A stretch of DNA of 64,000 nucleotides, from positions 12,609 through 76,608 of the forward strand of contig JBDHWG010000009.1 of assembly GCA_039810085.1 (NCBI GenBank). Reading direction: 5' to 3'. The notes under the pieces were generated by a model. The model had not been told where the DNA came from, searched no databases, and saw only the letters and a list, made by a program, of their open reading frames with translations. The stretch is from Anaerolineae bacterium. Its GTDB lineage: Bacteria > Chloroflexota > Anaerolineae > Epilineales > JAHCIE01. The stretch's first letter is position 1; the number at the start of each line of letters is the position of its first letter. The position numbers and the translations under genes are program-made. Shown one piece after another: positions 1 through 64,000 of this stretch.

Positions 1-16
1 TAGAGTTATGCACCCG

Positions 17-67
17 TGAATAACCAGTTATGCAAGAATGAATATCTAGATATTCACTGGTGAATAT
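17..67. promoter_or_regulatory. Operator-like palindrome TGAATATCTAGATATTCA (39-56) flanked by additional TGAATA(A/T) half-sites (17-23, 61-67), immediately upstream of the minus-strand HTH gene 73-426
   Basis: Perfect 18-bp inverted repeat plus direct half-site repeats read directly in sequence; position matches an autoregulatory operator for the adjacent HTH protein. Confidence 0.4.
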
Positions 68-72
68 CAGCC

Positions 73-426
73 TCAAAATCTCTGTGTCACTCGGTATTTG
101 AGGCGATAGACATTCGTTTTTCCCTGACCTCTTCGCTCAATTTCCAACAATCCCGCTTCCTGCAACTCACTAATGGCACGCGCAATCGTCGGCTGAGACG
201 AGCCGATGTCTTTCGCCATGACGTCTTGCCCTGGGAACACGAGATCATTGTGCCAGGCGTACGAGAGGAGCTTGCTGTACACGACCTTCGCGTTGGACGA
301 GATACTTGGATTGTTCAAGATGAAGTTGGGAATCTGGGTGAAACCACCAGCGCTGATCGGGTCAAACCCTTCAAGGATGATGTTCTGACGTTCTTGAAAT
401 CGATTGATCTGGGCAAGTTTCTCCAT
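73..426 (-). CDS. Winged-helix/HTH_36-like DNA-binding protein (replication-initiator-like N-terminal domain)
   Basis: 117 aa; motif FTQIPNFIL...AKVVYSKLLSYA...FPGQDVMAKDIGSSQPTIARAISELQEAGLLEIERRG typical of PF13730-type HTH found in plasmid/phage Rep-like proteins. Confidence 0.55.
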   Translation of the reverse strand: MEKLAQINRFQERQNIILEGFDPISAGGFTQIPNFILNNPSISSNAKVVYSKLLSYAWHNDLVFPGQDVMAKDIGSSQPTIARAISELQEAGLLEIERRGQGKTNVYRLKYRVTQRF

Positions 427-461
427 GTTGTTGGGTTGCTGGTTTGCTGGCTAACTGGTTT

Positions 462-848
462 TTAGACACGTCTCCCGAGATACTCATCTACTGCTTCCTG
501 CAACACTTCATAATCGTTTCTATCTGTTTCAAGCGCAAGCCGCTTGATTGCCTTGATGCTCTCCGATGAGAGGTAGCTGGTAAACTTCTTTCCTGGTGAA
601 CTGACTTGCGGGCTTCCCTGCTTGATGGGTTGCCGACTTACCGGCTTCCCTCTTTGCTGGATAACTGGTTTGCTGGCAACCTGTCTTACTGGTTTAGAAG
701 GAATCTGGTTAACGGGTTTTATGGTTTGCGGACTAGTCGGCAAAACAGCGATCTGACTTTCTTCTTTACTGGTTTGCTGGTTTACAGGTTTGCTGGTAAA
801 CAGCTGCTGATCTAGGGCTGCTAGTCTTGAAAATGGGTCGTTGCTCAT
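462..848 (-). CDS. Hypothetical protein with KPV(N/R/I/S)Q tandem repeats and C-terminal ribbon-helix-helix-like segment
   Basis: 128 aa; repeats KPVNQ/KPVRQ/KPVIQ/KPVSRQ; C-term SESIKAIKRLALETDRNDYEVLQEAVDEYL resembles RHH/CopG-like DNA-binding fold; 12-bp gap to upstream ATPase gene. Confidence 0.4.
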   Translation of the reverse strand: MSNDPFSRLAALDQQLFTSKPVNQQTSKEESQIAVLPTSPQTIKPVNQIPSKPVRQVASKPVIQQRGKPVSRQPIKQGSPQVSSPGKKFTSYLSSESIKAIKRLALETDRNDYEVLQEAVDEYLGRRV

Positions 849-860
849 GGGCCTCCTTTC

Positions 861-1742
861 TTATTTTTTCTTTTTCGGCTTGCCAATATTATGTAATCGT
901 TCCTCGGCTGCGGTTTCAACCGTGGCGCGGTCAATGACTTTCTTGTCGTTGAGAAACGCTAAGAGTAAGGAATTGTCAGCCAAGATATTTGCTTCACGGG
1001 GAACACCTTCTGAGTGTCTAAAAAGAGCATCGAGCGCGGCCGGCTCGAATGGATGTGCTTGATTGCCACTGGCCACCCGCCAACGAAAATCTATCATCTG
1101 AGCGAGTTCCTCGGTGCCAATTGGATCAAGCGTCGAGGCCATGGCAATGCGCGATCGGAAGTTACGCGCCATTGGATGGGTGATCTTATTGCGCAGCTCC
1201 TCTTGTGCGAAGAGGACGAGCTGCAACAACTTCATCTCATTCGTTTCATAGTTGATTAGTTGACGCAGAAGCTCAAGTAAGGGGAGTCTGAGGGTCTGTG
1301 CCTCATCAATGATGAGTACAACCGTCTTGCCTTCCTCCACAGCCTTGTCGTAGAGAAACATCTTGAAGATGTCGAGATTGTCCTTGTACGACCTGGCAGT
1401 CTTATAGAGCTGAAACTCGGCGATGATCGAGCGGAGCAGATTGTTGGTGGTGGGATAGTTGGGGTTCGTCAATAAGACGGACTGGTAGCCTTTGTCTAGG
1501 AATTTCTGATGGAGTAGGCGAGCCAAGGATGATTTTCCAACGCCAGTGTCGCCAAAGACTATGGTGAGGCCCTTTTTCGAATCGACCGTGAATTCAGTTT
1601 TTCCAAGTGCAGTGGAGTGGATCGGGGTGAGGAAGAAGTAGCGCGGGTTGGGAACCGTGCTAAATGGCTCTTCTTTCAGACTGAAGTAACTTAGGTAGGG
1701 GACTGGCATAAGTTGCGCGAACTCACATACCAGCTTACGCAA
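861..1742 (-). CDS. AAA_22 family ATPase (ExeA/TniB-like, ORC/Cdc6 clade)
   Basis: 293 aa; Walker A GDTGVGKSS, Walker B VVLIIDEAQ, N-terminal FSLKEEPFSTVPNPRYFF motif typical of ExeA-like ATPases. Confidence 0.75.
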   Translation of the reverse strand: MRKLVCEFAQLMPVPYLSYFSLKEEPFSTVPNPRYFFLTPIHSTALGKTEFTVDSKKGLTIVFGDTGVGKSSLARLLHQKFLDKGYQSVLLTNPNYPTTNNLLRSIIAEFQLYKTARSYKDNLDIFKMFLYDKAVEEGKTVVLIIDEAQTLRLPLLELLRQLINYETNEMKLLQLVLFAQEELRNKITHPMARNFRSRIAMASTLDPIGTEELAQMIDFRWRVASGNQAHPFEPAALDALFRHSEGVPREANILADNSLLLAFLNDKKVIDRATVETAAEERLHNIGKPKKKK

Positions 1743-1784
1743 CTTGGGCCATTCATGTCAAGAAGGGAAATGAGAAACAAGACT

Positions 1785-2033
1785 TCAAAGCAAATCTTCC
1801 AGTTGCTCAGAAGAAAGACCGGCGTCTTTGATGATGCGCATTTGAAGACCTCGGCCAAGAGTGCGGTTGTGAATAGGGATAACCAGGGATTGAGGATGTC
1901 CAGGTTTCGACATTGAGAGATGGCTTCCGGTTTGCCTGCGTTTTATGAAACCGGCACGCTCAAGTGCTCGGATAAGTTCGGTGGGACGAAGAGCTTTCAG
2001 CCGGTCGGTCACGTCGGTCCTTGACGCGATCAA
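1785..2033 (-). CDS. hicA: HicA family toxin (mRNA interferase)
   Basis: 82 aa; LRPTELIRALERAGF...RQTGSHLSMSKPGHPQSLVIPIH..L..G.L..I.KDAGL matches HicA/YcfA fold; TTG start at 2033 (GTG alternative at 2012). Confidence 0.75.
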   Translation of the reverse strand: MIASRTDVTDRLKALRPTELIRALERAGFIKRRQTGSHLSMSKPGHPQSLVIPIHNRTLGRGLQMRIIKDAGLSSEQLEDLL

Positions 2034-2277
2034 GCCAGGCTTCCAAGTGCTCGGGGATTGTCCGTCCGTCTTCTTTATCCACCTCTAGCACCAATTGGAG
2101 TGCGTCCTCGATCATCGTCAAAGCCTCATCAATGGTTCGCCCCTCAGAGTACGCAGGCGGATAGTCAGCCACTTCGATGAGGTAGCCGCCTTCTTTCTCA
2201 GGGGTCAATCGGTAGGTCATACCGTCTTTGGTAATTTGGATAATTTCTGCTGGTTGTTTTTGGACCATATGCGTCAC
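1960..2277 (-). CDS. hicB: HicB family antitoxin
   Basis: 105 aa; YRLTPEKEGGYLIEVADYPPAYSEGRTIDEALTMIEDALQLVLE typical of HicB RNase H-like domain; overlaps hicA by 53-74 nt. Confidence 0.7.
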   Translation of the reverse strand: MTHMVQKQPAEIIQITKDGMTYRLTPEKEGGYLIEVADYPPAYSEGRTIDEALTMIEDALQLVLEVDKEDGRTIPEHLEAWLDRVKDRRDRPAESSSSHRTYPST

Positions 2278-2336
2278 TGCCTTTCAGCCACTATTATAAC
2301 ACGCGGCAGCTACCGCTGGCTTTCTTCCGATCCGGA

Positions 2337-2365
2337 TTGACAACGAAAAATAGGGTACATATACT
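2337..2365 (+). promoter_or_regulatory. Near-consensus sigma70-type promoter (TTGACA-N17-TATACT) upstream of DUF2321 gene
   Basis: TTGACA at 2337-2342, 17-nt spacer, TATACT at 2360-2365; about 80 nt upstream of ATG 2446. Confidence 0.4.
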
Positions 2366-2445
2366 TCTATAGCGACGAGGGATTTGTTGTACTAGCAAGC
2401 ATATTAAAGGCAAAATAACAGAAAGAGCGATGTCCGAGAGGCAGC

Positions 2446-2940
2446 ATGAGTAGAGGGTATTACGATACTGCACAGATTTGTCTCAACGGCCACCTCATCA
2501 ACGAGCGGGTCAATACGTTCCCCCCACATAACCAGGAGTATTGTTCTCTTTGCGGAGCCAAGACAATTACGAAGTGTCTGCATTGTCAGGCTGACATTCG
2601 AGGGGCGTATGACGTACCCGGAGTTGCGGTTTTTGGACTGCGGATTGCCGTTCCCAGATTTTGCCATGCCTGTGGTCATGCATACCCGTGGACAGAAGCC
2701 AGATTGCAAGCAGCAGAAGACTTGGCCGACGAGCTTGATAAACTCAACGATGAAGAGAAAACTTATCTGAAGGACAGCGTCAACGATATTGTGAGAGATA
2801 CTCCGCAAACACCGGTAGCAGCAACGCGATTTAAGCGCTTGGTTGCGAAAGCTGGCTCAGAAGCAGCATCGATGTTTCGTGATCTTCTTGTTGACATAGC
2901 AAGCGAAACCGCCAAGAAAATAATCTGGCCCGGGCCGTGA
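2446..2940 (+). CDS. DUF2321 family zinc-ribbon protein
   Basis: 164 aa; N-terminal MSRGYYDTAQICLNGH...CSLCGAK...CLHCQADIRGAYDV...FCHACGHAYPW matches the DUF2321 Cys-rich signature. Confidence 0.7.
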   Translation: MSRGYYDTAQICLNGHLINERVNTFPPHNQEYCSLCGAKTITKCLHCQADIRGAYDVPGVAVFGLRIAVPRFCHACGHAYPWTEARLQAAEDLADELDKLNDEEKTYLKDSVNDIVRDTPQTPVAATRFKRLVAKAGSEAASMFRDLLVDIASETAKKIIWPGP

Positions 2941-3062
2941 TTATGACAGCGAGTTCACTTCGATGTCCTCGAAAAGAACTCCGATTGACCCCTAGCTGAG
3001 TTCCGTTATAATCTGCCGACGTAACCGGCAAAGAACCCACTTCGATAGACCCGAGGACAAGC

Positions 3063-4343
3063 ATGGCCGAACCAACGAAATATGTCATGATGGACGATGC
3101 CGCTGAAATCCTAGGCTTGTCACCCGTCCGGATCCGAAAGCTGATTAAAGAGGGTGCCATTCGGACAGCCGGATCCAGCCGTGCACCCTTACTCGCCTGG
3201 GATGATGTTTGTCGGATAGCAGGAGCTCAACGTCCTCCTTGGGCACTTCTCACAAATGAGCTTGTTCATGGCTCTGTCTCGCCAGAAGGCTTGTTTCTCG
3301 CGAAACTAGAATCCGCGGATACCAACACTTCATTCGAGACCAACCAGGTCGCCAAAGGTCACTGCATTGACTGGATGAAAAAGATGCCGGCCGGTTCAGT
3401 TCAAACCGTTGTGACCTCTCCTCCATACTGGGGTGTACGCCGCTATAAAGGGGAGCAGGAGGTGCTCTGGTCTGATGGTACACGATGCGCATTTGGAGCA
3501 GAGGATACCCCTGAAGCGTATGTCCGGCATACAATGGATATCCTTAGGCACCTCAAGCGTGTGCTTCGCGATGATGGCGTCATCTGGTGGAATATTGGTG
3601 ACTCGTACCAAACGCGAACACACATTCGAGAGGGGAGTGTCGAACGGCTCCATGCCCTTGATGGACGTCGACAAGATGGGTGGAAGGACTATCCCCACAA
3701 GCGCTATTCAGCAGGGCACGATTACCTCAAGGACAAGGATCTCACCCTCGTGCCCTTCGCGGTCGCGATGGGTGCGCAACATTTAGGCTTCTGGGTGCGC
3801 TCAGTCATCATCTGGAGCAAAGAAAACACACTCCCTGAGCCGGTAAAAGATCGGCCGACCACCTCGCACGAGTATATTTTCATGCTAGTTAAGTCCCGCT
3901 TCTATTACTACGCGCATGACGTTGCTAAGGACCAAACCCGGTCAACGAAATGGGCACCCGAAGATATAGACGGCCAGCTAAAGAATTGGCGCACCGTTTG
4001 GACATTTGCGACTGCTGGGAGTGAAGACCGCAATCATACAGCAGCATTTCCTGAAGAGTTACCCAAGCGATGCATAGTAGTCAGTTCGAGACCGAACGAT
4101 CTCGTCTTTGATCCCTTTGCCGGTTCAGGAACAACGCTCGTAGTGGCAAAACGTCTTGGTCGTCAATACTTCGGCTGTGATCTGAGCGACGAATATGTTG
4201 ACGAGGCGTCTGCTCGACTGGAGCGAGAACGAGGAAGCCTTCAAGCCACACTTGAAGATGCGCTCCCACCAACAGAACTTGAGCGTGTTATAGACCAAGA
4301 GTCTGAAGCTCAGCCAAACAGAGAGCAGCTGCCACTCTTGTAA
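3063..4343 (+). CDS. DNA methyltransferase (beta-class N4-cytosine/N6-adenine) with N-terminal HTH_17/excisionase-like domain
   Basis: 426 aa; N-term DAAEILGLSPVRIRKLIKEGAIRT HTH; motif IV TSPPYWG precedes motif I FDPFAGSGTTLVVA (beta permutation). Confidence 0.85.
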   Translation: MAEPTKYVMMDDAAEILGLSPVRIRKLIKEGAIRTAGSSRAPLLAWDDVCRIAGAQRPPWALLTNELVHGSVSPEGLFLAKLESADTNTSFETNQVAKGHCIDWMKKMPAGSVQTVVTSPPYWGVRRYKGEQEVLWSDGTRCAFGAEDTPEAYVRHTMDILRHLKRVLRDDGVIWWNIGDSYQTRTHIREGSVERLHALDGRRQDGWKDYPHKRYSAGHDYLKDKDLTLVPFAVAMGAQHLGFWVRSVIIWSKENTLPEPVKDRPTTSHEYIFMLVKSRFYYYAHDVAKDQTRSTKWAPEDIDGQLKNWRTVWTFATAGSEDRNHTAAFPEELPKRCIVVSSRPNDLVFDPFAGSGTTLVVAKRLGRQYFGCDLSDEYVDEASARLERERGSLQATLEDALPPTELERVIDQESEAQPNREQLPLL

Positions 4344-4358
4344 GCTGTTGAGGAGAAT

Positions 4359-5678
4359 CTATAAAACTGTTCTAAGCCAGGAGCCCAGTCGAGTAACTTC
4401 TGCCGGTATCTGTGACAGGTCGAAGCCATACCCATATACCATACGGTCATCCGCTGTACGGGCTTCCTGGAGGGTCGCAGTCCCATCCGTGAGGAAGATG
4501 AAGCCTCCAATGGGCGCGTTGTATGCGCTCATGTAAGCCGCAAGCTGGTAATGATCACTGCTATCCGGTTCAAACTTATACTTCACATCAAGAAGTGCCG
4601 CTGTCGTCTGAAGGGTTGTGGACGGACGAATAACGATGTCTGGCTGAAGATTGGCGTTGAATCTGCTTGGCACGGCTCGCTGGTACATAAATGGGCGCCC
4701 GCCCAACCGCACATCATCGCGCCATGAGCGAACGGCGTACATTGGCTCAAGCGCACGCGCAACAATGTTGCGAACGGCTCGCTCAAACAACCGCTCCATC
4801 GGAAGACGCAACGGCGGATACTCAATCTCCGGATGACTCGCTTGGGTTAATGCAAATCGTTCCAGTAGAAGGCGACAGAAGCGCAACACCGGTTCATAGT
4901 ATTCACGGTTCGGCGGAATCCCTCCCCGCTCCTCCAGCAATCGACAGACCGACACCGCCTCGGCTGCGGATGCATACTCGGTGATCGGTGGTAGCGTAAG
5001 CATCTGAGAATACAGTCGTTCGCGGGTTGATGCGGTTAGGGTATCTGCAGAGGCGGCAAGAATAGAGAGCGTTGTTGCAATCACCTTGTTCAGGGAAATG
5101 TCGAGGGTATACCGAACAATACGTTGATCTATCAGGAGTTGACCTCGTTCAATGCTGGTCGTCAGACTCTCGAAAAAATCAATTTCCCCCTCGGGGAACG
5201 CAGAGAGAATCCGTCGGTCCTGATCACCACCCGCCCAACCAAGACGCACAACCTCCTCCAACGTACTCAGCAATTGATCCACCAAGACATCAAGAATGGT
5301 GACGTCGGCTTCAAGGCCATAGTACACCTGCTGATCGGGTATGGTCACGGTTGGTTCATCGGCGAGAAGAAGCAGGCGAACCAATGAGACCGGCCCGCAC
5401 TTGGCATCAACCTGGAGAATAACCCCGTCTCCCAGCAACTCGGTGGTTACGGTGGGTGGACTCTTGGCCGCAATCGTGTGATAGCCGGCAACGGTGGAGA
5501 GGGAAATATCAACAACGTCGAGGGCAAGTGGGTTGATAACTAAGGGCAATTGATCTGTGGGAACTAGATACCGACCAGTCTCGCTAATACGAATCCAGCG
5601 GACGAGCTTACCGCTTCTCGTCACGGCGTTTTCAATGGCAGCAAATTGAGTGTCGGGGGCCATACCAGTATTCGGCAA
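4359..5678 (-). CDS. mcrC: McrC-like 5-methylcytosine-specific restriction system nuclease subunit
   Basis: 439 aa; C-terminal PD-(D/E)xK signature PDIVIRP...LLDVKYKF; 1-bp gap to mcrB stop. Confidence 0.75.
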   Translation of the reverse strand: MPNTGMAPDTQFAAIENAVTRSGKLVRWIRISETGRYLVPTDQLPLVINPLALDVVDISLSTVAGYHTIAAKSPPTVTTELLGDGVILQVDAKCGPVSLVRLLLLADEPTVTIPDQQVYYGLEADVTILDVLVDQLLSTLEEVVRLGWAGGDQDRRILSAFPEGEIDFFESLTTSIERGQLLIDQRIVRYTLDISLNKVIATTLSILAASADTLTASTRERLYSQMLTLPPITEYASAAEAVSVCRLLEERGGIPPNREYYEPVLRFCRLLLERFALTQASHPEIEYPPLRLPMERLFERAVRNIVARALEPMYAVRSWRDDVRLGGRPFMYQRAVPSRFNANLQPDIVIRPSTTLQTTAALLDVKYKFEPDSSDHYQLAAYMSAYNAPIGGFIFLTDGTATLQEARTADDRMVYGYGFDLSQIPAEVTRLGSWLRTVL

Positions 5679-5679
5679 T

Positions 5680-7380
5680 CTATGATCGGAATGTAGCCAT
5701 CAACGGATCAACCTGATCGGTCACAACCGATTCCTGGCGTTGCGTCAAAAACAACTGAAGAGATGGTCGCAAAACGGTCATATACCAGTCCATCAGGTCT
5801 GGTTTATCCTTGATGTCGACGAAATGGGCGTGTCCGATTGGATACTTGGTCAACTCGGTGATCTGCCGCATGACGGCAACGATCTCCATTGCATCGTCCT
5901 CTGTGAATGTACTGTGATCCACAAGAAAATCAAACATCTGCTTGTAGCTAACGGCAAAATCGACAGTGCGAAATCGGGAGAGCAATGCGTAGTCGAGTGG
6001 GTACGTCAAGCGGTCGAGTGTGTTCATGGTTGCAATGAGCAGCAGTTGTTTGGGGATGACAATGTTGCCCCCGCCGTGTGGTAGCGGCAAAGACGTGCCC
6101 CGATAGCCCATCTCGATCAGATGAAACCCCTCTCCAAAGACGGCTGCAACATTGGCCCGATTCAGTTCTTCAATGATCACCACTGATGGTCGATCAGCAT
6201 TACGCTGACAATGCCGAAGAAACAGTCCGGGTTCAGCGGCGAAGTCGAGCGCACCTTGGGTCAGTTTCGGTGTGAGACGTTGGATAAAATCGCCATACCG
6301 CCATTCTTGATGAAACTGGACATGGAGAACGCGCTCCGCCCAGAGAGCGGGATCTGCTGCCTCGGTCGCCTGAAGGTAATCCTCCGCAATATGGACTGCG
6401 CTATACGACTTGCCCGTTCTGGGAGCGCCCGTCAACAGAACGTTCAGTTGACCCTTCTGGATTATTCGTCGCGTAAGTTCAATTGGATCAGTTGCATGCT
6501 CCTGGCTAATCCCCAGAAGCTGCGCGTTAAATTGCATTTGCGCCATGCTACTTGCCTCTCGTAGTCGGATCTCAAAAGGATCGACCTGGCCAAACAAGAT
6601 AAGGTGGTTGTATTCCTCTTCGTCACGATCTTGTTCGAAATCGTCTGTCTGAAGGTTAGGGGCTGATGATCGTTGCGTAAAAAGAAAATACAGTTCCTCG
6701 TCCGAAAGCGAGAGTCGTGACCGCACCAAATGCGCAAGCTGGTCAAAGTTCGGCTGGACCTCGAAAACTTCATTACGGCAACACCAAATGACAAATGGAA
6801 TCCAGGGGATACTACAAAGCCTATGCTCATCAGGCCCAAAGAAAATCGGTGCTGCATCAAGGTATTTAGGTCGCAGTCGAAGGCGCGCACCTTGACCTTG
6901 TTCAGCCTCGATAAGCTCGAAGAGAAACTCACGCGGTCTCAAACCGTATCGTTGCTCCTGCTTATCGAACCAATCGTTCTTGAGTCTGGTCCAGATAACG
7001 CTTCGGTTACTGTCCTCTTTGCGCAGGAGATACCGCCGGTTATCACTGATTGGGAAAAATAGGGGGTAGCCAACAGTTCTTGAAACGCCTTGAGGTGCAG
7101 AGGGGAGGGGCGGTTGATTATTCTGAAGGGTGCCATTTTCAACGCTTAATTGCACGAGTGAACTAAATGAGTCGCTGATCCACGCTAGATATCGAAGTGC
7201 GTCCGTCGGCTTGTTCGCTGACGTGATTTTTACCTCGCTGGCAATATTCCCCTCGATTCTAGCACCGTCATACTTCAATGCTAGAAAGACGATGATATCA
7301 CTATGTGCTGTTCCGAAGAGCGAGCGAGCTGCTCGGGCAATGAGTTTTGGTTTCAAGCGAAACACGGGACCGGACCTCAT
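5680..7380 (-). CDS. mcrB: McrB-like AAA+ GTPase subunit of type IV restriction system, with unassigned approximately 300-aa N-terminal DNA-reading domain
   Basis: 566 aa; LLTGAPRTGKS Walker A, VVIIEELNRANVAAVFGEGFHLIE and LLLIATMNTLDRL motifs characteristic of McrB. Confidence 0.85.
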   Translation of the reverse strand: MRSGPVFRLKPKLIARAARSLFGTAHSDIIVFLALKYDGARIEGNIASEVKITSANKPTDALRYLAWISDSFSSLVQLSVENGTLQNNQPPLPSAPQGVSRTVGYPLFFPISDNRRYLLRKEDSNRSVIWTRLKNDWFDKQEQRYGLRPREFLFELIEAEQGQGARLRLRPKYLDAAPIFFGPDEHRLCSIPWIPFVIWCCRNEVFEVQPNFDQLAHLVRSRLSLSDEELYFLFTQRSSAPNLQTDDFEQDRDEEEYNHLILFGQVDPFEIRLREASSMAQMQFNAQLLGISQEHATDPIELTRRIIQKGQLNVLLTGAPRTGKSYSAVHIAEDYLQATEAADPALWAERVLHVQFHQEWRYGDFIQRLTPKLTQGALDFAAEPGLFLRHCQRNADRPSVVIIEELNRANVAAVFGEGFHLIEMGYRGTSLPLPHGGGNIVIPKQLLLIATMNTLDRLTYPLDYALLSRFRTVDFAVSYKQMFDFLVDHSTFTEDDAMEIVAVMRQITELTKYPIGHAHFVDIKDKPDLMDWYMTVLRPSLQLFLTQRQESVVTDQVDPLMATFRS

Positions 7381-7664
7381 TCTGGGGGAGTGTCGGTGTC
7401 GAGAAAATAATCAATTGGCTTGCCGTACAGGGAAGCAAACGCCTCCAATTCGAGGGCATCCACGCGACGCTCGCCATTCTCGGATTTAGAGATAAACGAC
7501 TGGGGTTTGCCAAGCCGCTCAGCGACCTGTTCTTGCGTCAAGCTGGCGTCAAGTCGCGCTTGGCGAAGGCGCTTGAGAAACTGGCGATAGCGGCTGTCGT
7601 AATCCTGAAGGCTCACACCCTGCCTCAAATAGAGTGACATGAGAGTTGGCAAGTTGGCAGGCAT
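7377..7664 (-). CDS. XRE-family HTH transcriptional regulator, translationally coupled to mcrB (ATGA overlap)
   Basis: 95 aa; LTQEQVAERLGKPQSFISKSENGERRVDALELEAFASLYG is a canonical HTH_3 domain. Confidence 0.75.
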   Translation of the reverse strand: MPANLPTLMSLYLRQGVSLQDYDSRYRQFLKRLRQARLDASLTQEQVAERLGKPQSFISKSENGERRVDALELEAFASLYGKPIDYFLDTDTPPE

Positions 7665-7787
7665 TATGGCTCAGGGCAGAATTTATCCCAAGTTGGGATA
7701 TTGCTGATACAGGCAGTAGGATGACGGGCCTACCGACAGCAGCTGGGGGCAATGCACATTCATACTTGACAACGAGAGATAGAAATG

Positions 7788-7812
7788 GTACAACTCTACC
7801 ATGCAAGTTGTA
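7788..7812. promoter_or_regulatory. Inverted repeat GTACAACT-N9-AGTTGTAC upstream of vapB (putative operator)
   Basis: 8-bp perfect arms read in sequence about 22 nt upstream of the vapB RBS AGAGG. Confidence 0.3.
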
Positions 7813-7833
7813 CATGTTATTAGAGGTACAGAC

Positions 7834-8094
7834 ATGAAGGAATACATTAGCAGCGTCAGCCCGAAGGGGCAGATCACTATCCCCGCAGAGATTAGGGAAT
7901 TGCTAGGGATCAAGCCAAAGGATAAAGTGATCTTTGAAATGGGTGAGGAGGGAGTCAAAATCCGTCCTCTCGCTGCTCGGCTTGAAGCGAGCTATCAAGC
8001 GATACCCGCACTTACACCCGCGAGAACGCTCGAAGAGATGATGGAGATTGCTCATGAGGATCACGCACAGGAGGCTGCCCAAGAGGGCTTATAA
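7834..8094 (+). CDS. vapB: AbrB/MazE/SpoVT-type antitoxin (VapB-like)
   Basis: 86 aa from ATG 7834 (RBS AGAGG 8 nt upstream); GQITIPAEIRELLGIKPKDKVIFE swapped-hairpin motif. Confidence 0.75.
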   Translation: MKEYISSVSPKGQITIPAEIRELLGIKPKDKVIFEMGEEGVKIRPLAARLEASYQAIPALTPARTLEEMMEIAHEDHAQEAAQEGL

Positions 8095-8100
8095 CACATT

Positions 8101-8517
8101 ATGGCGGACCACTTTCTGGACACTAACCTCATTATCCGCTACTTGACCAAGGACAATACCGACCAGGCAGCTCGTGCCTATTATGTTTTCCAGAGGCTGG
8201 AGACCGGCCAATTAACAGTCGCAATGTGCGAAGGCGTGCTCATTGAAGCAGTGCAGGTACTTTCTTCCAAACGGCTCTATAATGTTTCGCGTCAAGACAT
8301 TCGCATGCATCTCTCGACCATCATCCAGCTCCAAGGAGTCAAAATCCCCAACAAGCGCACATACCTTCGCGCACTGGATCTGTACGCTTCAACAACTCTC
8401 GATTTTGTTGATGTGCTGATTGTCGCCCATATGGAGCGCACGAAGGTACGCAGCGTCCTTAGTTTCGACCAGGGCTTTGACAGTATCACGGGAATCAGCA
8501 GACAGGAACCCGAGTAG
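8101..8517 (+). CDS. vapC: PIN-domain toxin VapC
   Basis: 138 aa; FLDTNLIIRYL...VDVLIVAHME...SFD PIN acidic residues; 6-bp gap after vapB. Confidence 0.8.
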   Translation: MADHFLDTNLIIRYLTKDNTDQAARAYYVFQRLETGQLTVAMCEGVLIEAVQVLSSKRLYNVSRQDIRMHLSTIIQLQGVKIPNKRTYLRALDLYASTTLDFVDVLIVAHMERTKVRSVLSFDQGFDSITGISRQEPE

Positions 8518-8711
8518 TTGCGGTAAAGACGCGAAGGGATCGATTTTTTGGGACTCTGCTTCATCGTATGAAAGAGCAATGCCAATGTTGCTTGTTACAT
8601 AGTGTCAACATAGGCTGCGGTCACTCTCCCCATCGTTCAGCTGCGAGATAGTAGTGATCTCCACTTTGACCGAGGCTAATCAGTCCGGTATGAAAGGATG
8701 TTCTACAAAGA

Positions 8712-9977
8712 ATGGCCGCTCGCCTCTGGAAAGACGATAAACGAGCTGCGGTCCAGAAGGATATTTCCTTCCTACTCTCTGCCTACAATGGAACAGGTTG
8801 GAATGTCACCGTCGAGAACCGACTGGCAATGACTGAGTTAGGATGCTCCATTGACGGCACAAAACTCGAAAGAAATGTGGTGATGCAAGTCCTCCAGCAG
8901 ATGATAGCTGAACAAAAAACGAGTATTGACGACTTTGAGATTGTTCTAGAACAAGTAGTTCACGAACATGAACATCGCCGGCGAGCACAGGTCGGTAAGT
9001 GGACGTTCTTCATCCCTATTGAACTTGATGTAGCAGCAGACATTCCCCTTCCCACTACTCTACGTGTTTTTGGCAGGGATTTTGTGTTCCAGACACAAGC
9101 CGCGGTACGAGAACAAATGGATGCTGAAGCACTAGGGGAAATGCTACTGCGGTGGAAGTTCTATAACTCGTGGGAAGATATCCACCTGCCAGCCTGGTTC
9201 ATCTCTATTTCGACGTACGAGGCCGAATGGAATGCTGCCTGGAAGGACATCGAGCCAGCGTATGATGTATTCCGAGGTCTGATCGAGTTCACGCTCTGTT
9301 TTGGACCAACAGGATGGTCTTTCCCCCAACGAGAAGAGCCGCGTAGAAAAATACCGCATCCGTTATGGATGATTGCCAGCAAAGGTCGGCTTGCACTGGA
9401 GCCTATTCTGTTTGAGGCTGACGAATACCCTCTTAAAGAACGGTTTACTCTGACCCCAGATTGGCTGAACGCAATCTTGGAAAATGGCAAAGCTCTGCGC
9501 GAGCTTCCCGCAAAAAACTCAACCTTATCAGTTCTAGCGGACGCTCTCCGTCTATACGCGATAGCTATGGATGCACGTTCCAACTATGCCTGTTTCTTAG
9601 GATTATGGCAGATGGTAGAGGCAATCACGCGTTCAGAGACGACGAGAGGTAAGTCTGATGAGGTCGTCTCACGCCTAAGCTGGCATCGAGAGCGTATGAA
9701 ACTACCCACCTCCGGTTATGCAGCAATCCTAAAGCGACTGGCGGACAAGCGCAACAATCTTGTCCACAGAGGTATTCATGACATTACCCACGACGACGTA
9801 ATGTTCATGAAGTTCTTCGGCGACATAGTGCTTGTTTGGCTTCTGGGAGTTTACACATCCTTGCCAACCAAAACACATCTGGATGAGTTCTATAGATTGC
9901 GCTCTCAAGGAAAATACAGCGTTCGGGCAGCAAAGGAGACCGCTCAGTATCTCGAAGATTTCACCCAGGCTGAATAG
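8712..9977 (+). CDS. Hypothetical 421-aa protein with C-terminal HEPN-like Rx4HG motif (KRNNLVHRG)
   Basis: Rx4H motif embedded in predicted helical C-terminal approximately 120 aa; no other recognisable family; N-terminal 300 aa unassigned. Confidence 0.5.
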   Translation: MAARLWKDDKRAAVQKDISFLLSAYNGTGWNVTVENRLAMTELGCSIDGTKLERNVVMQVLQQMIAEQKTSIDDFEIVLEQVVHEHEHRRRAQVGKWTFFIPIELDVAADIPLPTTLRVFGRDFVFQTQAAVREQMDAEALGEMLLRWKFYNSWEDIHLPAWFISISTYEAEWNAAWKDIEPAYDVFRGLIEFTLCFGPTGWSFPQREEPRRKIPHPLWMIASKGRLALEPILFEADEYPLKERFTLTPDWLNAILENGKALRELPAKNSTLSVLADALRLYAIAMDARSNYACFLGLWQMVEAITRSETTRGKSDEVVSRLSWHRERMKLPTSGYAAILKRLADKRNNLVHRGIHDITHDDVMFMKFFGDIVLVWLLGVYTSLPTKTHLDEFYRLRSQGKYSVRAAKETAQYLEDFTQAE

Positions 9978-10032
9978 ACCCCCTCGGATGAAAGGAAACG
10001 ATTACCCTTGACCGGTTGCACAAGGTACAGCC

Positions 10033-11082
10033 TTACTGCGGCGTGAACGAGGTCCTCGCAGTATATAACGTACCGTTATATGTGACCTGCACGCCTATTG
10101 AAACTGTATAGCCAAGTGAAGCCCGCCCTATGTTGCGTGAGCAGCTTGCAAGCCCGTCGCTGCCCGTCACCCCATCGCATGATGAGGTCGTGGTCTTGTA
10201 GTTCCATACGGTGTGCATCGGCAGGCTTTCCACGCCGCGGCCGTTGTCGATCAGGCGCCCGTAGACCGTCTCTGTCGAATTCTGTGAGGGTGAAGCGTTC
10301 GAAACACTGGCACAGAGTTGGATGCTCCCTTGCTGTGTGCAAAGAAGATTCTGTCCTGGCGGTTGCGGCACCGCTGTTGGCTCCGGTGAGTTGGTTGATG
10401 TTGGTCGTGGGGTGCTGCTGGGGGTTTCGCTTGGAGATGGCGGCGGAAGGGGTGTCTCGGTTGGGGTCGGCGTGTTGGTCGGCAACATGATTGGCGAGAA
10501 TGCAGCACGTTGGATATAGGGAAGATATAACGGATAGGCGGTTGGGCTGATGGTGGCCGTTGGGGTAATCACTGGCGCGTCTGACCACTGGTAGAGAGGA
10601 TGCAACTCAGCCCATCCACCGTGCTCCAAGTCGAGCACATAGCGCCCTTGCATTACGACGTGCTGACCAATAGATGGGAACGGTCCGCTCATGGGGTGTG
10701 GGTCAGCAGCACAAACGGGGATCGCCGGCGCATAAGTTGGACTAATGACACAGACCGGCTCGACAACCAGGTCACCATGTTGGTTCGCATTGGCTGATGT
10801 AAGGTAATGCTGATAGGGAGGATCAAGCGTCACTCTGATGTGAAGGTCGCCGTCGTCCTCCTCAATAACGTTGGCAACCATCCCGCTCATTGTCAGACAT
10901 TGGTCGAGAACTTGGAGCCGGTCGGGATGATAGACGTAATTGTCCTGGTCGTTCGAGGTGCAGTCGGTTCTAGGAGCCGCCGTGAGCGGGAGTGTGGAGA
11001 GCGCAAGCCCATAGATGGCTAGACCGATTAGTCCAAGAAGGAGAAGACGAAGCATAATTTGGCGCATTGGAAGATCTCTCAT
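10033..11082 (-). CDS. Secreted/membrane-anchored protein with N-terminal signal/TM segment and Pro/Thr-rich linker
   Basis: 349 aa; N-term LRLLLLGLIGLAIYGLALSTLPLTAAP hydrophobic; TPTPTETPLPPPSPSETPSSTPRPTSTNSPEPT linker; Cys-containing flanking domains. Confidence 0.6.
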   Translation of the reverse strand: MRDLPMRQIMLRLLLLGLIGLAIYGLALSTLPLTAAPRTDCTSNDQDNYVYHPDRLQVLDQCLTMSGMVANVIEEDDGDLHIRVTLDPPYQHYLTSANANQHGDLVVEPVCVISPTYAPAIPVCAADPHPMSGPFPSIGQHVVMQGRYVLDLEHGGWAELHPLYQWSDAPVITPTATISPTAYPLYLPYIQRAAFSPIMLPTNTPTPTETPLPPPSPSETPSSTPRPTSTNSPEPTAVPQPPGQNLLCTQQGSIQLCASVSNASPSQNSTETVYGRLIDNGRGVESLPMHTVWNYKTTTSSCDGVTGSDGLASCSRNIGRASLGYTVSIGVQVTYNGTLYTARTSFTPQ

Positions 11083-11130
11083 GACTTACGTTCTGGGGAG
11101 TATAAATAAGTCTCACCCTGGAGTGAGGAA

Positions 11131-12588
11131 ATGGACGCATCCTTTCAGCAAATCAAAACCAATTTCCGTACGCTGCTCGTCGCCGCAGTAGACGAGGGTC
11201 TTGAACATGTTGCGCAGGTAATGAGTGACAGCAGATGGATCGGAACCTACTTCCAATGGCCGGTGATGTCGAAGTGGGAAAGCGGTCTTCCGAGTTTTAG
11301 ACTAAGTCAATTTGAAGGCCCGAAAGATTACAGCATGTTATTCACCGGCCCTGATCCAATAATCGATGCTGATACACTCAAATCATTCCAAGCGCTTGTG
11401 TCATACGTTAAGCAAGAGCCATTTTTGCAGGACAGGCTACTCCCAGTGACAGTGGGTCAGGACAGGCAGGGCGTTATCGAGGATGAGCGTCTTGTCCGGA
11501 TATTCGTGTACCAAATCCTCGAAGCGCTCATTGACCGATATATTCATACACACGCAAGAACCACCTTTGACATGACGGCGTTTGAGGTTGTTTACGAACC
11601 GTATGCCCGATATTTGTTCGAGGAGCAACTCTTAGCAGATATATATGTGCCAATCCTTTTTCTGAAATTTGCTGATGATACCATCACGATAGACGAAAAC
11701 ACAGCGATTGAGCGAATGAGCGATGCATTTCAGCTAGCACGCGCTCCTCTCAAAGCGTATGGGCCAGGTGTCCATGAAGCAGTTATGGGGGCAGCAACCC
11801 ACGCTCTAGTGCTTCGAAATTGGCCGGTCCGCAACGGGAACACGTGGGAGTTCTTACAGCGCCTTACAGAAGTGAGTGTATACCCGCTGGATGACATAGA
11901 CAACTTCTTCGCGGCTGTGAGAATTGTCACGGGCTTCGAAACGGGTTACGCACAACTGCTTGTGAACCCTAAGGGGTGGGCGGCTCACTATAAAGCTGAC
12001 CTCCCTCCGATTGAGGGAACGTCAAGACGAGCCTACCCTAATCGGTTCGAGAATTTCTACTGGCTAAGAAAAGAGGTGCCTGAGATAAACAAAGCAGGTG
12101 CTCAAGAAATAGGTCGTGTGTTCCTGAAGTTACTCCAAATTAAGGGAAATTCCGTGCAGATTGCCGCGAGACGGTTGAATCTTTGCTATCTCCGTGAGCA
12201 TGAAGAGGACTATATTCTTGACGCTACTATTGCGCTTGAAGCTCTTTTCTCTGACGATGAGCGAACAGAGATGACCCACAAACTAGCCTTGAGAGTTGCA
12301 GCACTAGCAACCATCTCCGACGTGTTTCGGCGCCCCCCAAAGCAAGTGTTTCGTGAGGTGAAGCAAATTTACGGGTATAGATCAGCCGTCGTCCATGGTA
12401 GCAAAAAGACTGACCGAGCACGAGACATTACGGTACATCATACGCAACGAGTACCCGCAGGTACTCTGGCCGTAGAATATCTCCGTCATGCATTGCTTAT
12501 CTTGATTGACCATCCCCAATATCGAGAGCCATCGCGCATTGATGAGGATTTGTTGCTTGGCAAAGGCGTCGATGAGCAATCTACATAA
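11131..12588 (+). CDS. Hypothetical 485-aa protein with C-terminal HEPN-like Rx4HG motif (YRSAVVHGS)
   Basis: Motif and surrounding helical pattern parallel the 8712-9977 protein; N-terminal region unassigned. Confidence 0.5.
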   Translation: MDASFQQIKTNFRTLLVAAVDEGLEHVAQVMSDSRWIGTYFQWPVMSKWESGLPSFRLSQFEGPKDYSMLFTGPDPIIDADTLKSFQALVSYVKQEPFLQDRLLPVTVGQDRQGVIEDERLVRIFVYQILEALIDRYIHTHARTTFDMTAFEVVYEPYARYLFEEQLLADIYVPILFLKFADDTITIDENTAIERMSDAFQLARAPLKAYGPGVHEAVMGAATHALVLRNWPVRNGNTWEFLQRLTEVSVYPLDDIDNFFAAVRIVTGFETGYAQLLVNPKGWAAHYKADLPPIEGTSRRAYPNRFENFYWLRKEVPEINKAGAQEIGRVFLKLLQIKGNSVQIAARRLNLCYLREHEEDYILDATIALEALFSDDERTEMTHKLALRVAALATISDVFRRPPKQVFREVKQIYGYRSAVVHGSKKTDRARDITVHHTQRVPAGTLAVEYLRHALLILIDHPQYREPSRIDEDLLLGKGVDEQST

Positions 12589-12781
12589 CGATGGTTGTTG
12601 CGTCAATCCTGATAGTCTTAATTTCGAAAAAAGGGACCAATATGAGGGTAGAGCAGAGAAGGCGACGCGCGTTGCGCAACATGGACGGCAACACCGTCGC
12701 GTTTCCACCTCTCTTTTCCATCCTCTGGTCCCTAGAATCATTCTCTGATCACCTCCTCTTGCGGTTGTGGTCGTTCATCGG

Positions 12782-13336
12782 TTATATCAGCCCCAACTCC
12801 GACAGCCACGACTTGCAGCCGTGTTCACAGATGCCGTCTGGTTCCACGGTGCAGCCATCGGTGGCCTCGCACTCGCCGTCCATCATCCACTCCATCAAAG
12901 TTTCCAAGTCTGGGACTTGCCGACGTTCATCGTTGAACGTGCTCACCCACAAGTGGGTGTTGGGATCCCAAGACATGCGGAAGCGTGGCTTCGGTGGATA
13001 TTCAAGAAAGCGCCTGAGCACGATCTCAATGTCCGCCATAAGTGGCGCCTGAACGATATGCACATACCGCCGGCTGGATTGCTCGATGTACATCTGACAA
13101 GCCACGGCTCGCGTGCCGTCCTCAGTCACCTGTAGGAGCTCGTACCCGCCAAAGGTCTCCTCAACGTCGCCAAGCCATGCGGGGTCCGCTGGCTGCGGTC
13201 TATCAACAACAAGCAACCCAACGAGCCAATCACGACGGCCGGGCTGCATCGCTAGGCCATAGCCGGAGAAGATATCCGGGACGTCGGGATGCCAAAGCCC
13301 GTAAACGGGGTCATTGGTCGAGGTCGCAAGCGTCAT
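12782..13336 (-). CDS. Hypothetical protein (184 aa, Cys-rich C-terminus)
   Basis: Last gene of a tightly coupled 4-gene minus-strand operon (ATGA overlap with upstream gene). Confidence 0.45.
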   Translation of the reverse strand: MTLATSTNDPVYGLWHPDVPDIFSGYGLAMQPGRRDWLVGLLVVDRPQPADPAWLGDVEETFGGYELLQVTEDGTRAVACQMYIEQSSRRYVHIVQAPLMADIEIVLRRFLEYPPKPRFRMSWDPNTHLWVSTFNDERRQVPDLETLMEWMMDGECEATDGCTVEPDGICEHGCKSWLSELGLI

Positions 13337-13545
13337 CGTTCCTCCTGAAGTGTGATGTTGATCGCCGCGGCGATCTCGGGTGGGAGATCATCGAGTGATT
13401 GCGTGTATTCCAGACCGATATAGTCGTCTCCCCAATTCGCTTCGTCGAGGTCGACCACGGCAAACATGACGGGGTTATCGCCGCAGAACACCGCAGCCAC
13501 GATGCCGTTCTCGACCTCAATCACGATCTGCGGCACATCATTCAT
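13333..13545 (-). CDS. Hypothetical small acidic protein (about 70 aa, start MNDVPQ)
   Basis: Start ATG overlaps stop of upstream gene (GATGAATGA); acidic composition. Confidence 0.4.
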   Translation of the reverse strand: MNDVPQIVIEVENGIVAAVFCGDNPVMFAVVDLDEANWGDDYIGLEYTQSLDDLPPEIAAAINITLQEER

Positions 13546-13768
13546 CAAGTTCCTCCTTGAGTATTGGCAGTCGAATACGGAACGTGTAGGACACAACGAG
13601 GTCGGCGTCCAGCTCCTCATCTGGTTGGACCACACCACGTTGTAGGTCGAATAGCAGGTTCTCAATCGCCTCCTCTCGGTCTTCTGCTTCGTTGTTGACC
13701 ACGACAACGGTCGCATCGGACCGCTTCAACTCATCCAGCATCTGTAGCGCCGTTATGGTTCGGATCAT
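13538..13768 (-). CDS. Hypothetical small acidic protein (about 76 aa, start MIRTITAL)
   Basis: 1-nt gap to upstream gene; internal start chosen over long ORF extension. Confidence 0.4.
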   Translation of the reverse strand: MIRTITALQMLDELKRSDATVVVVNNEAEDREEAIENLLFDLQRGVVQPDEELDADLVVSYTFRIRLPILKEELDE

Positions 13769-13769
13769 C

Positions 13770-14126
13770 TCAGTAGTCCTCCGGGAGCAAAATGGTTGTG
13801 ACTGAGCGATCCGCCTCGGTGATGACGTAGATCTTCGTCCCCGTTCTGAGGTGATAGGCACTCAAGATCCGAAAGCCCCGTTTGACGGACAATTCGTTCT
13901 CCGCCTTGTCCTCGTCATCGAGGTCTCCCCAATCACCACCAATATGGCGGCCGAGAAACTCCGCAGGGTGTTGCCCTGCCTCCTCTAGCGCCGCTAAGGC
14001 GCCAGGGGTAGCCACAATCTGGCCGAGGTCAAAGAGCTGTCTTGCCATAGATAGGTCTCCTTTGGGCAGAATGCCCGGTAGGTAATCTACTACCCCCGAA
14101 ATGGAGTAGCGCCCCGAGAACCTCAC
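13770..14126 (-). CDS. Conserved hypothetical protein (118 aa) of a type recurrently seen on plasmids/ICEs
   Basis: Motifs LGRHIGGDWGDLDDEDKAENE and KIYVITEADRSVTTILLPEDY; family not assigned with certainty. Confidence 0.45.
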   Translation of the reverse strand: MRFSGRYSISGVVDYLPGILPKGDLSMARQLFDLGQIVATPGALAALEEAGQHPAEFLGRHIGGDWGDLDDEDKAENELSVKRGFRILSAYHLRTGTKIYVITEADRSVTTILLPEDY

Positions 14127-14290
14127 GAAGAGATACCCAGAGCGCTACACCAACTGGGAAAGAAGCTATTCAGGTTCACCGCAAGGTTTCAAGGTGCAGA
14201 AATCAATGTGTGTCAGAAACGCAACAATCAGAGAGCCATCTCCCTGGTGTTACAGTCTCAAACACTCTCCAGTATATCCTGTTTCAGAAC

Positions 14291-14875
14291 TCAAAATCCC
14301 AGGCCACGCTCTTTCAGACTTGTGAAACCGCTTCGGCCAACAACAATGTGGTCGAGCAACTCCACTTCAAGGATCCGCCCGGCTTCAACTAGGGTCTTGG
14401 TCACCCGAACGTCATCTCTGCTGGGCGTCACATCGCCCGATGGGTGATTATGAACCATGATAATGGCGTGGGCGTTGTCGAGAATGGCCGGCCGAAACAC
14501 CTCAGCGGGGCGAACGGGGCTGCTATTGAGGGTGCCCTGGTACACCATCGGACAGGAGATGATCCGGTTCTTGGTGTCGAGTGTAATGACGCGGACCTGT
14601 TCTTGGTCAAGATCCTCCATCTCAACCCGAACAAATTCATAGGCATCACGGGGACTGGTGATCTGAAGTGCATCCTCCCGAGGTCGCCCGGTCTTTGCCT
14701 CATAAAGGCGTGAGGCTTCGGCGATAAACCAGCGTAGGAGGTGGACAAACTCGGCTTCATCGGGCCGCAAGAAACTCATTTGGGCTTCATGGACTCGTCG
14801 GACTCGTCGTTCTTGGGGCAGCGGCATAGTCGAGCCAGTATAGCATATGGGGTGTAGGACTGGTGTTGATATCAC
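14291..14875 (-). CDS. radC: RadC-like JAB/MPN domain protein
   Basis: 194 aa; JAMM motif HNHPSGDVTPSRDD and C-terminal LKERGLGF; start uncertain (GTG 14875 or ATG 14827). Confidence 0.8.
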   Translation of the reverse strand: MISTPVLHPICYTGSTMPLPQERRVRRVHEAQMSFLRPDEAEFVHLLRWFIAEASRLYEAKTGRPREDALQITSPRDAYEFVRVEMEDLDQEQVRVITLDTKNRIISCPMVYQGTLNSSPVRPAEVFRPAILDNAHAIIMVHNHPSGDVTPSRDDVRVTKTLVEAGRILEVELLDHIVVGRSGFTSLKERGLGF

Positions 14876-15068
14876 GAGTTAGTGCTCGGGACCTCCCCGA
14901 TGGGCGGGCCTCCACCTGACAAACGGGCAAGGCGTATCCGCGTGAGAGACGACCTTACAATCCGTTCTCGGGTGGAAGTATAGGAACTCATCTCTCATCC
15001 GGCGATTGGCGTCGTTGCTTGTGTGTTGACTACCGTCAGTCTTGGTGGAATCATACGGATGAGGTTGT

Positions 15069-15353
15069 GTGGCGAGGTCACGAGAAAAAGGGGGGGCTGT
15101 GGGGTTCGTCGCTGTGTTCGCGATCCTGCTGGTTGGTGGCTTCATTGCCAGCAGATTACACGGTCGTATCGTGGTCAGCAATCTAGCGATCTCCATCGTT
15201 TCGATTGCTCTGCTGCTGCTCGTCTACCTGATGCTCGCAAAGCTCATACTACCGGCGGTCTGGCCAAGCGCTGATGTCATCTCGACGCTGTTATTGACGA
15301 TTGTGATTGTAGGGCTCCTCTCGCGTGGTATCTTTCGGTGGCCGGGTATGTAG
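15069..15353 (+). CDS. Possible small membrane protein (94 aa, about 3 hydrophobic helices)
   Basis: Only hydrophobicity pattern; no family. Confidence 0.2.
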   Translation: MARSREKGGAVGFVAVFAILLVGGFIASRLHGRIVVSNLAISIVSIALLLLVYLMLAKLILPAVWPSADVISTLLLTIVIVGLLSRGIFRWPGM

Positions 15354-15554
15354 AGGGCGTGATTGAGGTACGTTTCTCGTGTAGCGGGTCGCCGTGTACA
15401 AGATGGTTCTGTTGCGCCAGAGCTGCCGCACTCCGCTCTCTCACTCCTCGTTAGTCGCCTATCGGCTCCCTCCTCGTCGTTCGCTCGCTCCGTTTGACCT
15501 TGGTAGGGTTGATGCAATGTATGACTAACCACGTACAGACGGGATATTGACCAT

Positions 15555-16535
15555 GTGACTTATAATGTCTGCATGACTACAGAACATGGTCGCCAAGTCT
15601 ATGACGAACAATTTAAGGACGAAACAGTACGGGCTCTCGGTGAAAGTGGAATGACACTTACTGCATTTGCTCGGGTTCGAGGGATACCACGAACAACCTT
15701 GTGGGATTGGAAACACGGAGGCATTCAGGGAGAAGAAGCTGTAGGAAGTCCAAGAAGCCTCCTATCCACTGAAGATGGGGAACGACTGCCAACTCGTCCT
15801 AAATTAGGTATATTTATTGACGACGAACCACTCAAATTTAAAAAATGGGAGAGAGTTTTTACACTGGAAGGCTTTGAAAGTCTCACTCCAGATCAAATGC
15901 TCCATGATGGCATGTCGGATACTCAAACTATTCAAGCTTTAGATCAATGGATGGATTTACTAATTCATCTTCCTGACCGAGCTCTCAAAGATGTTGAGAT
16001 TGTGGTCATCGATCAGTTCAATTTCTCTCAGTATCTACAGATGAAAGCAAAACACTTAATAAATCGACTTCGTAGCGTTAACACAATGGCATGGGTTTTG
16101 GAAACTAGTGGAGTGGTTGAGCCACATGTATATGAGGGAACAAATGCTGTTCTTGACGCGCTTGATACCACTCAGGCAATTGACCTAGTAGAAGATGCTC
16201 CATTAACTTTATCAGCTCGTATTCAAGCATTTAAAATATTTACATTGACCCCATTCCTTGAAGCACAAAAGGCCGATACAGTAAATGATGATGAAAAATA
16301 TAGTCCTTCGGAAGGATTGAACAAATTAATAAGTCACAGGAAATTCAATGAAGCACTGGCTGCTATAGGGATATCTGAGAGAGAGTTTTTTAGCATTTTA
16401 GCACTTAAGCGAGATGATGACCTGCGCCCTATTGTGCATGATTTAGGGAATCTCATGGGGCATATGATACTTGATCATGGTGATGAATATTACACAATGT
16501 CGGTAGACAAGCTGCGACGGCTTCTTCGAAGGTAA
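15555..16535 (+). CDS. Hypothetical protein with N-terminal IS3-OrfA-like HTH (HTH_Tnp_1-like) fused to an unassigned AT-rich-encoded domain
   Basis: 326 aa; YDEQFKDETVRALGESGMTLTAFARVRGIPRTTLWDWK resembles IS3/IS911 OrfA HTH; remainder of gene markedly AT-rich relative to surroundings. Confidence 0.5.
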   Translation: MTYNVCMTTEHGRQVYDEQFKDETVRALGESGMTLTAFARVRGIPRTTLWDWKHGGIQGEEAVGSPRSLLSTEDGERLPTRPKLGIFIDDEPLKFKKWERVFTLEGFESLTPDQMLHDGMSDTQTIQALDQWMDLLIHLPDRALKDVEIVVIDQFNFSQYLQMKAKHLINRLRSVNTMAWVLETSGVVEPHVYEGTNAVLDALDTTQAIDLVEDAPLTLSARIQAFKIFTLTPFLEAQKADTVNDDEKYSPSEGLNKLISHRKFNEALAAIGISEREFFSILALKRDDDLRPIVHDLGNLMGHMILDHGDEYYTMSVDKLRRLLRR

Positions 16536-16588
16536 TTCTTCTGACCAGCGCAATTCTTCTGGACGGCTCGGCAGGTCGTCATTCTGCT

Positions 16589-16987
16589 TTACCGTCGTGC
16601 CCATTGTTCCAGTGTATCTATGACACGTTTGATAGCCGAAACGCACCTTTGTGCATCGCTTACCGACACGTCACGCTCTGCGTTATGAATAATGTTGTTC
16701 CTCTTCTTGATGGCCTCAGCAACGACTTCAATATCGGTCTCATTTATACCTGCTAGTCCTTTGATCGTGCCAAGGCCAATGTTCACAAACGCGCTTAGCC
16801 CCATGTGTTCAATGAGTTTATCGAGGTGGTCCTGATTGAGCGAGGAAGCACCTGGAAGCCGGGTGATGGCCGTCGGAGCAACTTGTCGTGCAGTTGCCTC
16901 CAATGCTATGACAGCCTCTATAATCGCTATACGTCCGTTGCCTTCCTCTAGGTGGCTAATACTATTCGCTATAAGAACCTCACGCAC
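16589..16987 (-). CDS. Small HEPN-motif protein (KKRNNIIHN, Rx4H)
   Basis: 132 aa, all-helical; Rx4H motif near C-terminus as in HepT/DUF86-like HEPN toxins. Confidence 0.5.
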   Translation of the reverse strand: MREVLIANSISHLEEGNGRIAIIEAVIALEATARQVAPTAITRLPGASSLNQDHLDKLIEHMGLSAFVNIGLGTIKGLAGINETDIEVVAEAIKKRNNIIHNAERDVSVSDAQRCVSAIKRVIDTLEQWARR

Positions 16988-17101
16988 GGGAGGCTTCTTG
17001 TTACTGTCAACAAGTTGTTGAAGCTCCTGCCAGTTCGTGCTACCTAGTGGAGTCGATAACCTGGTGCCTACTTTTGCCCCTGCTCGGGAACCGATCTCGT
17101 G

Positions 17102-17644
17102 CTATTCGTGCTCGCTGTAGTAAGTCAAGCCAACATCGCCTATCCTTCTCATCGGAGGTTCAAAAACCAATGGACGCCATTTGCCATCTTCATCTAGCCA
17201 GAGTGAATGACCACAACTGTTAAATAGTTCGACGTATGGGCTTACTGGATCAACCGGGAGCGTCTCAAGCCAGTATTGTTTCAGGACGTTTCGAACGTAA
17301 CCTGCGAAGCGGTTGTAGGTTGTCGAGACAATCACCCAGACCAGCCGATAAAACTCCTTTAGCTCGTCAGTTATCTCGCCATCTCGAAGTGCTTGTATTA
17401 CTCTGGCATTTGGTGTCGGAAGATCTGTTTCGATAACGAGATCGTGCCAAAAATAGGCGGTTTGATCGGTCGGATCGTCGGTGTAGAGGATATTGCCTGA
17501 AGGCGCTCGGACAGAGAGCCAAACGGAGTATATTCCATTCTCGATGGTGAACTGCAATCGATTAGTTTCTACGAGTGGATCAGAAGGTGAGATCCACAAG
17601 GACTCCCACAGCATGAGGGATATCTTCAACTGCATGGTTGTCAC
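17102..17644 (-). CDS. Hypothetical protein (180 aa), upstream partner of small HEPN gene
   Basis: No recognisable motif (no GSx9-13DxD nucleotidyltransferase signature). Confidence 0.45.
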   Translation of the reverse strand: MTTMQLKISLMLWESLWISPSDPLVETNRLQFTIENGIYSVWLSVRAPSGNILYTDDPTDQTAYFWHDLVIETDLPTPNARVIQALRDGEITDELKEFYRLVWVIVSTTYNRFAGYVRNVLKQYWLETLPVDPVSPYVELFNSCGHSLWLDEDGKWRPLVFEPPMRRIGDVGLTYYSEHE

Positions 17645-17707
17645 CTGGCTTTAGTGAACGGAGAGCTCAAGCCGTAATTATAGCCTCGCCTCACGAATTG
17701 TCGAAGG

Positions 17708-18001
17708 TTAGGTGGTCTGATGCTGCCTCTTGAGTTCGTCTAGGCGCTCCAAAATCCACATACGAGCCAATGTGGTTGGCCCAATCCCTTTCTTTTTCGC
17801 CAGAGTGCGGAGTTCCTCCAATGTATCTGGGTCAAGCCGAACGGTCACACCGCCAGAGAGATTCTTGGCAAACCTAACATCTACGGGCTTCCATTGATGC
17901 CAGTAGTCAGTAAAGCTATGCGTATCCCAAAACGCTGCCTCTTCCTCCCTAGTTTTGAAGTCTGGGATTGGCAGTGATGTCTTCTTTGATGTATCGGTCA
18001 T
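17708..18001 (-). CDS. brnA: BrnA antitoxin (CopG/RHH-like)
   Basis: 97 aa; DPDTLEELRTLAKKKGIGPTTLARMWILERL typical of BrnA. Confidence 0.75.
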   Translation of the reverse strand: MTDTSKKTSLPIPDFKTREEEAAFWDTHSFTDYWHQWKPVDVRFAKNLSGGVTVRLDPDTLEELRTLAKKKGIGPTTLARMWILERLDELKRQHQTT

Positions 18002-18285
18002 GCTGCGTGTTCACCCCCTTTGTCTCTTTGGTAATCTCTTCTCTCTTTCTTATCTGCGGATCGAGCGGTGACGGGATAATAAACGCCCTGACCCTCTGGA
18101 TCGAGAACAACGGCAAGCATACGTCCATCGAGCGTTGGCCCAATGACCATAATGCGCCCTTTGTAGCTCTCGCGAATGATATAATCGCCCTGGCAAACAT
18201 CTTCAACGTCCTGCTGTGTGACCCCGTGCCGTGCAATATGCTCCGTGTTCCAGGTATCCCAAAGAAGGCGAGCAATGACTATCAT
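17998..18285 (-). CDS. brnT: BrnT toxin (RelE-like fold, DUF497)
   Basis: 95 aa; WDTWNTEHIARHGVTQQDVEDV...RIMVIG...RMLAVV typical BrnT; ATGA overlap with brnA. Confidence 0.75.
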   Translation of the reverse strand: MIVIARLLWDTWNTEHIARHGVTQQDVEDVCQGDYIIRESYKGRIMVIGPTLDGRMLAVVLDPEGQGVYYPVTARSADKKERRDYQRDKGGEHAA

Positions 18286-18287
18286 AC

Positions 18288-18318
18288 AACGAACGCATCA
18301 TAACATAATGCGTTCGTT
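18288..18318. promoter_or_regulatory. Inverted repeat AACGAACGCAT-N9-ATGCGTTCGTT immediately upstream of brnT start (putative operator)
   Basis: 11-bp perfect arms read in sequence, 3 nt from brnT ATG. Confidence 0.3.
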
Positions 18319-18652
18319 GAAACAAGGGGTTCGGTTGTACTCTATGTCGCCTAATGCTCATTTTACGTCATGAGGGCATAGTGGGGTTTTAGGCGTTGGG
18401 ATGAGGTTTTTTCAATTATGGAGAAGACGGGCGCAAGAGGGATGAGCCGAGTTTCAACCTATAACCGTCGGTCGAGCTGGCTCTAGGCCACAAAAAAAGA
18501 GAACTGACGACAGGAAGACTTGGGAGTAAAGAGAGCGCGTTTCGCGCAGAAGCACCAGTTGGCGCACTCTTCGTCCATTGTCGATCCTTTTTCTTGTCGT
18601 AGTTCTCTTTCTTCAGCGCTCCAAGCGCTGACCTCATTCCTCGCGGATGATT

Positions 18653-19471
18653 TTACTCGGCCGGGGTCGCGCCCGCGTTCTGATCGCGCATGTGGTTCTC
18701 AAGGATCTCCACAAGAAGGTGGACTTCAGCAGAACTGAGGAGGTACCACCACCCGGCAAGGTTGACCACTTTGGTAGCAGTCTGAGTAGTAGGCTCGTCT
18801 TCGCCCCGGAAAACGCTCATCGTCGCCCTCCTCTCATCCAGAGCCTTCCCAAGCTTCACTTGGAGGTCCGCATCCAGAAGGTACTCCTTGCCCTGGAGGG
18901 TGATCGTCACATGTGGGGGCTGAAGCGTCTCGGGGATCTCGAAGGGCTCGATGATCTCGTTCTCCCTCTCGGTCTTGAGTCTGAGCGCCCATGGCTCCCA
19001 ACTCTCCCAGAGGTCGGAGATGATCTTGTTGTCCGGGGTGCGCTTCCGCGGCAGCTTGTTCTCCTTCAGAGGTGTATCGAGGTAGGTGTGAAAGATGTCC
19101 GGTATGCGCGTCGGCGTGTACTTGTTGTTCTCGTACACGCTTTTCTCAATCAACGCGTTGATCAGCACCTGTTGGCTCGGACTGGCAGAGTCATAGATTT
19201 CGAGCATCGATGAGATCAGGTCGAAAGTGGAGGGACCGGCCTCCTCATCGGCGTTGATGCCTAGCGCCTTCTTCTCCACCAGGTCGACCTCCAGCTCATA
19301 TGAGATCACCACCTTTCCGCGCACGGTCTGCACCTCTCCCGCTTTGATTCTGCGGTTGAGCTCCTCTCTGGAGATCCCCAGGTGATTCGCCGCCTCATTC
19401 AAAGTCATGTTCTTGCTATCTACCGCCGTCATAGCCATCGCTGTCTCCTTCGGGCATTCTGCCCTTTGCAT
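18653..19471 (-). CDS. Hypothetical protein with N-terminal HTH_17/MerR-excisionase-like HTH
   Basis: 272 aa; MTLNEAANHLGISREELNRRIKAGEV; remainder unassigned. Confidence 0.5.
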   Translation of the reverse strand: MQRAECPKETAMAMTAVDSKNMTLNEAANHLGISREELNRRIKAGEVQTVRGKVVISYELEVDLVEKKALGINADEEAGPSTFDLISSMLEIYDSASPSQQVLINALIEKSVYENNKYTPTRIPDIFHTYLDTPLKENKLPRKRTPDNKIISDLWESWEPWALRLKTERENEIIEPFEIPETLQPPHVTITLQGKEYLLDADLQVKLGKALDERRATMSVFRGEDEPTTQTATKVVNLAGWWYLLSSAEVHLLVEILENHMRDQNAGATPAE

Positions 19472-19869
19472 GTTGTTACTGTCCCAAATAGAACAGCGCC
19501 CAGAGACCTCATTGTGAGATATCCAAGCGCTGTCCTATTCAGGCAAGGAGACGGTTGAACCGATTGAGTCAATTATTTGTCCGCAAAGAATTAATGTGCA
19601 TGCAAAACAGAGAAACATCTGAGACGCACTGCCTCTGTTTCTCAATCCGCAACCTCATATTATACCCTATAGTCTGATTTATGTCAATACCAACTCCCTC
19701 TCGTTCCCTACAGTCCCCCCTCTTCCTAACCACAGTCGAGGCAAAACCACCCCTATGGCCTCCACTTCCCCGCTCTCATCTTCCTGGCAGCGGCCACACT
19801 GACTGCCTGCGGCAGTCAGACCTCTTCGGCAAACCGCCGAAGGAGCACCCGGAGCCCGAAGCGCCGTAG

Positions 19870-20140
19870 CGGAGCCGTCCTGTGGCGAAGCGGTCAGCCG
19901 GAGCGAGCAAGCGACCGGCGCGAAACGAGCGGGGTACAAGCGGACGAGGCCAGGCGAGCAGTCTGACGAGGTTCGGGGAGTCAGTCTGCGAGCCGACTAG
20001 GGCCGAAGGCCGCAGCCCGCGAGTGCAGCAGAGGAAGCAGCGAGCGAAGGCCAGCGAAGCCACGAAGACCGGCGCAGTGGAGGCGCGAAGGGTCGCCGCG
20101 AAGCGAGCGAAAGCCCCGTGCTAACGGGGCTTCAGAGGGC
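19870..20140. repeat. GC-rich non-coding tract with at least 6 GCGAAG/GAGCGAA motif repeats and several hairpins
   Basis: Direct reading: GGCGAAGCGG, GCGAGCGAAGGCC, CAGCGAAGCC, GCGCGAAGGG, CGCGAAGCGAGCGAAAGCC; hairpins CTGACTGCC-TGC-GGCAGTCAG (about 19797) and GCCCCG-TGCTAA-CGGGGC (about 20115). Confidence 0.3.
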
Positions 20141-20275
20141 GCGGACGGAGGCGGTAGCTGGTTTGCCGGCTGTCAATACGTGTGTATACTCAGAGGTGAG
20201 GCCACTATCACATCTGGAACCGGATGGTTGTCCGAAACGGCACGGCAATTTGAGAGACCACATTGCGTATCAAAC

Positions 20276-20620
20276 ATGGTGATGCTGGAAATGTCGCTGC
20301 TCGACCATGAGCAGCTGCGCGTTTTGCTGCTCGACACAAAGAACAAGGTGCATGGCATTGTCACTGTCTATAAAGGCACAGTCAACAGTAGCCAGGTGCG
20401 CGTCGCCGAGGTATTCAAGGACGCCGTGCGCCACAATCACCCAGCGATCATCGTCGTCCACAACCACCCGTCGGGCGACCCGACGCCGAGCCGTGACGAC
20501 GTGCGCGTGACGCGAGAAATGGTGCAGGCGGGCGAGCTGCTGGGCATTAACGTGCTGGACCACATCGTCATCGGCCAGCAGAAGTTCGTCAGCATGAAAG
20601 AGCGCGGGCTAGGCTTTTGA
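20276..20620 (+). CDS. radC: RadC-like JAB domain protein, N-terminally truncated paralog
   Basis: 114 aa from ATG 20276; [18 protein letters not shown]...MKERGLGF, roughly two-thirds identical by eye to 14291-14875 product over the JAB domain. Confidence 0.7.
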
Positions 20621-20625
20621 CAGAT

Positions 20626-21282
20626 TTACGTCGATGACTTTTCGATGTCCGTCTTAGTCAGCATTTCCGACGCGTGGAGGATGAGTTCGACGCAGCGGTC
20701 TTCGCCCAAGAGCGACGTGTTCAACACGAAGTGGAACGGGCTGGGGTCGTGCCAATCAGCGTGGTAGAACTGGCGCAGGTAGTTGGCACGCCGCGTGTCT
20801 TCCTGGCGAATGTACTTCTCCGCCTCCGCCTGCTTCCAGTTGCGCAGCCGCATCATGCGCTGGACCCGGTAGGCGAGGGGCGCGATGCACTGGACGTGCA
20901 AGACACCTGGCTCGCCCGCCAGGACAAACTGCGAGCCGTGCCCGAAGATGACGACGTTGCCATGCTTCGTCGCTTCCCGAATCATCTGTTGCGTGATTTG
21001 CACTTCCTGCTGCGCCGGCGACTCAAAATCGACCGATACCTGCCCCATGTCCATCGGCACCAGGGTGGTGTTCGAGAGCCACATCACGCGGGTTAGACGG
21101 TCGATGAACGAGTCAGCGCGCTCTTCGCGCGCCTGCGCCGCCTGCTGCGAAATGCCCAGCCGACGGGCGACTTCCTGCACAATCTGGGTGTCGAGGTATT
21201 CCGCCCCCAGACGCTCGGCCACCTTCTGACCAATCGACTGTCCACCACTTCCCGTATAACGCGAAATCGTGATAACTGGCAT
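20626..21282 (-). CDS. Cytidylate kinase-like family protein (AAA_33-type P-loop)
   Basis: 218 aa from ATG 21282 (RBS AGGAAGGA); N-term MPVITISRYTGSGGQSIGQKVAERLG. Confidence 0.7.
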   Translation of the reverse strand: MPVITISRYTGSGGQSIGQKVAERLGAEYLDTQIVQEVARRLGISQQAAQAREERADSFIDRLTRVMWLSNTTLVPMDMGQVSVDFESPAQQEVQITQQMIREATKHGNVVIFGHGSQFVLAGEPGVLHVQCIAPLAYRVQRMMRLRNWKQAEAEKYIRQEDTRRANYLRQFYHADWHDPSPFHFVLNTSLLGEDRCVELILHASEMLTKTDIEKSST

Positions 21283-21320
21283 GCGTCTAAATCCTTCCTG
21301 AAAACGACGCCTCGCCCCAC

Positions 21321-22673
21321 TCAGGCGAGGGTGCGCAACCTGGGTGTGAATGCCCAGAACACAGCGGCCAAGGCGAGGGAGATGACGGCGCTGACGACGA
21401 TGGTCCAGGGGGCGCCGATGTAGTTCGCCAGGGCGCCCGCCCACAGCGCGCCGAGCGGCATGCCGCCGAAGAACGTCAGGCTATAGACCCCCATCGTCCG
21501 TCCGCGCATCTCGTCGGTCACCTGTGTCTGCACCAACGTATTCGCCATGTTGAACAGGACCATCGTCCCCCAACCGACCCCAGCCAACACGAGCAGCGAT
21601 AGCGAGAGGACCTGCGTCACGGCGAAAAGAATGAGCAGGATCGGATACACGATTGTTCCGATGGTCAGCAATTTGCCGCGCCGCAAGAACGGGCCCATCG
21701 AGGCAATCATCAACGCACCGACGAGTGAGCCAGCGCCGCGCGCCGATTGGAGCAAGCCGTTGGTCATCGCATCGCCCTTAAGCACATCGACAGCCCAGGC
21801 CGGCAGGAGGGTCGCGTATGCGCTGCCAAAGAGCGCGCCAACGGCTGCCACGGCGATGAGTGTCCGAATGATCGAGTGAGACATCGTATACCGCAGGCCC
21901 TCCTTGAGCTGGTCAAGCGCTCGGCCGTGGCGCGGCGCCCGGGCGATCTGCTGAATGTGCATCAGCGCCAGGGCGACGATGACGGCGATGAACGACAGGC
22001 CGTTAATCGTGAAGCACCACGCCGCGCCAAACGCTGCGTACGTCAGGCCCGCGACGGCCGGCCCCACGACGGTGGCCGCGTTGAACATGCCGGAGTTGAG
22101 CGCAATGGCGTTCGTCAGCGCCCGCCGGTCCACCAGCTCTAGAACGAACGCCTGGCGCGCTGGCGCATCGAAAGCGTTGGCGATGCCGAGCAGGAACGCC
22201 AGGACCACGATCTCCCACGGCTGGATGATGTTGAGGAACGTCAGGATGGCCTGGATGAACGCCAGGACCATCATCGTCGCCTGGGTGATGATGAGCAAGT
22301 TGCGGCGCGACATGCGGTCCGCGATCACGCCGCCGTAGAGCATGAAAATCCACGCGGGCGCGCCCGCCGCGAAGCCGACGTAGCCCAGATAGGCCGTCGA
22401 GTGCGTGAGCTGGAACACGAGGAAGCCCTGCGCGGTCGTCTGCATCCACGTCCCGACGAGAGAGACGAGCTGTCCGGCGAACCACAAGCGATAGTTCGGA
22501 TACTGCAACGCTTCAAAAGTACGCCCCATGACCCCGGCCTGGCTGCGCTCCTCGACTCGTCGGTCGAGCGCGTCGGCCTGGGCGGGAACGATAGCCTGGG
22601 AGGTTGCACGCGCTTGCGAGGCGTCTCCGCGCGCTGGGAGGTCCTGGGGAGAAACCGCTTCATTCTTGGACAT
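21321..22673 (-). CDS. MFS transporter
   Basis: 450 aa, about 12 TM helices, MFS-typical loops (GVIADRMSRRNLLI). Confidence 0.8.
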   Translation of the reverse strand: MSKNEAVSPQDLPARGDASQARATSQAIVPAQADALDRRVEERSQAGVMGRTFEALQYPNYRLWFAGQLVSLVGTWMQTTAQGFLVFQLTHSTAYLGYVGFAAGAPAWIFMLYGGVIADRMSRRNLLIITQATMMVLAFIQAILTFLNIIQPWEIVVLAFLLGIANAFDAPARQAFVLELVDRRALTNAIALNSGMFNAATVVGPAVAGLTYAAFGAAWCFTINGLSFIAVIVALALMHIQQIARAPRHGRALDQLKEGLRYTMSHSIIRTLIAVAAVGALFGSAYATLLPAWAVDVLKGDAMTNGLLQSARGAGSLVGALMIASMGPFLRRGKLLTIGTIVYPILLILFAVTQVLSLSLLVLAGVGWGTMVLFNMANTLVQTQVTDEMRGRTMGVYSLTFFGGMPLGALWAGALANYIGAPWTIVVSAVISLALAAVFWAFTPRLRTLA

Positions 22674-22773
22674 TGTCTTCGTCTACCCATCTTGCTTTTA
22701 TCAAACTGTCTTGAGCATAATATAGGCCAACAGACGCCAGACGTCGAAAATCCGTTCGCGGACGGGAGGCAGT

Positions 22774-23217
22774 TTGAAAACCAGCATCGTCCTTGGTCTC
22801 CTGCGCTCAGGCGACCGCGTGCTATTCGTGAAGCAGAACTACGGCAGCTACTCGTGGATGCTGCCCGGCGGCCACGTCCGCCCCGACGAGAGCCTGGCCC
22901 AGGCGATCATGCGCAAGATAGGTGAGGAGGTCGGCCTGGAGGTCAATGTGCAGGGCCTCGTCGCCTTGCGTGACCAGGCGGATGCCCAGGTAGCCGTGCT
23001 CGCCGTCGCGCCGCGTGGCGGAACGATGCACACTGAAACGCCGGTCGGCCTGGCTGGGATGCAGTGGCTCGACGTGTCCGACCTGAAAGCCCTCCAGGAG
23101 CCTGTGTTCGAATTCGACCGCTTCATTGCCCACCGCGCCTTGCAGCAAGGCTCCAACATGCTGCTCCATCAAATGTGGGAGGTCCCCGACGACCTGCCGA
23201 CGGACGCATACTACTGA
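22774..23217 (+). CDS. NUDIX hydrolase
   Basis: Nudix box [26 protein letters not shown]. Confidence 0.85.
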
Positions 23218-23254
23218 GATCGCCCCTCGCCCGTTATAAGGGAGGCCCCATGCG

Positions 23255-24148
23255 GTGGCCTCCTTTTTGCTTCCATCCGACTGCATGACAGAGCAGCGAC
23301 ACAGCCCTGAACCGCATCCGCAGCGAGACGAGCAGCCGGGGCGCTCCTGGCTGCGCATCGTCGCCGTCCTCGCTATGGGCGCGGCTCTTGTAATCCTCGC
23401 GTGGCGGCTGTATGCCGTACCCTGGACGGGCTTTGCAAGCAAGACGCTGTGGGACTGGCTGGACTTGCTCATCGTCCCCATCGTCCTGGCGATTGGCGGC
23501 TGGCTCCTCAACCGCTCCGAGAAGGAGCGCGAGGAAGCCGTCACGGGGAAGCGCGAGGCTATCAACCGCGACATCGCAAACGACACGCAGCGCGAGACAA
23601 CGCTACAGACGTATTTCGACCGGATGTCCGACCTGTTGCTGACCGAGGGATTACGAACGTCGGCGGAGAAATCTGAAGCGCGCGCCGTCGCGCGTGTGTG
23701 GACGCTCACCGTGCTGCGGCGGATGGACTACGAGCGCAAAGTCATCGTGCTGCGCTTTCTCTACGAAGCCGACCTGATCCACGCCGGCCGCAGTATCGTC
23801 AACCTGAACGGCGCCGATTTCGCCAGGGCCAATCTCGCCCACATCAATCTGGGCCAGGCCGACCTGCACCGCATTGACCTGACCCGTGCCAGTCTCTTCG
23901 AGACCTATCTGCGCAACGCCGACCTGCGCGGGGCGACGCTTCGGGCGGCCAACCTGCGGGGCACAAAGCTCTACAACGCGGCGCTCCAGGGCGCCGACTT
24001 ACGCAGCGCCGACCTGACCGGGGCCAAGCTCAAGAATGCCTCCCTGCAAGGCGCTAACCTGCGCGGCGCCCAGGTCACGGAGCAGCAACTTGCCGAAGCT
24101 CGCTCGCTGCGCGGCACGATCATGCCCGACGGGTCGCAGCACCCGTAG
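23255..24148 (+). CDS. Pentapeptide-repeat protein with N-terminal TM segment
   Basis: Tandem A(D/N)LxxA(D/N)L repeats: ANLAHINLGQADLHRIDLTRASL...ADLRGATLRAANLRG. Confidence 0.8.
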   Translation: MASFLLPSDCMTEQRHSPEPHPQRDEQPGRSWLRIVAVLAMGAALVILAWRLYAVPWTGFASKTLWDWLDLLIVPIVLAIGGWLLNRSEKEREEAVTGKREAINRDIANDTQRETTLQTYFDRMSDLLLTEGLRTSAEKSEARAVARVWTLTVLRRMDYERKVIVLRFLYEADLIHAGRSIVNLNGADFARANLAHINLGQADLHRIDLTRASLFETYLRNADLRGATLRAANLRGTKLYNAALQGADLRSADLTGAKLKNASLQGANLRGAQVTEQQLAEARSLRGTIMPDGSQHP

Positions 24149-24635
24149 CACCCTCGGCCTTCGCCATGTTGGCCGCCCCGCTACGCCCCCGGCGCACCAG
24201 CAGCCAGCCGACAATGGCAAGGAGCGCGCCGAACGCGAGAAACCCCATGTCGTAGGCGAACTCATTCGGCCCGGATCGCACGTGGTGAATGCCGAGAATC
24301 TGGTGGTCGATCAGACCCTCGACCAGGTCGAACAAGCCCCAGCCCATCAGCAGCGCCCCGACAAAGACGCTCGGCGACCAGAGGACATCGCTCCGCTGCC
24401 CCGCGCGCCAAAGCATCGCCAGGCCAATCGCCGTGATTACCCATGTCGCGGCATGGAACAGGCCGTCGGCGAGAGTATTCAGTTCTAGACTTGCGACAGA
24501 CGTGGGTGGAAAGCCGGCGCTCGTGAGCATGTGATGCCACTGTAGAATCTGATGCAACACGATGCCGTCCACGAAGCCGCCCAACCCAATCCCCAGGACA
24601 ATCCCTGCCCAGAACACGGGCTTATAGCTCTTCAT
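24120..24635 (-). CDS. DUF2243-like integral membrane protein
   Basis: 171 aa from ATG 24635 (RBS GGGG); MKSYKPVFWAGIVLGIGLGGFVDGIVLHQILQWHHM. Confidence 0.55.
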   Translation of the reverse strand: MKSYKPVFWAGIVLGIGLGGFVDGIVLHQILQWHHMLTSAGFPPTSVASLELNTLADGLFHAATWVITAIGLAMLWRAGQRSDVLWSPSVFVGALLMGWGLFDLVEGLIDHQILGIHHVRSGPNEFAYDMGFLAFGALLAIVGWLLVRRGRSGAANMAKAEGATGAATRRA

Positions 24636-24799
24636 TCCCCAACCTCTCTTGCATGGCGAGTCCCTACTGCGGCTGGGCCGGTGCAAGGAGTATGCCAGGT
24701 TGGATATCAGGGCCAGGAATGCAGCCGGGGCCAGGCGGCCACCCTGCCGTCTAGCCCCGCTCGGCTCACGTTTCGAATTTCGATTTGTGCCGTGAATAA

Positions 24800-25012
24800 T
24801 TAGTCGCGGCGGCCTATGCAGTGAACGTGCGACAGGCTTTCGAGCCAATCCACCGCCTGCTCACTCAGCTTCTGGGGAATAGCGATGGTCACCGGGCCTT
24901 GCCGTTCAAACGGAACGTGCTGATCTTTCAAAGCCTTCTCGAAGAGATTAGCCTCCAGCTGCGACCCAAAGCGTAGCTTGGTCATACTGTCCATAGCCCT
25001 TTCTAGGTCCAA
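24800..25012 (-). CDS. Hypothetical small protein (70 aa)
   Basis: ORF only. Confidence 0.2.
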   Translation of the reverse strand: MDLERAMDSMTKLRFGSQLEANLFEKALKDQHVPFERQGPVTIAIPQKLSEQAVDWLESLSHVHCIGRRD

Positions 25013-25284
25013 CCCAACGGACCGTCACTCCGTTAGACGCATAGCTCAGCAACATTTTACGCTTGACGAAAACTTGCTTTTCCGACCCATAGGGTATACA
25101 ATTCGGCTGTTGTAGAACAATGTCATAGAAGACATCGCGTCGCCTGGTACTTCTTGAGCGGCGCATTCACTCGGCCGTGAGCACTCGTCTCACGGCTGTA
25201 TTTGTTTGAGGGGACAGAGCGACCGATACGGACACCGTGTTCAACAACCAATATGGGTCGCGGTCCAGGAAGGAGTCGTTTGTG

Positions 25285-25752
25285 ATGGATTACACGAGTA
25301 TTCCTATCGAGCCGAAGCATATCGCCCTGGTGGCCCACGACAACAAGAAGAAGGAGTTGCTCGAGTGGGCCGAGTACAACCGTTTCGTCCTCGCGCAGCA
25401 CCACCTGTACGCGACCGGCACGACGGGCCGCCTGCTCGATGAGGTCCTCGGGGTCGAGGTCACCAAGCTACAGAGCGGTCCGCTCGGCGGGGACCAGCAG
25501 ATCGGTGCGAAAATCTCTGAGGGTGAAATCGACTTTCTCATCTTCTTCTGGGATCCGCTGGATGCGCATCCCCATGACCCTGACGTCAAGGCGCTGCTGC
25601 GCATCGCCGTGGTGTGGAACATCCCCGTCGCATGTAACCGCGCCACTGCCGACTTCATGATCGCCTCGCCGCTGCTGTCGAGCGAATATCAGCGCATTCT
25701 CCCCGACTATAACGACTATCGGGAGCGCCTGACGCCAGCCGTGCCCGCCTGA
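25285..25752 (+). CDS. mgsA: Methylglyoxal synthase
   Basis: [21 protein letters not shown]...ATGTTGRLL...[10 protein letters not shown] signature of MgsA. Confidence 0.9.
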
Positions 25753-25844
25753 TCCCCCGGCCCGTTGTCCGGGTTACATAGCCTGACAAAACACGCGGCC
25801 CTGAGCCATGATGCTCAGGGCCGTTCACGTTAAGTGCAAGTGGG

Positions 25845-28640
25845 CTAACGTGTTACGTCCAGCGGACCTAGAAATACCTGGTCACCTGGAACAGCCGCGC
25901 CGTCCACCCTCACCGGCAGCCGCTCGCCCGTCGCCGCATCGTACAGACCGACTTCGATCCGGTATTGCCCCGGCGCAGCATTGCGATCCAGCGGGATGAC
26001 GTAGCGGTCGGCGATGTATTCGCCTGGCCGCCAACCTGTCGTCGGGCGGCTCCCCTCGACGGGAATGGTGTCAAGCTGGCCGACGATTTTCCCGTCTGGC
26101 CCGACGACGTGGGTAAACACCTTGAGGCTCTTGTCGAGCCGCCCCTGCGGATGCCAGTACAACGTTAGATCGACAGTGCTACCCGGCTTCACGCTCGGCT
26201 GTGCGATGTCGTAGCCGGCCAGCGTCACCCGATCCCCCAACGTCGCACTCAACGGGTGGCCGATGGGCGGCGGCTGTAGATTGACGGCCACCGGGCGCAC
26301 CGTCAGCCGCCCGATCTCCGCCGCTTCACCCTGGGGCTGACCATCCCCGCCAACAAGCGACACTACAACGGCATAGTCGCCGCCGGGCGTGTCTGCGTCA
26401 ACAAGGTAGTTATACTGGCCGAGCACCGTCTGGCCGGATTCCGAGGTCAGTGCGTATGTCTGGCTGCTGATGCTCGTGCCATCTGCGCCCACCAATGCAA
26501 TTTGCGCGTTGGCGTTGGGCTGCTTCACCTGCCAGCCCAATTCAAGGTGGACACTGTCGCCCGCGTCAACCGACGTTCGCTCCTGCCCCGCGCCGATGAG
26601 TCGCGCTGCGCCGAGGTCCTTGTCCAGGGGCCGCGACAGCTTGAGCGCGTCGGCCGACGGCGGACGGGCGGGCGCCATCACATTCAGTTCGGCAATCTTG
26701 TACTCTGTGCCGACCGGATTGCCCGACTCGTTCAGAATGTTCAGCCGCTTGAGGTCCGGGCTGTAGACGCCGACGACCACGGAGTAGCGGCCGGCCGGCG
26801 TGCCGGGGCGCACGTAGAGCCGCATCCTGTCGCTGTTCAGCTCGTTCGCCATCCAGCTTGCCGTCTGCTTGCGCACCGAGTTGGTCAACGCGCCGTCGCC
26901 CTGCCCCCAGACATTCCCCTCCGCATCGACCAGGTGGATGAAGGCAAGGTAGTTCTGGTCCAGGGGTGAGCGGTCGGGGTCAGCAGGGGCGGGCGCGCGC
27001 ACGCCGAAGCGCAGCCCCACGTCCAGGTCGCCGCCGCTGGGCACGGCGTCCGTCGACAGGCTGCCGCTGAACAGGGTGAGCTTATTGTCGAAGTTCAACT
27101 CCGGCCCCAGCGGCGGCGCATCTTTGCGGCGGTAGATTTGCAGCAGTTGCGGCCCGCGTCGGAAGACGCCCAGCGGCTTGAAGTTCTGGTCGATGTACGC
27201 CTGGAACTCCTTGAGGTCGCGCAGGAAACGCAGCTTCCCGAACTCCGACTGGTCCACCACGACGGCCCGCGCCCCGTCCGCCTCCATCTCCTGGACAAGC
27301 CTTGCGCCGGTGGTCTGCCCACTCGACGCCGCGCCCTGGGAGAGCGACGCCGCCGCATAGCCCGCCGGACGCTGCGCGAAGTAGTTCAGCCCCGCGTAAT
27401 CTGAGAGGAAGGTCGCGTCTGGCCCAACCTCGTACTTGAGGAACTCTGCCACGCGCCACGTTCCGTCCTCGCTGTAGCTCGCCACAACGTTGTCGGCGAC
27501 GCCCCACGGCAAGATGATGGCAGCGACGATGGCAGGCAGCAGAAAGCCGCGCTTCGTCCAGGCGAGCATCGGCTCCAGGCTCATGGCGAATAGCCCGACG
27601 AGCGCCGGCACGAGGTAGACCAGGTGACGCGACCATAGTTCCCGCGACAGAAAGATGAACGCGATCAGGCTTGGCAGCTGCCACGCCAGGAGCGTTCGCC
27701 GCCCGCCCTGCCGCCACGTGACGATTGCCATGGGCAGCGCGAACACCAGGAGCGACGCGTACTGCGCCCCATACGTCCAGTAGAACTCGATGCCCTTGCG
27801 GAAGACTTCCCAGCGCGAGAGCTGGCTGCCCTGCATAAGCTGGTGGCCGAAGATGGCCGTCCATGTCTCCGGTATCAGCAGGATCAGCAAGCCCATGACG
27901 CCGCCCGCTAACATTGCGGCGGGCAGCCCAATCGCAAGCGTGTCGTAGATAGCGCCTTTGAGCGTCCAGGTCGGGCGCCCGCGCCAGGCCTTCGGCCACA
28001 GGAGGTAGAGGATGACACCTCCCAGGGCCAGCACGCCGAACAGCTTCGTCAAGATAGCGAGGCCGAACAGCAGGCCGGAGAACACCAGCCAGCGGCGCGA
28101 CTTCCGCTCCTCGGCGATGACGAAGACCCACAACCCCATTGCGATGAAGAAGAGCATGTAGTCTTCGGGGCGATACACCCGGGCGACCTGGTAGACATCC
28201 GGGTGGGCAAGGAATGCGGCCAGCGCGGCCAGCGCCAGCGCCGGACTCATCAGGCGGCGGAAGACGCGATAGAAGCCCCAGCCCGCGCCGCCAATGAGCA
28301 GGGCGCTCAGAATGCGTAGCGGCGCCGGTGTCGGCCCAAAGATGTGCTCCACCAACCCGCCGATGCCGAGAAACAGGGGAAGCTGAGGCGTCAGCAGGTC
28401 GCGGTACGGCAGCTCACCCAGGCTGACGCGCCAGGCCTGGTACAGGTACAGCCCTTCGTCATCGACGATGAACCAGCCCATCATGTTGTACAGGATGGCG
28501 GCGACCGCGACAAGGATGATGACCAGCGCAGCGATATCGGCGTGGTCGATGACGAACGCCCACACGCGGCTCCAGGAGAGCGCGCCGAGAGTTGGGCGCG
28601 AGGAGCGAGAGATTGATTCGGTCCGCGACTCAGTACTCAT
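25845..28640 (-). CDS. GT-C fold membrane glycosyltransferase (PMT_2/ArnT-like) with three tandem C-terminal beta-domain repeats (paralog 1)
   Basis: N-term TM1 + DDEGLY motif, multiple TM helices; C-term repeats ...LTLYWHPQG...VFTHVVGPDG...GQYRIEVGLYDAATGERLP; start ATG 28640 chosen (longer ORF would overlap upstream gene). Confidence 0.75.
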   Translation of the reverse strand: MSTESRTESISRSSRPTLGALSWSRVWAFVIDHADIAALVIILVAVAAILYNMMGWFIVDDEGLYLYQAWRVSLGELPYRDLLTPQLPLFLGIGGLVEHIFGPTPAPLRILSALLIGGAGWGFYRVFRRLMSPALALAALAAFLAHPDVYQVARVYRPEDYMLFFIAMGLWVFVIAEERKSRRWLVFSGLLFGLAILTKLFGVLALGGVILYLLWPKAWRGRPTWTLKGAIYDTLAIGLPAAMLAGGVMGLLILLIPETWTAIFGHQLMQGSQLSRWEVFRKGIEFYWTYGAQYASLLVFALPMAIVTWRQGGRRTLLAWQLPSLIAFIFLSRELWSRHLVYLVPALVGLFAMSLEPMLAWTKRGFLLPAIVAAIILPWGVADNVVASYSEDGTWRVAEFLKYEVGPDATFLSDYAGLNYFAQRPAGYAAASLSQGAASSGQTTGARLVQEMEADGARAVVVDQSEFGKLRFLRDLKEFQAYIDQNFKPLGVFRRGPQLLQIYRRKDAPPLGPELNFDNKLTLFSGSLSTDAVPSGGDLDVGLRFGVRAPAPADPDRSPLDQNYLAFIHLVDAEGNVWGQGDGALTNSVRKQTASWMANELNSDRMRLYVRPGTPAGRYSVVVGVYSPDLKRLNILNESGNPVGTEYKIAELNVMAPARPPSADALKLSRPLDKDLGAARLIGAGQERTSVDAGDSVHLELGWQVKQPNANAQIALVGADGTSISSQTYALTSESGQTVLGQYNYLVDADTPGGDYAVVVSLVGGDGQPQGEAAEIGRLTVRPVAVNLQPPPIGHPLSATLGDRVTLAGYDIAQPSVKPGSTVDLTLYWHPQGRLDKSLKVFTHVVGPDGKIVGQLDTIPVEGSRPTTGWRPGEYIADRYVIPLDRNAAPGQYRIEVGLYDAATGERLPVRVDGAAVPGDQVFLGPLDVTR

Positions 28641-28666
28641 TCGATAAAGACAACGCTTCTGCTCTC

Positions 28667-28703
28667 CAAGACCTGACAGGTTTTGGAAACCTGTCAGGTC
28701 TTG
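28667..28703. repeat. Perfect 37-bp palindrome CAAGACCTGACAGGTTTTGGAAACCTGTCAGGTCTTG in the 68-bp intergenic gap between two GT-C genes
   Basis: 17-bp arms read directly; core shared with 39372-39400. Confidence 0.5.
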
Positions 28704-28708
28704 CTTGC

Positions 28709-31700
28709 CTACTGAACATCCACATCCAGCAGCAGGCGATTGTCCGGCTGCGCTGCGCCCGACGTGTCCCGTATGGGAAGCCGCGCCCCAGCCGCGTCGT
28801 ACCACCCAACCGCGATTTGATACTTACCTGGCGCTGTGCCAGGCGGAACAGTGAGGGTGTAGGGGTCCACGACAACCTCGCCCGCCTGCCACCTGCTTGT
28901 CGGATAGTGGCCGAGGCCCGGCGCGCGGTCGACCTGGCTGATAATCGAGCCATCCGGCGCGAGCATATGCACGAAGACCTTATAGTCCACCGGCGTGGGC
29001 GCGTCAGCCTTCCAGTAGAGCGTCACATCCAACGGCGCGCCCGGCGTTGCCTGCACCGCATCGTAGCCGAGCAGATGCGTTGACGCGCCGATAGTCGCGC
29101 CCGCTGCGTGTTGCGGCGGTCGGGGCGGCTGCGTCAGCGCCGTCGGCCCATCTACCCACACCCGGCCTAACACGACCGGCGACGGGAGTAGCGTCGTTCC
29201 GCTCTCGTCGACGACCTGCAACTCCACCGTCGCCGGACCACGCACTGCATCCGCCGCGACCTTGGCATGGCGAATGCCGTTGAAGACGTCGCCCGGCTGC
29301 CAGGCTTCAGGCGCGAGTTGTACCGGCAACAGGCTCTGCGGTGTCTGGGCTGCCGCGCCGCGCGCGTCGCGCACGCTCAGCACGACCCGCGCACCCTTCA
29401 CCGGCCCCGTTGCCTGCCACCACAGCGGCACGTCCACGGTGTCCCCCGGCTTGACGTCCCTATCGCCCTGGAAGCCATGCCCCAGTAAACGCAGGCCCAC
29501 CAGCGTCAGGTCCGCGTCCAGCCGCGCCGGCACGTCCACCTTCGTCGGCGCAGCCCCACGAGCGACGGATACCTTGCCTAAGGTCACGCTCTCCACCGGC
29601 CCGACCGCCTCGTTGTTGTTCGGCTTTTTGAGCCGGACGCGTAGTGTATACTCGCCTGGCGGCGTCGTGGCGGGCAGTGTCAAAGGCATCAGAGTCGTGT
29701 TAGTCGTACCGAGCGCCCAGGTGGTCGCCGGACGCAGTGCGCTATCCCGCAATGGCCGCTCGGCTGTCAACACAATGCCGCCCTCGGGGTCGAGCACATC
29801 GACGGCAGCAACCAGCGGCTCGCTCACCGGCGCGTTGACGCGCCAGGCCAGGCTCACGCCCTCTGGCTTACCAGCTTGCAACGCCGCGCCGCCTGCCCCC
29901 CAGCCGCCAAGGCTCAGCGGCCCCAGGGCCGCATTGGCAGGTTGGCTCGCAGCGGGCGCCGTGCGGAAGCGCCACACTTCCACGTCGGGGAACTTCCTCG
30001 GACCGGACTCAAGTATAGCCGCTTCCCTGAGCGCGTCCAGGGCTGCGCCTGGGTCGCCTTCTGGATAGCGCAGATACCACAGGCGTTGGACGGGCGGCAG
30101 CGCCGCCAATGCCCCCGCCACATCTGACGCCTGGAAGTGGCCGAAGACCTGCGCCACGGGCATCCCCGGCGGCGTCGAGCGCGCCGCCAGCGATGCTCCG
30201 TTGACCACGAAGCCATCGCCGGGTTGCGCCGCCTGCGTGATATACGCCAGGGGGGCGGTCGCCGTCGTGTTGGTGTAGATCCAGGCGTAGTCGATGCCGT
30301 CGATGCTGACCACCTTCAGCGGCTTCTCATCCGGGTTGTCATAGTAGCGGTTCACGAGGCTCTGGTTGCGCTGGCGCTGTACTTCGTTGAGATAAAGGAC
30401 GATGTAGTCCGTCTGGTAGGGGCGAAAGCCCGGCGCGCTGCGTGTCTCGCCGACGAACAGCGGCGCGAACTGCGATACACCCCGCGCCGCCACCTGGAGG
30501 TCGTTCGCATTCGGCAGGGTGTTCAGAAACGCCGCTGCCTGGTCGTAGCCCTCACCCCACCCCACCAGCAGCCAGCGCACGGCCGCCTGCCCGCCACCGA
30601 GGAGCGGGTTGTAGTACGTCAGGTAGTAGGGCGCGTGGGAGACGGCTATCGCCGCTTCCGTCACCAACACCAGCACGACCGCCACGACAGGCAACCACCG
30701 AGCCAGGCTCAGGCTGGCCCGCGCCCGCCGCGCCGCCACCCACCCGGCCAGCCACGTGACAGCGGCGGCAAGCCCCGCGCCCGCCACGAGGTCCAGCGGC
30801 GGGAACATCGGCAGGATGTAGCGGTCGAATTTCTTCGGGCTGAAAGAAATGAGGACGGCGAAGATGAGAGCGTAGCTCGCCAACCCGACAACGGCGTAGA
30901 CGAACGGGGAGGGTGACAGAACGAGCTGGCGCAGCGATCTCCGCGCCCGATACACTGCCGTGCCGACGCCAACGACCACGATGCCCAGCCCCAGCAGCGT
31001 CCAGGGAGAGGCGCGGAAGCCGTAGGCGACGATATACATGAACGGGCCGGGGTCGTCCACAACCTCTTCGTCGAACACGTTGCCGCCCGCGTGGGGGTTA
31101 CCGCCCTCGACCGCCGCTTTGTCCGCCACGCCGCGCACCGTTCCGACCGGGTTACTCCACGCCGACGGCCAGATGAGCAGGACGGCGATCAGCCCACCGA
31201 CGGCGAACAGCAGTGTCGCTCGAATCACCCCCCGCAGCCGCCGGTCGCGCCAGCCGAGGTAGACCAGCATGAGAACGGCCCACGGCCATAGGAACACCGC
31301 CGCCACCTTCTGCACCAGGGCCGCGCCCGCGAGGGCTCCCGCTGCGATGAGCCAGCGCCACGAAGATTCCCCACCCTCGCTCAGATAGGACAGAAACGCC
31401 GAGGCGCTGAGGCGCTCAGAAGAAACGTTTTGATGTTCTTCCTCTGCGTCTCTGCGTCTCTGCGTTTCTATCCTCTTAGCGTCCTCGACTTGTGGGCGAG
31501 TCGTCAGCAGCGTGAGGACGCTCAGCACGAGCAGGCTGCTGAGCGTCGCGTCGAGGTGGAACACGCGACTGTGCGCCATCACGAACGGATCAAAGGCCAG
31601 CAGCGCCAGTCCCAACACCGCCGCGAGCGCGCCGAGCAGCCGCCGCGCCAGCCAGTAGATGGGGATGAGCAGGAGCCAGTTGAACAGGGCGGGCGCGAAG

Positions 31701-32038
31701 CGCATGCGGAACAGAAGCGCCGCCAGGCCAGCGAGCGCCTGGGCATCGACGCCGGACGGCGCGCTCGCATTCTCCGTCGCCCGGCACGTGGCGAGGACAT
31801 CGGGCGCAGCGCCGGGCGGAACGGCCAGCGTGCCCAGCCACATTGTAATGACGCCAGGGTGGCCGGTCAGAAACGTGCTGCGCGGTTGAAGCGACGCGAG
31901 CGCCTGGCCGAACGACAGCGAGCGGCACACCCAACGCAACTCGTCGGCGGCGACGAACACATCGAGGCGGCTCAGTCTTGCCATCAGCGCCGCGAGGAGG
32001 ATGACGACGGCCAGCGCGTCCAGCCAGCGACCTTTCAA
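28709..32038 (-). CDS. GT-C fold membrane glycosyltransferase (PMT_2/ArnT-like) with tandem C-terminal beta-domain repeats (paralog 2)
   Basis: 1109 aa; DEL motif after TM1, many TM helices, C-term repeats (GYDAVQATPGAPLDVTLYWKA...YKVFVHMLAPDG...GKYQIAVGWYDAAGARLP); ATGA overlap with upstream paralog. Confidence 0.75.
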   Translation of the reverse strand: MKGRWLDALAVVILLAALMARLSRLDVFVAADELRWVCRSLSFGQALASLQPRSTFLTGHPGVITMWLGTLAVPPGAAPDVLATCRATENASAPSGVDAQALAGLAALLFRMRFAPALFNWLLLIPIYWLARRLLGALAAVLGLALLAFDPFVMAHSRVFHLDATLSSLLVLSVLTLLTTRPQVEDAKRIETQRRRDAEEEHQNVSSERLSASAFLSYLSEGGESSWRWLIAAGALAGAALVQKVAAVFLWPWAVLMLVYLGWRDRRLRGVIRATLLFAVGGLIAVLLIWPSAWSNPVGTVRGVADKAAVEGGNPHAGGNVFDEEVVDDPGPFMYIVAYGFRASPWTLLGLGIVVVGVGTAVYRARRSLRQLVLSPSPFVYAVVGLASYALIFAVLISFSPKKFDRYILPMFPPLDLVAGAGLAAAVTWLAGWVAARRARASLSLARWLPVVAVVLVLVTEAAIAVSHAPYYLTYYNPLLGGGQAAVRWLLVGWGEGYDQAAAFLNTLPNANDLQVAARGVSQFAPLFVGETRSAPGFRPYQTDYIVLYLNEVQRQRNQSLVNRYYDNPDEKPLKVVSIDGIDYAWIYTNTTATAPLAYITQAAQPGDGFVVNGASLAARSTPPGMPVAQVFGHFQASDVAGALAALPPVQRLWYLRYPEGDPGAALDALREAAILESGPRKFPDVEVWRFRTAPAASQPANAALGPLSLGGWGAGGAALQAGKPEGVSLAWRVNAPVSEPLVAAVDVLDPEGGIVLTAERPLRDSALRPATTWALGTTNTTLMPLTLPATTPPGEYTLRVRLKKPNNNEAVGPVESVTLGKVSVARGAAPTKVDVPARLDADLTLVGLRLLGHGFQGDRDVKPGDTVDVPLWWQATGPVKGARVVLSVRDARGAAAQTPQSLLPVQLAPEAWQPGDVFNGIRHAKVAADAVRGPATVELQVVDESGTTLLPSPVVLGRVWVDGPTALTQPPRPPQHAAGATIGASTHLLGYDAVQATPGAPLDVTLYWKADAPTPVDYKVFVHMLAPDGSIISQVDRAPGLGHYPTSRWQAGEVVVDPYTLTVPPGTAPGKYQIAVGWYDAAGARLPIRDTSGAAQPDNRLLLDVDVQ

Positions 32039-34731
32039 GGCTTCACCGTAATGTGGCCCAGGACAGCGTGGTCGCCCTCGGTATCCGCGCCCTGAGCAAG
32101 CAGGCGCTGGAGCGTTTTGGCATCGTAGAGACCGACGCGCAAGGGGTAGCTGCCCGGCAGCGTGGACGGGTCAATCGAGATACTGCGCGACTCGATAATC
32201 GTCTCGCCCGGCTGCCACTGTGACGTGGGGCTGGCGCCGGATGCGGGCCAGCTGTCACTCTGGCCGTGAATAATGTCGTCCTCGACGTGGGCAAAAACAC
32301 TCAGGTCTGCCCCCACTTTATCCGTTGGCTGCCAGAAGAGCGTCAGGCCGAACGGCTCACCGGCTTTCACAATCGACGAGGTCAGCTCATAGCCCAACAA
32401 CCGCACCGAGCCGAGCATGGCGTCTGTGCGCATGGCGGGCGGCGCTTCCGCGAGCGCCTGGCCGATGGGGAAGGTCGGGCCGAGATATGGGTCGAAGCGC
32501 GCAGCATCCGCCAGGGTGTAGTAGCGCGGGGCAGCCACCGGGTCCCGGCTGTAGATGCGCAGCTTGGGCGCGCCGTCGGCATCCACGTCCGCCAACAGGT
32601 GATACTCCTTCTCGATGCGGTTGAGCGGAATTTTCACCGCGTCCTGCACATCCTGGGCAACGATGTAGTAGCGCGGGTTGGCGGCGGAGCGCACCGCTCC
32701 GCGCGTGTACCAGCCCGTGACCAGCGGCTCCTCGTTGCTGTCGTAGTCGCCCTGGAGCGTGCCGTCGGCGAAAAGCGAGCCGACGATGCTCCAGCCCGCC
32801 TGGTACGGGAAGCCGAAGTAGCCGCTACTCGGGGGACGATCACCATAGACGGCGGGGTACAACGGGCTGCGCGCCGCGGGATAGATGCGTTTATACTCTG
32901 GGCTGTGGCTCACGAACGCTATCCAGATGTAGCCGCCGAGCAACAAAACGAGTAGCCCGCCGACAGCCATGAGGGCAAAGCGCGCCGAGCGCCCGAATCG
33001 CGCCTGGACACCTTGCGCCAGTGCCGCCACGCCAAGGCCCGCGAGAAGCGCCGCGCCGGGCATCATGGTGTAGAAATGGGTGGTCGGCTTCTGCGTCAAG
33101 AAGCTCGCCACCAGGAACGGCCCCAGGAACCACAGGAGTGTCGCCTTCACGCCGTCGTCGAGGCGCGGCGCCAGCGCCCACAGCAAGAGCGGCAGAAAGA
33201 GAAATAGCGAGAGGTTGTACTTGCCAACGCGCAACGCTTCCGGCGCGGCGGCAGCGACCGCCAGGGCCAGCACAGGCCAGGCCAGGGCAAGCCACCGCCC
33301 GTGGCGGAAGCCACGCCAGCCGAGCCAGGCAAACACCGCGACGAGCGCCACGGCGAGCAGGACAATGTACCACGTCGAGTTGTAGAATGTCGCGCGCAGG
33401 AAGTAGTCGGCCAGCTTGTTATACAGCGGCCCACCAGCCGCCGCCGCATTGCCGACGCCGACGCGGCGGTTGATGATATAGTCAACTGTCTCACGGAAGT
33501 GGGGGTGCAGCGCGAACGGCGCGTAGAAGAAGGCCGCAATGGCCGCACATACCGCCGTCGGCGCCATCAGCCCACGCAGCCCACCCCGCCGCCACAGCAG
33601 GTACGCCACCGGCGGGATGGCGAAGACGGCCTCGTAGTGGCCCAGGCTCCCCGCCGCGACGAGCGCCCCTGCGACGACAGCCCACCGCATTCGCCCGCCC
33701 TGGTAGTAGCGCCACGCCGCCCATACCGCGACAATCGATGTGAGCGCGACGATGCTCTGGTACTGCACGATGCGGCCAAACGCCACAAAGTAGCCATCCA
33801 GCGCCAGGATCAGCGCAGCGACCAGCCCCTCACCCCCTAGCCCCCTCTCCCAAAATGGGAGAGGGGGAACAAGAGGGGCGTTCTGGCTCCCCTTCCCCGC
33901 TTGTGGGGGAAGGGGCTGCAAGAGCATGTCATCGCGAGCAGAGCGAAGCGATCCCTCACCGGGAGATTGCTTCGCTGACGCTCGCAATGACACATCAGGG
34001 CCTGACGAGAACAGCCGCCAGCCGAGCGCGCCGATGCCAAATACAGCGGCGACGTTCATCAGGGCGAAGGGCAACCGCGCCGAGGACTCGTCGATGCCAT
34101 CCGTCGCCGCCCAGACGAGCGCCGGCATGAGCACCTCGCCCGGCGCTTTCTTGTGGAAGAACAGGATTTCGCTGCGTCCCTGCCCCAACCCCGCCGCCAT
34201 CAGCATGGCGCGCGCCTCGTCGCCCTGGAACTCGGAGTAGCTCAGGAACGTCAGGCGGAAGACCAGGGCCAGGGCGACCGGGACCGCCAGCCACCACAGA
34301 GCGCGCACGCGAACAATTGCCGGACGCGCGGCGGTCGTTCCGAGGGCCAGCCAGCCCGCCAGAACGAGCAGCGCGCCGTCGAAAGCAAGTAGCACCGGGG
34401 CGCGGGTCATGGGCGTCGGCAGGTAAGCGACCGCGAGGCTCAAGACCAGAGCGCCCGCTACCGCTAGCGCCGCATCGAGGGCGAGGCGCTCCGGCCACGC
34501 GACGCTTTCGCCAGCCATCAACCGCTCGGCGACAAGCACACCGGGCAGAGCAAACAGAACGATGGCAGCCGTAGCGCGGACGAACAAGGGAACGGGGAGG
34601 AAGAGGAGGAGGTTCGCAACCAGCGCGACAGCAAGCGCAACCAGGGCAAACCATGCCCAAGGCCGCGCGGCGAGGCGTGTCGCGGGAGAAGCGGGGCCGG
34701 CGCCGGCCATCGGGAGACCCGAATCGGCCAT
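32035..34731 (-). CDS. GT-C fold membrane glycosyltransferase (paralog 3) carrying an approximately 57-aa low-complexity in-frame insertion
   Basis: 898 aa; GDE motif, TM-rich N-half, C-term LGYELTSSIVKAGEPFGLTLFWQP...VFAHVEDD...GSYPLRVGLYD repeat. Confidence 0.75.
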   Translation of the reverse strand: MADSGLPMAGAGPASPATRLAARPWAWFALVALAVALVANLLLFLPVPLFVRATAAIVLFALPGVLVAERLMAGESVAWPERLALDAALAVAGALVLSLAVAYLPTPMTRAPVLLAFDGALLVLAGWLALGTTAARPAIVRVRALWWLAVPVALALVFRLTFLSYSEFQGDEARAMLMAAGLGQGRSEILFFHKKAPGEVLMPALVWAATDGIDESSARLPFALMNVAAVFGIGALGWRLFSSGPDVSLRASAKQSPGEGSLRSARDDMLLQPLPPQAGKGSQNAPLVPPLPFWERGLGGEGLVAALILALDGYFVAFGRIVQYQSIVALTSIVAVWAAWRYYQGGRMRWAVVAGALVAAGSLGHYEAVFAIPPVAYLLWRRGGLRGLMAPTAVCAAIAAFFYAPFALHPHFRETVDYIINRRVGVGNAAAAGGPLYNKLADYFLRATFYNSTWYIVLLAVALVAVFAWLGWRGFRHGRWLALAWPVLALAVAAAAPEALRVGKYNLSLFLFLPLLLWALAPRLDDGVKATLLWFLGPFLVASFLTQKPTTHFYTMMPGAALLAGLGVAALAQGVQARFGRSARFALMAVGGLLVLLLGGYIWIAFVSHSPEYKRIYPAARSPLYPAVYGDRPPSSGYFGFPYQAGWSIVGSLFADGTLQGDYDSNEEPLVTGWYTRGAVRSAANPRYYIVAQDVQDAVKIPLNRIEKEYHLLADVDADGAPKLRIYSRDPVAAPRYYTLADAARFDPYLGPTFPIGQALAEAPPAMRTDAMLGSVRLLGYELTSSIVKAGEPFGLTLFWQPTDKVGADLSVFAHVEDDIIHGQSDSWPASGASPTSQWQPGETIIESRSISIDPSTLPGSYPLRVGLYDAKTLQRLLAQGADTEGDHAVLGHITVKP
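33826..33995. repeat. Composite palindromic element inside GT-C paralog 3 CDS: G-rich hairpins (33841-33867, 33889-33915) plus a 64-bp imperfect palindrome (33928-33991)
   Basis: CCCCCTCTCCCA-AAA-TGGGAGAGGGGG; CCCCTTCCCC-GCTTGT-GGGGGAAGGGG; GTCATCGCGAGC...GCTCGCAATGAC also seen at 50548-50610 and 59213-59249. Confidence 0.5.
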
Positions 34732-34735
34732 CGCG

Positions 34736-35728
34736 TTACGTCGCAGCGCCTACGGACTGCGGCGCTGCATCAATTGCGTCGTCGGCCAGGATTTCCCGCA
34801 CGGCGTAGATGGGCTTGTCCTGCGCTTCGTAATAGGTGCGCGTGAGAATCTCGGCCAGCAAGCCGGTGCTGATGAACTGGACGGCAAGGATGATGAGTAG
34901 GATCGCCAGCCACAGCAGCGGCCGGTCGCCGATGTTCTGGCCCAGGAACAGCTTGACGAAGGTGAGATACAGCGCGATGAGGATGCCCAGCCCGCCGGTC
35001 AAGAGGCCGATGGTGCCGAAGACGTACATCGGGCGCGTGTCGTAGGTGAGCAGGAAGCGCACCGTGAGCAGGTCCAGAAAGACGCGCACGGTGCGCGAGA
35101 TGCCGTACTTCGAGGAGCCGAACTTGCGCGCGCGGTGGTTAACGGGCATCTCGGCGACGTTGACGCCGAGCCGGTTGGCGAGGGCCGGGATGAAACGGTG
35201 CATCTCGCCGTACAGCCGCACACCCTTGACCACGTCGCGGTGATACACTTTGAGCGAGCAGCCGTAGTCGTGCAGCTTCACACCGGTGACGTTGCCGATG
35301 AGACGGTTCGCCATCATTGACGGCAGGCGGCGGCTGAGGAACTTGTCCTGGCGGTTGACGCGCCAGCCGCTGACAATGTCGTAGCCCGACTCGGCCTTCG
35401 CCACAAGCTCCGGGATGTTGTGCGGGTCATTCTGGAGGTCCGCGTCCATCGTGATGACCCAGGTTCCCCGCGCCTGGGCGAAGCCGGCGGCAAAGCCCGC
35501 TGTCTGCCCGAAGTTGCGGCGGAAGCGGATGACCTTCAACCGCGGGTCTTCCTGGTGCAGCCGCTTCAGGATCGAGAAACTCTTGTCCTTGCTACCGTCG
35601 TCGATGACGATGATCTCGTACGAGCGGCCATATTCTTCCAGGACTGACGTCAGCTCGTCGTACATCGCCTGAACGGACTCTTCCTCGTTGTAGAGAGGAA
35701 TCACGATGGAAATGTAGGGATCAGCCAC
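34736..35728 (-). CDS. GT2 polyprenyl-phosphate sugar synthase (GtrB/ArnC/DPM1-like) with C-terminal TM helices
   Basis: 330 aa from GTG 35728 (GGTGGAG RBS, 2 nt after epimerase stop); [11 protein letters not shown]...IVIDDGSKD...DADLQNDP motifs. Confidence 0.8.
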
Positions 35729-36644
35729 GTTGCCACTCCACCTGGGCGCGCAGCCCGGTTTCGATGTCGACCATTGGCTGCCAGCCCAAGACTCGCTGCG
35801 CTTTTGAGGTATCGGCGAGGGCGTGACGCTGTCCGCCCGGGCGCGGCGGACCGGGAATACGCGCCAGCTTTCGGCCGACAATCTCTTCGACCAGGGCAAT
35901 CGTTCGGTTCCAGCTAATGTTGCTCCCGCCACCGATGTTGAATGCCTCGCGCGTCGGGCCATGAGCCAGGGCCAGCAGATTGGCAGCGACGGCATCCGAG
36001 ATGTACGTATTACCCCGCGTCTGCTCCCCGTCGCCGAAGATCGTCATCGGCTTGCCGTTCATCACAGCGTCGATCAGGATATAGATTCCCATGTCGGGGC
36101 GCTGGCGCGGCCCGTACACCGAGAAGTAGCGCAGCATCGTGAACGGGACGCCGAACGTCTCGCCGTAGCTGCGCACAAGGTTCTCAGCGGCGAGCTTGGT
36201 GACGCCGTAGGGCGACACCGGGTTGAGGGGCCGAGTCTCGTCGCCCGTTGCCTCGCGCCCGTACACTGAGGACGTCGAGGCGTGGACGAAGTGTTTCACC
36301 CCAGCCCCTTTCGCCGCCTCCAGCAGGCGCTGCGTCGCCAACAGGTTACACGTCATGTACGACCCGAACTCGGTCCAGCTCCGCAGCAGGCCCGCCATCG
36401 CCGCTTCGTGGAAGATGACGTCTACGCCATCCACCATCGGCGCAAGGTCCGCCGAGCGCAGGTCGGCCTCGTAGAACGTGAAGCCGGGCGACTCGCGCAG
36501 ACACGCCAGGTTCGCCTCTTTGACCGGCCGCGGGTAGTAGTCGGTGAAACAGTCTACCCCGACGACGCTGTGGCCCTGGGCGACCAGCGCCTCCGCCAAA
36601 TGGCTGCCGATGAAACCCGCCGCGCCTGTGACAAGACACCGCAT
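35721..36644 (-). CDS. NAD-dependent epimerase/dehydratase (SDR; UDP-sugar 4-epimerase/UDP-glucuronate decarboxylase-like)
   Basis: [11 protein letters not shown] Rossmann motif; catalytic YGVTKLAAE. Confidence 0.85.
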
Positions 36645-36645
36645 G

Positions 36646-37638
36646 CTAGGCCCGCTTCGTGGAGGCCGTCTCGGCCGGCGCTGTGTCCTCGCGCGCGCCG
36701 CGAATGCCAGCCATCAAGTACAAAACACCGCCGACCGCGCCGGTCAAGAGGTTCACAGCGTAGAACGCCAACGACAGGGCGAGCGCCTGGTCCGACGGGA
36801 CGCCGACGCTGGTGAACAGGATGACGTACGCCGTCTCTCGCGCGCCCAGGCCACCCCACGAAATGGGCAGCGACAACACGAAAGACACGATGGGCACGAA
36901 CAGGAGGTAGTACACGAAGGGCAGGCTGATGTGCAGCGCCAGCCCCAGGCAGTAGTTGACGGCCACGAGCTGGAGGTTGAATAGGAACGACACCGCCAGG
37001 GCGCGATACAGGGCCGACCCGCGGTACGAGTTGAACGACTCGGCGAAGCGGTGGATGCCAGGCTTGTCCATCCAGTGCCCCAGGCCCGGCACAACCCTGA
37101 GCCAGCGCCGCAGGTAGTCCGCTCCCAATAGGCCAACCGTGCCGATGAGTGTGCCAACTGAGATGACGATAATTGCCAGGGCCACCGACGGCTGGATGAT
37201 GCCCGGCCAGACCGCCCAGGCGACAATGAGCGTGATGAGCGCCTGGGCCATGAGCGTTACGAGGCCGGTGGCGCGGTCCATCAGCACCGAGCTTGTGGCA
37301 TTCGCCGCGCCGCGCCCGTCCTTGCTCAGCTCGTAGATGCGCACCACGTCGCCGCCGACACCTGACGGCAGCATGACGTTGAAGAACATGCCGACAAAGT
37401 AGAGGTTGGTCAGCAGCCCAAGGCTGACGTGGAGATCGAGGGCGCGCAGGAGACCCTGCCAGCGCCATGCCCGCAGCCAGACGCCCAGGAAGTACAGCGC
37501 CACACCCAGGGCAAACCAGAGCGGGTCCATGTGGAGCAGGCGGTCAACCGTCTGCTGCGCGCCGACGCGCCAAAGCAGGAGGGCGAGCAGACCCAGGCTA
37601 ACGACAATTTTCGCCCAGTCAATCAGGCGTTTGCGCAT
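36646..37638 (-). CDS. Flippase-like membrane protein (lysyl-PG synthase TM-region / UPF0104 family)
   Basis: 330 aa, 8+ TM helices; family frequently partners GT2 polyprenyl-P-sugar synthases. Confidence 0.65.
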
Positions 37639-37768
37639 GAAGAATACTCACGGTAGACCATGAAAACGCCCGCTCGGCCGTCGCCTGGCGGGCCTGACGG
37701 TATGCGGCGGGCATAAGCAAGCCGTAATTATACTCCGCTACGTCTCGTTCGCAAAGTTACACGCGGAA

Positions 37769-37826
37769 TCCCCCTCATCCCCCGACCCCTTCTCCCACTG
37801 GGGAGCAGGGGAGTCGGAGTGGGGAA
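37769..37826. terminator. Nested G/C-rich hairpin overlapping the stop codon of GT-C paralog 4
   Basis: CCCCTCATCCCC...CCCCTTCTCCCA-CTG-GGGAGCAGGGG...GGGGTGAGGG; no T-tract, so terminator function is uncertain. Confidence 0.3.
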
Positions 37827-39878
37827 CTAGGGGTGAGGGACCGGCGTCGCCAACTGCACGTAATCGCCTTCGACGCGCTGCCCGTCCACTGTGACCGGCA
37901 GCCGCGCGCCGCTCGCCAGGTCATACATGCCTACCTGGAGCCATAGCTCGCTCGGCGCGTCAGGCGGGAGGGTGATGGAGCGTTCGTCGACGATAATCTG
38001 CCCTGGGTCCCAGGTCGAGGCTGGCGAGACGCCATGCTCGGGCTGGCCGTCGCTCTGCCCGTAGCCCTTGCCACTCGCATCCACCAGGTGCGCGAACACC
38101 GTGTAGTCGATGTCTTGCCCCGCAATGGCGCGCGAGTAGAGCGTGAGGTTAACCTTCTTGCCGTCGGTCGCCAGGGCATAGCCGAGCAGGTCGGCGGCAT
38201 CGCCGAGACGGGCACTCTGCGGGTGCTGAATCTCGGCCGGGTCGAAGCGGCGATAGAGAACGCGGTCCTTCTCGCGCATCGCCGGCACGTAGCGCGCCTT
38301 GATCCAGGCCATGTAACCGTCGAGGCGGTCCAGCCGTCCGTTCCAGAGGACGATGGCGGGCGGATTATACTTAGCCACCGTTGCGATGGCTTCCTCGTTG
38401 GTGAGCTGCCCGGTCTCGATGCGCTTGGAACTTTGCGCCGCAAGCCACGGAATCTGCGTGCGACCGGCGCGAAAAGCAATCATGGGCGGGTCGGCGACGA
38501 TGATGTCCGTCGGCGTCGTGTGCGTCTTGACCCAGTCGGCCGCCGCCAGGAGCGAGCGGTACGGGCCAGGGTCAATCAGATCGCCCAGGTCGGACGCCTG
38601 CCCCGGCGCACGCACCGCGATGAGCGCCAGGGCCGCCAGGGTAACGGCGACCGACACCGCGCCCGATTGACGCGGCGCACGCAGGCTGTCCCATACCCCG
38701 GCGACACCGACAGCGGCCAGAGCGACCAGGGGAAAAAGGAACAGCATGAAGTGATGCTTGGCGAACAGCGGGCGCTGATTGACCAGGACAAGCGCCGTGA
38801 GCGCCAGCCAGCCGAGCATGACCAGGCCGGCATAGCTCCGCCGCCGCAAGAGCGTCCACGCGCCGACAACCGCGAGCGCCGTCACGCCCAGGTTCTCGAC
38901 GGTCATGTACTCCAGAAGCCACTGGGCATACTCCGGCGTCCGGTTAGGCCAAACGTCTCGCGCGGCGAGAGGTGTTGCAAGCGCCTGCGCCATGAAGCCG
39001 CGTACATCGAAAAACAGGAGAAAGGGCGCCCCCACGAGAAGTAGGCCGACGGCCAGGGCAGCCATGCCGCGCCCCGCCTCGCGTACGCGGTTCGGCGCGC
39101 GCCAGACGCCGGGTAGGGCAAAGGCGGCGAGCGGCGCGCTGTAGAGCGCGGCGGTCAGCTTGAGCCACAGCCCCCCGCTGAGGAACACACCCGCCAGGAA
39201 CAGCCAACGCGCCCGTCCCGTATGACCATAGATCAATGCCAGAGCTACCGCCAGCGTTGCCAGACTGACAGAGGGAATGTCGTGGCTGACGGAGCGCGCC
39301 AGCCAGAAGAAATTGGGCGCGAGCGCCATAAGCAGAGGCGCGGCGACAGCGGCGATACCCGGGTTGAGCAGACCTGACAGGTTTTGAAAACCTGTCAGGT
39401 ATGTGCCGGTAATGCGATCCCGCCGCGCCGAGACGCAGATGCCGGCGGCGAGACTCGCGACGGCGGCCAGGCCGAGCAGCCCATACAGAAGAACGACGAG
39501 CCGCCCGCTCTCGACACTCTCACCGAAGACGCGGAAGCCAGCCAACAGCGACAGGGGAACGCCCGGCGGCTGGTCCAGCCAGATGTCGCTGTACAGCCGA
39601 TACCCCTGTCCCATGAGCTGCGCCTGCACAAGCTGGATGCCCTCGTCCGCGTCCCACTGCGTCGCCGACAGCCAGCGCGAGTAGACAAGCCCGACGACGA
39701 CAACCACAAGCGCAACGCCAATTACCGCCACTACCGTCGCCAGCCCCCATTGTACAAGTGGCTTATTGAATTCTTTCGTCTGGACCTCGGTAGCCAGCTT
39801 CTCTCTCCCTACCCCGCCGTTTTTCCTCTGTGTCCTCTGTGACATCTCTCCGTTCACAACGGCTTCAATGGTACGCAA
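37827..39878 (-). CDS. GT-C fold membrane glycosyltransferase (PMT_2/ArnT-like, paralog 4) with one C-terminal beta-domain
   Basis: 683 aa; WDADEGIQL motif after TM1; C-term NLTLYSRAIAGQDIDYTVFAHLVDASG...WLQVGMYDLASGARLP. Confidence 0.75.
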   Translation of the reverse strand: MRTIEAVVNGEMSQRTQRKNGGVGREKLATEVQTKEFNKPLVQWGLATVVAVIGVALVVVVVGLVYSRWLSATQWDADEGIQLVQAQLMGQGYRLYSDIWLDQPPGVPLSLLAGFRVFGESVESGRLVVLLYGLLGLAAVASLAAGICVSARRDRITGTYLTGFQNLSGLLNPGIAAVAAPLLMALAPNFFWLARSVSHDIPSVSLATLAVALALIYGHTGRARWLFLAGVFLSGGLWLKLTAALYSAPLAAFALPGVWRAPNRVREAGRGMAALAVGLLLVGAPFLLFFDVRGFMAQALATPLAARDVWPNRTPEYAQWLLEYMTVENLGVTALAVVGAWTLLRRRSYAGLVMLGWLALTALVLVNQRPLFAKHHFMLFLFPLVALAAVGVAGVWDSLRAPRQSGAVSVAVTLAALALIAVRAPGQASDLGDLIDPGPYRSLLAAADWVKTHTTPTDIIVADPPMIAFRAGRTQIPWLAAQSSKRIETGQLTNEEAIATVAKYNPPAIVLWNGRLDRLDGYMAWIKARYVPAMREKDRVLYRRFDPAEIQHPQSARLGDAADLLGYALATDGKKVNLTLYSRAIAGQDIDYTVFAHLVDASGKGYGQSDGQPEHGVSPASTWDPGQIIVDERSITLPPDAPSELWLQVGMYDLASGARLPVTVDGQRVEGDYVQLATPVPHP
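39372..39400. repeat. Perfect 29-bp palindrome ACCTGACAGGTTTT-G-AAAACCTGTCAGGT embedded in-frame in GT-C paralog 4 (encodes TGFQNLSGL)
   Basis: 14-bp arms read directly; same core as 28667-28703. Confidence 0.5.
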
Positions 39879-40018
39879 GATGTTCCGAAATCGCCAATTA
39901 GGGCAGGATTTTGACTTCGCGCCACGAGAACTCTACAATAGCCTGTCTTTTCCGCGAGCCACGCCTATGCAACCCGTTCAGCCCAGTTACACGCACACCC
40001 CGCGCCGGCAGCCCCAAT

Positions 40019-42820
40019 ATGCCGGATAATACCCTCGACCGCCTCAGCAAGCGCCTGGACGCGCACCCCCGCTGGCGCGACGTCGCCCTGGTTGCGCTGC
40101 TATGGCTCGTCGCTGCGACGTTCCTCGGCCCGGCGCTCCTGCCGGACAAGGCGCTCGTCCCCTTCGACCTGCTGACGATTACAAAGCCGTGGACGAATGT
40201 GGGCCTGCCGCCGGCGCACAACATATTGCCATCGGACGTCCTGTTCGAGAACTATCCCAACCGGGTCTTCTTCGATGAGAGCCTGCGCCAGGGGCAGCTG
40301 CCGCTGTGGGACCCCAACGCCCTCGCCGGACGCTCCCTCATGGGTGACCCCAACGCCCAGCCGTTCTACCCACTGAACTATCTGCTGTTCTGGCTGCCCG
40401 CAGCGCGGGGCATGACCCTCGCCGTGTTCATCAACCTGGGCCTGGCCGGCAGCCTGATGTTCGCTTTCCTGCGTGTGTCTGGCCTGGGCGGCCTGGCCGC
40501 CTTCCTGGGCGCGGTCACGTACATGCTCAACGGCGCGCTCGTCGTCTGGCTGGAGTACCCGCCCTTCTCTGCGACGAGCGCCTGGATACCCGGCGCGCTC
40601 CTGGGCTACGCGATAGCCGTGCGGCGGCAGCGCTGGCTCTACGCGGGCCTGGGCGGTCTGGCGCTGGGTCTTGCCTTCCTCGGCGGCCAGATCGAATACC
40701 CGGTGCTGCTCGGCCTCATCATCGGCGCGTATGGCATCCTGCTCGCGGCGACGGCCCGCCGCTGGCAGCCCTTCGGCATGGCCGTGCTCCTGGGCATCGT
40801 GGGCATTGCCACCGCAGCGGTGCAAATTCTCCCCGCCTGGGAAGCCATCCGCCTCAGCGAGCGCGTCCTCAACGACTACGCGGGCCTATTGGCAACGCGC
40901 GTGCCCCTCTCCAGCCTCGTCCTGCTCCTTGCGCCGGACTTCTTCGGCAACCAGGTCACAAGCCATTACTGGGGCGCGAGCAACTACAACGAGCAGACGG
41001 CCTACTTCGCCGTTGCGCCACTACTCCTGGCCGTCGCCGCGCCCTTCCTGCGCCGCAACCTCACCACGCTGTTCTGGGCGGCCATCGCCGTCCTTACGAC
41101 GCTGTGGGTGACCGGGACACCCCTGCTGCGCCTGGCCGAGCTAGTGCCGGGCCTGGGTTACTTTGGCCTCTCACGCCTGGTCTTCCTCTATCCCCTTGCC
41201 GGCGCGATCCTCGCCGCCAATGCGCTGGATGCCCTGATGAAGCCCCAGCCGCGCGGCAGGGTAATGCACGTGCTGGCCTTCGCCGCCGTCGCGCTGGCCC
41301 TCGCCTACGCTGCCAGTCTCGCCTACCATGCCAGGGACCTCCAGGCGCAGTGGCCTCTGCCCGTGCGCTCCTACGTCGGCCCGCTGGTCTGGCTCGGCCT
41401 TGTCACGGCAGCCGCGCTGCTGGCGGTTCGCTTCCCTCGCGCCATTGTCCTCGTCGTCGCCCTTACGGTCGTGGATCTGTTTGTATTCGGCGCGGGCTAC
41501 AACACGGTCTCAGACACCGCCTGGGCTTACCCGACCACAGATCTCATTACACATCTACGCGCCGACCGCGAGAAAGAAGTCTTCCGCATCGCCACGCTCC
41601 AGGCCGAACAGCTTGTCTTCGGCCCCAACATCCCGAATGCCCTGGGCCTTGCCGAGCTAGGCGGCTACACGTCGATCCCGCCGGCGCGCACGCGGCGGCT
41701 CTGGAGCCAGGCCGAAAACTTCGTGCCAATCCCGTGGATCAACGACAACACGCTGATCCTGCAATTCGGGCAGGTGCGCGAGCGCCTCATGGGCATGCTC
41801 AACGTGAAGTACTTCGTCGTCCCCGGCGACCCCAGTCTGCCTGAGTTCAAACTCACTGACCGCTGCGACGGCGACACGGGCGAAATCTACGGGGCACGGC
41901 GCGTCGGCCAGACGTTCACCCCGGTTCAGAACGGCCTGCACCGCATCGACGTGCGCTTCCAAACCTATGGCCGCCCCAACATAGGCAAGATCGGCCTGCA
42001 CCTTACCAACGGCCCGACGAGTGACAACCACCTGGCCTATATGCAGGTGGATGCAGCCACGATCAAGGACAACGCGCCGGTCACTCTCTTCTTCGACAAG
42101 ATCCCCGACTCGGAGAACCGGCCGTTCTACTTTTATGTCGATGCGCCCAACAGCGCGCCTGGCTCGGCCGTTGGAGTGTGCCTGGCGAACACGGGCATCC
42201 CGCGCAAGGGCCAGCGGTTCGACAACGGCCAGCCTGTCAGTGGCGCTAGTAGCCTGGCGCTCGGCGTGTACAGCCTGCCGACGCCGCTCCTCAAGCGCCG
42301 TGGCACGTGGGACGACGTGCGCGTCTACCACAACCCGGCCTATCTACCTCGCGCTTATGTCGTCTACCACGTCCAGGGCGTCGAGAGCGACGGCGAAGCG
42401 CGCGAAACGGTTCTCAATCCAGCGTTCGACCCCGGCACCAGCGCCGTCGTGGAAGCCCCGCTGCCCCCCGACATCGCCGCCCTGACCCAGAATGCGGCCA
42501 CCCCCTACAGCGAAGTTGAGGACATCGAGCACACGGCGCAGCGCGTGACCCTCGACGTCGAGACGCAACAGCCGGGGTTGCTCGTCCTCTCCGACCAATA
42601 CTGGCCCGGCTGGGAGGCGACGGTGGACAATCAGCCGACCGCCATCGTCCACGCCAACTATGTTGTGCGCGGCGTTTACCTACCCGCCGGCAAGCACCAG
42701 GTTGTGTTCGCGTTCCGCCCCCTCTCGTTCTATCTGGGCCTGGCGATAAGCCTGGCGACCGTTGCCTTCGTCGCAGCACTCGGATTGTGGGAAAGACAAC
42801 GCCGTCGAGCGTCACTGTAG
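40019..42820 (+). CDS. YfhO-family membrane glycosyltransferase-like protein
   Basis: 934 aa from ATG 40019; DPNAQPFYPLNYLLFWLP motif and multi-TM N-half typical of YfhO; large extracytoplasmic C-terminal domain. Confidence 0.7.
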   Translation: MPDNTLDRLSKRLDAHPRWRDVALVALLWLVAATFLGPALLPDKALVPFDLLTITKPWTNVGLPPAHNILPSDVLFENYPNRVFFDESLRQGQLPLWDPNALAGRSLMGDPNAQPFYPLNYLLFWLPAARGMTLAVFINLGLAGSLMFAFLRVSGLGGLAAFLGAVTYMLNGALVVWLEYPPFSATSAWIPGALLGYAIAVRRQRWLYAGLGGLALGLAFLGGQIEYPVLLGLIIGAYGILLAATARRWQPFGMAVLLGIVGIATAAVQILPAWEAIRLSERVLNDYAGLLATRVPLSSLVLLLAPDFFGNQVTSHYWGASNYNEQTAYFAVAPLLLAVAAPFLRRNLTTLFWAAIAVLTTLWVTGTPLLRLAELVPGLGYFGLSRLVFLYPLAGAILAANALDALMKPQPRGRVMHVLAFAAVALALAYAASLAYHARDLQAQWPLPVRSYVGPLVWLGLVTAAALLAVRFPRAIVLVVALTVVDLFVFGAGYNTVSDTAWAYPTTDLITHLRADREKEVFRIATLQAEQLVFGPNIPNALGLAELGGYTSIPPARTRRLWSQAENFVPIPWINDNTLILQFGQVRERLMGMLNVKYFVVPGDPSLPEFKLTDRCDGDTGEIYGARRVGQTFTPVQNGLHRIDVRFQTYGRPNIGKIGLHLTNGPTSDNHLAYMQVDAATIKDNAPVTLFFDKIPDSENRPFYFYVDAPNSAPGSAVGVCLANTGIPRKGQRFDNGQPVSGASSLALGVYSLPTPLLKRRGTWDDVRVYHNPAYLPRAYVVYHVQGVESDGEARETVLNPAFDPGTSAVVEAPLPPDIAALTQNAATPYSEVEDIEHTAQRVTLDVETQQPGLLVLSDQYWPGWEATVDNQPTAIVHANYVVRGVYLPAGKHQVVFAFRPLSFYLGLAISLATVAFVAALGLWERQRRRASL

Positions 42821-42858
42821 TGTCCCACTCAGCCAGCTCCGCGCCCAAGAACACTCTG

Positions 42859-44863
42859 TCATTTTAGTAGCATCTCCGGTGTCACCTGGACTTTGCCCAG
42901 CGACACGCTCTCGCCCAACGGTCTGCCATCCGGCCCACTCACCGCCAGGTTGTGCTGCTCGCGCGCGTCCCACATGCGCACCTGCACGTCATACCCGCCA
43001 GGCGCCAGGTCTTTCGGGAGGTCGAGGACGGTCACACCGCGCACGGGCACACCGACGGGAAAGGCGGCGGTCGCCAGCCAGGCCGTGCTCGGCGCCTGGT
43101 TGTGTGTCGCCACAACGCGGCCCGAGGCATCCACCAGGTTGACGGTAACGGTGTAGTCTCGGTCGAGCGTCTGCTCAGCCCGCCAGTAGAAGATCCAGCG
43201 CAGCGCGCCCGGCTCGTCGCCGAACGGATCGACGCCGGTGAGCGTGAGCCGGTCGGCGTATGTCGCGCCCACTGGCTGCTGCGGCGTCGGGATGGCGACG
43301 ACGGGCGACCAGTCCTTGATGTTGAAGCGCATCAGGGTGTAGCCCGGTATCTGGGTGCGGATGAACGGCTCCCCCTCGCTGCGCCGGGACAGCTCAGCCA
43401 GCACCATCCCCGTGGGATCGGCAAACTCGTGGTGCCACAGGATGACCCAGACGCGCCCGGGGTGACGCGCCAGGAGATCGTTCAGCACACGCGCGCCGTT
43501 CTCGAAGTCGTAGCCAACGTGGATGCCCCACTGGGGCGTCGTGCCCTTGTAGTAATAGTTGAAGGCATACGGCGCATCTTCGACCAGCACGATGGCGTCA
43601 TCGTCGGCGCGGGCGCGGTCCATGAGGTACTGCGCCATCCGACGCGCGTCCTCCTGCGGCGACCACGAGGTTTGCGCAGCGCGCACGGCCTCGCGTCCTG
43701 AGAAGGCGAGCGCTGCGACGAGAATGACAACGTAGGCCAGGCGAAAGACCTGCTGACGCCGCCACAGGGCCTCGAACGCGAGCATCACCAGCGCCACGTA
43801 GAGCGCCGGCGCAGCGACGATGGCATAGCGCGCCGCGAACTTGGGCGCAAGCGTTACGGCCACCCCTGTGAGAGCAATCGGAATCGCCGCCGCGAGGACG
43901 ACCAACAGCTCACGCCGCGCCAGGCTCTTGTCTCGCAGCCAGCGTCGAATCAGGAACAGCGCCGCGCCCACGACCGCGAGCCCCAGCAAGAGCAGCGCCA
44001 GACGTGTCGAACCGATGGCGAGGAAGCTGCCCAGGATGCGGCCAATGACGCCTAGCGGATCCAACTCCGCCGGGAAGAAGTCGGGGTGGGCGGCCAGCCG
44101 CGCCATCTGGGCTGCCGTAGGCGCAAGCCACGGGAGATAGGCGATGAACGCCAGGGATGCAGCCGCCAGCCAGCGCAGGAACACACGGCGTCCGGCTAGC
44201 GCCGCATAGATGAACAGGGCGGGCAGCAGAAGCGCGGTGAGGTAGAGCGTGTACAGCATCCCGGCCAGCGCCGCGCCATGCAACGCCCACGGCCACACGT
44301 CTATCCAGTTTCTGATACCCCTCTGCTCCCCCTCTCCCTTTGTGGGAGAGGGGGGTGGGGGGGGGGGTACTCCGCGTCGCCCGCAGCAGGGTTGCCACGG
44401 CTAGTAGACCCCACATCGCAGCCAGGCTGTACATGCGCGCTTCCTGCGACGTGTAGATGAGGAACGGCGATAGGGCGACCAGGAGCGCGGCGGGAACGGC
44501 CGCGAACAGCGCTGCGATGCTCGAGCGCGTGCGGCCCGCGTAGACTTCGGCCAGGGTGACGTAGGCGAGGGGAATCAGCAGAACGCCGGGCGCGAGGCTG
44601 ACCCAGCGCACGGCAAACTCGCTCTGGCCCGCGACAAGCATCCAGGCATGGAGGAGCAGATAGTACAGCGGGGGGTGCAGGTCCTCCCGCACCAGGGTGG
44701 TCATCATGGCGGGCAAGGGGCGGCCCGCGAAATTGACGCTCAACCCCTCGTCAAACCACAGGCTCGCATCGCCCAGGGACCAGACCCTAGCAGTGAAGGC
44801 GACAAGTGTCACCCCCAGCATCGCCAAGGATGCCCAGCGCAACGGGCCAAACGATTTCGTCAT
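42859..44863 (-). pseudogene. GT-C fold glycosyltransferase (paralog 5) interrupted by a single frameshift at a G11/C11 homopolymer; N-part 44368-44863, C-part 42859-44367
   Basis: ORF 43910-44863 has WFDEGLSVNFA GT-C N-terminus then loses frame at TPPPTPLS (poly-C); ORF 42859-44298 continues the TM-rich body in another frame. Confidence 0.6.
44350..44367. repeat. Homopolymeric tract G6-T-G11
   Basis: Read directly: GGGGGGTGGGGGGGGGGG; coincides with the frame switch between ORFs 43910-44863 and 42859-44298. Confidence 0.6.
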
Positions 44864-46044
44864 GTCACGCTCAGAACTTCTCGATACAGCGCCATGTGCT
44901 GCCGCGCGATATTCTCCCAGCGAAATTGCGCCGCGAGTTTCCGCGCGCCTTCACCCAGGCGAGCACGGCGCGCTGGATCCGCCAGCAGCGCTGCAATGGT
45001 GTCCGCCAGCGCCGCCGCATCCTCAGCTAGCGCGAGAGCCGCATCCACACCATCGGTCAGGCCAGGGAGCGGTCCAGGCGTCGGGTTCGTCGGGCGCGTC
45101 GCAATGATGGGCAGGCCGTGGGCCAGCGCCGCCATGAGTGTGCCGCGCTGGAGCGACACACCACCGCGATACGGTAGCACCGCGATATCGGCGGCCGTGA
45201 GCGCCGCTGAGACCTCGGCCTCCGGCAGAAAGTCGGTCCAGAGCATGGCGTCACCGACACTCAGATGGTCGGCCTGGGCGCGAACCTGCGCCAGAAAGGC
45301 GCGATTCGTCGGGTCGCTTGCCCCTACCTGGCCGCCCAGCATCAGCAGGCGTGCCGGCGTTCCCGCCGCGCGCAGCCGCGCCAGCGCATCCACCAGGATG
45401 TCGGCGCCCTTCGCGCGATTCACAAAACCGAAGTATACCAGGAGGGGAACGGCTGGGCTAATTCCGAGGCGTCCTCTGAACGCGACGCCGTCGGCTGGTG
45501 TGGCCGTCGGCGTGATGTTCGAGCCGATGGGGATGACGGCAAGGCGGCGGGCCACCGGGCGCAGCACGGCGGCATCCTCATTGTTGGTGGCGATGGTGAT
45601 GTCCGACCAGCGCGCCAGGGCGAGGGTCACCCAGTTGCGCACAGGGCCGGCTTTCGGGAACAGGTAGGGAATTCGCGTGTCGTGGTACGTGGTGACGACG
45701 GGGATGCGCTGGCGGCGCAGAAGCCAGGGCAGGGCGTTGGCGACCGGGTGCATCCCATATGCCGCCGTCTGGTACTGGATGTGGACGATGCCGGCCTTGG
45801 CCGCCGCGCCGCGCACCTGGGGCCACGCACGCCAGTTCCAGCGGCGTACAGTCCGAGAGACGGGCGGGTCGTGCGGGGCGTCAATCACAGTCTCCAACGA
45901 ACTGGAGCCGGACAGGGTCATCACTTGGCACGCCTGACCCGCCGCAATCAGCGCCCGCCCCAATTCACGCGTGTAGTCGCCCAGGCCGCCCTGGACCGGC
46001 GGGTACTCGCCCGCCACGAACAGCACCGTCGGTGGACGGATCAC
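44860..46044 (-). CDS. GT4 (GT1-like) family glycosyltransferase
   Basis: 394 aa from GTG 46044 (GTGA overlap with upstream GT2 stop); N-term VLFVAGEYPPVQGGLGDY; C-term EGLP-type motif region. Confidence 0.8.
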   Translation of the reverse strand: MIRPPTVLFVAGEYPPVQGGLGDYTRELGRALIAAGQACQVMTLSGSSSLETVIDAPHDPPVSRTVRRWNWRAWPQVRGAAAKAGIVHIQYQTAAYGMHPVANALPWLLRRQRIPVVTTYHDTRIPYLFPKAGPVRNWVTLALARWSDITIATNNEDAAVLRPVARRLAVIPIGSNITPTATPADGVAFRGRLGISPAVPLLVYFGFVNRAKGADILVDALARLRAAGTPARLLMLGGQVGASDPTNRAFLAQVRAQADHLSVGDAMLWTDFLPEAEVSAALTAADIAVLPYRGGVSLQRGTLMAALAHGLPIIATRPTNPTPGPLPGLTDGVDAALALAEDAAALADTIAALLADPARRARLGEGARKLAAQFRWENIARQHMALYREVLSVT

Positions 46045-47057
46045 GAACGCAGCCTCGACCGGAGCACCTGGGCGTAGGCGCGCATCCGTTCCCGGCGCAT
46101 CGCCCGCTTGTGGCCGAGGAGCCACTTGGCGCCCTCCTCCACCATCTGCCACACGTAGGTGGCAAGGAGGAACAGCCGCAACGTTTCGGCCATGCCCGGC
46201 CCATGCCACTTGCGATAGTAGCGCACCTTGCTCGTCTGAAAGTAGATGTGCCGCTGTGCGACGACCTGCTCAGTGCTGCGACCCTCGTAGTGTATGACTT
46301 CGGCTGTGGGTAGGTAGACGACGCGCCAGCCCGCCTGCTTGAGACGCCTACCCCAATCGACCTCTTCCGAGTACATGAAAAAGCCTTCGTCCAGCAGCCC
46401 CACATCGGTGAGCGCTGCACCGCGCACGAGCATGCACGCGCCAGTGAGCCAGTCCACGTCCTGGACGATATCGTCGGAACGGTCCGCGACGTAGAAACGG
46501 CGCAGCGACGGCTGGTTCGGCCACCACTGCTGGAAGAGGGTGCTTTCGAGAAAGGCGGTCTGTCGAGTCGGGAAGCGCCGCCGCGCGGGCTGAATGCTAC
46601 CATCGGCATAGCGCAGGCGCGGTCCAAGCAGCCCGACATCCGGGTGCGCCGCCATGTAGGCGAGCATGGTCCCCAGCGCGTCGCCGACAATCTCCGTGTC
46701 GGGGTTGAGCAGCATGACATACGGGGGCGTCGAAGCCGCGATAGCAGTGTGCGCACTACTGATGTCGGCCGTGAATACATCAGTGCGAGGCGTCTCACCG
46801 CCCTGGGGACCAAAGCCCAGCGCGCGCAGCGCCAGGTTGTTGCCGGCCGTAAAGCCCAGGTTTTGCTCGGCGCGAACCAGGTGAACCCAGGGAAACTCGA
46901 CACGCACCATGTCGGCGCTGCCGTCGGTCGATGCGTTGTCTACGACGATAACAGCCACTGCTGCCCGAGTCGCCGCGCGTGCGGCTTCCAGCGACCGCAG
47001 GCACTGCCGCAGCAGGTCACGCACATTCCAGTTGAGAACGATAATTGCGAGGTCCAC
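46041..47057 (-). CDS. GT2 family glycosyltransferase (WbbL/rhamnosyltransferase-like)
   Basis: IIVLNWN...VIVVDNASTDGS...DTE motifs. Confidence 0.8.
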   Translation of the reverse strand: MDLAIIVLNWNVRDLLRQCLRSLEAARAATRAAVAVIVVDNASTDGSADMVRVEFPWVHLVRAEQNLGFTAGNNLALRALGFGPQGGETPRTDVFTADISSAHTAIAASTPPYVMLLNPDTEIVGDALGTMLAYMAAHPDVGLLGPRLRYADGSIQPARRRFPTRQTAFLESTLFQQWWPNQPSLRRFYVADRSDDIVQDVDWLTGACMLVRGAALTDVGLLDEGFFMYSEEVDWGRRLKQAGWRVVYLPTAEVIHYEGRSTEQVVAQRHIYFQTSKVRYYRKWHGPGMAETLRLFLLATYVWQMVEEGAKWLLGHKRAMRRERMRAYAQVLRSRLRS

Positions 47058-47087
47058 GGGAGTCAGGAACGCGGGGGAGCCACGGAG

Positions 47088-48158
47088 CTACTCGTGGCGG
47101 GCCACGGTGTACGCGCCGATGTCTTCGAGCACGCGGCGCGCGGGCACATCGGGGAGAGAAGCGAGCGCAGCATTTGCACGCTCGACGAACTCGGCCGCGA
47201 CCGAGCGCGCCGCCTCGATGGCGGGCGACTCGCGCACAGCAGCGACGAGCGCATCGACCGCGGCAAGCCTGTCTGCGCCTGGCGCCGCATCGAAGTAACG
47301 GCGCAGGAAGGGCGACTCTGGTTCGGCCTCGGCGTAGAGCATCACCGGCAGTGTCACGATGCCCTCGCGGAGGTCGCCGCCGACTGGCTTGCCGACCTGA
47401 GCCTGCGAGCCGGTGAAATCCAGGATGTCGTCGATAATCTGGAACGCCATGCCCAGGTTGTAGCCGTAGTCGTGCAAACGGGCGACGATATCCGGCGATG
47501 CGCCGCCCAGCTCGCCTGCCGCTTCCGCAGCGGTTGTAAACAGCGCCGCCGTCTTGCCGTAGATGCGCTCCAGGTACGCCTCACGGCTTGGCAGGCCGAC
47601 CGGACGATTGTAGAGCTGTTGCAATTCGCCGCCGACAATTGTCTTGAGGGTCTCGGCGAATAGACTAATCACCCGCGGGTTGTCGGTCTCGGCCACGTAG
47701 CGTGCGGCCCGCCCGAACATGTAGTCGCCAGCGAGGATTGTGGCGACCGGCGTCCAGACGGTGTTGAGGGTGGGGATGCCCCGGCGGAGAACAGCCTGGT
47801 CGATGAGGTCATCGTGGACGAGGGTCGCGGTATGCAGCATCTCAAGACCAGCCGCCAGGGACAGGGCGCGCTCGGTATCGCAGGGATAGATTTTGCACAC
47901 CAGGAGGGAGACGGCGGGACGCAGCCGCTTACCGCCTGCGCTCACTAGGTGAGTCAGGACTTCGGCGAGGGGCTGGTAGGGTACGTCGGACATGTTCCGC
48001 AGTTTGGCTTCGAGCCGCGTCATCTCGTCGCGGACGAGGCCGAGGTCCGGGTGGCCGACAACGCGCGTCGGTGCGGACGAGATGTTTACCCCGCCCCCAT
48101 CGTTCGCAGTCACACCATTATTATGTCCGCCGCCCATCATCGGATGTTGCTCGTTCAT
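47088..48158 (-). CDS. Polyprenyl diphosphate synthase (trans-IPPS, IspB/hepta-octaprenyl-like)
   Basis: First and second Asp-rich motifs LVHDDLID and QIIDDILDF. Confidence 0.85.
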   Translation of the reverse strand: MNEQHPMMGGGHNNGVTANDGGGVNISSAPTRVVGHPDLGLVRDEMTRLEAKLRNMSDVPYQPLAEVLTHLVSAGGKRLRPAVSLLVCKIYPCDTERALSLAAGLEMLHTATLVHDDLIDQAVLRRGIPTLNTVWTPVATILAGDYMFGRAARYVAETDNPRVISLFAETLKTIVGGELQQLYNRPVGLPSREAYLERIYGKTAALFTTAAEAAGELGGASPDIVARLHDYGYNLGMAFQIIDDILDFTGSQAQVGKPVGGDLREGIVTLPVMLYAEAEPESPFLRRYFDAAPGADRLAAVDALVAAVRESPAIEAARSVAAEFVERANAALASLPDVPARRVLEDIGAYTVARHE

Positions 48159-48244
48159 GCCCTATCGGTTTCCCCCGCAGCTACAATTCCACCCCGCATC
48201 CTATCCTCTGATGCAATGACCACGCCGCATATTTCGTCGCGGCG

Positions 48245-49057
48245 CTAGGCGCTGAGTCGGAAGAGCCGCTCCGCCGCCGTCGTCGTTTCCTGGGCGACCT
48301 GCTCCAGCGACACGCCCCGCAGCTCGGCCAGCTTCTCCGCCACCAAGCGCACATAGACCGGCTCGTTGCGCTTGCCCCGGTGTGGATGCGGTGTCAGGTA
48401 TGGGGAGTCTGTCTCTACGACGACCCGCTCGGCGGGCCATGTCGCCGCCATCGCTTGGAGCGCTCGCGAGCTTTTGTATGTCAGCGGCCCGTCCAGACCG
48501 AGACAGAAGCCCGCCGCGAGCGCGGCATCGGCGAGCGCCGCGTCGCCCGAGAAGCAGTGCAGCACACCTAGTGGGCGACGGCGGCCATGCCACGGGTGGT
48601 GCGCTGCCCACGCCGCCAGAATGTCCCACGTCGCGGCGTGGGCGTCGTGGCCTGGCTCGTCTTTACTGCGCATGTGGATGACAATGGGCAAGCCCATCTC
48701 CACCGCCAGGTCGAGCTGCGCCTGGAATACCTGGACCTGGACATCGCGCGGCGCGGCATCCCAATAGTAGTCAAGCCCAATCTCGCCGATGGCGACGACT
48801 TCCGGATGCGCGGCCAACTCGCGCAGCTCGTCCAGCGTCGTCGGTTCCCACTCCGCTGCTGAGTTCGGGTGCAGGCCAACCGTGGCGTAGACGCCCTCAT
48901 AGCGCTTCGCAAGGGCGATAGCGGCGCGGCTCGACGGCATGTCGCTGGCAATCGTGACGATGCGCGTGACCCCAGCTTTGGCGGCGCGGGCGATCACTTC
49001 GTCGCGGTCCGCGTCGAAATGCGGCATGTCGAGGTGGGCGTGGGTGTCAACCAGCAT
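48245..49057 (-). CDS. tatD: TatD family metal-dependent hydrolase
   Basis: MLVDTHAHLDMPHFDADRDEVIARA N-terminus and conserved His/Asp pattern. Confidence 0.85.
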   Translation of the reverse strand: MLVDTHAHLDMPHFDADRDEVIARAAKAGVTRIVTIASDMPSSRAAIALAKRYEGVYATVGLHPNSAAEWEPTTLDELRELAAHPEVVAIGEIGLDYYWDAAPRDVQVQVFQAQLDLAVEMGLPIVIHMRSKDEPGHDAHAATWDILAAWAAHHPWHGRRRPLGVLHCFSGDAALADAALAAGFCLGLDGPLTYKSSRALQAMAATWPAERVVVETDSPYLTPHPHRGKRNEPVYVRLVAEKLAELRGVSLEQVAQETTTAAERLFRLSA

Positions 49058-49084
49058 CGCGTCCGCCAGTGTCCACGGTTCCGG

Positions 49085-50536
49085 TCACGCCTCAGCCTTG
49101 ACGCCGGCCAGCGCCACGCCGGCCCGCAAGATATCCTGCACCTTGTCCTGGCGCGTCGTCTCGGTGTACACGCGCATCAACGGCTCGGTGCCGGAGAAGC
49201 GAATGAGCAGCCAGCCCGCTCCGTCCAACTCGTACTTGTAGCCATCCATGCGGTTGACACGGTTGACCTTGATTCCCGCAATCTCCTGGGGGTCGTCGCC
49301 ATCAAGCCTGGCCTTGATTTCCGCCCGCTGCGATGAGGGGAAGGTCATGTCAATGCGGTCGTAGTAGTGCGCTCCGACTTTGTCGAAGAGCATCTGCACG
49401 AGCTGCGACGGCGTCTTGCCTGTGCGCACCATGAAGTCCATGAGGTACAGGCCCGCCAGGATGCCGTCGCGCTCCGGCAGGCCACGGAAGGCGAAGCCGC
49501 CGCTCTCCTCGCCGCCCATCATCGCGTTCGTCTCGACCATCTTGGGGCCGACGTACTTAAAGCCAACGCCCGTCTCATACACCGGCACGTCATACAGCCG
49601 CCCTAGGCTCTCCAACATGGAAGTGGTCGAGAGTGTCTTCACAATCGGGCCGCGCTCGCCGCGATACTCCAGGAGATACAGGGCGAGCAGGCCGTAGACC
49701 TGCAACTGGTTGATGAAGACGCCGTGTTCGTCGCCCGCGCCGACCCGGTCGGCGTCGCCGTCGGTCATGATGGCGATATCGGCGCCTACCTCGCGCACCT
49801 TCGCCAGCGCCACGTCGATGTTGGGTGGAATTGGCTCCGGCCGCGACATCTCGGGAAACACCGGGTTGCGCACATCGTGCAGGAACGTCGGTTGCGTCTT
49901 GCCACCGACCAGCAGGCGCTTCCAGTAGGGCGCGCCCACGCCCCACATCGGCTCGATCACCACCTTCAGCCCGGCGTCGCGGATCTTCTCGACGTCCACG
50001 TTGGGGTAGATGCGGCGCTCGAAGTAGGCCGGCGCCGGGTCGAACAGCTCCACCAGGCCCTTCGCCTGGGCCTCCTTAAGCGGCATCCGCCGGGCGTTCG
50101 CCGCGTCGCCGATGCGCGCCTCGATCTCTTTCAAGGCATCAGGGGCAATCGCCGCGCCAGTCTCCGAGCGCACCTTGTAGCCACAGTCCCACGGCGGGTT
50201 GTGGCTGGCGGTGATGTTAATGGCCGCCGCCGCGCCCCGGTCGACGACCGAGAACGAGATCACCGGCGTCGGCGTGCCGCGGTCGGTCAGGTGCGCCTTG
50301 ATGCCGTTCCCCGCCATGACCTCGGCAGCAGCGGCGGCGAAGAACTCGGCCTCGAAACGGTTGTCGTAGCCGACGATGACACCGCCATCGGCCGCACCGA
50401 TCAGCTTGAGATAGTCTGCGAACGCCTGGCTGACGCGGCGAACGTTGTCGAATGTGTAATCCTCGGCGATGCGGGCGCGCCAGCCGTCCGTGCCGAAAAC
50501 AATATTACCGGCCATTCCGCTCTCCACTTGTGACAA
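49085..50536 (-). CDS. Phosphomannomutase/phosphoglucomutase (alpha-D-phosphohexomutase)
   Basis: Active-site [12 protein letters not shown]; four-domain length (483 aa). Confidence 0.85.
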
Positions 50537-50547
50537 AGTATATTACC

Positions 50548-50610
50548 GTCGTTGCGAGCGTCAGCGAAGCAACCTCCCGTCGCGGGATCGCGTCGCTCCG
50601 CTCGCGATGA
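50548..50610. repeat. 63-bp imperfect-palindromic repeat filling the PMM-gmd intergenic gap (copy 2 of family)
   Basis: Reverse complement GTCATCGCGAGCGGAGCGACGCGATCCC...GGGAGGTTGCTTCGCTGACGCTCGCAACGAC roughly 90% identical by eye to 33928-33991. Confidence 0.5.
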
Positions 50611-50611
50611 C

Positions 50612-51628
50612 TTAAACCCGGCTTGGGACGCGCTCGTTGCGCAGCGCCGTCAGGTCCGCCTCGACCATCATCTCCACCATCTGCTCGAACGAGACGTCCG
50701 GTGTCCACCCCAACTCCGTCCGCGCCTTGGTCGCGTCGCCAACCAGCAAATCCACCTCGGCCGGGCGCAAGTCCGACGGGTTGACGTAGACGTAGTCTTC
50801 CCAATTGAGGCCCACACACCCAAACGCCACCTCGCACAGCCGACGGACCGAGTGGGTCATCCCCGTCGCCACAACGTAGTCGCCGGGCGCGGGCTGCTGG
50901 AGCATCAGCCACATGGCGCGAACGTAGTCCGGCGCGAAGCCCCAGTCGCGCTGCGCCTCCAGGTTGCCCAGGGGCAGGCGGTCGACCAGGCCGAGCTTGA
51001 TCTTGGCGGCGTGATACGTCACCTTGTGGGTCACGAACTCAAGGCCACGGCGCGGCGACTCGTGGTTGAACAGAATGCCGGAGCAGGCGAACAGGTCGTA
51101 GCTCTCGCGGTAGTTGACCGTGATCCAGTGGCCGTAGACCTTTGCCACGCCGTAGGGACTGCGCGGGTAGAACGGCGTGCGCTCAGTCTGCGGCACCTCC
51201 TGCACCTTGCCGAACATCTCGGAGCTGGATGCCTGGTAAAACCGGATGTCCGGATCCACCATCCGAATCGCGTCGAGGACGCGCGTGACGCCAAGCGCGG
51301 TCGCCTCGCCGGTGAACACCGGCTGCACCCATGACGTTGGCACGAAGCTCTGCGCGGCAAGATTGTAGACCTCGTGGGGCCGCGTCTCACGGAGGATGGA
51401 CATGAGCGACACTTCGTCCATCAAGTCGCCCGGTACGAGGGTAATCTGATCCTGGATGTGGCGGATGCGGTCGAAGTTGACGGTGCTGGTGCGCCGCACC
51501 ATGCCGATGACCTCGTAGCCCTGCTCCAGGAGCAGTTCTGCCAGATACGAACCATCCTGGCCGGTGATTCCGGTAATCAATGCGCGCTTTCGCTGCGACA
51601 CGCTTGGTACTCCCTTCTTGTGCCCCAC
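50612..51628 (-). CDS. gmd: GDP-mannose 4,6-dehydratase
   Basis: [25 protein letters not shown]...[11 protein letters not shown]...[10 protein letters not shown] canonical GMD. Confidence 0.9.
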
Positions 51629-51668
51629 AACGGGACGAGCGCCGCCGAATGAATGCTTGGACCACGAC

Positions 51669-52634
51669 CTACACTTCTGGCCGCGTCACCTGACTCACTC
51701 GGCCACGCCAATAATCCAGGATATCCTGGAGACTCTGTTGGAATGGAATTTCAGGCTCCCACCCCGTGGCCGCTTTGAGACGACGCGGGTCACACACCGT
51801 CAGGGGCATGTCGACCGGGCGGAAGCGCGCCGGGTCAACCTCCACGCGAATCTCGGCATGGCTGAGAGCAATCAAACCTTCGAGCAAACTCCGCACACTG
51901 CGTGCAACCCCGCTGCCGACATTGTAGACCTCGCCAGGCTCGCCGTGGAGAGCGAGCAGCCAGTAGGCGCGCACAACGTCCCGCACGTCCGTGTAATCGC
52001 GTTCGGCCGCCAGGTTGCCCACCTTTACCACCGCGTCCCGCTCGCCCGCCTCGATCTGTGCAATCTGCTCCGCAAACGCAGCGGCAACGAAGTCTGGCCG
52101 CTGGCGCGGGCCGATATGCGGGAAGGGGCGCACACGAATGGCGGGAATGCCGTGGCTGAGGAAGTATTGCAGACCTAGCAAGTCCTGCGTCACCTTACTC
52201 ACGGCATACGGGCTTGTCGGGCGCAGCGGCGTGTCCTCGTCGATGGGCAGGTCCGCCGGGCGAACAGCGCCATACTCTTGCTCAGAGCCGACGACGATGA
52301 TACGCGCGCCTAGGCCCAGCTCGGCCATAACAGAGAGGAGGTTGACCTGGGTATGGATATTCGTCTCCAGGGTGTCCCACGGGTCACGCCAGGAGATGGC
52401 AACAGCCGCCTGAGCCGCCAGGTGGAAGATGACGTCCGGCATGGCGGCGCGCAAGATGGCGACCACCGCATCTCGGTCGCGGAGGTCGCCGTATAAGAGC
52501 TTCACATCGGCTGGTAGGGGCGCTAATGGCGCTTCGAGGACGACGCCCCACACCTGGCATTCTGTGTGGGATGTCAGATAATCCGCCAGATGGCTGCCGG
52601 CAAAGCCGGCGATACCGGTCACTAAAGCACGCAC
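51669..52634 (-). CDS. NAD-dependent epimerase/dehydratase, GDP-4-keto-6-deoxy-D-mannose reductase (Rmd)-like
   Basis: 321 aa from GTG 52634 (RBS AAGGGGG); [14 protein letters not shown], catalytic SPYAVSKV; adjacent to gmd. Confidence 0.7.
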
Positions 52635-52701
52635 GTCGCCCCCTTTCGGGTCAATCCTATGCAAAATGAGCGCAGAACGCAAAATACCATTGGACAAACT
52701 G

Positions 52702-52730
52702 CTTGACAAGTGGTTATGTATGCGATACAA
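52702..52730 (+). promoter_or_regulatory. Consensus sigma70-type promoter TTGACA-N17-TACAAT upstream of DUF4332 gene
   Basis: TTGACA 52702-52707, 17-nt spacer, TACAAT 52725-52730; RBS GAAGGAGG precedes ATG 52793. Confidence 0.5.
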
Positions 52731-52792
52731 TGCCTAGTGAGTAGTCGCCACTTTACTACCCTACTACCTAGCTTGGGCGAAGGAGGCCCGCG

Positions 52793-53200
52793 ATGGCAAA
52801 CATGCGCATTGGTGAGATTCGGGGGATGACCGCGGATGTAGCGACGAAGCTGAAAGCCCTCGGCATCACCGACTCCAACAGACTCTTCGAGAAAGCCCAC
52901 ACTCTTGTCGACCGTCGAAATCTAGCGAAGGAATTGGGGGTGGAGGCCAGCCAGGTCCTCGAGTACTTCAACCGCGCCGACCTGGCTCGTATCAAAGGTA
53001 TCGGGCCGCAGTTCTCGAACCTCCTCGAGGACGCCGGCGTCGATAGTGTCAAGGAACTGGCTCACCGCCGCGCCGACAACCTCTATCAGAAGCTGACAGA
53101 GGTGGCGAAGGCCGGCGGCCAGGTCAAGCGTCTGCCGCGCCCGGCTGACGTTGAGAAGTGGATCGATCAGGCGAAGGAGATAGCGAAAGCCGGCGAATAG
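52793..53200 (+). CDS. DUF4332-like HhH-containing protein
   Basis: 135 aa; two LxxIKGIGPxxxxxLxxAGV-like helix-hairpin-helix segments. Confidence 0.55.
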   Translation: MANMRIGEIRGMTADVATKLKALGITDSNRLFEKAHTLVDRRNLAKELGVEASQVLEYFNRADLARIKGIGPQFSNLLEDAGVDSVKELAHRRADNLYQKLTEVAKAGGQVKRLPRPADVEKWIDQAKEIAKAGE

Positions 53201-53302
53201 CCCGCCTGTCGCCCTGAGCCTTGTCCTTGAGCTATGCGAAGGAAGTGCGAAGGGCCTCGACGGACAGGGGATGTTTCGCTTACCATGACATCGGCGCAGA
53301 GA

Positions 53303-53333
53303 GTGGCCCGCGCATGCGCGCGGGCCACTTTGC
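53303..53333. terminator. Hairpin GTGGCCCGCGC-ATG-GCGCGGGCCAC followed by TTTG between convergent DUF4332 and metK genes
   Basis: 11-bp GC stem read directly; T-tract short. Confidence 0.45.
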
Positions 53334-53345
53334 ATTCGCAGTCAC

Positions 53346-54587
53346 TCAGTCGCCCACCGGCACGCCAACCTCGGCGGGCAGGCCCGCTTCACGGCGCAGC
53401 GTCTCGGCCTTATCCGTCGCTTCCCAGGGCGCATCGATGTCCGTTCGACCGAAGTGGCCGTACGCCGCCGTCGCACGATAAATCGGCCGGCGCAGGCGCA
53501 GGTCACGGATGATCGCGCCGGGGCGCAGATCAAAGTGCGCGAAGATGAGGTCCCGAATCGTCGCCTCGGACACGCGCGCCGTGTCGAACGTCTCGAAGGT
53601 AATGGAGACAGGGTGCGCCACACCGATGGCGTAGGCCAGTTGAACCTCAAAGCGGTCCGCCAGGCCCGCCGCGACGACGTTCTTCGCCACGTAGCGCGCC
53701 GCGTACGCTGCGGAGCGGTCCACCTTCGTCGGGTCCTTGCCGGAGAACGCGCCGCCGCCGTGCCGCGCCATGCCGCCGTACGTGTCGGCGATAATCTTGC
53801 GGCCGGTCACGCCGGAGTCACCCATCGGGCCGCCGGTTACGAAGCGGCCGGTGGGGTTGATATAGTAGTGCGTCTTGTCGTCCAGCAGGTACGCGGGAAC
53901 GGCGTGCTTGACGACTGTATCGATGACTGCATCGGTCAACGCGCGGTGACTAATCTCCGGGCTGTGCTGGGTGGAGACGACGATGGTGTCCACGCGCACC
54001 GGACGGCCGCGCTTGTACTCCACGGTGACCTGCGACTTGCCGTCGGGGCGCAGGAAGGGTAGCTCGCCCGACTTGCGTACCGCCGACAGGCGGCGGGTGA
54101 TGTCGTGGGCGAGGGAGATGGGCATGGGCATAAGCGTGTCGGTCTCGCGGCACGCGAAGCCGAACATCATCCCCTGATCGCCCGCGCCCACCGCCTCGAC
54201 GTCTTCCTCGGTCATGTGGCCGACCTTCGCCTCCAGGGCTTTGTCGACGCCGAGGGCGATGTCGGGTGACTGCTCGTGGATCGAGCTAATGACCGCGCAG
54301 GTATTGAAGTCGAACCCGTAGTCGGCGTGGGTATAGCCGATATCCCGGACCGTCTCACGAATCAGGGTCGGCACATCCGCCCAGGCGTTGGTCGTCACCT
54401 CGCCGATGACCATGACCATGCCCGTCGTCGTGGCCGTCTCGACAGCGACGCGGGACAGCGGGTCCTGGGCGATGAGGGCGTCGAGAATAGCGTCCGACAC
54501 CTGGTCGCAAATCTTGTCCGGGTGCCCCTCCGTCACCGACTCGGAGGTAAACACGTATCGATCCGCCGACATGAAAGAATCTGACAT
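53346..54587 (-). CDS. metK: S-adenosylmethionine synthetase
   Basis: [25 protein letters not shown]...[12 protein letters not shown]...hexapeptide [19 protein letters not shown]. Confidence 0.95.
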
Positions 54588-54668
54588 GGCAATCCTCTTA
54601 AGGCTTCAAAGGCGTCGCTCAATGGGTGCCGCGCCGGAGCGACCCGCGGCGCGCGTCGATGGGTCGGA

Positions 54669-55943
<1,275 letters not shown>

Positions 55944-55987
55944 TCATTCTCCTTCAACAGTTCGTTGTAATTAGCTTAGTTATGCGG

Positions 55988-56776
55988 TCACGGGCGGCGG
56001 ACGCCGCTGACCTCGATGAACTCGCACCACGGGCGAAAGCCCAATCGCGTGTATGCTGCGCGAGCCGGCGCGTTGTCGCGAGCGACGTTCAGCACCACAT
56101 CCTGCACGCCCAACTCATAACACGCCGCGACGACGGCGCTCGTGCATGTCTGCGCCAGGCCGCGCCCGCGATAGGTCGGCGCGGTGTAGACGTTGCCCAC
56201 GGCCGCGACGCCCATCTCCGGCGCTACCAGGTGCGTCCCTGCCACGGCCACAAGCCCGCCGTCGCTCTCGATTCCATAAAACAGCCCTTGCGCGACCTGG
56301 AACGGCGCGAAAGCATCAGGCCCATCGCCCATGCCCGACGCGTACAACCGCGTCAGCGCCGCCATGTCCGACGCCACAAGCCGTCGGGGCGCGTCGCCGT
56401 TCACGGCCGGCGGGCGGAAGTCCGCCCGCGACAGCCCCATGCGCAACATCGCGTCGGGCCGGCCTAGCTCATAAGCATTGTCGATAGGGGGCCAGTGGCC
56501 CGGCTCCATCACAAAGTGCAGCCACTCCGGCAGGCCGCCTTCGGCAATCAGCGCCGCGACGCCGTTTACTGCACCGATGGTGAGGCAAATCGACGGCGTC
56601 AGGCCGCGGAACAGTAGCGCCAATGCCACATCCTGCCCTGCCTCAACCGCGAACGTCCATTCGCATAACGCGAACAGCGACGGCTCCAGGTCGCCCAGGG
56701 CATACGCGCCCCAGACGCGGTCCTGGTTCAGGAACGCCTCGATACGCGCGCGGTCCGCCGTGCGCTGAATCTCCAC
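55988..56776 (-). CDS. GNAT family N-acetyltransferase
   Basis: Motif A YRGRGLAQTCTSAVVAAC...NAPARAAYTRLGF. Confidence 0.7.
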   Translation of the reverse strand: MEIQRTADRARIEAFLNQDRVWGAYALGDLEPSLFALCEWTFAVEAGQDVALALLFRGLTPSICLTIGAVNGVAALIAEGGLPEWLHFVMEPGHWPPIDNAYELGRPDAMLRMGLSRADFRPPAVNGDAPRRLVASDMAALTRLYASGMGDGPDAFAPFQVAQGLFYGIESDGGLVAVAGTHLVAPEMGVAAVGNVYTAPTYRGRGLAQTCTSAVVAACYELGVQDVVLNVARDNAPARAAYTRLGFRPWCEFIEVSGVRRP

Positions 56777-57753
56777 TAGCCGCGCACCGCCAGCCGCTCC
56801 CAGACCTGGCCGGTCGGGCGCATGTCGTAGGCGAAGTGCTCGAAGTGGGTGAAGTGCTTGAACTCCTCGTAGCGAGCAGCAATTTCCTCCGTCTCGAGAG
56901 TCTTGAGACGGTTGACGCTGAAATCTTCGACGACGAACGAGGCGACGACGCTGCCATGCACGATAGCCCGCTTCATGGCGCCAATCGTGATCGCCCCGCT
57001 GCGCGCCAGGTAGCCCATGAAGCCGCCGGCGAAGGAGTCGCCCGCGCCCGTCGGGTCCTGGATTTTCTCTAGAGGGTAGGCAGGAATAAAGAAGTTGGAC
57101 GAGATGGGATTCTCGCCGTTGGCGAACATGGCCGCGCCGTACTCGCCCTTCTTGATAATCAGCACGCTCGGCCCCAGGTCCAAAATCTTGCGCGCCGCGC
57201 GGATGAGACTGAACGTCTTGGCGAACTGCTTGGTCTCAGCCTCGTTGATAATGATGACATCGGCCAGGCGGAATGCCTCGGTCAAGACATCACGCTTGTA
57301 GTCGATCCAGTAATTCATCGTGTCCAGGACGACGAGCTTGGGCTTGCGCACCTGCTGGAGCACTTCGATCTGAACCTCCGGGTCGATGTTCGCCAGGAAC
57401 ACGTACTCCGCGTCCTTGTACGACTCGGGCAGCGTCGGGTGGAACGTGGCGAACACGTTGAGCTGCGTGTCGAGCGTCTGGGCGGTGTTCATGTCGTAGT
57501 CGTAGCGGCCCGACCAGCGGAAAGTCTTGCCGTCGGCCACCTGTAGCCCCGACAGGTCAATGTTGCGCGAGCGCAAGAAGTCGATGCCTTCAGCCGGAAA
57601 GTCCGCGCCAACCACCCCGACAAGATCAACTTGGTCGAACAGGCTGGCTGCCGCTGAGAAGTAGACGGCCGAGCCGCCCAGGGCATCCTTGACCTTGCCG
57701 AAAGGTGTCTGGATCGAGTCCAGCGCCAGTGAACCCACAACGAGAATACTCAC
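56776..57753 (-). CDS. PfkB-family carbohydrate/nucleoside kinase (adenosine kinase-like)
   Basis: N-term GSLALDSI...GGSA and C-term DPTGAGDSFAGGF signature; lies between mtnA and ahcY/metK. Confidence 0.8.
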   Translation of the reverse strand: MSILVVGSLALDSIQTPFGKVKDALGGSAVYFSAAASLFDQVDLVGVVGADFPAEGIDFLRSRNIDLSGLQVADGKTFRWSGRYDYDMNTAQTLDTQLNVFATFHPTLPESYKDAEYVFLANIDPEVQIEVLQQVRKPKLVVLDTMNYWIDYKRDVLTEAFRLADVIIINEAETKQFAKTFSLIRAARKILDLGPSVLIIKKGEYGAAMFANGENPISSNFFIPAYPLEKIQDPTGAGDSFAGGFMGYLARSGAITIGAMKRAIVHGSVVASFVVEDFSVNRLKTLETEEIAARYEEFKHFTHFEHFAYDMRPTGQVWERLAVRG

Positions 57754-57765
57754 GAGCGACTCCCC

Positions 57766-58830
57766 TTACTCTGCGATGTTCGAGCTTGACCGCTGGCGGG
57801 CGCGCTCGACGGCTTCGCGCAGGCCCGTCTCATACGGCGGGCGCACAACGCCCTCCTCGGTAATGATAGCCGTGATGTAGCGCGCAGGCGTCACATCAAA
57901 GGCCGGGTTTGCCACAGCCACACCCTCCGGCGCGACACGTTCGCTCCCGACGTGGGTCACTTCACGCGGGTCGCGCTCCTCGATGGGAATGTCCGCGCCG
58001 GTCGGCGTGTTGAGGTCAACAGTCGATGTCGGCGCAACGACGTAGAACGGGATGCCGTTCTCTTTCGCCACGACCGCCAGCTTGTACGTGCCAATCTTGT
58101 TGGCCGTGTCGCCGTTGGCCGCGATGCGGTCCGCGCCGACGAGGCACAGGTCCACCTTGCCCGACGCCAGGAAGTAGCCGGACGCGTTGTCGGCGATGAG
58201 GGTCTGGGGAATGCCCATCTCCTTCAGCTCCCACGCCGTGAGCTTGGCCCCCTGGAGCCGGGGGCGCGTCTCGTCCACCAGGACGTGCAGGTGCTTGCCT
58301 TGCTCGTGGGCCGCCCGGACGACGCCCAGCGCCGTCCCGAAGTCTACCGTCGCTAGTGCGCCGGTGTTGCAGTGGTGGATGACCGTCGCGCCATCCGGGA
58401 CGAGATCCGCGCCGAACGTGCCCATGCGCCGGTTCAAGGCGACGTCTTCATCCGCCAGAGCCTCGGCCTCGTCGAGCACCGCCGCGCGAATCGCGTCCGC
58501 GTCGCCTTCGGTAGCCTGCGCCCGCCGCAGCAGACGGTCCAGGCCCCAGCGCAGATTGGCCGCCGTGGGTCGCGCGGCGTCAATCTCGTCGGCTGCCCGC
58601 TCCAACTCGGTCAGCAGGGCAGCGCGGTCTGTCGCAGGGCTGCTGGCCGCCGCGAGGGCCAGAGCGAACGCGCCCGTTGCCCCAATCGCCGGCGCACCGC
58701 GCACCACCATGTCCTTGATCGCCGCGGCCACGTCCCGGTAGTCGGTGTACTCGACGACGACAAACTGGTTGGGCAGCGCCCGCTGGTCGATCATTCTCAC
58801 TTTGCCGTCATGCCAATCGACGGTTCGCAT
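57766..58830 (-). CDS. mtnA: Methylthioribose-1-phosphate isomerase (eIF-2B alpha/beta/delta family)
   Basis: [56 protein letters not shown]. Confidence 0.85.
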
Positions 58831-58861
58831 CAGCCTTCTCTTGTCGTTGGTGCGTCAACAC

Positions 58862-59049
58862 AAAAAAATGTCTCTCCATGCGCACAGAGAGACACTGCTG
58901 CAAGGTCTCTCATCTTTCAGGCGCTTCGCCTGCCGGAGTTGGCACCAGGCGCGGATGATCTCGGCTGGCGAGCTTACGCTCGCGTCACGATCCGGGCTGG
59001 TTGCCGGGGCTTCACAGGGCCGTTCCCTCCACCCCTCTGGATAAGAGCC
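58862..59049 (-). ncRNA. SAM-I (S-box) riboswitch with intrinsic terminator, in the leader of the mtnA-pfkB-GNAT-ahcY-metK operon
   Basis: Minus-strand RNA reads CUCUUAUCCAGAGGGGUGGAGGGAACGGCCCUGUGAAGCCCCGGCAACC...GGUGCCAACUCCGGCAGGCGAAGCGCCUGAAAGAUGAGAG, then terminator GUCUCUC-N10-GAGAGAC-AUUUUUUU. Confidence 0.8.
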
Positions 59050-59212
59050 AATCTTTAATTGTCGCAGAATACTAGCACACTCACGCCGCCGGGTCAAATT
59101 AGGGCCGGCCCTTGTGAAGAGGACGGCCGGGGTGCGGGGGCGATAGCCCCTGCCGACAAAGCAATCTTTCGGCAGGCGACAGACGGTCTGAGCGGTTATA
59201 GCGTGACTATCA

Positions 59213-59249
59213 CCCGTCGGGAGATTGCTTCGCGTTCGCTCGCAACGAC
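59213..59249. repeat. Partial (3-prime half) copy of the 64-bp palindromic repeat family, just downstream of ccmC stop
   Basis: CCCGTCGGGAGATTGCTTCGCGTTCGCTCGCAACGAC matches CGGGAGATTGCTTCGCTGACGCTCGCAATGAC of copy 1. Confidence 0.35.
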
Positions 59250-59253
59250 GCGG

Positions 59254-59967
59254 TTAGCTCGGTTGCACTTCAGCCGTGACGGGCTGCGGGTGGGCAGCGA
59301 CCTCGATCCGGTCGCGCTCCACTTCCAGGGACACGCGCAGCGCCATCAAGAAGACATACACCAGGGTGAACGAGAGCATGCCGGCCACCAGGGCCAAGAC
59401 CATCGGCTCGCTCATCGCCGGGCCGCCGGGCCGCACGACAATGGGCTGCGGGTGCAGCGTGCGCCACCAGAGGACGGCGAAGTGGATGATGGGGATGTCC
59501 AGCGCCCCGACGATACCAACGATGGCGGCGAGGCGGGCGCGGCGCTCCGGGTCGTCCAGCGCGCTGCGCAGCATCAGGTAGCCCACGTAGATGAGCCACA
59601 TGATGAGGAAGCTGGTCAGGCGCGCATCCCAGGTCCAGTACGTGCCCCACTCCAGCTTACCCCACAGCATGCCGGAAATGAGGGTAATCGTCGTGAACAG
59701 CACGCCGATTTCGGCTGACGCCAGGGCGATAATATCCCAGACATGGGTGCGCCGCCACAGGTAGAGGATGCTGGCGATAGCGACGACGCCAACGGCGAGA
59801 TACGACGCCCAGGCGGATGGCGCGTGGAAATACAGAATGCGGATCGTGTCCCCCATCGTGCGCTCTGGGGGCGACCAGACCAGGCCCAGGTAGAGGGTAA
59901 CGAGCATCGAGATGGCCGTGGCAATCCCCAGACCCCCCACAATCGGTCTCAAACGTTTGGTGGTCAT
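59254..59967 (-). CDS. ccmC: Cytochrome c-type biogenesis heme exporter protein C
   Basis: WWD domain LWGKLEWGTYWTWDARLTSF. Confidence 0.85.
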   Translation of the reverse strand: MTTKRLRPIVGGLGIATAISMLVTLYLGLVWSPPERTMGDTIRILYFHAPSAWASYLAVGVVAIASILYLWRRTHVWDIIALASAEIGVLFTTITLISGMLWGKLEWGTYWTWDARLTSFLIMWLIYVGYLMLRSALDDPERRARLAAIVGIVGALDIPIIHFAVLWWRTLHPQPIVVRPGGPAMSEPMVLALVAGMLSFTLVYVFLMALRVSLEVERDRIEVAAHPQPVTAEVQPS

Positions 59968-59969
59968 GT

Positions 59970-60755
59970 TTACTCCTCAATCACATAGCCAAAGACAAGC
60001 ATACCGACAACCAGGAACACGATATCGAAGGCGGCCAGCATTGTCAACGGCGGGCCGAGGTCCTCACCGCCGCCCCGCAGAACGATGCCCGTCGCGCCGA
60101 CCGCCGTGATGACGACGGGCACGAGAATCGGGAAGAGCAGGATGGGCAAAAGGACCTCGCGGGTGCGCGTATTGGCGGCAATCGCCGCGAAGATCGTCCC
60201 GGCCGCCACGAAACCAAGCGTTCCCATGAATATTACGGGAATCAGGTCGAGTCGGATGGGTTGGTTGTTGAGCAGGCTGTAGACCGGCACAATCACCAGC
60301 TCCATGACTGACATGAAGATGAGCGTGCTGATGAGCTTGCCCAGGTAGATGGCGCTGCGGTCCATCGGGGCGAGCATCAGCCCCTCCAGCGCGCCGCGAT
60401 CCTTTTCCAAGGCAAAGCTGCGGTTCAGGCCCAGGATACCTGCGAAGATGAAGGCCACCCAGAGAATACCCGGCCCGATGAGGTCCATCTCCGCTCGGCG
60501 CAGGTCGAACGCGAAGTTGAAGATGAGCACGACGAGCAGGCCGAAGACCAGCGTCGCCGACAGAATCTCTTTGGTGCGCCGCTCGGCGAGGAGGTCCTTC
60601 CAGACCAAGGCCCATACCTGGCGCGCATACTGCGTCGGCCCGTAGGCCGGGGCGGGGCGGGCCGTCCAGCGCTCGGCCGGCGCAGGAAACACCTCCGGCG
60701 CGTCCACCGCCATCTCCGGCGCATCAGACATCGCCGGGCTAGGAGGGCGGCTCAC
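59970..60755 (-). CDS. ccmB: Heme exporter protein B (ABC permease)
   Basis: 261 aa, 6 TM; 4-nt overlap with ccmA and 2-nt gap to ccmC. Confidence 0.8.
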   Translation of the reverse strand: MSRPPSPAMSDAPEMAVDAPEVFPAPAERWTARPAPAYGPTQYARQVWALVWKDLLAERRTKEILSATLVFGLLVVLIFNFAFDLRRAEMDLIGPGILWVAFIFAGILGLNRSFALEKDRGALEGLMLAPMDRSAIYLGKLISTLIFMSVMELVIVPVYSLLNNQPIRLDLIPVIFMGTLGFVAAGTIFAAIAANTRTREVLLPILLFPILVPVVITAVGATGIVLRGGGEDLGPPLTMLAAFDIVFLVVGMLVFGYVIEE

Positions 60756-61513
60756 GCGCTAGCTCCTGCAGCGGCGTGGGACGCAGCGACATACGCCTCA
60801 GCCAGCTCGCCTGGTCGTAGCGACGCGCAGTCGGCGGCGTACACCAGGCGGCCGCCCGCCAGAATCGCAACGCGGTCCGCGATGGCAGCGCCGCGATCCA
60901 GGTCGTGGCTTGTCATGAGAATGGTGTGGCCCTGGCGCTTCAGCACCCCGAGCATCTCCGTCAGCCAGTCCATCGCCGCCGGGTCCAGCCCTGTATACGG
61001 CTCGTCTAGCAAGAGGAGGCGTGGGTCATGGAGCAGAGCACGAGCAATGGCAACACGCTGCTGCATGCCGCGCGAGAACTGCCGCACCGGCTGGTTGGCG
61101 CGGTGGATAAGGCCAACGCGCTCCAGAAGCTCGGCGGCTCGGATTGTTCCCTGGGGCAAATCATACAGTCGGGCGAAGAAGACGAGGTTTTCCCGCGCGG
61201 TCAGGTCGGGGTAGAGCAAGGGCTGATGCGAGACGAAGCCCAGGAGGCGACGCGCGGCGATATCGTTGGCCTGCGCCACCATCCCGCTCAGGCGAATCTC
61301 GCCGCCGGTCGCTTTGCCGAGGCCGGCGACGATGCGCATCAACGTTGTCTTGCCCGCGCCGTTGGGGCCAAAGAGCGTCACGACCTCGCCGTCGCGGATA
61401 TCCACGTCAACCTCGCGCAGCGCCCAGAAGCTGCCAAAACGCTTGGAGAGACGCCGAACGCTGAGGAGCGCGGGAGCATCGGAAACTGGGGTGGAAGAGA
61501 ATACCTGACTCAT
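60752..61513 (-). CDS. ccmA: Heme exporter ATP-binding protein A (ABC ATPase)
   Basis: Walker A FGPNGAGKTTL, signature/Walker B LLLDEPYTGLD. Confidence 0.85.
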   Translation of the reverse strand: MSQVFSSTPVSDAPALLSVRRLSKRFGSFWALREVDVDIRDGEVVTLFGPNGAGKTTLMRIVAGLGKATGGEIRLSGMVAQANDIAARRLLGFVSHQPLLYPDLTARENLVFFARLYDLPQGTIRAAELLERVGLIHRANQPVRQFSRGMQQRVAIARALLHDPRLLLLDEPYTGLDPAAMDWLTEMLGVLKRQGHTILMTSHDLDRGAAIADRVAILAGGRLVYAADCASLRPGELAEAYVAASHAAAGASA

Positions 61514-61563
61514 ACCACCCTAAGTATAGGATGACGCAGCGCGCGGGTCAACGTCTGCGACAG

Positions 61564-63387
61564 CTACGGCGTAGGCTGCGGCGCGGCCACATAGATGAGC
61601 GGCAAATAGACAAGATGCGGCGTCGGTGTGGGCGTCGGTGTGGCCGTCGAGGTATGCGTTGGCGTGACCGTCGACGTGCTCGTCACCGTCCGCGTCGGTG
61701 TTGACGGGCGCGTCGACGTCGGGGTGGTCGTCGCCGTTAGCGTACTCGTCGGCGTCAGTGTGATTGTCGCCGTTTCGGTCGGCGTCTCGGTGAGGAGCGG
61801 AGTCGGCGTGAGCGTAGCCGTCTCTGTCGGAGTGAGAGTCAGCGTAGCCGTTGGGGTTACCGTCGGCGTCTTGGTGGCCGTTGCCGTGGGTGTCACGGTG
61901 GGTGTGAATGTGGCTGTCGGTGTGGACGTCACCGTCGGAGTCGTGGTCAAGGTTGGCGTGCGCGTCACCGTGGGTGTGTTGGCGGCCACGATGTTTGTGA
62001 TGGTTGTCGAGCCGACCATGCCTTGCCTCGGCACAAAGCTGACATTCAGCGTCGTGGGGCTTGAAGTGACCGGCGGGCTGCTGGCAATAGCTTCATACGT
62101 CACGCCGACATAGCTGTAGCCAGACGCCGCCGATGGGACATGCACCTCGGACAGGACGCACGAGCTAATCGCCGGAATGTACGGGATGTTGAAGAGAACG
62201 GCGCCATTGGGGGCGACATTCTGGGTGGCGTTGGTTCCGGCGACGGGCTGGCCGTTACTATCAAAGCAGCCGAGGAACAACGTGAAGACGTCGCCGGCCA
62301 CATAGCCCTCCACAGGCCCTTGCAGCCGCTTCGTAACCGTCAATACGCCGAGGCCAAACGGCGTGGCGGTGGGCGTCATCGTGCTGGTCGGCGTCACCGT
62401 CGCGGTTGCCGTGTGCGTCGGCGTGTGGGATGGGGTTGATGTGCTGGTCGGTGTGGCGGTGGACGTGGGCATGGGCGTATTGGTCGGGGTAGGCGTATCC
62501 GTCGTGGTAGGCGTATCGGTCGCGGTGGCTGTGGCTGTGTTCGGTAGCGTGGGTGTAATGGACGGTGTGTAGGTCGTTGTCGGGGTCAGCGTGATCGTCG
62601 GCGTGAGCGTGATGGTCGGGGTCGGCAGGTCAGGCTCGAAGTCATACGCCGTGCTGTTGTCGTCCAGGCCAACGGTCAGGGCGTCGACATTCCCGTCGAA
62701 CGAGTTCCAGCCTGTCCCCGCCCGGAGCGCCAGGCTACCCACAACGTAGCGGATGCCTGCGTTGGGGAAGCGCTCAAGGAAGTCGTGAAGGGTGCAGGGC
62801 AGGGCAGGGACGCAATAGTTGTTGCCGGGCGAATCGGTGGCGTACCAGCCCGCTGTGTGAAGGGCGTCCCACGTCTGCCACGCGCCGGTGTTGACGGTCG
62901 CCCCCGTCACCGACGGGTCGAAGATGAAATCGCCCTGGTAAGAGTTGTCGGCGTCGAGAAGATTATAGTCAATGCTCAAGTGGAGCTTGGCGGCCTGGCC
63001 GGGCGGATCGCTGGCAGTTTGATACGTGCTGTACGTCAGTTGAGTGAGTCGGCTCAGAGGAGTTCCCGCGTAGGATCGTGTATATATAGCGCCGCTGGCC
63101 CATGCGCTGTTGATGAGGAAGTGGAAGCTGCCAATGCCCATCGGCGGAATGTCAGGCCCGGTAACGAATTCCAGCACGGGCGCTAGAGCGTCAGGCGCGT
63201 ACGCCCAACCGTTCAGGGCCAAGGGCCGTACCGTGACCGTGGACAGGCTCTTGGGTGTCACCGTTGGGGTCGGGGTAAAGAAAGGGCCTTGGGCCGCCGC
63301 AGGTAACGGCCCAGTGGCCGCCAGGCATACGCCCACGAGCAAGCCACACCCCATCAGCCACAGCAGTGGATGCTGCCACATTTTCAT
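61564..63387 (-). CDS. Secreted protein with signal peptide and long (T/P)TxTPT linker repeats
   Basis: 607 aa; MKMWQHPLLWLMGCGLLVGVCLAATG signal; three PT-rich tracts separating globular segments. Confidence 0.65.
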   Translation of the reverse strand: MKMWQHPLLWLMGCGLLVGVCLAATGPLPAAAQGPFFTPTPTVTPKSLSTVTVRPLALNGWAYAPDALAPVLEFVTGPDIPPMGIGSFHFLINSAWASGAIYTRSYAGTPLSRLTQLTYSTYQTASDPPGQAAKLHLSIDYNLLDADNSYQGDFIFDPSVTGATVNTGAWQTWDALHTAGWYATDSPGNNYCVPALPCTLHDFLERFPNAGIRYVVGSLALRAGTGWNSFDGNVDALTVGLDDNSTAYDFEPDLPTPTITLTPTITLTPTTTYTPSITPTLPNTATATATDTPTTTDTPTPTNTPMPTSTATPTSTSTPSHTPTHTATATVTPTSTMTPTATPFGLGVLTVTKRLQGPVEGYVAGDVFTLFLGCFDSNGQPVAGTNATQNVAPNGAVLFNIPYIPAISSCVLSEVHVPSAASGYSYVGVTYEAIASSPPVTSSPTTLNVSFVPRQGMVGSTTITNIVAANTPTVTRTPTLTTTPTVTSTPTATFTPTVTPTATATKTPTVTPTATLTLTPTETATLTPTPLLTETPTETATITLTPTSTLTATTTPTSTRPSTPTRTVTSTSTVTPTHTSTATPTPTPTPHLVYLPLIYVAAPQPTP

Positions 63388-63543
63388 GTTTCCCCCGCGC
63401 CCCGACTATGTTAGGCTCTTCAAGCTGTCCCAGGGCTGGAACCATGCTCAGCTAAGAGCCGATGTGAGTGCTCTCTGAAGGACCGCCTCCTTCACAGGCA
63501 TGGTAAGATGCCTGATTGGTATAACGAACGAGCGCGTGAAGTG

Positions 63544-64000
63544 TTATTCACCGACTGGCTCAGGCGCACGGCGCTGCAAACGCTGCATGAGGATACGCGG
63601 CAGCAGGCGGGCTTCGTCCAGCCCGAGCAGCAGGACACCCGCCCCGTAGACAATCGCGCCGGCGAGACCGGCGACGACGAGAACAATGATGGAGCGCTGG
63701 TCGGCGAGCATGGTGCGCAGGACGAGCATGACGACACCGGCGACGGCGGCGCTCCCCGTGATCTTCGCCAGGCCGCCCAACAGCCAAGGGCCAGCAATGC
63801 CGTCAATCCGTCGGCGGAGAATCACAAGCAGCACCAGCGTCTCAATTGAGAAGGCGATGGAGTTGGCGAGGGCGAGGCCGGTCACGCCGAGCGGGCCACG
63901 CAGGGCGAAGGCAAGGCCCATGTTGATGAGCATCGAGACAACGGCGACCTTGAGCGGCGTCAGCGTGTCCTTCGTGGCGAAGAAGGTGCGGGCCACGATT
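63544..64000 (-). CDS. murJ: Lipid II flippase MurJ (C-terminal part; gene continues beyond window end)
   Basis: RTFFATKDTLTPLKVAVVSMLINMGLAFAL...GLALANSIAFSIETLVLLVILRRRI matches MurJ TM11-14. Confidence 0.7.
   Translation of the reverse strand, partial: IVARTFFATKDTLTPLKVAVVSMLINMGLAFALRGPLGVTGLALANSIAFSIETLVLLVILRRRIDGIAGPWLLGGLAKITGSAAVAGVVMLVLRTMLADQRSIIVLVVAGLAGAIVYGAGVLLLGLDEARLLPRILMQRLQRRAPEPVGE

Follow-up and report, generated by a model that had tools for sequence, protein, structure and literature searches.

A horizontally acquired gene joining a putative transposase-class helix-turn-helix to a conserved module of predicted receiver-like fold

A gene of 326 codons within a 64,000-nt stretch of an Anaerolineae genome (the whole of which is called the window here) is real, was acquired horizontally and encodes a conserved C-terminal module. 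The best explanation, which we put forward tentatively, is that its product is a signal-controlled DNA-binding regulator whose helix-turn-helix (HTH) is governed by a receiver-like switch module. We favour a switch because an HTH is fused to the module and because receivers rank first in the fold search. A soluble three-part regulator from a low-GC lineage would thus have entered a 65%-GC genome, in a defence and toxin-antitoxin island of ~20 kb. Elsewhere the module was found in stand-alone form only, the hosts being uncultivated low-GC bacteria whose genomes are probably small.

Reading frame and base composition

The open reading frame lies precisely where the original prediction had placed it, with a GTG start on the plus strand (Table 1). 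Most public gene calls choose the ATG at 15573 (P0001), while one gives the longer protein (P0003). The peptide YDEQFKDETVRALGESGMTLTAFARVRGIPRTTLWDWK quoted in that prediction is aa 16-53 of the 326-aa protein, and the quoted AT-rich run aaattaggtatatttattgacgacgaa sits at 15801-15827. From the base composition of 15795-16535, the probability of a stop is 0.068 per codon, i.e. about 1 per 15 codons, and the probability of 246 codons free of stops is 2.8e-8. Each of the remaining five frames contains 14-36 stops across the same region. The frame is far above chance, as had been argued from its length in AT-rich DNA, and a spurious ORF is excluded. The further claim that the protein is probably real is borne out by ~38 stand-alone homologues that cover aa ~75-326. 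Nine metagenome contigs carry the identical gene, and all nine belong to one strain (0-1 mismatch).

With a gap of 680 nt upstream to the divergent RadC gene, a convergent gene downstream and a terminator-like hairpin between the two, the gene looks monocistronic. The perfect TATAAT hexamer ahead of the ATG may provide a leaderless transcript with its -10 box; it is not accompanied by a good -35 hexamer and was not reported by the promoter scan. Within the upstream gap, a 94-aa ORF (called as 84 aa by NCBI/ENA) probably encodes a small membrane protein. An ORF of equal length ahead of one homologue's gene (P0014) was considered as its counterpart and is unrelated. An Rfam scan of 14000-20500 gave only a chance microRNA match (E=0.25).

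Table 1. Positions of the gene, its parts, its neighbours in the window and selected homologue loci. Positions refer to the window unless a contig is named.
Feature	Position	Strand	Remarks
Complete ORF	15555..16535	+	326 aa from GTG 15555, or 320 aa from ATG 15573; stop codon 16533-16535
TATAAT hexamer, perfect	15561..15566	+	6 nt upstream of ATG 15573; read from sequence
Helix-turn-helix, aa 13-55, HTH_Tnp_1-like (IS3 OrfA class)	15591..15719	+	Sub-threshold Pfam match; AlphaFold2 helices
Linker, aa 56-80, predicted disordered	15720..15794	+	pLDDT <50 at aa 52-71; alignment A1
CheY/receiver-like (βα)5 domain, aa 81-215	15795..16199	+	AlphaFold2 fold, conserved residues
All-α C-terminal domain, aa 216-326, seven helices	16200..16532	+	AlphaFold2; helical over aa 219-325
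Terminator-like stem-loop	16562..16590	+	7 pairs and T-rich tail; hairpin itself 16562-16580; 53-nt gap between convergent genes
AAA_22 ATPase	861-1742
DUF2321	2446-2940
N6/N4 DNA methylase	3063-4343
McrC-like	4359-5678
AAA_5 McrB-like	5680-7380
485-aa protein	11131-12588	+	C-terminal YRSAVVHG (Rx4H, HEPN-like) motif
RadC/JAB	14291-14875	-	Divergent from gene; one of two (Pfam E=1e-43 and 2.9e-41)
94-aa ORF	15069-15353	+	Three hydrophobic stretches; within 680-nt gap, 200 nt upstream of gene
132-aa protein	16589-16987	-	KKRNNIIHN (Rx4H) motif; weak sub-threshold HEPN_RiboL-PSP match
180-aa protein	17102-17644	-	No match in any library
CopG/BrnA	17708-18001	-
BrnT	17998-18285	-
272-aa protein	18653-19471	-	N-terminal HTH_17/excisionase-like motif
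Second RadC/JAB paralogue	20180-20620	+	Exactly at the jump to core-genome GC
Glyco_trans_2_3, then family gene	L008 4505-6782		Gap 1-3 nt
Glyco_trans_2_3, then family gene	L010 303-2574		Gap 1-3 nt
Glyco_trans_2_3, then family gene	L011 64-1620		Gap 1-3 nt
GT2, MptA_B, then family gene	L016 1018-3723		41-nt overlap; cluster also has UbiA and a GT4-type transferase
GT4 gene, then family gene	P0021 contig		62-nt gap
Family gene, then ~387-aa DUF2130 protein	L013 8001-9923		One clade with L014, two different metagenomes
Family gene, then ~387-aa DUF2130 protein	L014 762-2708		One clade with L013
Complete IS3-family element	L007 1058-2204	-	OrfA with HTH_Tnp_1, OrfB with rve

The DNA had been described as strikingly AT-rich and the gene as recently acquired, and local composition agrees with both. 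GC content is 0.37-0.41 across 15800-16400 versus ~0.50 in the flanks and 0.65 at 20-64 kb of the window. Over the whole gene GC is 0.415 and GC at third codon positions (GC3) is 0.31, compared with a GC3 of 0.75-0.85 in the core genome (20-64 kb) and 0.47-0.60 in neighbouring genes of the first 20 kb, where overall GC is 0.51. The gene thus stands out even among its island neighbours. Loci of other family members have a GC of 0.35-0.49, and the nearest relatives (P0002, P0005 and P0006) have a GC3 of 0.26-0.32, matching the window gene. Within the gene, GC3 is 0.35 in the HTH part, 0.25 in the linker and 0.30 in the module. Since the HTH part is also low, the whole fusion would have arrived together, and the values do not fit the joining of an AT-rich domain to a resident HTH. 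These values fit the recent transfer of an already fused gene from a low-GC lineage.

Domains, family and predicted fold

The N-terminus had been predicted to be an HTH of the IS3 OrfA class, and this class is the probable one. The best Pfam match of the whole protein is HTH_Tnp_1 (PF01527) with E=0.013 and 16.1 bits; aa 1-70 alone give E=0.0012 and 19.4 bits, both below the gathering score of 24.1 bits. Models of IS66 TnpA match the HTH region similarly weakly. Only two proteins in an exhaustive phmmer search, P0039 and P0045, match this region, and they match nothing else. Each consists of strong HTH_Tnp_1 units repeated in tandem (E=2.5e-18 and 7.8e-36, respectively), and because of this the two support the class by transitivity. 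They also exemplify that the class occurs in proteins other than transposases. An AlphaFold2 model, built on an alignment of the family (A1), places helices at aa 11-31, 35-41 and 50-53 with a pLDDT of 60-73.

The phmmer search covered 1.84 billion cluster representatives and at E<=1e-3 returned 42 proteins, about 38 of which align to aa ~75-326 only. They are 243-292 aa long except for two longer ones. None of the other family members has an N-terminal HTH, so that the architecture in the window is a singleton and, judged by these sequences, the fusion of HTH and module is unique. Among the word-indexed matches listed, the sole relative is P0002, a protein of 284 aa with 32% identity that also has no HTH. 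No model in Pfam, NCBIfam, PHROGs or PADLOC matches the C-terminal module. Two scans of GTDB representative genomes gave no relative, and in JGI metagenomes the closest sub-alignment found nothing while the alignment of another clade found 3 loci. Viral contigs of IMG/VR, phage genomes and plasmids yielded no relatives either, and an origin from a phage or plasmid is therefore unsupported. Searches of PDB sequences with the single sequence and with a profile gave nothing below E=0.69. The module thus defines a rare family, of ~40 clusters among the 1.84 billion representatives, outside Pfam, NCBIfam, PHROGs, PADLOC and PDB sequence space.

The full-length model has a mean pLDDT of 85.3 and a pTM of 0.75, with a pLDDT >90 for aa 81-326; aa 1-16 and 52-71 are disordered. 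In alignment A1 the linker aligns with the N-terminal tail of stand-alone family members. No in-frame ATG, GTG or TTG occurs from Met33 to the first strand of the module, and the C-terminal module would therefore be made solely as a fusion. The family motifs in A1 are G.FIDD, V.VI.DQF, RLR..N..AWI.ETS, Y..SN, RL.AL with F.EA, and LH..W...GHL..G.....Y..SL.RL. The original prediction had described the 270 residues after the HTH as an unknown domain. They are conserved and matched by no model, but they are not fully unknown, being predicted to form a domain with a CheY/receiver-like fold followed by a helical domain.

Residues 83-213 of the model follow the topology β1-α1-β2-α2-β3-α3-β4-β5-α5, i.e. 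a CheY-like (βα)5 fold, with DSSP strands β1 at 83-88, β3 at 147-153 and β4 at 180-185. The residues expected of a receiver are present in the family: an acidic pair after β1, an Asp ending β3 and a Thr/Ser ending β4. Just after β1 are D89 (in 32 of 38 family sequences) and D90 (in all 38). D153, the last residue of β3, is found in 35 and the adjacent Q154 in 36, whereas the end of β4 carries E183 (38/38), T184 (27/38) and S185 (30/38). We take D89/D90, D153 and T184/S185 to be equivalent to D12/D13, D57 and T87 of CheY, an equivalence based on position in the secondary structure and not on superposition of residues. A conserved Lys after β5 is absent, the consensus of the 38-member family in columns 192-203 being Y..SN. 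Canonical phosphorylation is doubtful because this lysine, which is conserved in receivers, is missing from the family. The receiver family model Response_reg (PF00072) does not match the window protein and matches 1 of the 38 family members at E=0.0097, which is at noise level. Comparison of A1 by hhalign with CheY or with a profile of six receivers gave a probability of <3%. We therefore regard the domain as receiver-like in predicted fold and pocket geometry but stop short of assigning it to PF00072, since a link to receivers cannot be shown at the sequence level.

The C-terminal domain has the family motif LHxxWxxxGHL...Y..SL.RL, with H295 invariant. At two positions the window copy differs, having G where W298 is usual and K where R319 is usual. 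This helical domain has no known fold match. It has neither the sequence nor the fold of the C-terminal four-helix-bundle domain of KaiA, and by fold it is not an HPt four-helix bundle with a solvent-exposed His. KaiA (284 aa) nevertheless resembles the protein in size and in plan, since in both a helical domain of ~100 residues comes after a receiver-like one, and Foldseek aligns full-length KaiA over ~300 columns with E=0.02 (4g86, 1r8j and 5c5e). Other proteins to compare are those with atypical or pseudo-receivers, such as the N-terminal atypical receiver domain of TadZ/CpaE, the PsR domain of CikA, AmiR and RitR. Unlike many pseudo-receivers, the window family has kept the DD, D and T/S positions, and an invariant Glu immediately precedes its T/S. 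The family shares no detectable sequence similarity with those proteins and adds the helical domain.

PhyR consists of a σ-like N-terminal domain and a C-terminal receiver. The σ-like domain binds an anti-σ factor, not DNA, and the receiver is canonical, phosphorylatable and recognised by Pfam. The window protein is like PhyR in having the output or binding domain first and the receiver-type domain second, the state of the latter presumably controlling the N-terminal domain. It differs from PhyR in that a short transposase-class HTH comes first, sequence models miss the receiver-like domain and a third domain is present.

On our tentative reading, the transposase-class HTH would bind DNA and the flexible linker would couple it to a signalling module of 250 residues, in which a divergent CheY/receiver-like domain is packed against the helical domain. 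The state of the acidic pocket (D89/D90, D153, E183 and T184/S185) would control DNA binding by the HTH and hence transcription. This state could be set by the binding of a metal or ligand, by phosphorylation or by a partner that docks on the helical domain, where His295 is invariant. Such a regulator would work as atypical or 'pseudo' response regulators do, except that its output domain is N-terminal. Should the module prove to be a switch, receiver signalling that is independent of phosphorylation (or otherwise unusual) would gain a further variant, here in a one-off fusion to a DNA-binding domain, and the regulation of glycosyltransferases in poorly known bacteria would become easier to approach. 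A better annotation for this genome would be a foreign atypical-receiver-type regulator inside a defence island.

Several observations weigh against a regulator. The missing lysine and the failure to link the module to receivers by sequence do so, and neither the annotated neighbours in the window nor the genes next to any homologue include a histidine kinase. The HTH match is below threshold, with only the modest pLDDT given above. At residues 298 and 319 the window copy does not follow the family consensus. Finally, the stand-alone homologues have no DNA-binding domain, and, given the glycosyltransferase genes that precede some of them, the module could be an enzyme or an enzyme partner.

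Gene neighbourhoods and other explanations

In three separate clades out of about nine, a glycosyltransferase gene on the same strand immediately precedes the family gene (Table 1), and in one further clade a GDSL lipase gene comes after it. This adjacency suggests a functional link to the synthesis of envelope glycans. In the main rival to a switch, the module would act on envelope glycans or sugar phosphates, either as an enzyme or as an obligate accessory subunit, and the HTH would do no more than tether or retarget that activity. D90, E183 and H295, together with D153, Q154 and R319, would then line an active site that depends on a metal and lies between the two domains. The pattern of invariant Asp, Glu and His residues is typical of catalytic or metal sites, and Foldseek also matches nucleotide hydrolases of the DNPH1 type, which have the same common fold and a catalytic Glu. 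We consider this explanation rather unlikely, the fused HTH and the rank of receivers in the fold search speaking for a switch. Other homologues are located among housekeeping genes: DprA and TopA accompany one on a 470-kb contig, and FtsK is next to another.

In a broader speculation, which we regard as improbable, the module would belong to an undescribed signalling or catalytic family of low-GC uncultivated, probably small-genome bacteria, working with membrane glycosyltransferases and possibly acting as a self-contained Asp/His phospho- or metal-switch. A high-GC bacterium would have captured it and, by fusing it to a transposase-type HTH in a defence island, turned it into a DNA-binding regulator, an event that the window would document.

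The first 20,100 nt of the window have a GC of 0.51 versus 0.65 in the rest and contain genes of defence type. They are probably a genomic island, whose left end would lie outside the window and whose right boundary is marked by a GC peak of 0.70 at 19850-20149. Two RadC paralogues bracket its toxin-antitoxin/HTH part. The 485-aa protein has no Pfam or PADLOC match and matches phrog_28161 weakly (E=4.5e-4); its 90%-identity cluster contains that sequence alone. The 272-aa protein matches PADLOC mad1 (E=4.9e-4) and the phrog_66 excisionase/regulator family weakly, and it may be the excisionase or a regulator of the island.

As the original prediction had noted, the gene converges on a row consisting of BrnT, BrnA, the 180-aa protein and a HEPN-like protein. 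All four of these genes are on the minus strand, with gaps of -4, 63 and 114 nt, and may constitute a toxin-antitoxin/HEPN module; the stop codons of the gene and of the row are 53 nt apart. From this co-location a defence or toxin-antitoxin role is possible, with the protein serving one of the island's anti-phage or toxin-antitoxin systems as its sensor or regulator; it might control the convergent BrnT/BrnA row or the divergent RadC, for instance. In favour, the low-GC island encodes McrB/McrC-like proteins, a DNA methylase, DUF2321, AAA_22, two Rx4H proteins, BrnT/BrnA and the two RadC proteins, and the same neighbourhood recurs on other contigs of the strain. However, all of these contigs come from one strain, so that conservation cannot test the linkage. 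PADLOC gives the protein no match to any defence-protein model at E<=0.1, no comparable defence context was found among the examined homologue loci, and the convergent orientation speaks against co-transcription with the HEPN row. We judge such a role quite unlikely.

Very improbable is a decaying remnant, in which a fragment of an IS3-type orfA became joined by accident to a captured gene and has no function: the HTH is of an IS class and comes without the rest of OrfA, the nearest homologue is close to a complete IS3 element and the window copy has lost W298 and R319, but the frame is intact over 326 codons where stops are expected so often, the invariant D90, E183 and H295 are retained, the model is of high confidence, and no orfB, inverted repeats or close IS relative of the HTH was found.

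The searches behind the last point had the following outcome. When OrfA and OrfB from the complete IS3 element of L007 were compared by tblastn with the 64-kb window, the best E-values were 0.71 and 2.9, respectively. Pfam found no rve domain in the flanking ORFs. No convincing terminal inverted repeats were found around the gene, the sole candidate being two 18-nt arms (14948/16563) with 78% complementarity, the second of which is the terminator-like hairpin. The exhaustive phmmer matches, drawn from the 1.84 billion representatives, include no IS OrfA and no close IS relative of the HTH. The first ~55 residues are thus like those of IS3-family OrfA in their best, sub-threshold match, but unlike such an element the gene has no OrfA leucine-zipper region, no orfB/DDE transposase and no inverted repeats. 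An IS remnant is rejected on these grounds, in agreement with the original prediction; the combination of an orfB nearby with an unconserved ORF was not what we found. The gene should not be annotated as a transposase fragment. The IS3-family element from which the search sequences were taken is 66 nt downstream of the gene for P0002, the nearest homologue; it probably adjoins that gene by coincidence but deserves mention in view of the IS3-class HTH of the window protein.

Follow-up and report, generated by a model that had tools for sequence, protein, structure and literature searches.

A HEPN-family gene split by an in-frame TAG, most likely a recent pseudogene, beside an independent brnTA pair

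Introduction

BrnT and BrnA form a type II toxin-antitoxin (TA) pair, the prototype of which is reportedly that of Brucella abortus, said to have been described by Heaton et al. in 2012. HEPN proteins are found, among others, as single-protein abortive-infection or defence effectors, such as HepS of Gifsy-1, Tha of S. aureus prophages, AbiV and the HEPN proteins of the AbiD/F type. In the HEPN-MNT modules of types II and VII (SO_3166/SO_3165, 5yep; 7ae2; 8xdj), toxin and partner are separate genes, the partner being an adjacent MNT nucleotidyltransferase gene. The HEPN superfamily is defined by the motif Rx4-6H, the arginine of which is directly followed by a polar residue (N/D/H), and by a conserved upstream acidic residue, typically in E-x3-[KR] (PMC3710099). 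For the Ribo L-PSP-HEPN proteins, a fusion with endoRNase L-PSP and an operon with ParB were described (Anantharaman et al. 2013, PMC3710099).

The locus analysed here lies in a stretch of 64 kb of DNA from an Anaerolineae bacterium, in the following called the window. A sequence-only reading had proposed a four-gene operon, in which brnT and brnA are followed by a 180-aa protein as non-canonical antitoxin and a 132-aa HEPN toxin.

Results

Layout of the locus

Three genes rather than four were found on the minus strand, comprising brnT, brnA and one HEPN-family gene that is split by a stop codon. The features of the locus are as follows:

18287-18319, no strand: inverted repeat and candidate operator, ending 1 nt 5' of the brnT ATG
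17998-18285, minus strand: brnT-like toxin gene, 95 aa, with a PF04365 match
17708-18001, minus strand: brnA-type ribbon-helix-helix (RHH) antitoxin gene, 97 aa, PF12441 CopG_antitoxin
17677-17704, minus strand: predicted sigma-70-like promoter, TCGACA-16 nt-TATAAT, 11 of 12 consensus positions
17105-17635, minus strand: 5' part of the split gene, coding for 177 aa when started at ATG 17635, N-domain HMM E 1.4e-30
17102-17104, minus strand: in-frame TAG dividing the gene, within the variable inter-domain linker
16988-17101, minus strand: 38 codons of conserved family sequence, with W205 among them, between the TAG and GTG 16987 as the earliest possible restart
16589-16987, minus strand: ORF of 132 aa that makes up a full minimal HEPN domain (Rx4H 16702..16685, E-x3-R 16900..16886)
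16562-16580, plus strand: hairpin between convergent gene ends, terminator-like on the plus strand

The ORFs of 180 aa (17644..17102) and 132 aa (16987..16589) named in the sequence-only reading are both present, and the gap from brnA to GTG 17644 on the same strand is 63 nt, as had been claimed. The motif KKRNNIIHN was likewise found in the 132-aa ORF, with R at 16702..16700 and H at 16687..16685. The convergent neighbour (15555-16535, plus strand) encodes 326 aa (320 aa in the public call) and is parted from the end of the HEPN gene by the hairpin at 16562-16580; apart from a weak match to an HTH at the N-terminus (IS66 TnpA-like, E about 0.01), its protein could be assigned to no family. 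An Rfam search of the locus region gave no match, and the only direct repeats around the locus were one chance-level pair of 19-mers.

The brnTA pair

The identification of the first two genes as brnTA is supported by a BrnT_toxin match that spans the whole profile but stays just under the Pfam cutoff, and by the adjacent, overlapping CopG/RHH antitoxin. The toxin matched the Pfam family BrnT_toxin (PF04365/DUF497) with an E of 7.5e-8 over profile positions 1-77 of 77, and identical metagenome copies of brnT carry a precomputed PF04365 match. For the antitoxin, PF12441 CopG_antitoxin was determined with 53.2 bits compared to a cutoff of 28, while the matches to RHH_1 and BrnA_antitoxin (Pfam, NCBIfam) were weak. 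The window pair resembles BrnT/BrnA in the toxin-first order, the overlap of 4 nt (ATGA), the palindrome at the promoter-proximal end and the profile matched end to end. It differs in that the score of the toxin (33.0 bits) lies 1.5 bits under the Pfam cutoff of 34.5 and in that the antitoxin fits best to PF12441 and not to PF14384 BrnA_antitoxin.

An 11-bp perfect inverted repeat had been reported 3 nt 5' of brnT. The repeat is real, but its arms comprise 12 bp and its distance to the ATG is 1 nt. The perfect arms CAACGAACGCAT/ATGCGTTCGTTG lie at 18319-18308 and 18298-18287 with a spacer of 9 nt, while an alternative pairing gives 15-nt arms (18287-18301 and 18305-18319) with one mismatch (93%) and a 3-nt loop. 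It is the sole perfect inverted repeat of at least 11 bp in the low-GC first 20 kb of the window. In composition-preserving shuffles of the 64-kb window, a mean of 0.53 such repeats was obtained, with at least one in 38% of the shuffles. The palindrome is therefore credible as an operator because of its position and not because of the shuffle statistics, and this position suggests 18287-18319 as a candidate operator for the RHH antitoxin. We regard brnT-brnA as an ordinary, self-contained type II TA pair that is probably autoregulated via the palindrome at its start.

Connection of brnTA to the HEPN-family gene

Four nucleotides after the brnA stop, the predicted near-consensus promoter TCGACA-16-TATAAT begins, which matches 11 of 12 positions and is the only promoter-like site in 16300-18700. 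Judged from its sequence and place, it is probably the own promoter of the HEPN-family gene. A terminator-like hairpin on the minus strand was not found between brnA and the next ORF, so that transcripts of brnTA may run on into the HEPN-family gene. When the BrnT and BrnA of the window were compared by tblastn with 32 homologous loci (191 kb), no match at E <= 0.01 was obtained. On the contig of the family member P0102, known from gene calls only, a BrnT lies about 790 bp downstream of that member in a cluster of TA pairs, which we read as clustering within a TA/defence island. Altogether, brnTA and the HEPN-family gene are unrelated neighbours with no conserved link. The promoter-like site after brnA and the absence of brnTA from the 32 homologous loci speak against the proposed four-gene operon, and no evidence of a functional unit of four genes was obtained.

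One gene split by a TAG

Translation of 17653..16589 in one frame is continuous except for a single internal stop (TAG 17104..17102). The 180-aa and the 132-aa ORF share this frame, and the TAG and 38 sense codons lie between them. Counted from ATG 17635, the gene has a length of about 348 codons (17635..16589, minus strand). This ATG is a more probable start of the N-terminal ORF than GTG 17644, since AGGTGA (17646-17641) is located 5 nt upstream, the N-termini of the homologues agree (M-x-L-[KR]-[LI] at this position) and the public call P0001 has 177 aa. For GTG 16987, a weak Shine-Dalgarno (SD)-like AAGAAG was found 6 nt upstream. The C-domain HMM match of the window begins 17 codons upstream of this GTG, and therefore the codons between TAG and GTG encode conserved family sequence. 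Among them, W205 is conserved to at least 90% among 101 relatives.

The TAG is located exactly at the domain boundary. Its column is a gap in 99 of the 101 aligned relatives, which marks a lineage-specific linker insertion, and none of the 101 has a stop there. Apart from the TAG, neither half carries a lesion, and all key residues are retained. The 180-aa and the 132-aa ORFs are two halves of one gene. The notion of a separate 180-aa partner gene beside a small HEPN toxin is contradicted by the shared frame, the one stop and the relatives that span both parts in single ORFs.

Relatives of the fused product

While a word-indexed homologue search with the fused product gave no match, an exhaustive phmmer search with the read-through product yielded 272 proteins at E <= 1e-3 and 67 at E <= 1e-10, among them P0001 and P0008 as the window genome's own fragments. 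Apart from these fragments, the best matches comprise 330-370 aa, and the alignment with them begins in the N-terminal region and runs on to the C-terminus. P0002 (342 aa) spans query positions 52-350 and P0003 (340 aa) positions 4-349, and the same behaviour was observed for P0012 and P0029. P0002, P0003, P0154 and P0159 are intact relatives. Separate HMMs of the N- and C-parts were run on the stop-to-stop segments of all fetched loci. Both domains were found in one uninterrupted ORF at 16 independent loci (L006, L008-L011, L013, L020-L026, L032, L034 and L037). At about nine further loci, the C-domain lies in an ORF of full-length size with an N-part too diverged to score, which brings the independent relatives with a single ORF to about 25. 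When the indexed database was searched with a profile, 12 matches were obtained, every one named "hypothetical protein" (Mariprofundus sp. KV and Microbulbifer mangrovi being two of the sources), and a profile search of genome contigs gave at least three family loci, including Bathyarchaeia and Spirochaetia metagenome-assembled genomes (MAGs). Conservation was determined in alignments of 15 and of 101 relatives, and the metagenome scan used the alignment of 15 sequences. Family members are built of an N-terminal alpha/beta domain and a HEPN domain at the C-terminus, joined by a linker that varies; in the HEPN domain, the catalytic motif RNxxxH is intact and preceded by E-x3-[KR].

The HEPN domain

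The Rx4H motif of the window copy reads R315-N316-N-I-I-H320 with the polar N after the R, as the superfamily definition describes it. R315 and H320 are invariant in the 15 relatives and conserved to at least 90% in the 101. The upstream acidic residue is found in E249-A-T-A-R253, where E249 is conserved to at least 90% and the consensus is ALExxxK. This half of the protein is an all-alpha, up-and-down helical bundle, as is the HEPN fold. The assignment of the 132-aa ORF to HEPN is borne out by these three features. As a HEPN domain, it may act as a metal-independent endoribonuclease.

PF18735 HEPN_RiboL-PSP was the only sequence family matched by the HEPN half. The window copy showed an E of 3.8e-4, and 8 of 15 relatives matched at E <= 0.01 (best 2.3e-5), all of them under the gathering threshold. 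The 132-aa ORF of the window scored 20.8 bits and its fused product 18.3 bits, both of which lie under this threshold of 28.4 bits, and no Pfam domain above threshold was found in any family member searched. The family shares the conserved RNxxxH motif with PF18735. It differs in that just the C-terminal 70 residues of the profile align and in that neither the endoRNase L-PSP fusion nor the ParB operon was seen around the family.

The N-terminal domain

In the AlphaFold2 model based on the alignment of 101 sequences, the whole read-through product forms a single compact protein (pLDDT 87.2, pTM 0.86). Low confidence was confined to residues about 161-190 around the TAG; the variable linker between the domains comprises residues about 166-199. 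The N-terminal 177 aa modelled alone (pLDDT 83.7) gave an alpha/beta domain, in which a long helix has the family motif Y-x-R-N-x3-Q-Y-W-L at its end. Sequence searches of this part against Pfam, NCBIfam, PADLOC and PDB gave no family, and a BFVD fold search with the domain gave nothing. In the models, the N-domain is an alpha/beta domain with no recognisable fold relative.

Neither an NTase-like structural match nor a GSx10DxD motif was found in the 177/180-aa piece. The lack of the MNT signature GSx(n)DxD, which had been pointed out before, was hence confirmed and extends to the NTase fold, and the proposed check for a recognisable MNT turned out negative (no Pfam/NCBIfam match, no NTase-like structure). 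Compared to the HEPN-MNT modules, the window comprises no adjacent MNT nucleotidyltransferase gene. Its place is taken by the N-terminal domain of the same protein, to which the HEPN part is covalently fused in essentially every relative, and separate toxin and partner genes are not the rule of this family, which has one ORF in 16 independent loci.

Genomic setting

The family gene is solitary, and its neighbours are unrelated between the loci. In L006, the locus of the closest intact relative P0002, it belongs to an integrative element with HTH_17, Rep_1 and a tyrosine integrase. At L011 it is found at a DUF3987-primase island, and at L013 it comes directly after a type I restriction-modification (R-M) system in which MazEF is embedded. 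An IMG/VR viral contig carries it next to a repressor and an R-M pair, and in the Bathyarchaeia and Spirochaetia MAGs it is located between housekeeping genes. PADLOC-DB 2.0 gave no meaningful match for the pieces of the window and none for the 15 relatives, and no match was obtained by tblastn in annotated plasmids and phages. As a side observation, a gene for a DUF4145 protein, which we take to be another HEPN-like family, follows the P0002 gene on the same strand after 30 nt (L006, 8534-9175).

The window itself shows a sharp step in G+C, from about 50% at 1 to about 20,000 to about 65% in the rest. The low-GC block comprises, besides the locus:

861-1742: AAA_22 ATPase
2446-2940: DUF2321
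3063-4343: N6_N4 DNA methylase
4359-7380: McrBC-like genes
8101-8517: PIN protein
18653-19471: HTH_17/excisionase-like protein
14291-14875, minus strand, and 20180-20620, plus strand: RadC genes, listed with this block

It is probably a horizontally acquired defence/TA island, the left end of which lies outside the window. A degenerate repeat with a period of 8 nt (TTGCTGGT-like) was observed at 428-803, in or beside ORF 462-848 (minus strand), its 9 copies being in register. Either a repeat array or a repeat protein of low complexity is implied.

In the high-GC part, the perfect palindrome ACCTGACAGGTTT... occurs twice (28669-28701 and 39372-39400), and so does a different one, CCCCCTCTCCC... 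(33841-33867 and 44328-44354). These may be an intergenic palindromic element or shared terminators. A SAM-I riboswitch (Rfam RF00162, 85.8 bits) was found at 58907-59047 on the minus strand. It is followed by a gene (57766-58830), the relatives of which with at least 90% identity are named S-methyl-5-thioribose-1-phosphate isomerase; a methionine adenosyltransferase gene is located nearby (53346-54587).

Further copies of the split gene

Six metagenome contigs from independent assemblies or runs (ERZ27268135, ERZ27299002, ERZ27298999, ERZ27268162, SRR14610241 and SRR8929703) are 100% identical to the window over the overlap. The TAG is present in the four that reach the stop, and the N-domain ORF of a fifth ends there too. 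In one allele, which differs by a single T-to-N exchange in the protein, the ORF ends at this stop as well, while the other copies are identical. Since independent contigs and a second allele carry it, the TAG does not stem from a mistake in a single assembly. No tRNA or suppressor gene was found within the 64-kb window and no other TAG-split real gene in the low-GC island, on which grounds an alternative genetic code or suppressor was rejected.

Disrupted copies were also observed among the relatives. The HEPN domain of L031 (1353-1742) is interrupted by an in-frame stop, and an N-domain could not be detected there; L004 (1-533) shows a frameshift in the linker region. Short HEPN-only matches, considered as natural two-gene versions, gave no solid evidence of a recurrent fission, since P0018 and P0109 are located at contig ends and P0013 is frameshifted. 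The P0102 contig (JGI 3300059473, gene calls only) carries a 155-aa ORF (1260-1727) and a 153-aa HEPN-family ORF (1833-2294) in the same frame and 105 nt apart. P0102 could be a second linker-split copy with the layout of the window. The cluster of TA genes on this contig comprises DUF4160/DUF2442 upstream and BrnT and HTH_3 downstream.

Discussion

With a probability of about 0.68, we consider the locus to be one nonsense-split gene of a HEPN family beside an independent brnTA pair, in which the family would combine a sensor with a HEPN domain and the window copy is most likely a recent pseudogene. A recent nonsense mutation would have turned the gene into a pseudogene, from which promoter and SD could still yield an N-terminal fragment of 177 aa, while the HEPN part would be left without a good start of its own. 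The window copy would thereby have lost its function.

That all four ORFs share one strand and lie close together, and that brnA is followed by no terminator-like minus-strand hairpin before the next ORF, would also suit an operon in which an unrelated 180-aa protein is the non-canonical antitoxin of a separate HEPN toxin, co-regulated with brnTA. The single frame with one stop, the single-ORF relatives over both parts, the strong promoter-like site and the loci devoid of brnTA make this explanation very improbable. Even less credit can be given to a sequencing or assembly error in an otherwise intact gene: the source appears to be a metagenome-assembled genome, but identical independent contigs carry the TAG, and the T-to-N allele ends at the same position.

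The remaining explanations regard the linker TAG as a working arrangement, either a fission into a two-piece module or a dose-limiting read-through of low frequency, which we hold to be doubtful. In a functional fission, the 177-aa N-domain and the 132-aa HEPN protein from GTG 16987 would associate non-covalently, the N-domain acting in trans as antitoxin or sensor, an idea that comes near to the sequence-only reading. Such a fission would fit the intact halves, the stop at the very domain boundary and a 132-aa product that is a complete minimal HEPN. However, the restart at this GTG loses about 20 conserved residues with the near-invariant W205 and two conserved helices (190-214), and it relies on a weak SD and a GTG start, while about 25 independent relatives manage with a single ORF. 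Linker breaks are moreover over-represented among the short matches, which were picked for their shortness, and those checked were contig-end fragments or frameshifts; a fission is therefore unlikely. Leaky or programmed read-through by near-cognate or suppressor decoding, by which a toxic effector would be kept at low dose, agrees with a single in-frame stop in a tolerant linker with the rest intact, and with the stability of this stop in all six recovered copies (where reached) and the second allele. It is nonetheless decidedly improbable, given a window without tRNA or suppressor gene, a low-GC island without other TAG-interrupted genes, a stop position that is not conserved (gap in 99 of 101, stop in 0) and other disrupted copies that are broken elsewhere or by other means. 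If the TAG did work, the locus would be a natural snapshot of two-gene HEPN toxin/partner systems arising from, or interconverting with, fused ones.

Under the preferred reading of a nonsense-split gene, the public calls of 177-aa and 132-aa (or 71-aa) hypothetical proteins are an annotation trap, which can lead to a false story of a "non-canonical HEPN antitoxin". The intact family is uncharacterised and solitary and belongs to the known kind of single-chain HEPN effectors. A role in defence or abortive infection is suggested by its sparse occurrence across the domains of life, its solitary genes and their location in mobile elements and defence islands, which is typical of such genes. By analogy to the single-chain HepS, Tha and AbiV, the N-terminal domain would hold the HEPN RNase silent until a trigger is sensed, probably a phage component. 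After triggering, the HEPN domain would cleave cellular RNA, resulting in abortive infection. This unnamed family is widespread, counting at least 272 cluster representatives, which come from bacteria, archaea and a single viral contig. It may reasonably be put forward as a candidate for a new abortive-infection system that consists of one gene.

Follow-up and report, generated by a model that had tools for sequence, protein, structure and literature searches.

radC is a documented attachment gene of Tn554-family elements (bioRxiv 10.1101/2020.09.30.320143) and of the ICEs and IMEs of Mesorhizobium (PMC8627217). In these radC-inserting elements, which include those found at att554 in staphylococci, the gene is interrupted and its 3' remnant lies beside the end of the element. 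The locus described here, which lies in a 64-kb stretch of DNA (the window), is organised in the same way: radC is interrupted, the remnant corresponds to the JAB domain and host synteny is found beyond it. The differences lie in the host, which is a member of the Chloroflexota (Anaerolineae-like), in the point of insertion, which is the N-terminal/JAB domain boundary instead of the 3' end of radC, and in the contents of the island, which are unrelated and comprise McrBC, a methyltransferase, toxin–antitoxin pairs and a replication module. In addition, neither Tn554-type nor other recombinase genes were seen in the 20 kb examined.

The second comparison is with small non-coding elements. Close to the radC junction lies a 480-bp, GC-rich block (19691–20170, + strand), which is MITE-like in its size, in being non-coding, in its sharp edges flanked by 9-bp direct repeats and in its intergenic position beside a promoter. 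Unlike MITEs, the block has no terminal inverted repeats, no detected further copy and no identified partner transposase. It is also REP/BIME-like: several GC-rich, perfect palindromes are found in a few hundred non-coding bp, and one half-site is common to two of them, where it is arranged in inverted fashion. However, REP units repeat genome-wide, whereas the palindromes of the tract were found at no other place in the 64-kb window, whose own palindromic families (a 64-bp family and a 31-nt palindrome) differ from them in sequence. As explained below, we tentatively read the block, with a probability of roughly 40%, as a discrete insertion of foreign, non-coding DNA that carries palindromic sites and may be what is left of a small, non-autonomous element.

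The position of the block follows from the radC junction. Full-length radC is present in two syntenic loci of related Anaerolineae genomes (L005 and L006). On alignment with the intact gene, a mobile island of low GC content (~50%) and at least 23 kb is shown to have replaced the 5' third of host radC. Homology to the intact allele breaks off sharply, beginning at ~20258–20280 on the + strand, with blastn alignments that start at 20285 (L005), 20279 (L006) and 20263 (a third locus, L014). Judged by these breakpoints, ~20258–20280 is the real junction between inserted and host DNA. When the N-terminal domain of RadC is used in tblastn, only 20258–20314 is matched, and this domain is otherwise missing from the window; decayed N-terminal coding sequence was sought in the tract as well and was found neither in three-frame translations nor by tblastn. 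What is left of the host gene is a JAB-only remnant of 114 amino acids, read from a GTG (20276–20620, + strand; Pfam RadC, E = 2e-40), which is 91–92% identical in amino acid sequence to the L005 and L006 proteins and beyond which synteny with both loci continues rightward. On an independent contig, L009, the gene call likewise begins at 20276. This contig runs from the HTH gene through the tract into radC, and the identity to L005 and L006 is equal on either side of the assembly-graph break, so that a chimeric assembly at the radC join was rejected. In the other direction, the island reaches at least 3 kb to the left of the window, beyond which its left end was not reached. Between window positions 1 and 19.4 kb (~20 kb of island), no gene for an integrase, recombinase, relaxase or primase was recognised.

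As similarity to radC begins only at ~20258–20280, the tract is part of the interior of the island and not of its border. A first-pass annotation had placed it at the island border and had offered an integration scar as one explanation. The tract is indeed at the end of the island and radC is indeed truncated by inserted DNA, but the tract is internal to the insert and is not itself the scar. The breakpoint recurs: radC is truncated at the same codon in three contexts, that is, in the window and in two metagenomic loci whose neighbours differ; this points to a site-specific hot spot comparable to the staphylococcal att554. The upstream ends of the three truncated loci show no significant likeness to each other. 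A search with the N-terminal domain for the missing fragment or the left junction returned other organisms only; here, retrieval was heuristic and missed P0003, so that nothing can be read from this absence. All 80 JGI radC loci are ordinary, full-length genes and none of them has an upstream tract similar to the block.

The flagged stretch is genuine non-coding DNA at the end of the mobile island that split radC. Three parts make up the 709-bp interval: 19472–19690, 19691–20170 and 20171–20272. The first ~220 bp, which the first-pass annotation had counted as part of the border tract, comprise the promoter and the structured leader of the last gene of the island (19472–19690, minus strand). 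This gene (18653–19438, minus strand) is an orphan and encodes a protein of 261 amino acids with an N-terminal, excisionase-type winged helix (HTH_17). The matches of the protein in Pfam, to HTH_17 and AbiEi_4, are weak; it matches phrog_66, "excisionase and transcriptional regulator", at E = 7.5e-4, and no homologue was found among 5.8 billion proteins. In the AF2 model only residues ~10–45 are moderately confident, with a β-α-α-β-β topology, and the model as a whole (pLDDT 42) is too poor for a fold search. The gene is served by a sigma-70-type consensus promoter, TTGACA-17-TATAAT, with 12/12 matches (19659–19687, minus strand), in a region, 19300–20400, that has 4 promoter-like sites where 0.4 are expected. 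The mRNA leader of ~214 nt contains a long hairpin with 25-nt arms that are 76% complementary and a 3-nt loop (19487–19539, minus strand), and the 150-nt window 19450–19599 of this strand folds with z = -5.2.

The middle part of the interval is the block, which is defined by its composition and by GC change points. Its GC content is 68–69%, as opposed to 45–49% in the flanks, and it is strongly strand-asymmetric: the first ~100 nt are C-rich and the remainder is purine-rich and T-poor (T 7–9%, + strand). The C/G ratio of the + strand is 4–5.8 at 19644–19786, above the 99.9th percentile of the window, and that of the minus strand is 1.5–2.1 across 19866–20203. An exact 9-bp direct repeat, TGTCAATAC, abuts the block on either side (19682–19690 and 20171–20179), and its left copy includes the -35 hexamer of the HTH promoter. 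By maximum likelihood, the right GC change point falls exactly at 20170. The left boundary is loose (19688–19791), with 19694–19696 among the near-best solutions. By our own estimate, an exact 9-mer pair would fall within both boundary ranges by chance with a probability of ~0.016 (~104 x 41 / 4^9), and ~1.4 such pairs are expected by chance anywhere in the 851-nt region. The TGTCAATAC pair has the form of a target-site duplication and its significance is modest. Terminal inverted repeats are absent from the block, as neither the end-anchored nor the local alignment of its two ends outscores shuffled sequence (P = 0.28 and 0.11). A long closing helix, in which the C-rich 5' end would pair with the G-rich 3' end, was considered and is not significant. 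The last part of the interval, 20171–20272, is the final ~100 bp of inserted DNA. A promoter-like sequence, TTGCCG-16-TATACT (20163–20190, + strand; 9/12, a consensus match only), spans the right edge of the block and faces the radC remnant. No promoter was detected upstream of the block on the + strand by the promoter scan.

That there is no plausible CDS between 19472 and 20272, as was claimed from the sequence alone, is borne out by codon, period-3, Pfam and protein searches. No frame in this stretch has the codon bias or the GC1/GC2/GC3 pattern of the host, and in period-3 power the tract ranks among the bottom 10% of the window. The one reading frame that invites attention encodes a basic sequence of 80 amino acids (19882–20124). 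It has a GTG start with a GGAG 7 nt upstream and a stop codon that falls within the hairpin 3 loop (see below), all of which can be read from the sequence, yet its codon score is below 0 under host and island models alike, its GC1/GC2/GC3 values are flat (0.64/0.68/0.75), it lacks a period-3 signal, and neither Pfam nor 1.84 billion representative proteins provide a match. That this is a genuine small protein gene is therefore scarcely credible. A decayed minus-strand gene for a membrane protein, which might have accounted for the A-poor strand, was also ruled out, since a period-3 signal is absent and GC content follows no pattern specific to a frame.

The block contains three perfect hairpins. 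Hairpin 1, CTGACTGCC-TGC-GGCAGTCAG (19799–19819), has a 9-bp stem and a TGC loop; hairpin 2, CTTCGGC-AAACC-GCCGAAG (19824–19842), has a 7-bp stem and an AAACC loop; and hairpin 3, AAGCCCCGT-GCTA-ACGGGGCTT (20111–20132), has a 9-bp stem and a GCTA loop. The three stems were already noted in the first-pass annotation, in which the third was given as shorter than it is. All 25 of the 25 stem pairs are Watson–Crick, which would fit palindromes that function at the DNA level or a young insert. Two 9-bp hairpins are observed where 0.03 are expected from dinucleotide-preserving shuffles of the tract (P = 0.007). In addition, there is an imperfect inverted repeat, CAGTCTGAC-N12-GTCAGTCTG (19958–19988), with one T.T mismatch and a half-site in common with hairpin 1; it is also seen in the MFE structure. 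This half-site, GCAGTCWGAC, recurs at 19958 (+) and 19980 (-), and 3/7 of its matches in the whole window lie within 180 nt. None of the three hairpins is called as an intrinsic terminator, there being no GC stem-loop followed by a U-tract; in hairpin 3 the U-tract is missing on the + strand and the minus strand has merely a short TTTCGCT tail.

The second feature of the block is a short motif. As claimed, copies of GCGAAG and GAGCGAA are present: five of the former on the + strand (19885, 20044, 20054, 20085 and 20098) and two of the latter. Chance in GC-rich DNA does not account for them, since in 1000 dinucleotide-preserving shuffles of the same tract GCGAAG is expected 0.8 times (P <= 0.001) and CGAAG, which occurs 9 times on one strand, is expected 1.7 times (P < 0.001). 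CGAAR is biased 11:1 to the + strand of the block. CGAAG/CGAAA (11 copies, consensus S-CGAAG-S) is enriched over 19838–20112, most densely at 20040–20112, and the density of CGAAG is the highest in the window and in 778 kb of related loci. GCGAAGC occurs three times in the tract. A "repeat array", which is how these copies were first described, is a different matter: there is no significant internal alignment of the tract and Tandem Repeats Finder yields weak rows of period 10. The pattern is motif enrichment and not a true repeat array. That the enrichment is strand-specific and the palindromes are perfect hints at some function for which a relic does not account.

Relatives of the block were sought widely. 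Neither the 64-kb window nor 778 kb of related loci contains a second copy, none is present in PLSDB or INPHARED, and four pattern scans of IMG/VR yield no second copy; mobility is unproven because no further copy was found in any of these. An empty-site allele was not seen and all metagenomic contigs are 100% identical. The 64-bp repeat family, to which the motif core had been likened, is verified at 33928–33991, 50548–50611 and 59200–59250, and blastn of the tract (word size 7, E <= 1) finds nothing at these loci; the hexamer GCGAAG is all that they have in common. The comparison with the region upstream of the island's radC (15420–15495), with which the tract shares an exact AGCGAGCGAA, yielded only a match of 24 nt at 83% with E = 0.12. 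A neighbouring AAA_22 protein, tried as a route to related islands, has no relative in IMG/VR. One plasmid-like contig of IMG/VR (L114), in which seven perfect hairpins form an array (z = -13) close to a Rep_3 gene, has the stem of hairpin 1 within this array and also a similar second hairpin and GCGAAGCGG. As a relative of the block it was rejected, with ~1 chance match expected in IMG/VR for 18 specified bases and flanks at P = 0.25. It has no relatives among plasmids or phages and may serve as an analogy only.

A structured ncRNA had been proposed for the tract as well and this fared poorly. A covariance-model search of Rfam 15 gives no match at the gathering score and, at E <= 10, SNORD23 at 14 bits as the sole match and no credible family; no tRNA or tmRNA was found in the tract. 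The + strand of the whole tract folds with z = -2.2 and the minus strand with z = -0.6, and no + strand promoter precedes the tract. Only one part of the tract, the + strand window 19700–19849 with the 5' hairpin pair, is locally significant (z = -4.3). Windows of the interior fold no better than shuffles and extended folds have z of -0.3 to -1.5. An RNA-gene status of the block is not supported and the global fold is not significant; in our view, the tract at present specifies neither a protein nor a structured RNA that stands by itself. The same island contains another GC-rich, T-poor tract (L025, 1100–1597), with an 11/12 promoter and a highly significant fold (z = -6.6). It sits across the island's replication module from the block, just outside the window. 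Homology between the two was rejected since they share non-collinear 12-mer and 10-mer words (E 0.2–0.7) and are not alignable. Neither a flanking repeat nor an insertion signature was seen around the L025 tract.

We favour insertion because the edges of the block coincide with the TGTCAATAC pair, with the right change point exactly at 20170, because composition jumps in a strand-asymmetric, non-coding block, and because hairpins and motif counts exceed local shuffles. It is weakened by the lack of terminal inverted repeats, a further copy or an empty-site allele, by the ~1 such 9-bp repeat expected in the region and by the loose left GC edge. The proposal of a degenerate MITE cluster survives in part: a 9-bp repeat stands at both compositional edges, but without terminal inverted repeats or a second copy, and what is present is one block and not a cluster. 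In the model that we prefer, the block would have arrived in a single insertion that duplicated 9 bp of target. Its source may have been a small non-autonomous mobile element, now a relic, or a fragment captured from a GC-rich donor, and the element would have brought in the palindromes and the purine tract rich in CGAAG as cis-sites of its own. As side effects, the DNA upstream of the HTH promoter would have been moved 480 bp away, and an outward -35-like TTGCCG would have been set 16 bp from the TATACT that precedes the JAB-only radC remnant. The empty site predicted by this model is ...GATTTATGTCAATACGTGTGTATAC... and, in relatives of the island, the locus before insertion would read ...CTGATTTATGTCAATACGTGTGTATACTC...

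The block could instead be cis-acting DNA that belongs to the island, in the arm beside the right-hand attachment junction, with putative sites for a recombinase or directionality factor; we regard this as possible but unlikely. At similarly low odds, the palindromes and the oriented CGAAG copies would then bind, for example, the adjacent HTH protein and so control excision and the divergent promoters. Lambda-type attachment arms, bound by Xis and Int, are alike in that non-coding DNA with oriented short repeats and palindromes lies between an excisionase-type gene and the junction, and here the tract adjoins such a gene, is 100–480 bp from the radC junction, has clustered GCAGTCWGAC half-sites and perfect Watson–Crick palindromes, and stands at a documented attachment gene that is cut at one codon in three contexts. 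In contrast to known lambda-type arms, the block is longer, lies farther from the junction and is foreign to the element in GC content; its binding sites are putative, and no integrase was recognised in the part of the island covered. The motifs, at 140–480 bp from the junction, are beyond typical arm sites, a core repeat at the other end of the island, which lies past the sequence covered, is hypothetical, and there is no significant similarity among the upstream ends of the three truncated radC loci. The asymmetry of the block leads to a rather unlikely reading, in which it acts as a strand-specific nucleic acid: a U-poor ncRNA of ~335 nt (19799–20132, + strand) or ssDNA hairpins for priming or transfer, like those of ssi or oriT. 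CGAAR at 11:1, T at 7% on one strand, a hairpin at each edge of the purine tract, a + strand fold slightly more stable than those of shuffles, the strongly folding L025 tract and the L114 array near Rep_3 are all in keeping with this. GCGAAGC is a classical hyperstable DNA mini-hairpin, and with its three copies, the strand-specific GC hairpins and a replication module in the element, the block is reminiscent of the clustered ssi/oriT hairpins that plasmids and ssDNA phages carry (G4-type ssi). However, there is no sequence match to known ssi or oriT, and neither a relaxase nor a primase was recognised in the island. On the RNA side, Rfam gives no credible match at E <= 10, an upstream + strand promoter and a canonical terminator are lacking, the interior and the extended folds resemble shuffles, the L025 tract cannot be aligned and the L114 match is near chance level. 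A broader proposal, that the block and the L025 tract belong to a novel class of cis elements or ncRNAs, hairpin-rich and strand-specific, on integrative, plasmid-like elements of Chloroflexota, acting single-stranded (as RNA or ssDNA) in replication priming, transfer or island control, is a long shot.

It is likewise improbable that the block is no discrete entity, being instead a biased, low-complexity spacer, perhaps a decayed microsatellite of 10–12 nt, with hairpins and 9-mer by coincidence. The weak period-10 arrays, the lack of significant internal repeats or of a homologue anywhere searched and, by our own estimate, the ~1 exact 9-mer repeat expected in such a region would suit a spacer, but the motif counts and the hairpins exceed what the dinucleotide-preserving shuffles of the tract produce, and on the right the change in composition coincides exactly with the repeat. 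Very improbable, finally, is a transcription insulator between island and host, in which C-rich Rho-loading sites and GC hairpins would serve as pause or termination sites; equally so is its corollary, that the HTH promoter and the radC remnant are thereby shielded from read-through. Consistent with insulation are the C/G ratios of both strands given above, the minus-strand CUUCG copies every 8–23 nt, hairpin 3 followed by TTTCGCT on that strand and comparable perfect GC hairpins 3' of host genes elsewhere in the window. Against it, the basis is purely compositional, the scan calls no terminator with a U-tract, nothing points to transcription that enters from either flank, and the sharp boundaries and the flanking repeat are left unexplained.

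The block alone matters little: it is a non-coding orphan without known relatives in the last intergenic region of an island, and any function would be hypothetical. Its value is contextual: it led to the placing of the island/host junction inside radC and to a radC that is split at the boundary of the N-terminal and JAB domains in an Anaerolineae-like lineage. The study of the tract also led to a much better structured-RNA candidate, the L025 tract. To our knowledge, small mobile elements of the type considered here are barely described in Chloroflexota, and if further copies or an empty site existed, such an element type would be documented in this phylum.

The interval at 19472–20180, which lies between the HTH gene and the truncated radC, is a composite. 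On its left, the HTH gene (18653–19438, minus strand) encodes a weak N-terminal excisionase-type HTH_17 domain and nothing else recognisable; on its right is the plus-strand RadC JAB-domain ORF (Pfam E about 1e-40). The HTH gene is served by a 12/12 consensus promoter, TTGACA-17-TATAAT (19687..19659, minus strand), which sets its leader length at ~214 nt. This leader carries a hairpin with 25-nt arms (19487–19539, minus strand; fold z = -5.2 for the surrounding 150-nt window), whose possible role is that of attenuator, RNase site or operator palindrome. Given the consensus promoter and the hairpin-bearing leader, 19472–19690 is ordinary promoter and leader DNA. At 19691, the composition changes abruptly. 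Here, the first ~100 nt are rich in C (49.5%, against 10% G), with a C/G ratio of 4–5.8 that exceeds the 99.9th percentile of the window, and the next ~380 nt are purine-rich and T-poor (T 7–9%, G 40%). In the last 100 bp (20171–20272), island-like composition returns.

The best-supported reading is a structural one: the GC-rich core at 19691–20170 may be a discrete, foreign, non-coding block of 480 bp, inserted with a 9-bp duplication near the end of the island that splits radC. This is a tentative assignment, with a probability of about 0.4. The boundaries come from a three-segment GC change-point fit, which places the right one at exactly 20170 and the left one within 19688–19791. The exact 9-mer TGTCAATAC is found at 19682–19690 and again at 20171–20179, directly next to the block on either side. 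One exact 9-mer pair is expected by chance somewhere in a region of this size, and the chance of the pair sitting at both boundaries is, by our own estimate, roughly 0.016. The island, at least 23 kb long, would have received the block in its terminal intergenic region, with 9 bp duplicated. The probability stays at this level because, of the features that define a mobile element, there are no terminal inverted repeats at the block ends, and no other copy and no empty site were seen in the sequences searched.

The first-pass annotation had described GCGAAG copies and three hairpins in this interval. All are present at the right coordinates, and the observation behind it is real; its interpretation was only partly right. 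GCGAAG occurs five times on the plus strand between 19885 and 20103, and the hairpins at 19799–19819, 19824–19842 and 20111–20132 have perfect Watson–Crick stems of 9, 7 and 9 bp. Coincidence alone, in low-complexity, GC-rich DNA, is an improbable source, as the counts exceed chance when 1000 dinucleotide-preserving shuffles of the tract serve as the reference: GCGAAG, 5 observed versus 0.8 expected; CGAAG, 9 versus 1.7; GCGAAGC, 3 versus 0.3; and 9-bp hairpins, 2 versus 0.03. In addition, CGAAR favours the plus strand by 11:1. The term "repeat array" does not hold, as local self-alignment of the tract is no better than that of shuffles and Tandem Repeats Finder returns only marginal period-10 rows. 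The absence of a plausible coding sequence was borne out. No tract frame has a positive codon score (models trained on host or island genes) or shows the host GC3 > GC1 > GC2 pattern, and the period-3 power of the tract ranks among the lowest 10% of the window. That the 80-aa basic ORF is the gene of a small protein is extremely improbable: it lacks a codon signal, periodicity, a Pfam match and any match among 1.84 billion representative proteins.

A strand-specific RNA or ssDNA hairpin element is distinctly unlikely. The structured ncRNA proposed by the first-pass annotation finds no Rfam match to the tract at E ≤ 10, no plus-strand promoter upstream and no intrinsic terminator among the three hairpins. 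The 401-nt tract fold has z = -2.2 (plus strand) and -0.6 (minus strand), and adding the C-rich leader brings z to between -0.3 and -1.5, whether folded as RNA or as DNA. Among 150-nt windows, only the segment with the first two hairpins is significant (z = -4.3); the interior is not. Every one of the 25 stem pairs is Watson–Crick, a pattern seen more typically in DNA palindromes or young inserts than in an evolved RNA. The half-site GCAGTCWGAC is common to the 19799–19819 hairpin and an imperfect repeat at 19958–19988, and three of its seven window-wide matches fall within 180 nt. This would suit a dimeric DNA-binding protein, and it counts towards a reading in which the block acts in cis in recombination or regulation through the neighbouring Xis-like protein; we consider that reading unlikely. 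That the block is a transcription insulator is very improbable. As it stands, the tract is an orphan without demonstrable function.

A second GC-rich, T-poor non-coding tract is present at L025:1100–1597, on the minus strand of a metagenomic contig; the tract corresponds to window positions of about -755 to -255, just beyond the left end of the window. It follows the island's DnaD/RepA_N-like gene at a distance of ~350 nt downstream and is preceded by an 11/12 promoter, TTGACA-17-TACAAT, in a palindromic region of divergent promoters. Folded as RNA, it reaches an MFE of -239.9 kcal/mol, against -198.3 ± 6.3 for shuffles (z = -6.6), and a 16-bp helix closes the structure. It has no Rfam match and no insertion signature, cannot be aligned with the flagged tract, and is a far better structured-RNA candidate.

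Relatives of the flagged tract were sought widely. There is no second copy in the window, and the tract is absent from PLSDB, INPHARED, IMG/VR (exact scans) and 778 kb of radC loci from genomes and metagenomes; for the neighbouring HTH protein, not one homologue was found among 5.8 billion proteins. The 64-bp palindromic repeat family, to which the tract had been likened, is real (33928–33991, 50548–50611 and 59200–59250; 89% and 76–78% between copies), and the tract is unrelated to it in a window-wide comparison. A 31-nt perfect palindrome, AGACCTGACAGGTTTTGRAAACCTGTCAGGT(CT), occurs in two copies that are 97% identical (28669–28701 and 39370–39400), one directly 3' of a minus-strand gene, and is a REP- or terminator-like host family. 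A SAM riboswitch (RF00162, 85.8 bits) lies at 58907–59047 (minus strand). One IMG/VR contig (L114, IMGVR_UViG_3300045988_182417) has the stem of the 19799–19819 hairpin with a different loop, then a similar second hairpin, then GCGAAGCGG. It was dropped as a homologue and kept as an analogy only: the pattern has 18 specified bases, for which about one chance match is expected in such a collection, and the similarity of the flanks is not significant (P = 0.25). The match lies inside an array at L114:540–760, where seven perfect hairpins in tandem, most of them with loops of 3 nt, occupy 220 nt (DNA fold z = -13). The array sits in 900 nt of non-coding DNA, and a Rep_3 initiator with iterons is found 1.2 kb away; this contig has no relatives in plasmid or phage collections.

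The surrounding DNA is itself inserted. GC is about 50% over the first 20 kb of the window and about 65% thereafter. Scanning reference genomes with the RadC ORF yielded two Anaerolineae MAG loci (L005 and L006) with a full-length radC of 236 aa, syntenic with the window right of radC at 77–82% nucleotide identity over several kb. As the N-terminal UPF0758 domain is absent from the whole window, radC is truly truncated. Similarity to these loci starts at 20279–20285 (blastn) or about 20258 (protein level); therefore, all DNA left of about 20270, the tract included, is inserted. The integration context proposed earlier stands in that radC is split by inserted DNA, but the tract lies within the insert rather than at its border, with homology starting at about 20258–20280. 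Metagenomic contigs assembled independently from this sample series match the window at 100% identity; one of them (L009) covers the HTH gene, tract and radC. Contigs of independent assemblies, Logan contigs among them, break within radC at 20458–20487: L001 and L003 start at 20458 and L009 ends at 20487. This 30-mer is 97–100% identical to L005/L006 and encodes an 11-residue RadC motif. Identity to L005/L006 is equal on both sides, which rules out a chimeric join and, with the conserved 30-mer, marks the break as a k-mer common to strains; assemblies of these samples are thus fragmented at radC.

Window positions 1–19438 belong to an island of low GC (~50%) that carries genes of defence and plasmid-like type: an HTH_36, DnaD/RepA_N-like replication protein (73–426, minus), an orphan ORF (462–848, minus), an AAA_22/MuB-like ATPase (861–1709, minus), HicAB (~1960–2280, minus), DUF2321 (2446–2940), an N4/N6 methyltransferase (3063–4343), McrC (4359–5678, minus), McrB-like (5680–7380, minus), four large orphan ORFs (8712–13052), a further ORF (15555–16535) and BrnA/BrnT (17708–18285, minus). 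The island also has its own RadC-like JAB gene of 194 aa (14291–14875, minus), which shares 56% identity with the host remnant. Some 550 nt upstream of this gene, on the same strand, a short purine-rich tract (15420–15495) holds an exact AGCGAGCGAA, a 10-mer whose only two other occurrences are inside the flagged tract. No integrase, relaxase or transposase was recognised among the island genes, and walking metagenomic contigs leftward (+3 kb, L025) did not reach the left end or host synteny.

radC is truncated or split at further loci as well. The breakpoint falls at one and the same codon, just before a 10-residue stretch, in three loci (window 20258–20280 and the metagenomic loci L014:87–110 and L015:150–175); upstream and downstream DNA at L014 and L015 is unrelated, the downstream genes differ, and the element ends at the three loci have no demonstrable relationship. 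By comparison, truncation was seen in none of the other metagenomic radC loci from JGI whose upstream sequence is long enough to tell: all 76 keep the N-terminal domain. In another metagenomic genome (L032:6001–6775), radC is divided between two neighbouring ORFs, one for the N-domain (127 aa) and one for JAB (129 aa), and the protein collection holds many "N-domain only" RadC entries of 120–160 aa. Tn554-family elements of staphylococci are well known to insert into radC and leave its 3' remnant behind (bioRxiv 10.1101/2020.09.30.320143), and radC is also an attachment gene of Mesorhizobium ICEs and IMEs (PMC8627217). The insertion described here likewise splits radC; it differs in its host lineage, in what the island carries and in where it enters the gene, at a domain boundary. 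The shared breakpoint and the intact JGI loci hint at a site-specific integration hot spot at the N-terminal/JAB domain boundary of radC in this Anaerolineae clade.

Follow-up and report, generated by a model that had tools for sequence, protein, structure and literature searches.

Gtr/Arn-type three-component systems include GtrB-GtrA-GtrC, ArnC-ArnE/F-ArnT and CsbB/GtcA/YfhO. We analysed a 64-kb stretch of DNA (the window) from an uncultured member of the Anaerolineae (Chloroflexota), and found that its envelope-glycosylation gene cluster is largely real, although an earlier note on this DNA overstated it. Unlike the Gtr/Arn systems, the cluster lies in a phylum that is considered to lack LPS (PMC13319060). 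Like them, it has tightly linked genes for a GT2 synthase with C-terminal transmembrane (TM) helices, which matches ArnC end to end, and for ArnT-fold GT-C enzymes and a YfhO protein. However, instead of GtrA or an SMR protein it has a PF03706 (MprF-flippase-like) candidate flippase, five GT-Cs and YfhO share one donor module, and these GT-Cs bear one or three unclassified C-terminal beta-sandwich domains, here called tails.

The RgtE/RgtA-D system of Rhizobium leguminosarum, associated with Brown et al. (2012, J Biol Chem 287:935), reportedly has one ArnC-like Pren-P-GalA synthase and several PMT_2-family GT-Cs, each with its own acceptor position, and is said to need a UDP-GlcA 4-epimerase. 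Our locus also combines an ArnC-like synthase, several PMT_2-family GT-Cs and an epimerase. By contrast, the Rgt system reportedly acts on lipid A and LPS core, neither of which is present here, and its enzymes are said to have no C-terminal beta-sandwich repeats. In our locus, only the epimerase points to GalA as the donor.

[quoted passage not shown] 2024, PMC11127046); we propose such binding for the tails. Decoration follows polymerisation in that system, as we propose here, and its backbone is built from GDP-Man and GDP-D-Rha by a route that uses Gmd and Rmd, two enzymes that our locus also encodes (PMC11127046). The differences are that C. youngae has a single GT-C, a pentofuranose donor made from PRPP, a MATE-family flippase and Wzm/Wzt export genes, which are absent here (PMC11127046). 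The mycobacterial EmbA/B/C and AftA-D enzymes likewise comprise many GT-Cs that use one lipid-linked donor, and Emb and AftD carry CBMs. Their donor route (DPA from PRPP) and the folds and positions of their CBMs differ, and we found no sequence relationship between these CBMs and the tail. The Streptococcus mutans Pgf operon (PgfS-PgfM1-PgfE-PgfM2) also unites a GT2, an epimerase, more than one GT-C and extracytoplasmic transfer (PMC12041528), but its GT-Cs are YfhO-type without beta-sandwich tails, PgfE acts on HexNAc and the acceptors are Ser/Thr-rich protein regions.

Donor module

A polyprenyl-phosphate GT2 of the ArnC/GtrB/PgfS type (34736..35728, minus strand; Glycos_transf_2, 129 bits) has two C-terminal TM helices and is 96% identical to its counterpart in the related locus L003. 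The earlier note had called it GtrB/ArnC-like, and the NCBIfam models agree: that of ArnC aligns over positions 8-313 of 316 (241 bits), and that of PgfS scores 176 bits.

The SDR epimerase gene expected in the cluster is also present (35721..36644, minus strand) and probably encodes a UDP-glucuronate 4-epimerase. Its best PDB matches are the B. cereus UGA epimerase 6zl6 (241 bits) and MoeE5 (210 bits), compared with 173 bits for GalE, and the alignment conserves the T-S-S, Y-x3-K and Arg185-equivalent residues, the last of which has a role in carboxylate binding in UDP-GlcA 4-epimerase (PMC12338863). Since the protein is nearest to two characterised UDP-GlcA 4-epimerases and keeps the carboxylate-binding and catalytic residues, it counts in favour of a UDP-GalA donor. 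No UDP-glucose dehydrogenase was found within the 64-kb window. Close orthologs of the epimerase are limited to the close relatives L003, L083 and L084, whereas the distant Anaerolineae loci L004 and L005 have the flippase-GT2 pair without it. Therefore, different lineages may use different donor sugars.

The candidate Pren-P-sugar flippase (36646..37638, minus strand) matches PF03706 (LPG_synthase_TM, 154.7 bits) and TIGR00374 (77.7 bits). A flippase-like membrane protein is thus present as the earlier note had said, but it is of the MprF-flippase family and not of the GtrA or ArnE/F type, nor an SMR or MATE protein. A PF03706 homolog occurs in 14 of 80 GT2-anchored loci and adjoins the GT2 in several, including some in other phyla. 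We know of no flippase activity for a stand-alone PF03706 protein.

GT-C enzymes

Five PMT_2-type proteins carry the tail, and not six as previously claimed. P1 (25845..28643, minus strand) has 932 aa counted from Met55 of the listed ORF, scores 62.7 bits to PMT_2 and 25.0 bits to PMT, and has a 931-aa ortholog in L084. P2 (28709..32038, minus strand; 1109 aa) is just over the PMT_2 cut-off of 26.1 bits, at 26.9 bits. Both end in three tail copies. One terminal copy is present in P3 (32035..34731, minus strand; 898 aa; PMT_2, 32.8 bits) and in P7 (37827..39845, minus strand; 672 aa; PMT_2, 29.9 bits); an hhalign alignment between P3 and the P7 family covers 472 columns.

The GT-C-like P9 (42859..44863, minus strand), with one degenerate terminal copy, is split by a frameshift. 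Each of its two frames is 81% identical to an intact 666-aa ortholog in L084, and the frame switches at a homopolymer (44357..44367; G11 on the plus strand, C11 on the coding strand). When rejoined, P9 scores 18.8 bits to PMT_2, below the threshold. Being frameshifted and sub-threshold, it weakens the reading of five GT-Cs. The YfhO-family protein (39911..42820, plus strand; 969 aa; PF09586, 76.8 bits), another gene that the earlier note had named, is encoded divergently and gave no significant match to the repeat HMM (i-E 36 or worse).

The description of the N-terminal halves as PMT_2/ArnT-like with a DE motif applies to all five proteins, in each of which a DE dipeptide follows TM1 by a few residues; D67 and E68 are invariant across 21 P7 homologs. 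The predicted P7 model (pLDDT 87.6) has the ArnT fold, with ArnT (5f15) as its top PDB match (E 7.8e-9, TMt 0.62), followed by STT3/PglB, AftA and EmbC; EmbA/B and AftD are also among the matches. In pairwise BLASTP, the five resemble one another only in the C-terminal domain (24-43% identity), and the TM domains yielded a single weak match (23%, P1-P7) and none for the remaining pairs. They can be called paralogous at the family level, but by sequence are not recent paralogs. That the tail is the sole part with significant pairwise similarity fits a common ligand and differing catalytic specificities.

Palindromic elements are scattered through these genes. A perfect 33-nt element (28669..28701; families D15 and I7) occupies the gap between P2 and P1, and a second copy of it sits within P7. 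Small elements are inserted in P3 (33841-33991), one forms an in-frame insertion in P7 (39370-39400), and another adjoins the G11 run in P9 (44328-44358).

The C-terminal tail

We built a repeat HMM from the five terminal copies and ran it against the full 64 kb translated in six frames. It matches these five ORFs only, the terminal copies with i-E values of 1e-50 to 1e-58, a signal much stronger than chance would give. Each protein has one or three copies (nine in total) and never four, the maximum previously claimed, and the unit measures ~130 aa and not approximately 110 aa. P1 contains copies at aa 559-655, 652-763 and 774-931: the internal copies 1 and 2 (26355..26978, minus strand) score 60.4 and 14.4 bits, the second being degenerate, and the canonical terminal copy (25848..26327, minus strand) scores 197.9 bits to the A1 profile. 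The P2 module (28712..29953, minus strand) comprises aa 696-810, 829-944 and 955-1109 (29609-29953, 29207-29554 and 28712-29176; 37.2, 18.9 and 163.8 bits). The two three-copy modules are collinear over 382 aa with 31.7% identity (BLASTP), and are presumably older than the P1-P2 divergence. The single copies lie on the minus strand at 32041-32427 in P3 (138.8 bits), 37845-38252 in P7 (repeat profile) and 42877-43260 in P9 (136.7 bits). Conserved H, D, PT and W residues are lost in the P9 copy and in most internal copies of P1 and P2, although the first P1 copy retains most of them.

The predicted model of the terminal P1 tail (pLDDT 95.8) is a beta-sandwich that resembles, at the level of fold only, the carbohydrate-binding domains of the O-antigen protein Wzt (PF14524; PDB 2r5o, 6o14/8dky, 5hno) and GH2 Ig-like domains. 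The Wzt domains, which are of similar size, are its closest full-coverage matches, but MG2, ML, arrestin-like and generic GH2 Ig-like domains score comparably, so the fold is generic. The two also differ in setting: Wzt domains lie in the cytoplasm, fused to an ABC ATPase, and the tail lies on the extracytoplasmic side at the end of a GT-C. The tail sequence has no match in Pfam, NCBIfam or the PDB and none among known CBM families; one homolog has a sub-threshold Wzt_C match (E 0.0014). The tails are, as the earlier note suggested, candidate acceptor-binding modules, and by sequence they match no known CBM. The tail belongs to a large family, with 31,740 clusters at 50% identity, and all of its named matches are from Chloroflexota.

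Flanking genes and conservation

Every gene type named previously was found, based on the ORF list, translations, Pfam and NCBIfam. To the right of P9, Pfam domains confirm a cytoplasmic GT4 and GT2. The GT4 (44860..46044, minus strand; 394 aa; Glyco_trans_1_4, Glycos_transf_1, Glyco_transf_4) has a stop codon overlapping the P9 start, and its 394-aa ortholog in L084 is immediately upstream of the P9 ortholog. The GT2 (46041..47057, minus strand; 338 aa; Glyco_tranf_2_3, 62.5 bits) has no equivalog match in NCBIfam. Gmd (50612..51628, minus strand) passes the TIGR01472 equivalog cut-off of 415 with 439.3 bits, and the Rmd-like GDP-4-keto-6-deoxy-D-mannose reductase, an SDR (51669..52634, minus strand), has two Rmd structures as its best PDB matches (2pk3, 266 bits; 6x3b, 197 bits). 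The supposed phosphomannomutase (49085..50536, minus strand; four PGM_PMM domains) is a phosphohexomutase of the PGM/PMM/GlmM superfamily whose specificity is not assignable: its best NCBIfam match, archaeal GlmM, scores 254 bits against a cut-off of 439, and it is below every cut-off. A polyprenyl synthase gene is present, but NCBIfam places it with trans-type long-chain enzymes (HepT/solanesyl/IspB-like), whereas the glycan carrier lipid is made by a cis-prenyltransferase. This synthase and TatD probably have no part in the pathway.

Between 37638 and 28709 the ORFs overlap or are adjacent, the flippase-like gene, epimerase, GT2, P3 and P2 being joined by successive overlaps or gaps of at most 4 nt. 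The tightly packed core (25.8-47 kb) is syntenic in three relatives, L003, L083 and L084, with gene order and orientation conserved; the relatives' loci compared extend as far as the GT4. They have six or seven tail-bearing GT-C genes each, and this content varies, with two such genes missing from our locus. The earlier note's "supercluster" stands for the core logic of a Pren-P-sugar synthase, a candidate flippase and several tailed GT-Cs, but not for the polyprenyl synthase, TatD and mutase, which have no demonstrable pathway link. Nor is a three-component system multiplied sixfold, since one donor module accompanies five very divergent GT-Cs and YfhO.

Proposed function and alternatives

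With a probability of roughly 0.6, we propose that the locus directs Pren-P-sugar-dependent extracytoplasmic decoration of an envelope glycan by the three-component route and that its tails bind the acceptor. The proposal builds on tool-supported features: gene identities, operon-like packing, synteny, the ArnT-like and beta-sandwich folds and the tail distribution. The SDR would convert UDP-GlcA to UDP-GalA, the ArnC/GtrB-like GT2 would attach GalA to polyprenyl phosphate on the inner side of the membrane, and the PF03706 protein would flip the lipid-sugar to the outer face. To judge by the epimerase sequence, the donor sugar is probably GalA. Outside the membrane, the five ArnT-fold GT-Cs (one now frameshifted) and YfhO would transfer the sugar to different positions of the envelope glycan, the one or three tail modules holding the acceptor polymer and the very divergent TM/catalytic domains setting the site or linkage specific to each enzyme. 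Because the GT-C domains diverge so strongly and the locus has a single Pren-P-sugar synthase, donors made elsewhere in the genome may serve some of the enzymes. More tentatively, the GT2-GT4 pair with Gmd and Rmd may supply a GDP-Man/GDP-D-Rha-derived backbone as the acceptor. GT-Cs with acceptor-binding CBMs have precedents in GT136 ORF12, EmbA/B/C and AftD, as does the three-component logic (PMC11127046).

[quoted passage not shown] Pgf glycosylates Ser/Thr-rich disordered regions extracellularly (PMC12041528), and the PgfS score of our GT2, the PMT/PMT_2 matches and the PMT-like DE motif would all suit such a role. However, ArnT and not Pmt is the best structural match of P7 (Pmt4 and Pmt1/2 rank 20th or lower), the MIR and TPR substrate-binding domains are absent, and the nearest full-coverage fold matches of the tail bind glycans. 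A secreted 607-aa protein (61564-63387) does have two long Thr/Pro-rich linkers, but it lies ~9 kb outside the locus, beyond a SAM-riboswitch operon, and such linkers are probably common in secreted proteins of Chloroflexota. We consider it somewhat less likely still that one lipid-linked donor feeds several GT-Cs that build and branch a homopolymer (e.g. galacturonan) on a primer, as in mycobacterial arabinan, with multi-copy tails giving processivity. Loci of this lineage combine one donor module with five to eight GT-Cs, which matches the pattern of DPA with AftA-D/EmbA-C, and CBMs also occur on Emb and AftD (PMC11127046). The Emb and Aft enzymes among the P7 matches and the collinear tails of P1 and P2 point the same way. 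Against this, ArnT, the best match, adds a single sugar, and sequence does not separate a polymerising from a decorating GT-C. The variable GT-C content among close relatives fits dispensable decorations more easily than an essential assembly line.

It is very improbable that independent envelope and housekeeping genes lie together here by chance, or that the interval is simply a generic EPS operon. The right-hand third, with its trans-type polyprenyl diphosphate synthase, TatD nuclease and unassignable mutase, has no necessary link to the rest, and synteny support ends at the GT4. The core, however, is packed and syntenic, and the tail is confined to five ORFs within 64 kb. Among the 80 GT2-anchored loci, it occurs in four (three Anaerolineae and one MAG labelled Chlamydiae) and is absent from the other 76. 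EPS hallmark genes (initiating phosphoglycosyltransferase, Wzx/Wzy, Wzm/Wzt, PCP/OPX) are absent among the ORFs scanned from 20 to 64 kb, which argues against a generic EPS operon.

The locus is thus a variation on the known three-component type, in which one lipid-sugar donor module is combined with five ArnT-like GT-Cs that have a common tail. This arrangement of GT-C plus tail is not unique to the locus, and is very common in metagenomes.

Organization of the locus

The interval from 25.8 to 52.7 kb lies within the part of the window with ~65% GC content. It is an unbroken minus-strand gene array except for one gene, a YfhO gene (39911-42820; PF09586, 76.8 bits against a gathering score of 28.5 bits) on the opposite strand. 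The core of the array is transcribed in the following order: P7, a PMT_2-type GT-C protein of 672 aa (37827-39845); a PF03706/TIGR00374 "flippase-like" membrane protein (36646-37638); an SDR protein (35721-36644); a GT2 resembling ArnC, GtrB and PgfS with two C-terminal hydrophobic helices (34736-35728); and three further PMT_2 GT-C proteins, namely P3 (898 aa), P2 (1109 aa) and P1 (932 aa counted from Met55). From the flippase-like gene through P2, neighboring ORFs overlap or are separated by at most 4 nt. The SDR gene, flanked by the flippase-like and GT2 genes, overlaps the start of the latter by 8 nt, and P3 starts 4 nt past the GT2 stop. A gap of 188 nt separates P7 from the flippase-like gene downstream of it.

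Beyond the YfhO gene there is a second minus-strand set, which reads GT2 (46041-47057), GT4 (44860-46044) and then P9, a fifth GT-C-like gene (42859-44863). To the right of this set are genes for a trans-type polyprenyl diphosphate synthase (47088-48158; PF00348, polyprenyl_synt), a TatD nuclease, a phosphohexomutase, Gmd and an Rmd-like reductase. Several of the roles that the earlier note assigned to peripheral genes need correction. The polyprenyl synthase is nearest to the HepT, solanesyl and octaprenyl diphosphate synthases, and so resembles enzymes that make quinone side chains. We rejected it as the carrier-lipid synthase UppS, because it is of the trans type and does not belong to the cis-prenyltransferase family.

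A SAM riboswitch (58907-59047, minus strand, 85.8 bits) heads an array of methionine-salvage and SAM-cycle genes, which encode an MtnA-like protein of the IF-2B family, a PfkB kinase, a GNAT protein, AdoHcyase and, ending the array at 53346, MetK. This separate array marks the right-hand boundary of the glycosylation locus.

At the other end of the window, positions 1-20000 have a GC content of ~50%, compared to ~65% in the remainder. This region contains genes for an AAA_22 ATPase (861-1742), an N6/N4 DNA methylase (3063-4343), a McrBC-like protein (4359-5678), an AAA_5 protein (5680-7380) and RadC (14291-14875), in addition to DUF2321 and several ORFs that match no family. The region resembles a defense island gained by horizontal transfer.

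The GT-C enzymes

Four of the five GT-C proteins score above the PF13231 (PMT_2) gathering cut-off of 26.1 bits (P1 62.7, P3 32.8, P7 29.9 and P2 26.9 bits). P9 stays below it, whether scored as a fragment (21.9 bits) or with its two frames rejoined (18.8 bits). By inspection, all five sequences have a DE dipeptide roughly 8-14 residues past the first transmembrane helix. In P7, these residues (D67 and E68) are invariant among 21 homologs.

P7, the only GT-C protein modeled at full length, was built with these 21 homologs at a pLDDT of 87.6. The model contains ~13 membrane helices together with a periplasmic alpha/beta domain and a beta-sandwich, and D67/E68 open a helix (66-79) directly past the transmembrane helix at 28-56. 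Among solved structures, ArnT (5f15 and 5ezm) matches best (E 7.8e-9, TMt 0.62), followed by STT3, PglB, AftA and EmbC. As judged from this model, P7 has a GT-C fold that is nearest to ArnT. Since an ArnC-like GT2 gene adjoins the GT-C genes, we infer that their donor is a polyprenyl-phosphate (Pren-P)-linked sugar.

The earlier note described the enzymes as paralogous, a label that needs correction. BLASTP matches among the five proteins are essentially confined to the C-terminal domain, at 24-43% identity; P1 and P7 are the lone exception, with a weak match of 23% identity in the region preceding the tail. Using a P7-family profile, hhalign aligned the transmembrane region with that of P3 only among the GT-C proteins, and found no alignment with YfhO. 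We therefore rejected the view that the five enzymes are recent paralogs. Based on these comparisons, the tail is better conserved than the catalytic domains. Such a pattern is expected if the tails have a common ligand while the catalytic domains perform different jobs.

The C-terminal tail domain

The repeat proposed in the earlier note is real: an HMM built from the five terminal segments of ~130 aa, run on all stop-to-stop frames across the 64 kb, matches only the five PMT_2-type ORFs. The number of repeat-bearing enzymes is thus five, instead of the six that had been proposed. Even when filters were turned off, the YfhO protein showed no significant match to the repeat (best i-E 36). With a broader profile, we counted three copies each in P1 and P2 and one each in P3, P7 and P9, where one to four had been claimed. 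The modules of P1 and P2, with three copies each, align collinearly across 382 aa.

The terminal copies in P1, P2, P3 and P7 have in common a conserved set of residues, roughly L.LYW ... F.H ... D..P....PT..W ... VG.YD ... RL, and the conserved residues of the tail are near-invariant across 28 homologs. They are gone from the P9 copy and from most internal copies; the first copy in P1 retains most of them.

The model of the terminal domain of P1 (pLDDT 95.8) is a seven-strand beta-sandwich. A Foldseek search of the PDB with this model places the O-antigen carbohydrate-binding domains of Wzt on top (8dky, 6o14 and 2r5o; E from 3.6e-5, TMq 0.63-0.69). At the level of sequence, the tails of the window proteins match no Pfam or NCBIfam family, and a profile search found no match among PDB sequences. 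In homologs, the best score for Wzt_C (PF14524) is 19 bits (E 0.0014), which is under the 30.4-bit cut-off, and only 1 of 28 isolated tail domains reaches this family, with an E-value of 0.11. Scattered sub-threshold matches involve Wzt_C, ML, MG2 and NPCBM_assoc. We rejected the idea that the tail is a known carbohydrate-binding module (CBM), because the Pfam and NCBIfam searches with window proteins, 10 database homologs and 28 domains, as well as the PDB profile search, yielded nothing above threshold, only noise.

The domain is abundant. A search of 1.84 billion cluster representatives (clustered at 50% identity) with the domain profile retrieved 31,740 representatives at E <= 1e-3, of which 9,051 reach E <= 1e-30. 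The top matches are typically proteins of ~1000 aa that begin with a PMT_2 or PTPS_related region and end in three copies of the domain. Among the matches listed, all named top matches are from Chloroflexota and are labeled "glycosyltransferase family 39" or "ArnT family". On one contig, two of these genes are neighbors. A word-indexed protein search with the same profile gave mostly short unnamed fragments and did not widen the taxonomic breadth. Our literature search found no paper that treats GT-C enzymes together with Chloroflexota. The combination of GT-C enzyme and tail is a lineage-typical architecture that is unnamed rather than rare. Given that the tail has no Pfam, NCBIfam or PDB-sequence match among the libraries searched, it represents a sizeable unannotated family that merits a domain definition and a study of its binding.

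The donor module

The GT2 at 34736-35728 aligns with positions 8-313 of the 316-position ArnC model at 241 bits, and with PgfS at 176 bits. Its score is below the ArnC equivalog cut-off of 529 bits, so it is not ArnC itself. We predict that it is a membrane-anchored synthase of the Pren-P-monosaccharide type. No flippase of the GtrA, SMR or MATE type was found in the locus; the slot of the small flippase is filled by the PF03706/TIGR00374 protein.

The best PDB matches of the SDR protein are the two UDP-GlcA 4-epimerases with characterized structures, a Bacillus cereus enzyme (6zl6, 241 bits) and MoeE5 (210 bits), with GalE at 173 bits. Its alignment retains the segments hasTSSvyg (T-S-S), spYgvtK (the catalytic Y-x3-K) and ygprqRpdm (the Arg185 equivalent). 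We take the T-S-S triplet to be the carboxylate-binding residues of UDP-glucuronate 4-epimerase. In the latter enzyme, Arg185 stabilizes the carboxylate of UDP-GalA (PMC12338863). Closest to the characterized members of this group, the SDR protein is predicted to be a UDP-glucuronate 4-epimerase. Because of this proximity and the conserved residues, the donor is most likely Pren-P-GalA, or Pren-P-GlcA. Among the loci compared, the epimerase is confined to the closest relatives. No UDP-glucose dehydrogenase was found within the window.

Related loci

A protein 100% identical to P7 is present on a 203-kb NCBI contig. Other P7 homologs in NCBI have 77-83% identity, and both named ones come from Anaerolineae MAGs. 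A GT2-anchored locus in MAG STL-CHL22 (L003) is collinear with the window, with ~78-84% identity in DNA, and two other loci (L083 and L084) are likewise collinear. L084 has seven repeat-bearing GT-C genes and a YfhO gene. Two of the seven (683 and 605 aa; 2886-6761) are located between the P9 ortholog and the YfhO gene, and are absent from the window. L003 has six repeat-bearing GT-C genes; positions 800-2617, where the fetched locus stops, hold at least the extra 605-aa PMT_2 gene. Thus, GT-C content differs among genomes that are ~80% identical. In Anaerolineae loci farther removed, the number of repeat-bearing GT-C genes is two or three.

On a second contig of the STL-CHL22 genome (L085, GCA_046328505.1), a PMT_2 GT-C gene whose product is 47% identical to P7 occurs alone, next to a GH127 beta-L-arabinofuranosidase-like gene. 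Dispersed copies therefore exist beyond the array.

Among 80 loci anchored on the ArnC-like type of GT2, 4 contain the tail domain (three Anaerolineae and one MAG labeled Chlamydiae), and 14 contain a PF03706 flippase-like homolog (e.g., L004, L005, L013, L016, L020 and L054). In several of these 14, some of them from other phyla, this homolog adjoins the GT2 gene. The recurring pairing supports a predicted functional link between the two proteins; we know of no experimental test of it.

The P9 frameshift and palindromic elements

The two frames of P9 join at a C11 run on the coding strand (G11 at 44357-44367 on the plus strand), which directly adjoins a small palindromic element. The P9 ortholog in L084 (869-2869) is intact, with 666 aa and no homopolymer run. 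The frameshift may mark a genuine pseudogene, arise from slipped-strand phase variation or be an assembly error at the homopolymer.

A perfect 33-nt palindrome (AGACCTGACAGGTTTTGGAAACCTGTCAGGTCT) occurs twice, in the intergenic gap between P2 and P1 (28669-28701) and in frame within P7 (39370-39400), where it encodes LTGFQNLSGL within a low-confidence loop of the model. In-frame insertion of two further palindromic families is tolerated in GT-C loops. One family (CCCCCTCTCCC..GGGAGAGGGGG) is found in P3 (33841-33871) and P9 (44328-44358). The other, an element of ~64 nt, occurs in P3 (33928-33991) and in intergenic spacers (50548-50611 and 59200-59250).

Proposed function and alternatives

We favor, with a probability of about 0.6, a system of the three-component type in which one donor module (GT2, flippase-like protein and SDR) serves several GT-C enzymes acting on an envelope glycan. 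Each GT-C enzyme would add the donor sugar at a different site of the glycan, and the tails would serve as acceptor-binding modules. Three-component extracytoplasmic glycosylation has been reviewed (PMC11127046), and there are precedents for the proposed role of the tail: a GT136 enzyme has a CBM that recognizes the O-polysaccharide backbone in its unmodified state, and CBMs are also present in EmbA/B/C and AftD (PMC11127046). The general mechanism in the earlier note is the best reading; its picture of a three-component system multiplied sixfold needs correction. The GT2 and linked GT-C genes, syntenic in L003, L083 and L084, fit the three-component route; its usual flippase, of the GtrA, SMR or MATE type, was not found in the locus.

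A chance neighborhood is rejected for the core, and is possible for the genes on the right. Among the latter and the second set, Gmd, Rmd, GT4 and GT2 recall the D-Rha/Man backbone of the Citrobacter GT136 system, but the exporter is absent here, which makes this link weak. We also rejected a generic EPS operon, because no initiating phosphoglycosyltransferase, polymerase or exporter (Wzx/Wzy or Wzm/Wzt) and no chain-length/export component was found among the ORFs scanned from 20 to 64 kb. The sole ABC pair there is CcmA/CcmB, and the window ends in a fragment of MurJ.

Alternatively, the enzymes might O-glycosylate secreted or envelope proteins, as Pgf- or PMT-type systems do. In favor of this explanation, a secreted 607-aa protein (61564-63387, minus strand) combines a signal-peptide-like hydrophobic N-terminal segment with globular parts and a pair of long Thr/Pro-rich linkers, and is a plausible candidate substrate. 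It is encoded by repetitive DNA (family D1) outside the glycosylation locus. Overall, we consider protein O-glycosylation unlikely. Assembly of an arabinan-like polymer outside the cytoplasm, as opposed to the modification of an existing glycan, is somewhat less probable still.

The mechanism class of the favored three-component system is already well known, including its Pren-P-sugar route, and the gain is one of scope and annotation rather than principle. What is new is a candidate flippase from a different family, the large number of GT-C enzymes for each donor module and a tail that is unclassified and very widespread. A bolder version of this reading, which we regard as doubtful, is that the tail is a new CBM family tethering GT-C enzymes to an outer envelope polymer, with a single Pren-P-uronic-acid donor, and that gene turnover and the tract switch vary the glycans. 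If true, the CBM family would be known so far only from Chloroflexota where a taxon is named, and such loci would assemble or diversify the outer layer from that single donor. Gain and loss of GT-C genes, together with a homopolymer on/off switch in one enzyme, would then lead to surface-glycan variation.

The outer envelope layers of Chloroflexota are thought to consist of polysaccharide or protein, without LPS (PMC13319060). This type of locus offers a concrete, testable gene set for work on the composition of these layers: one donor module, many GT-C enzymes and a common, putatively glycan-binding tail.
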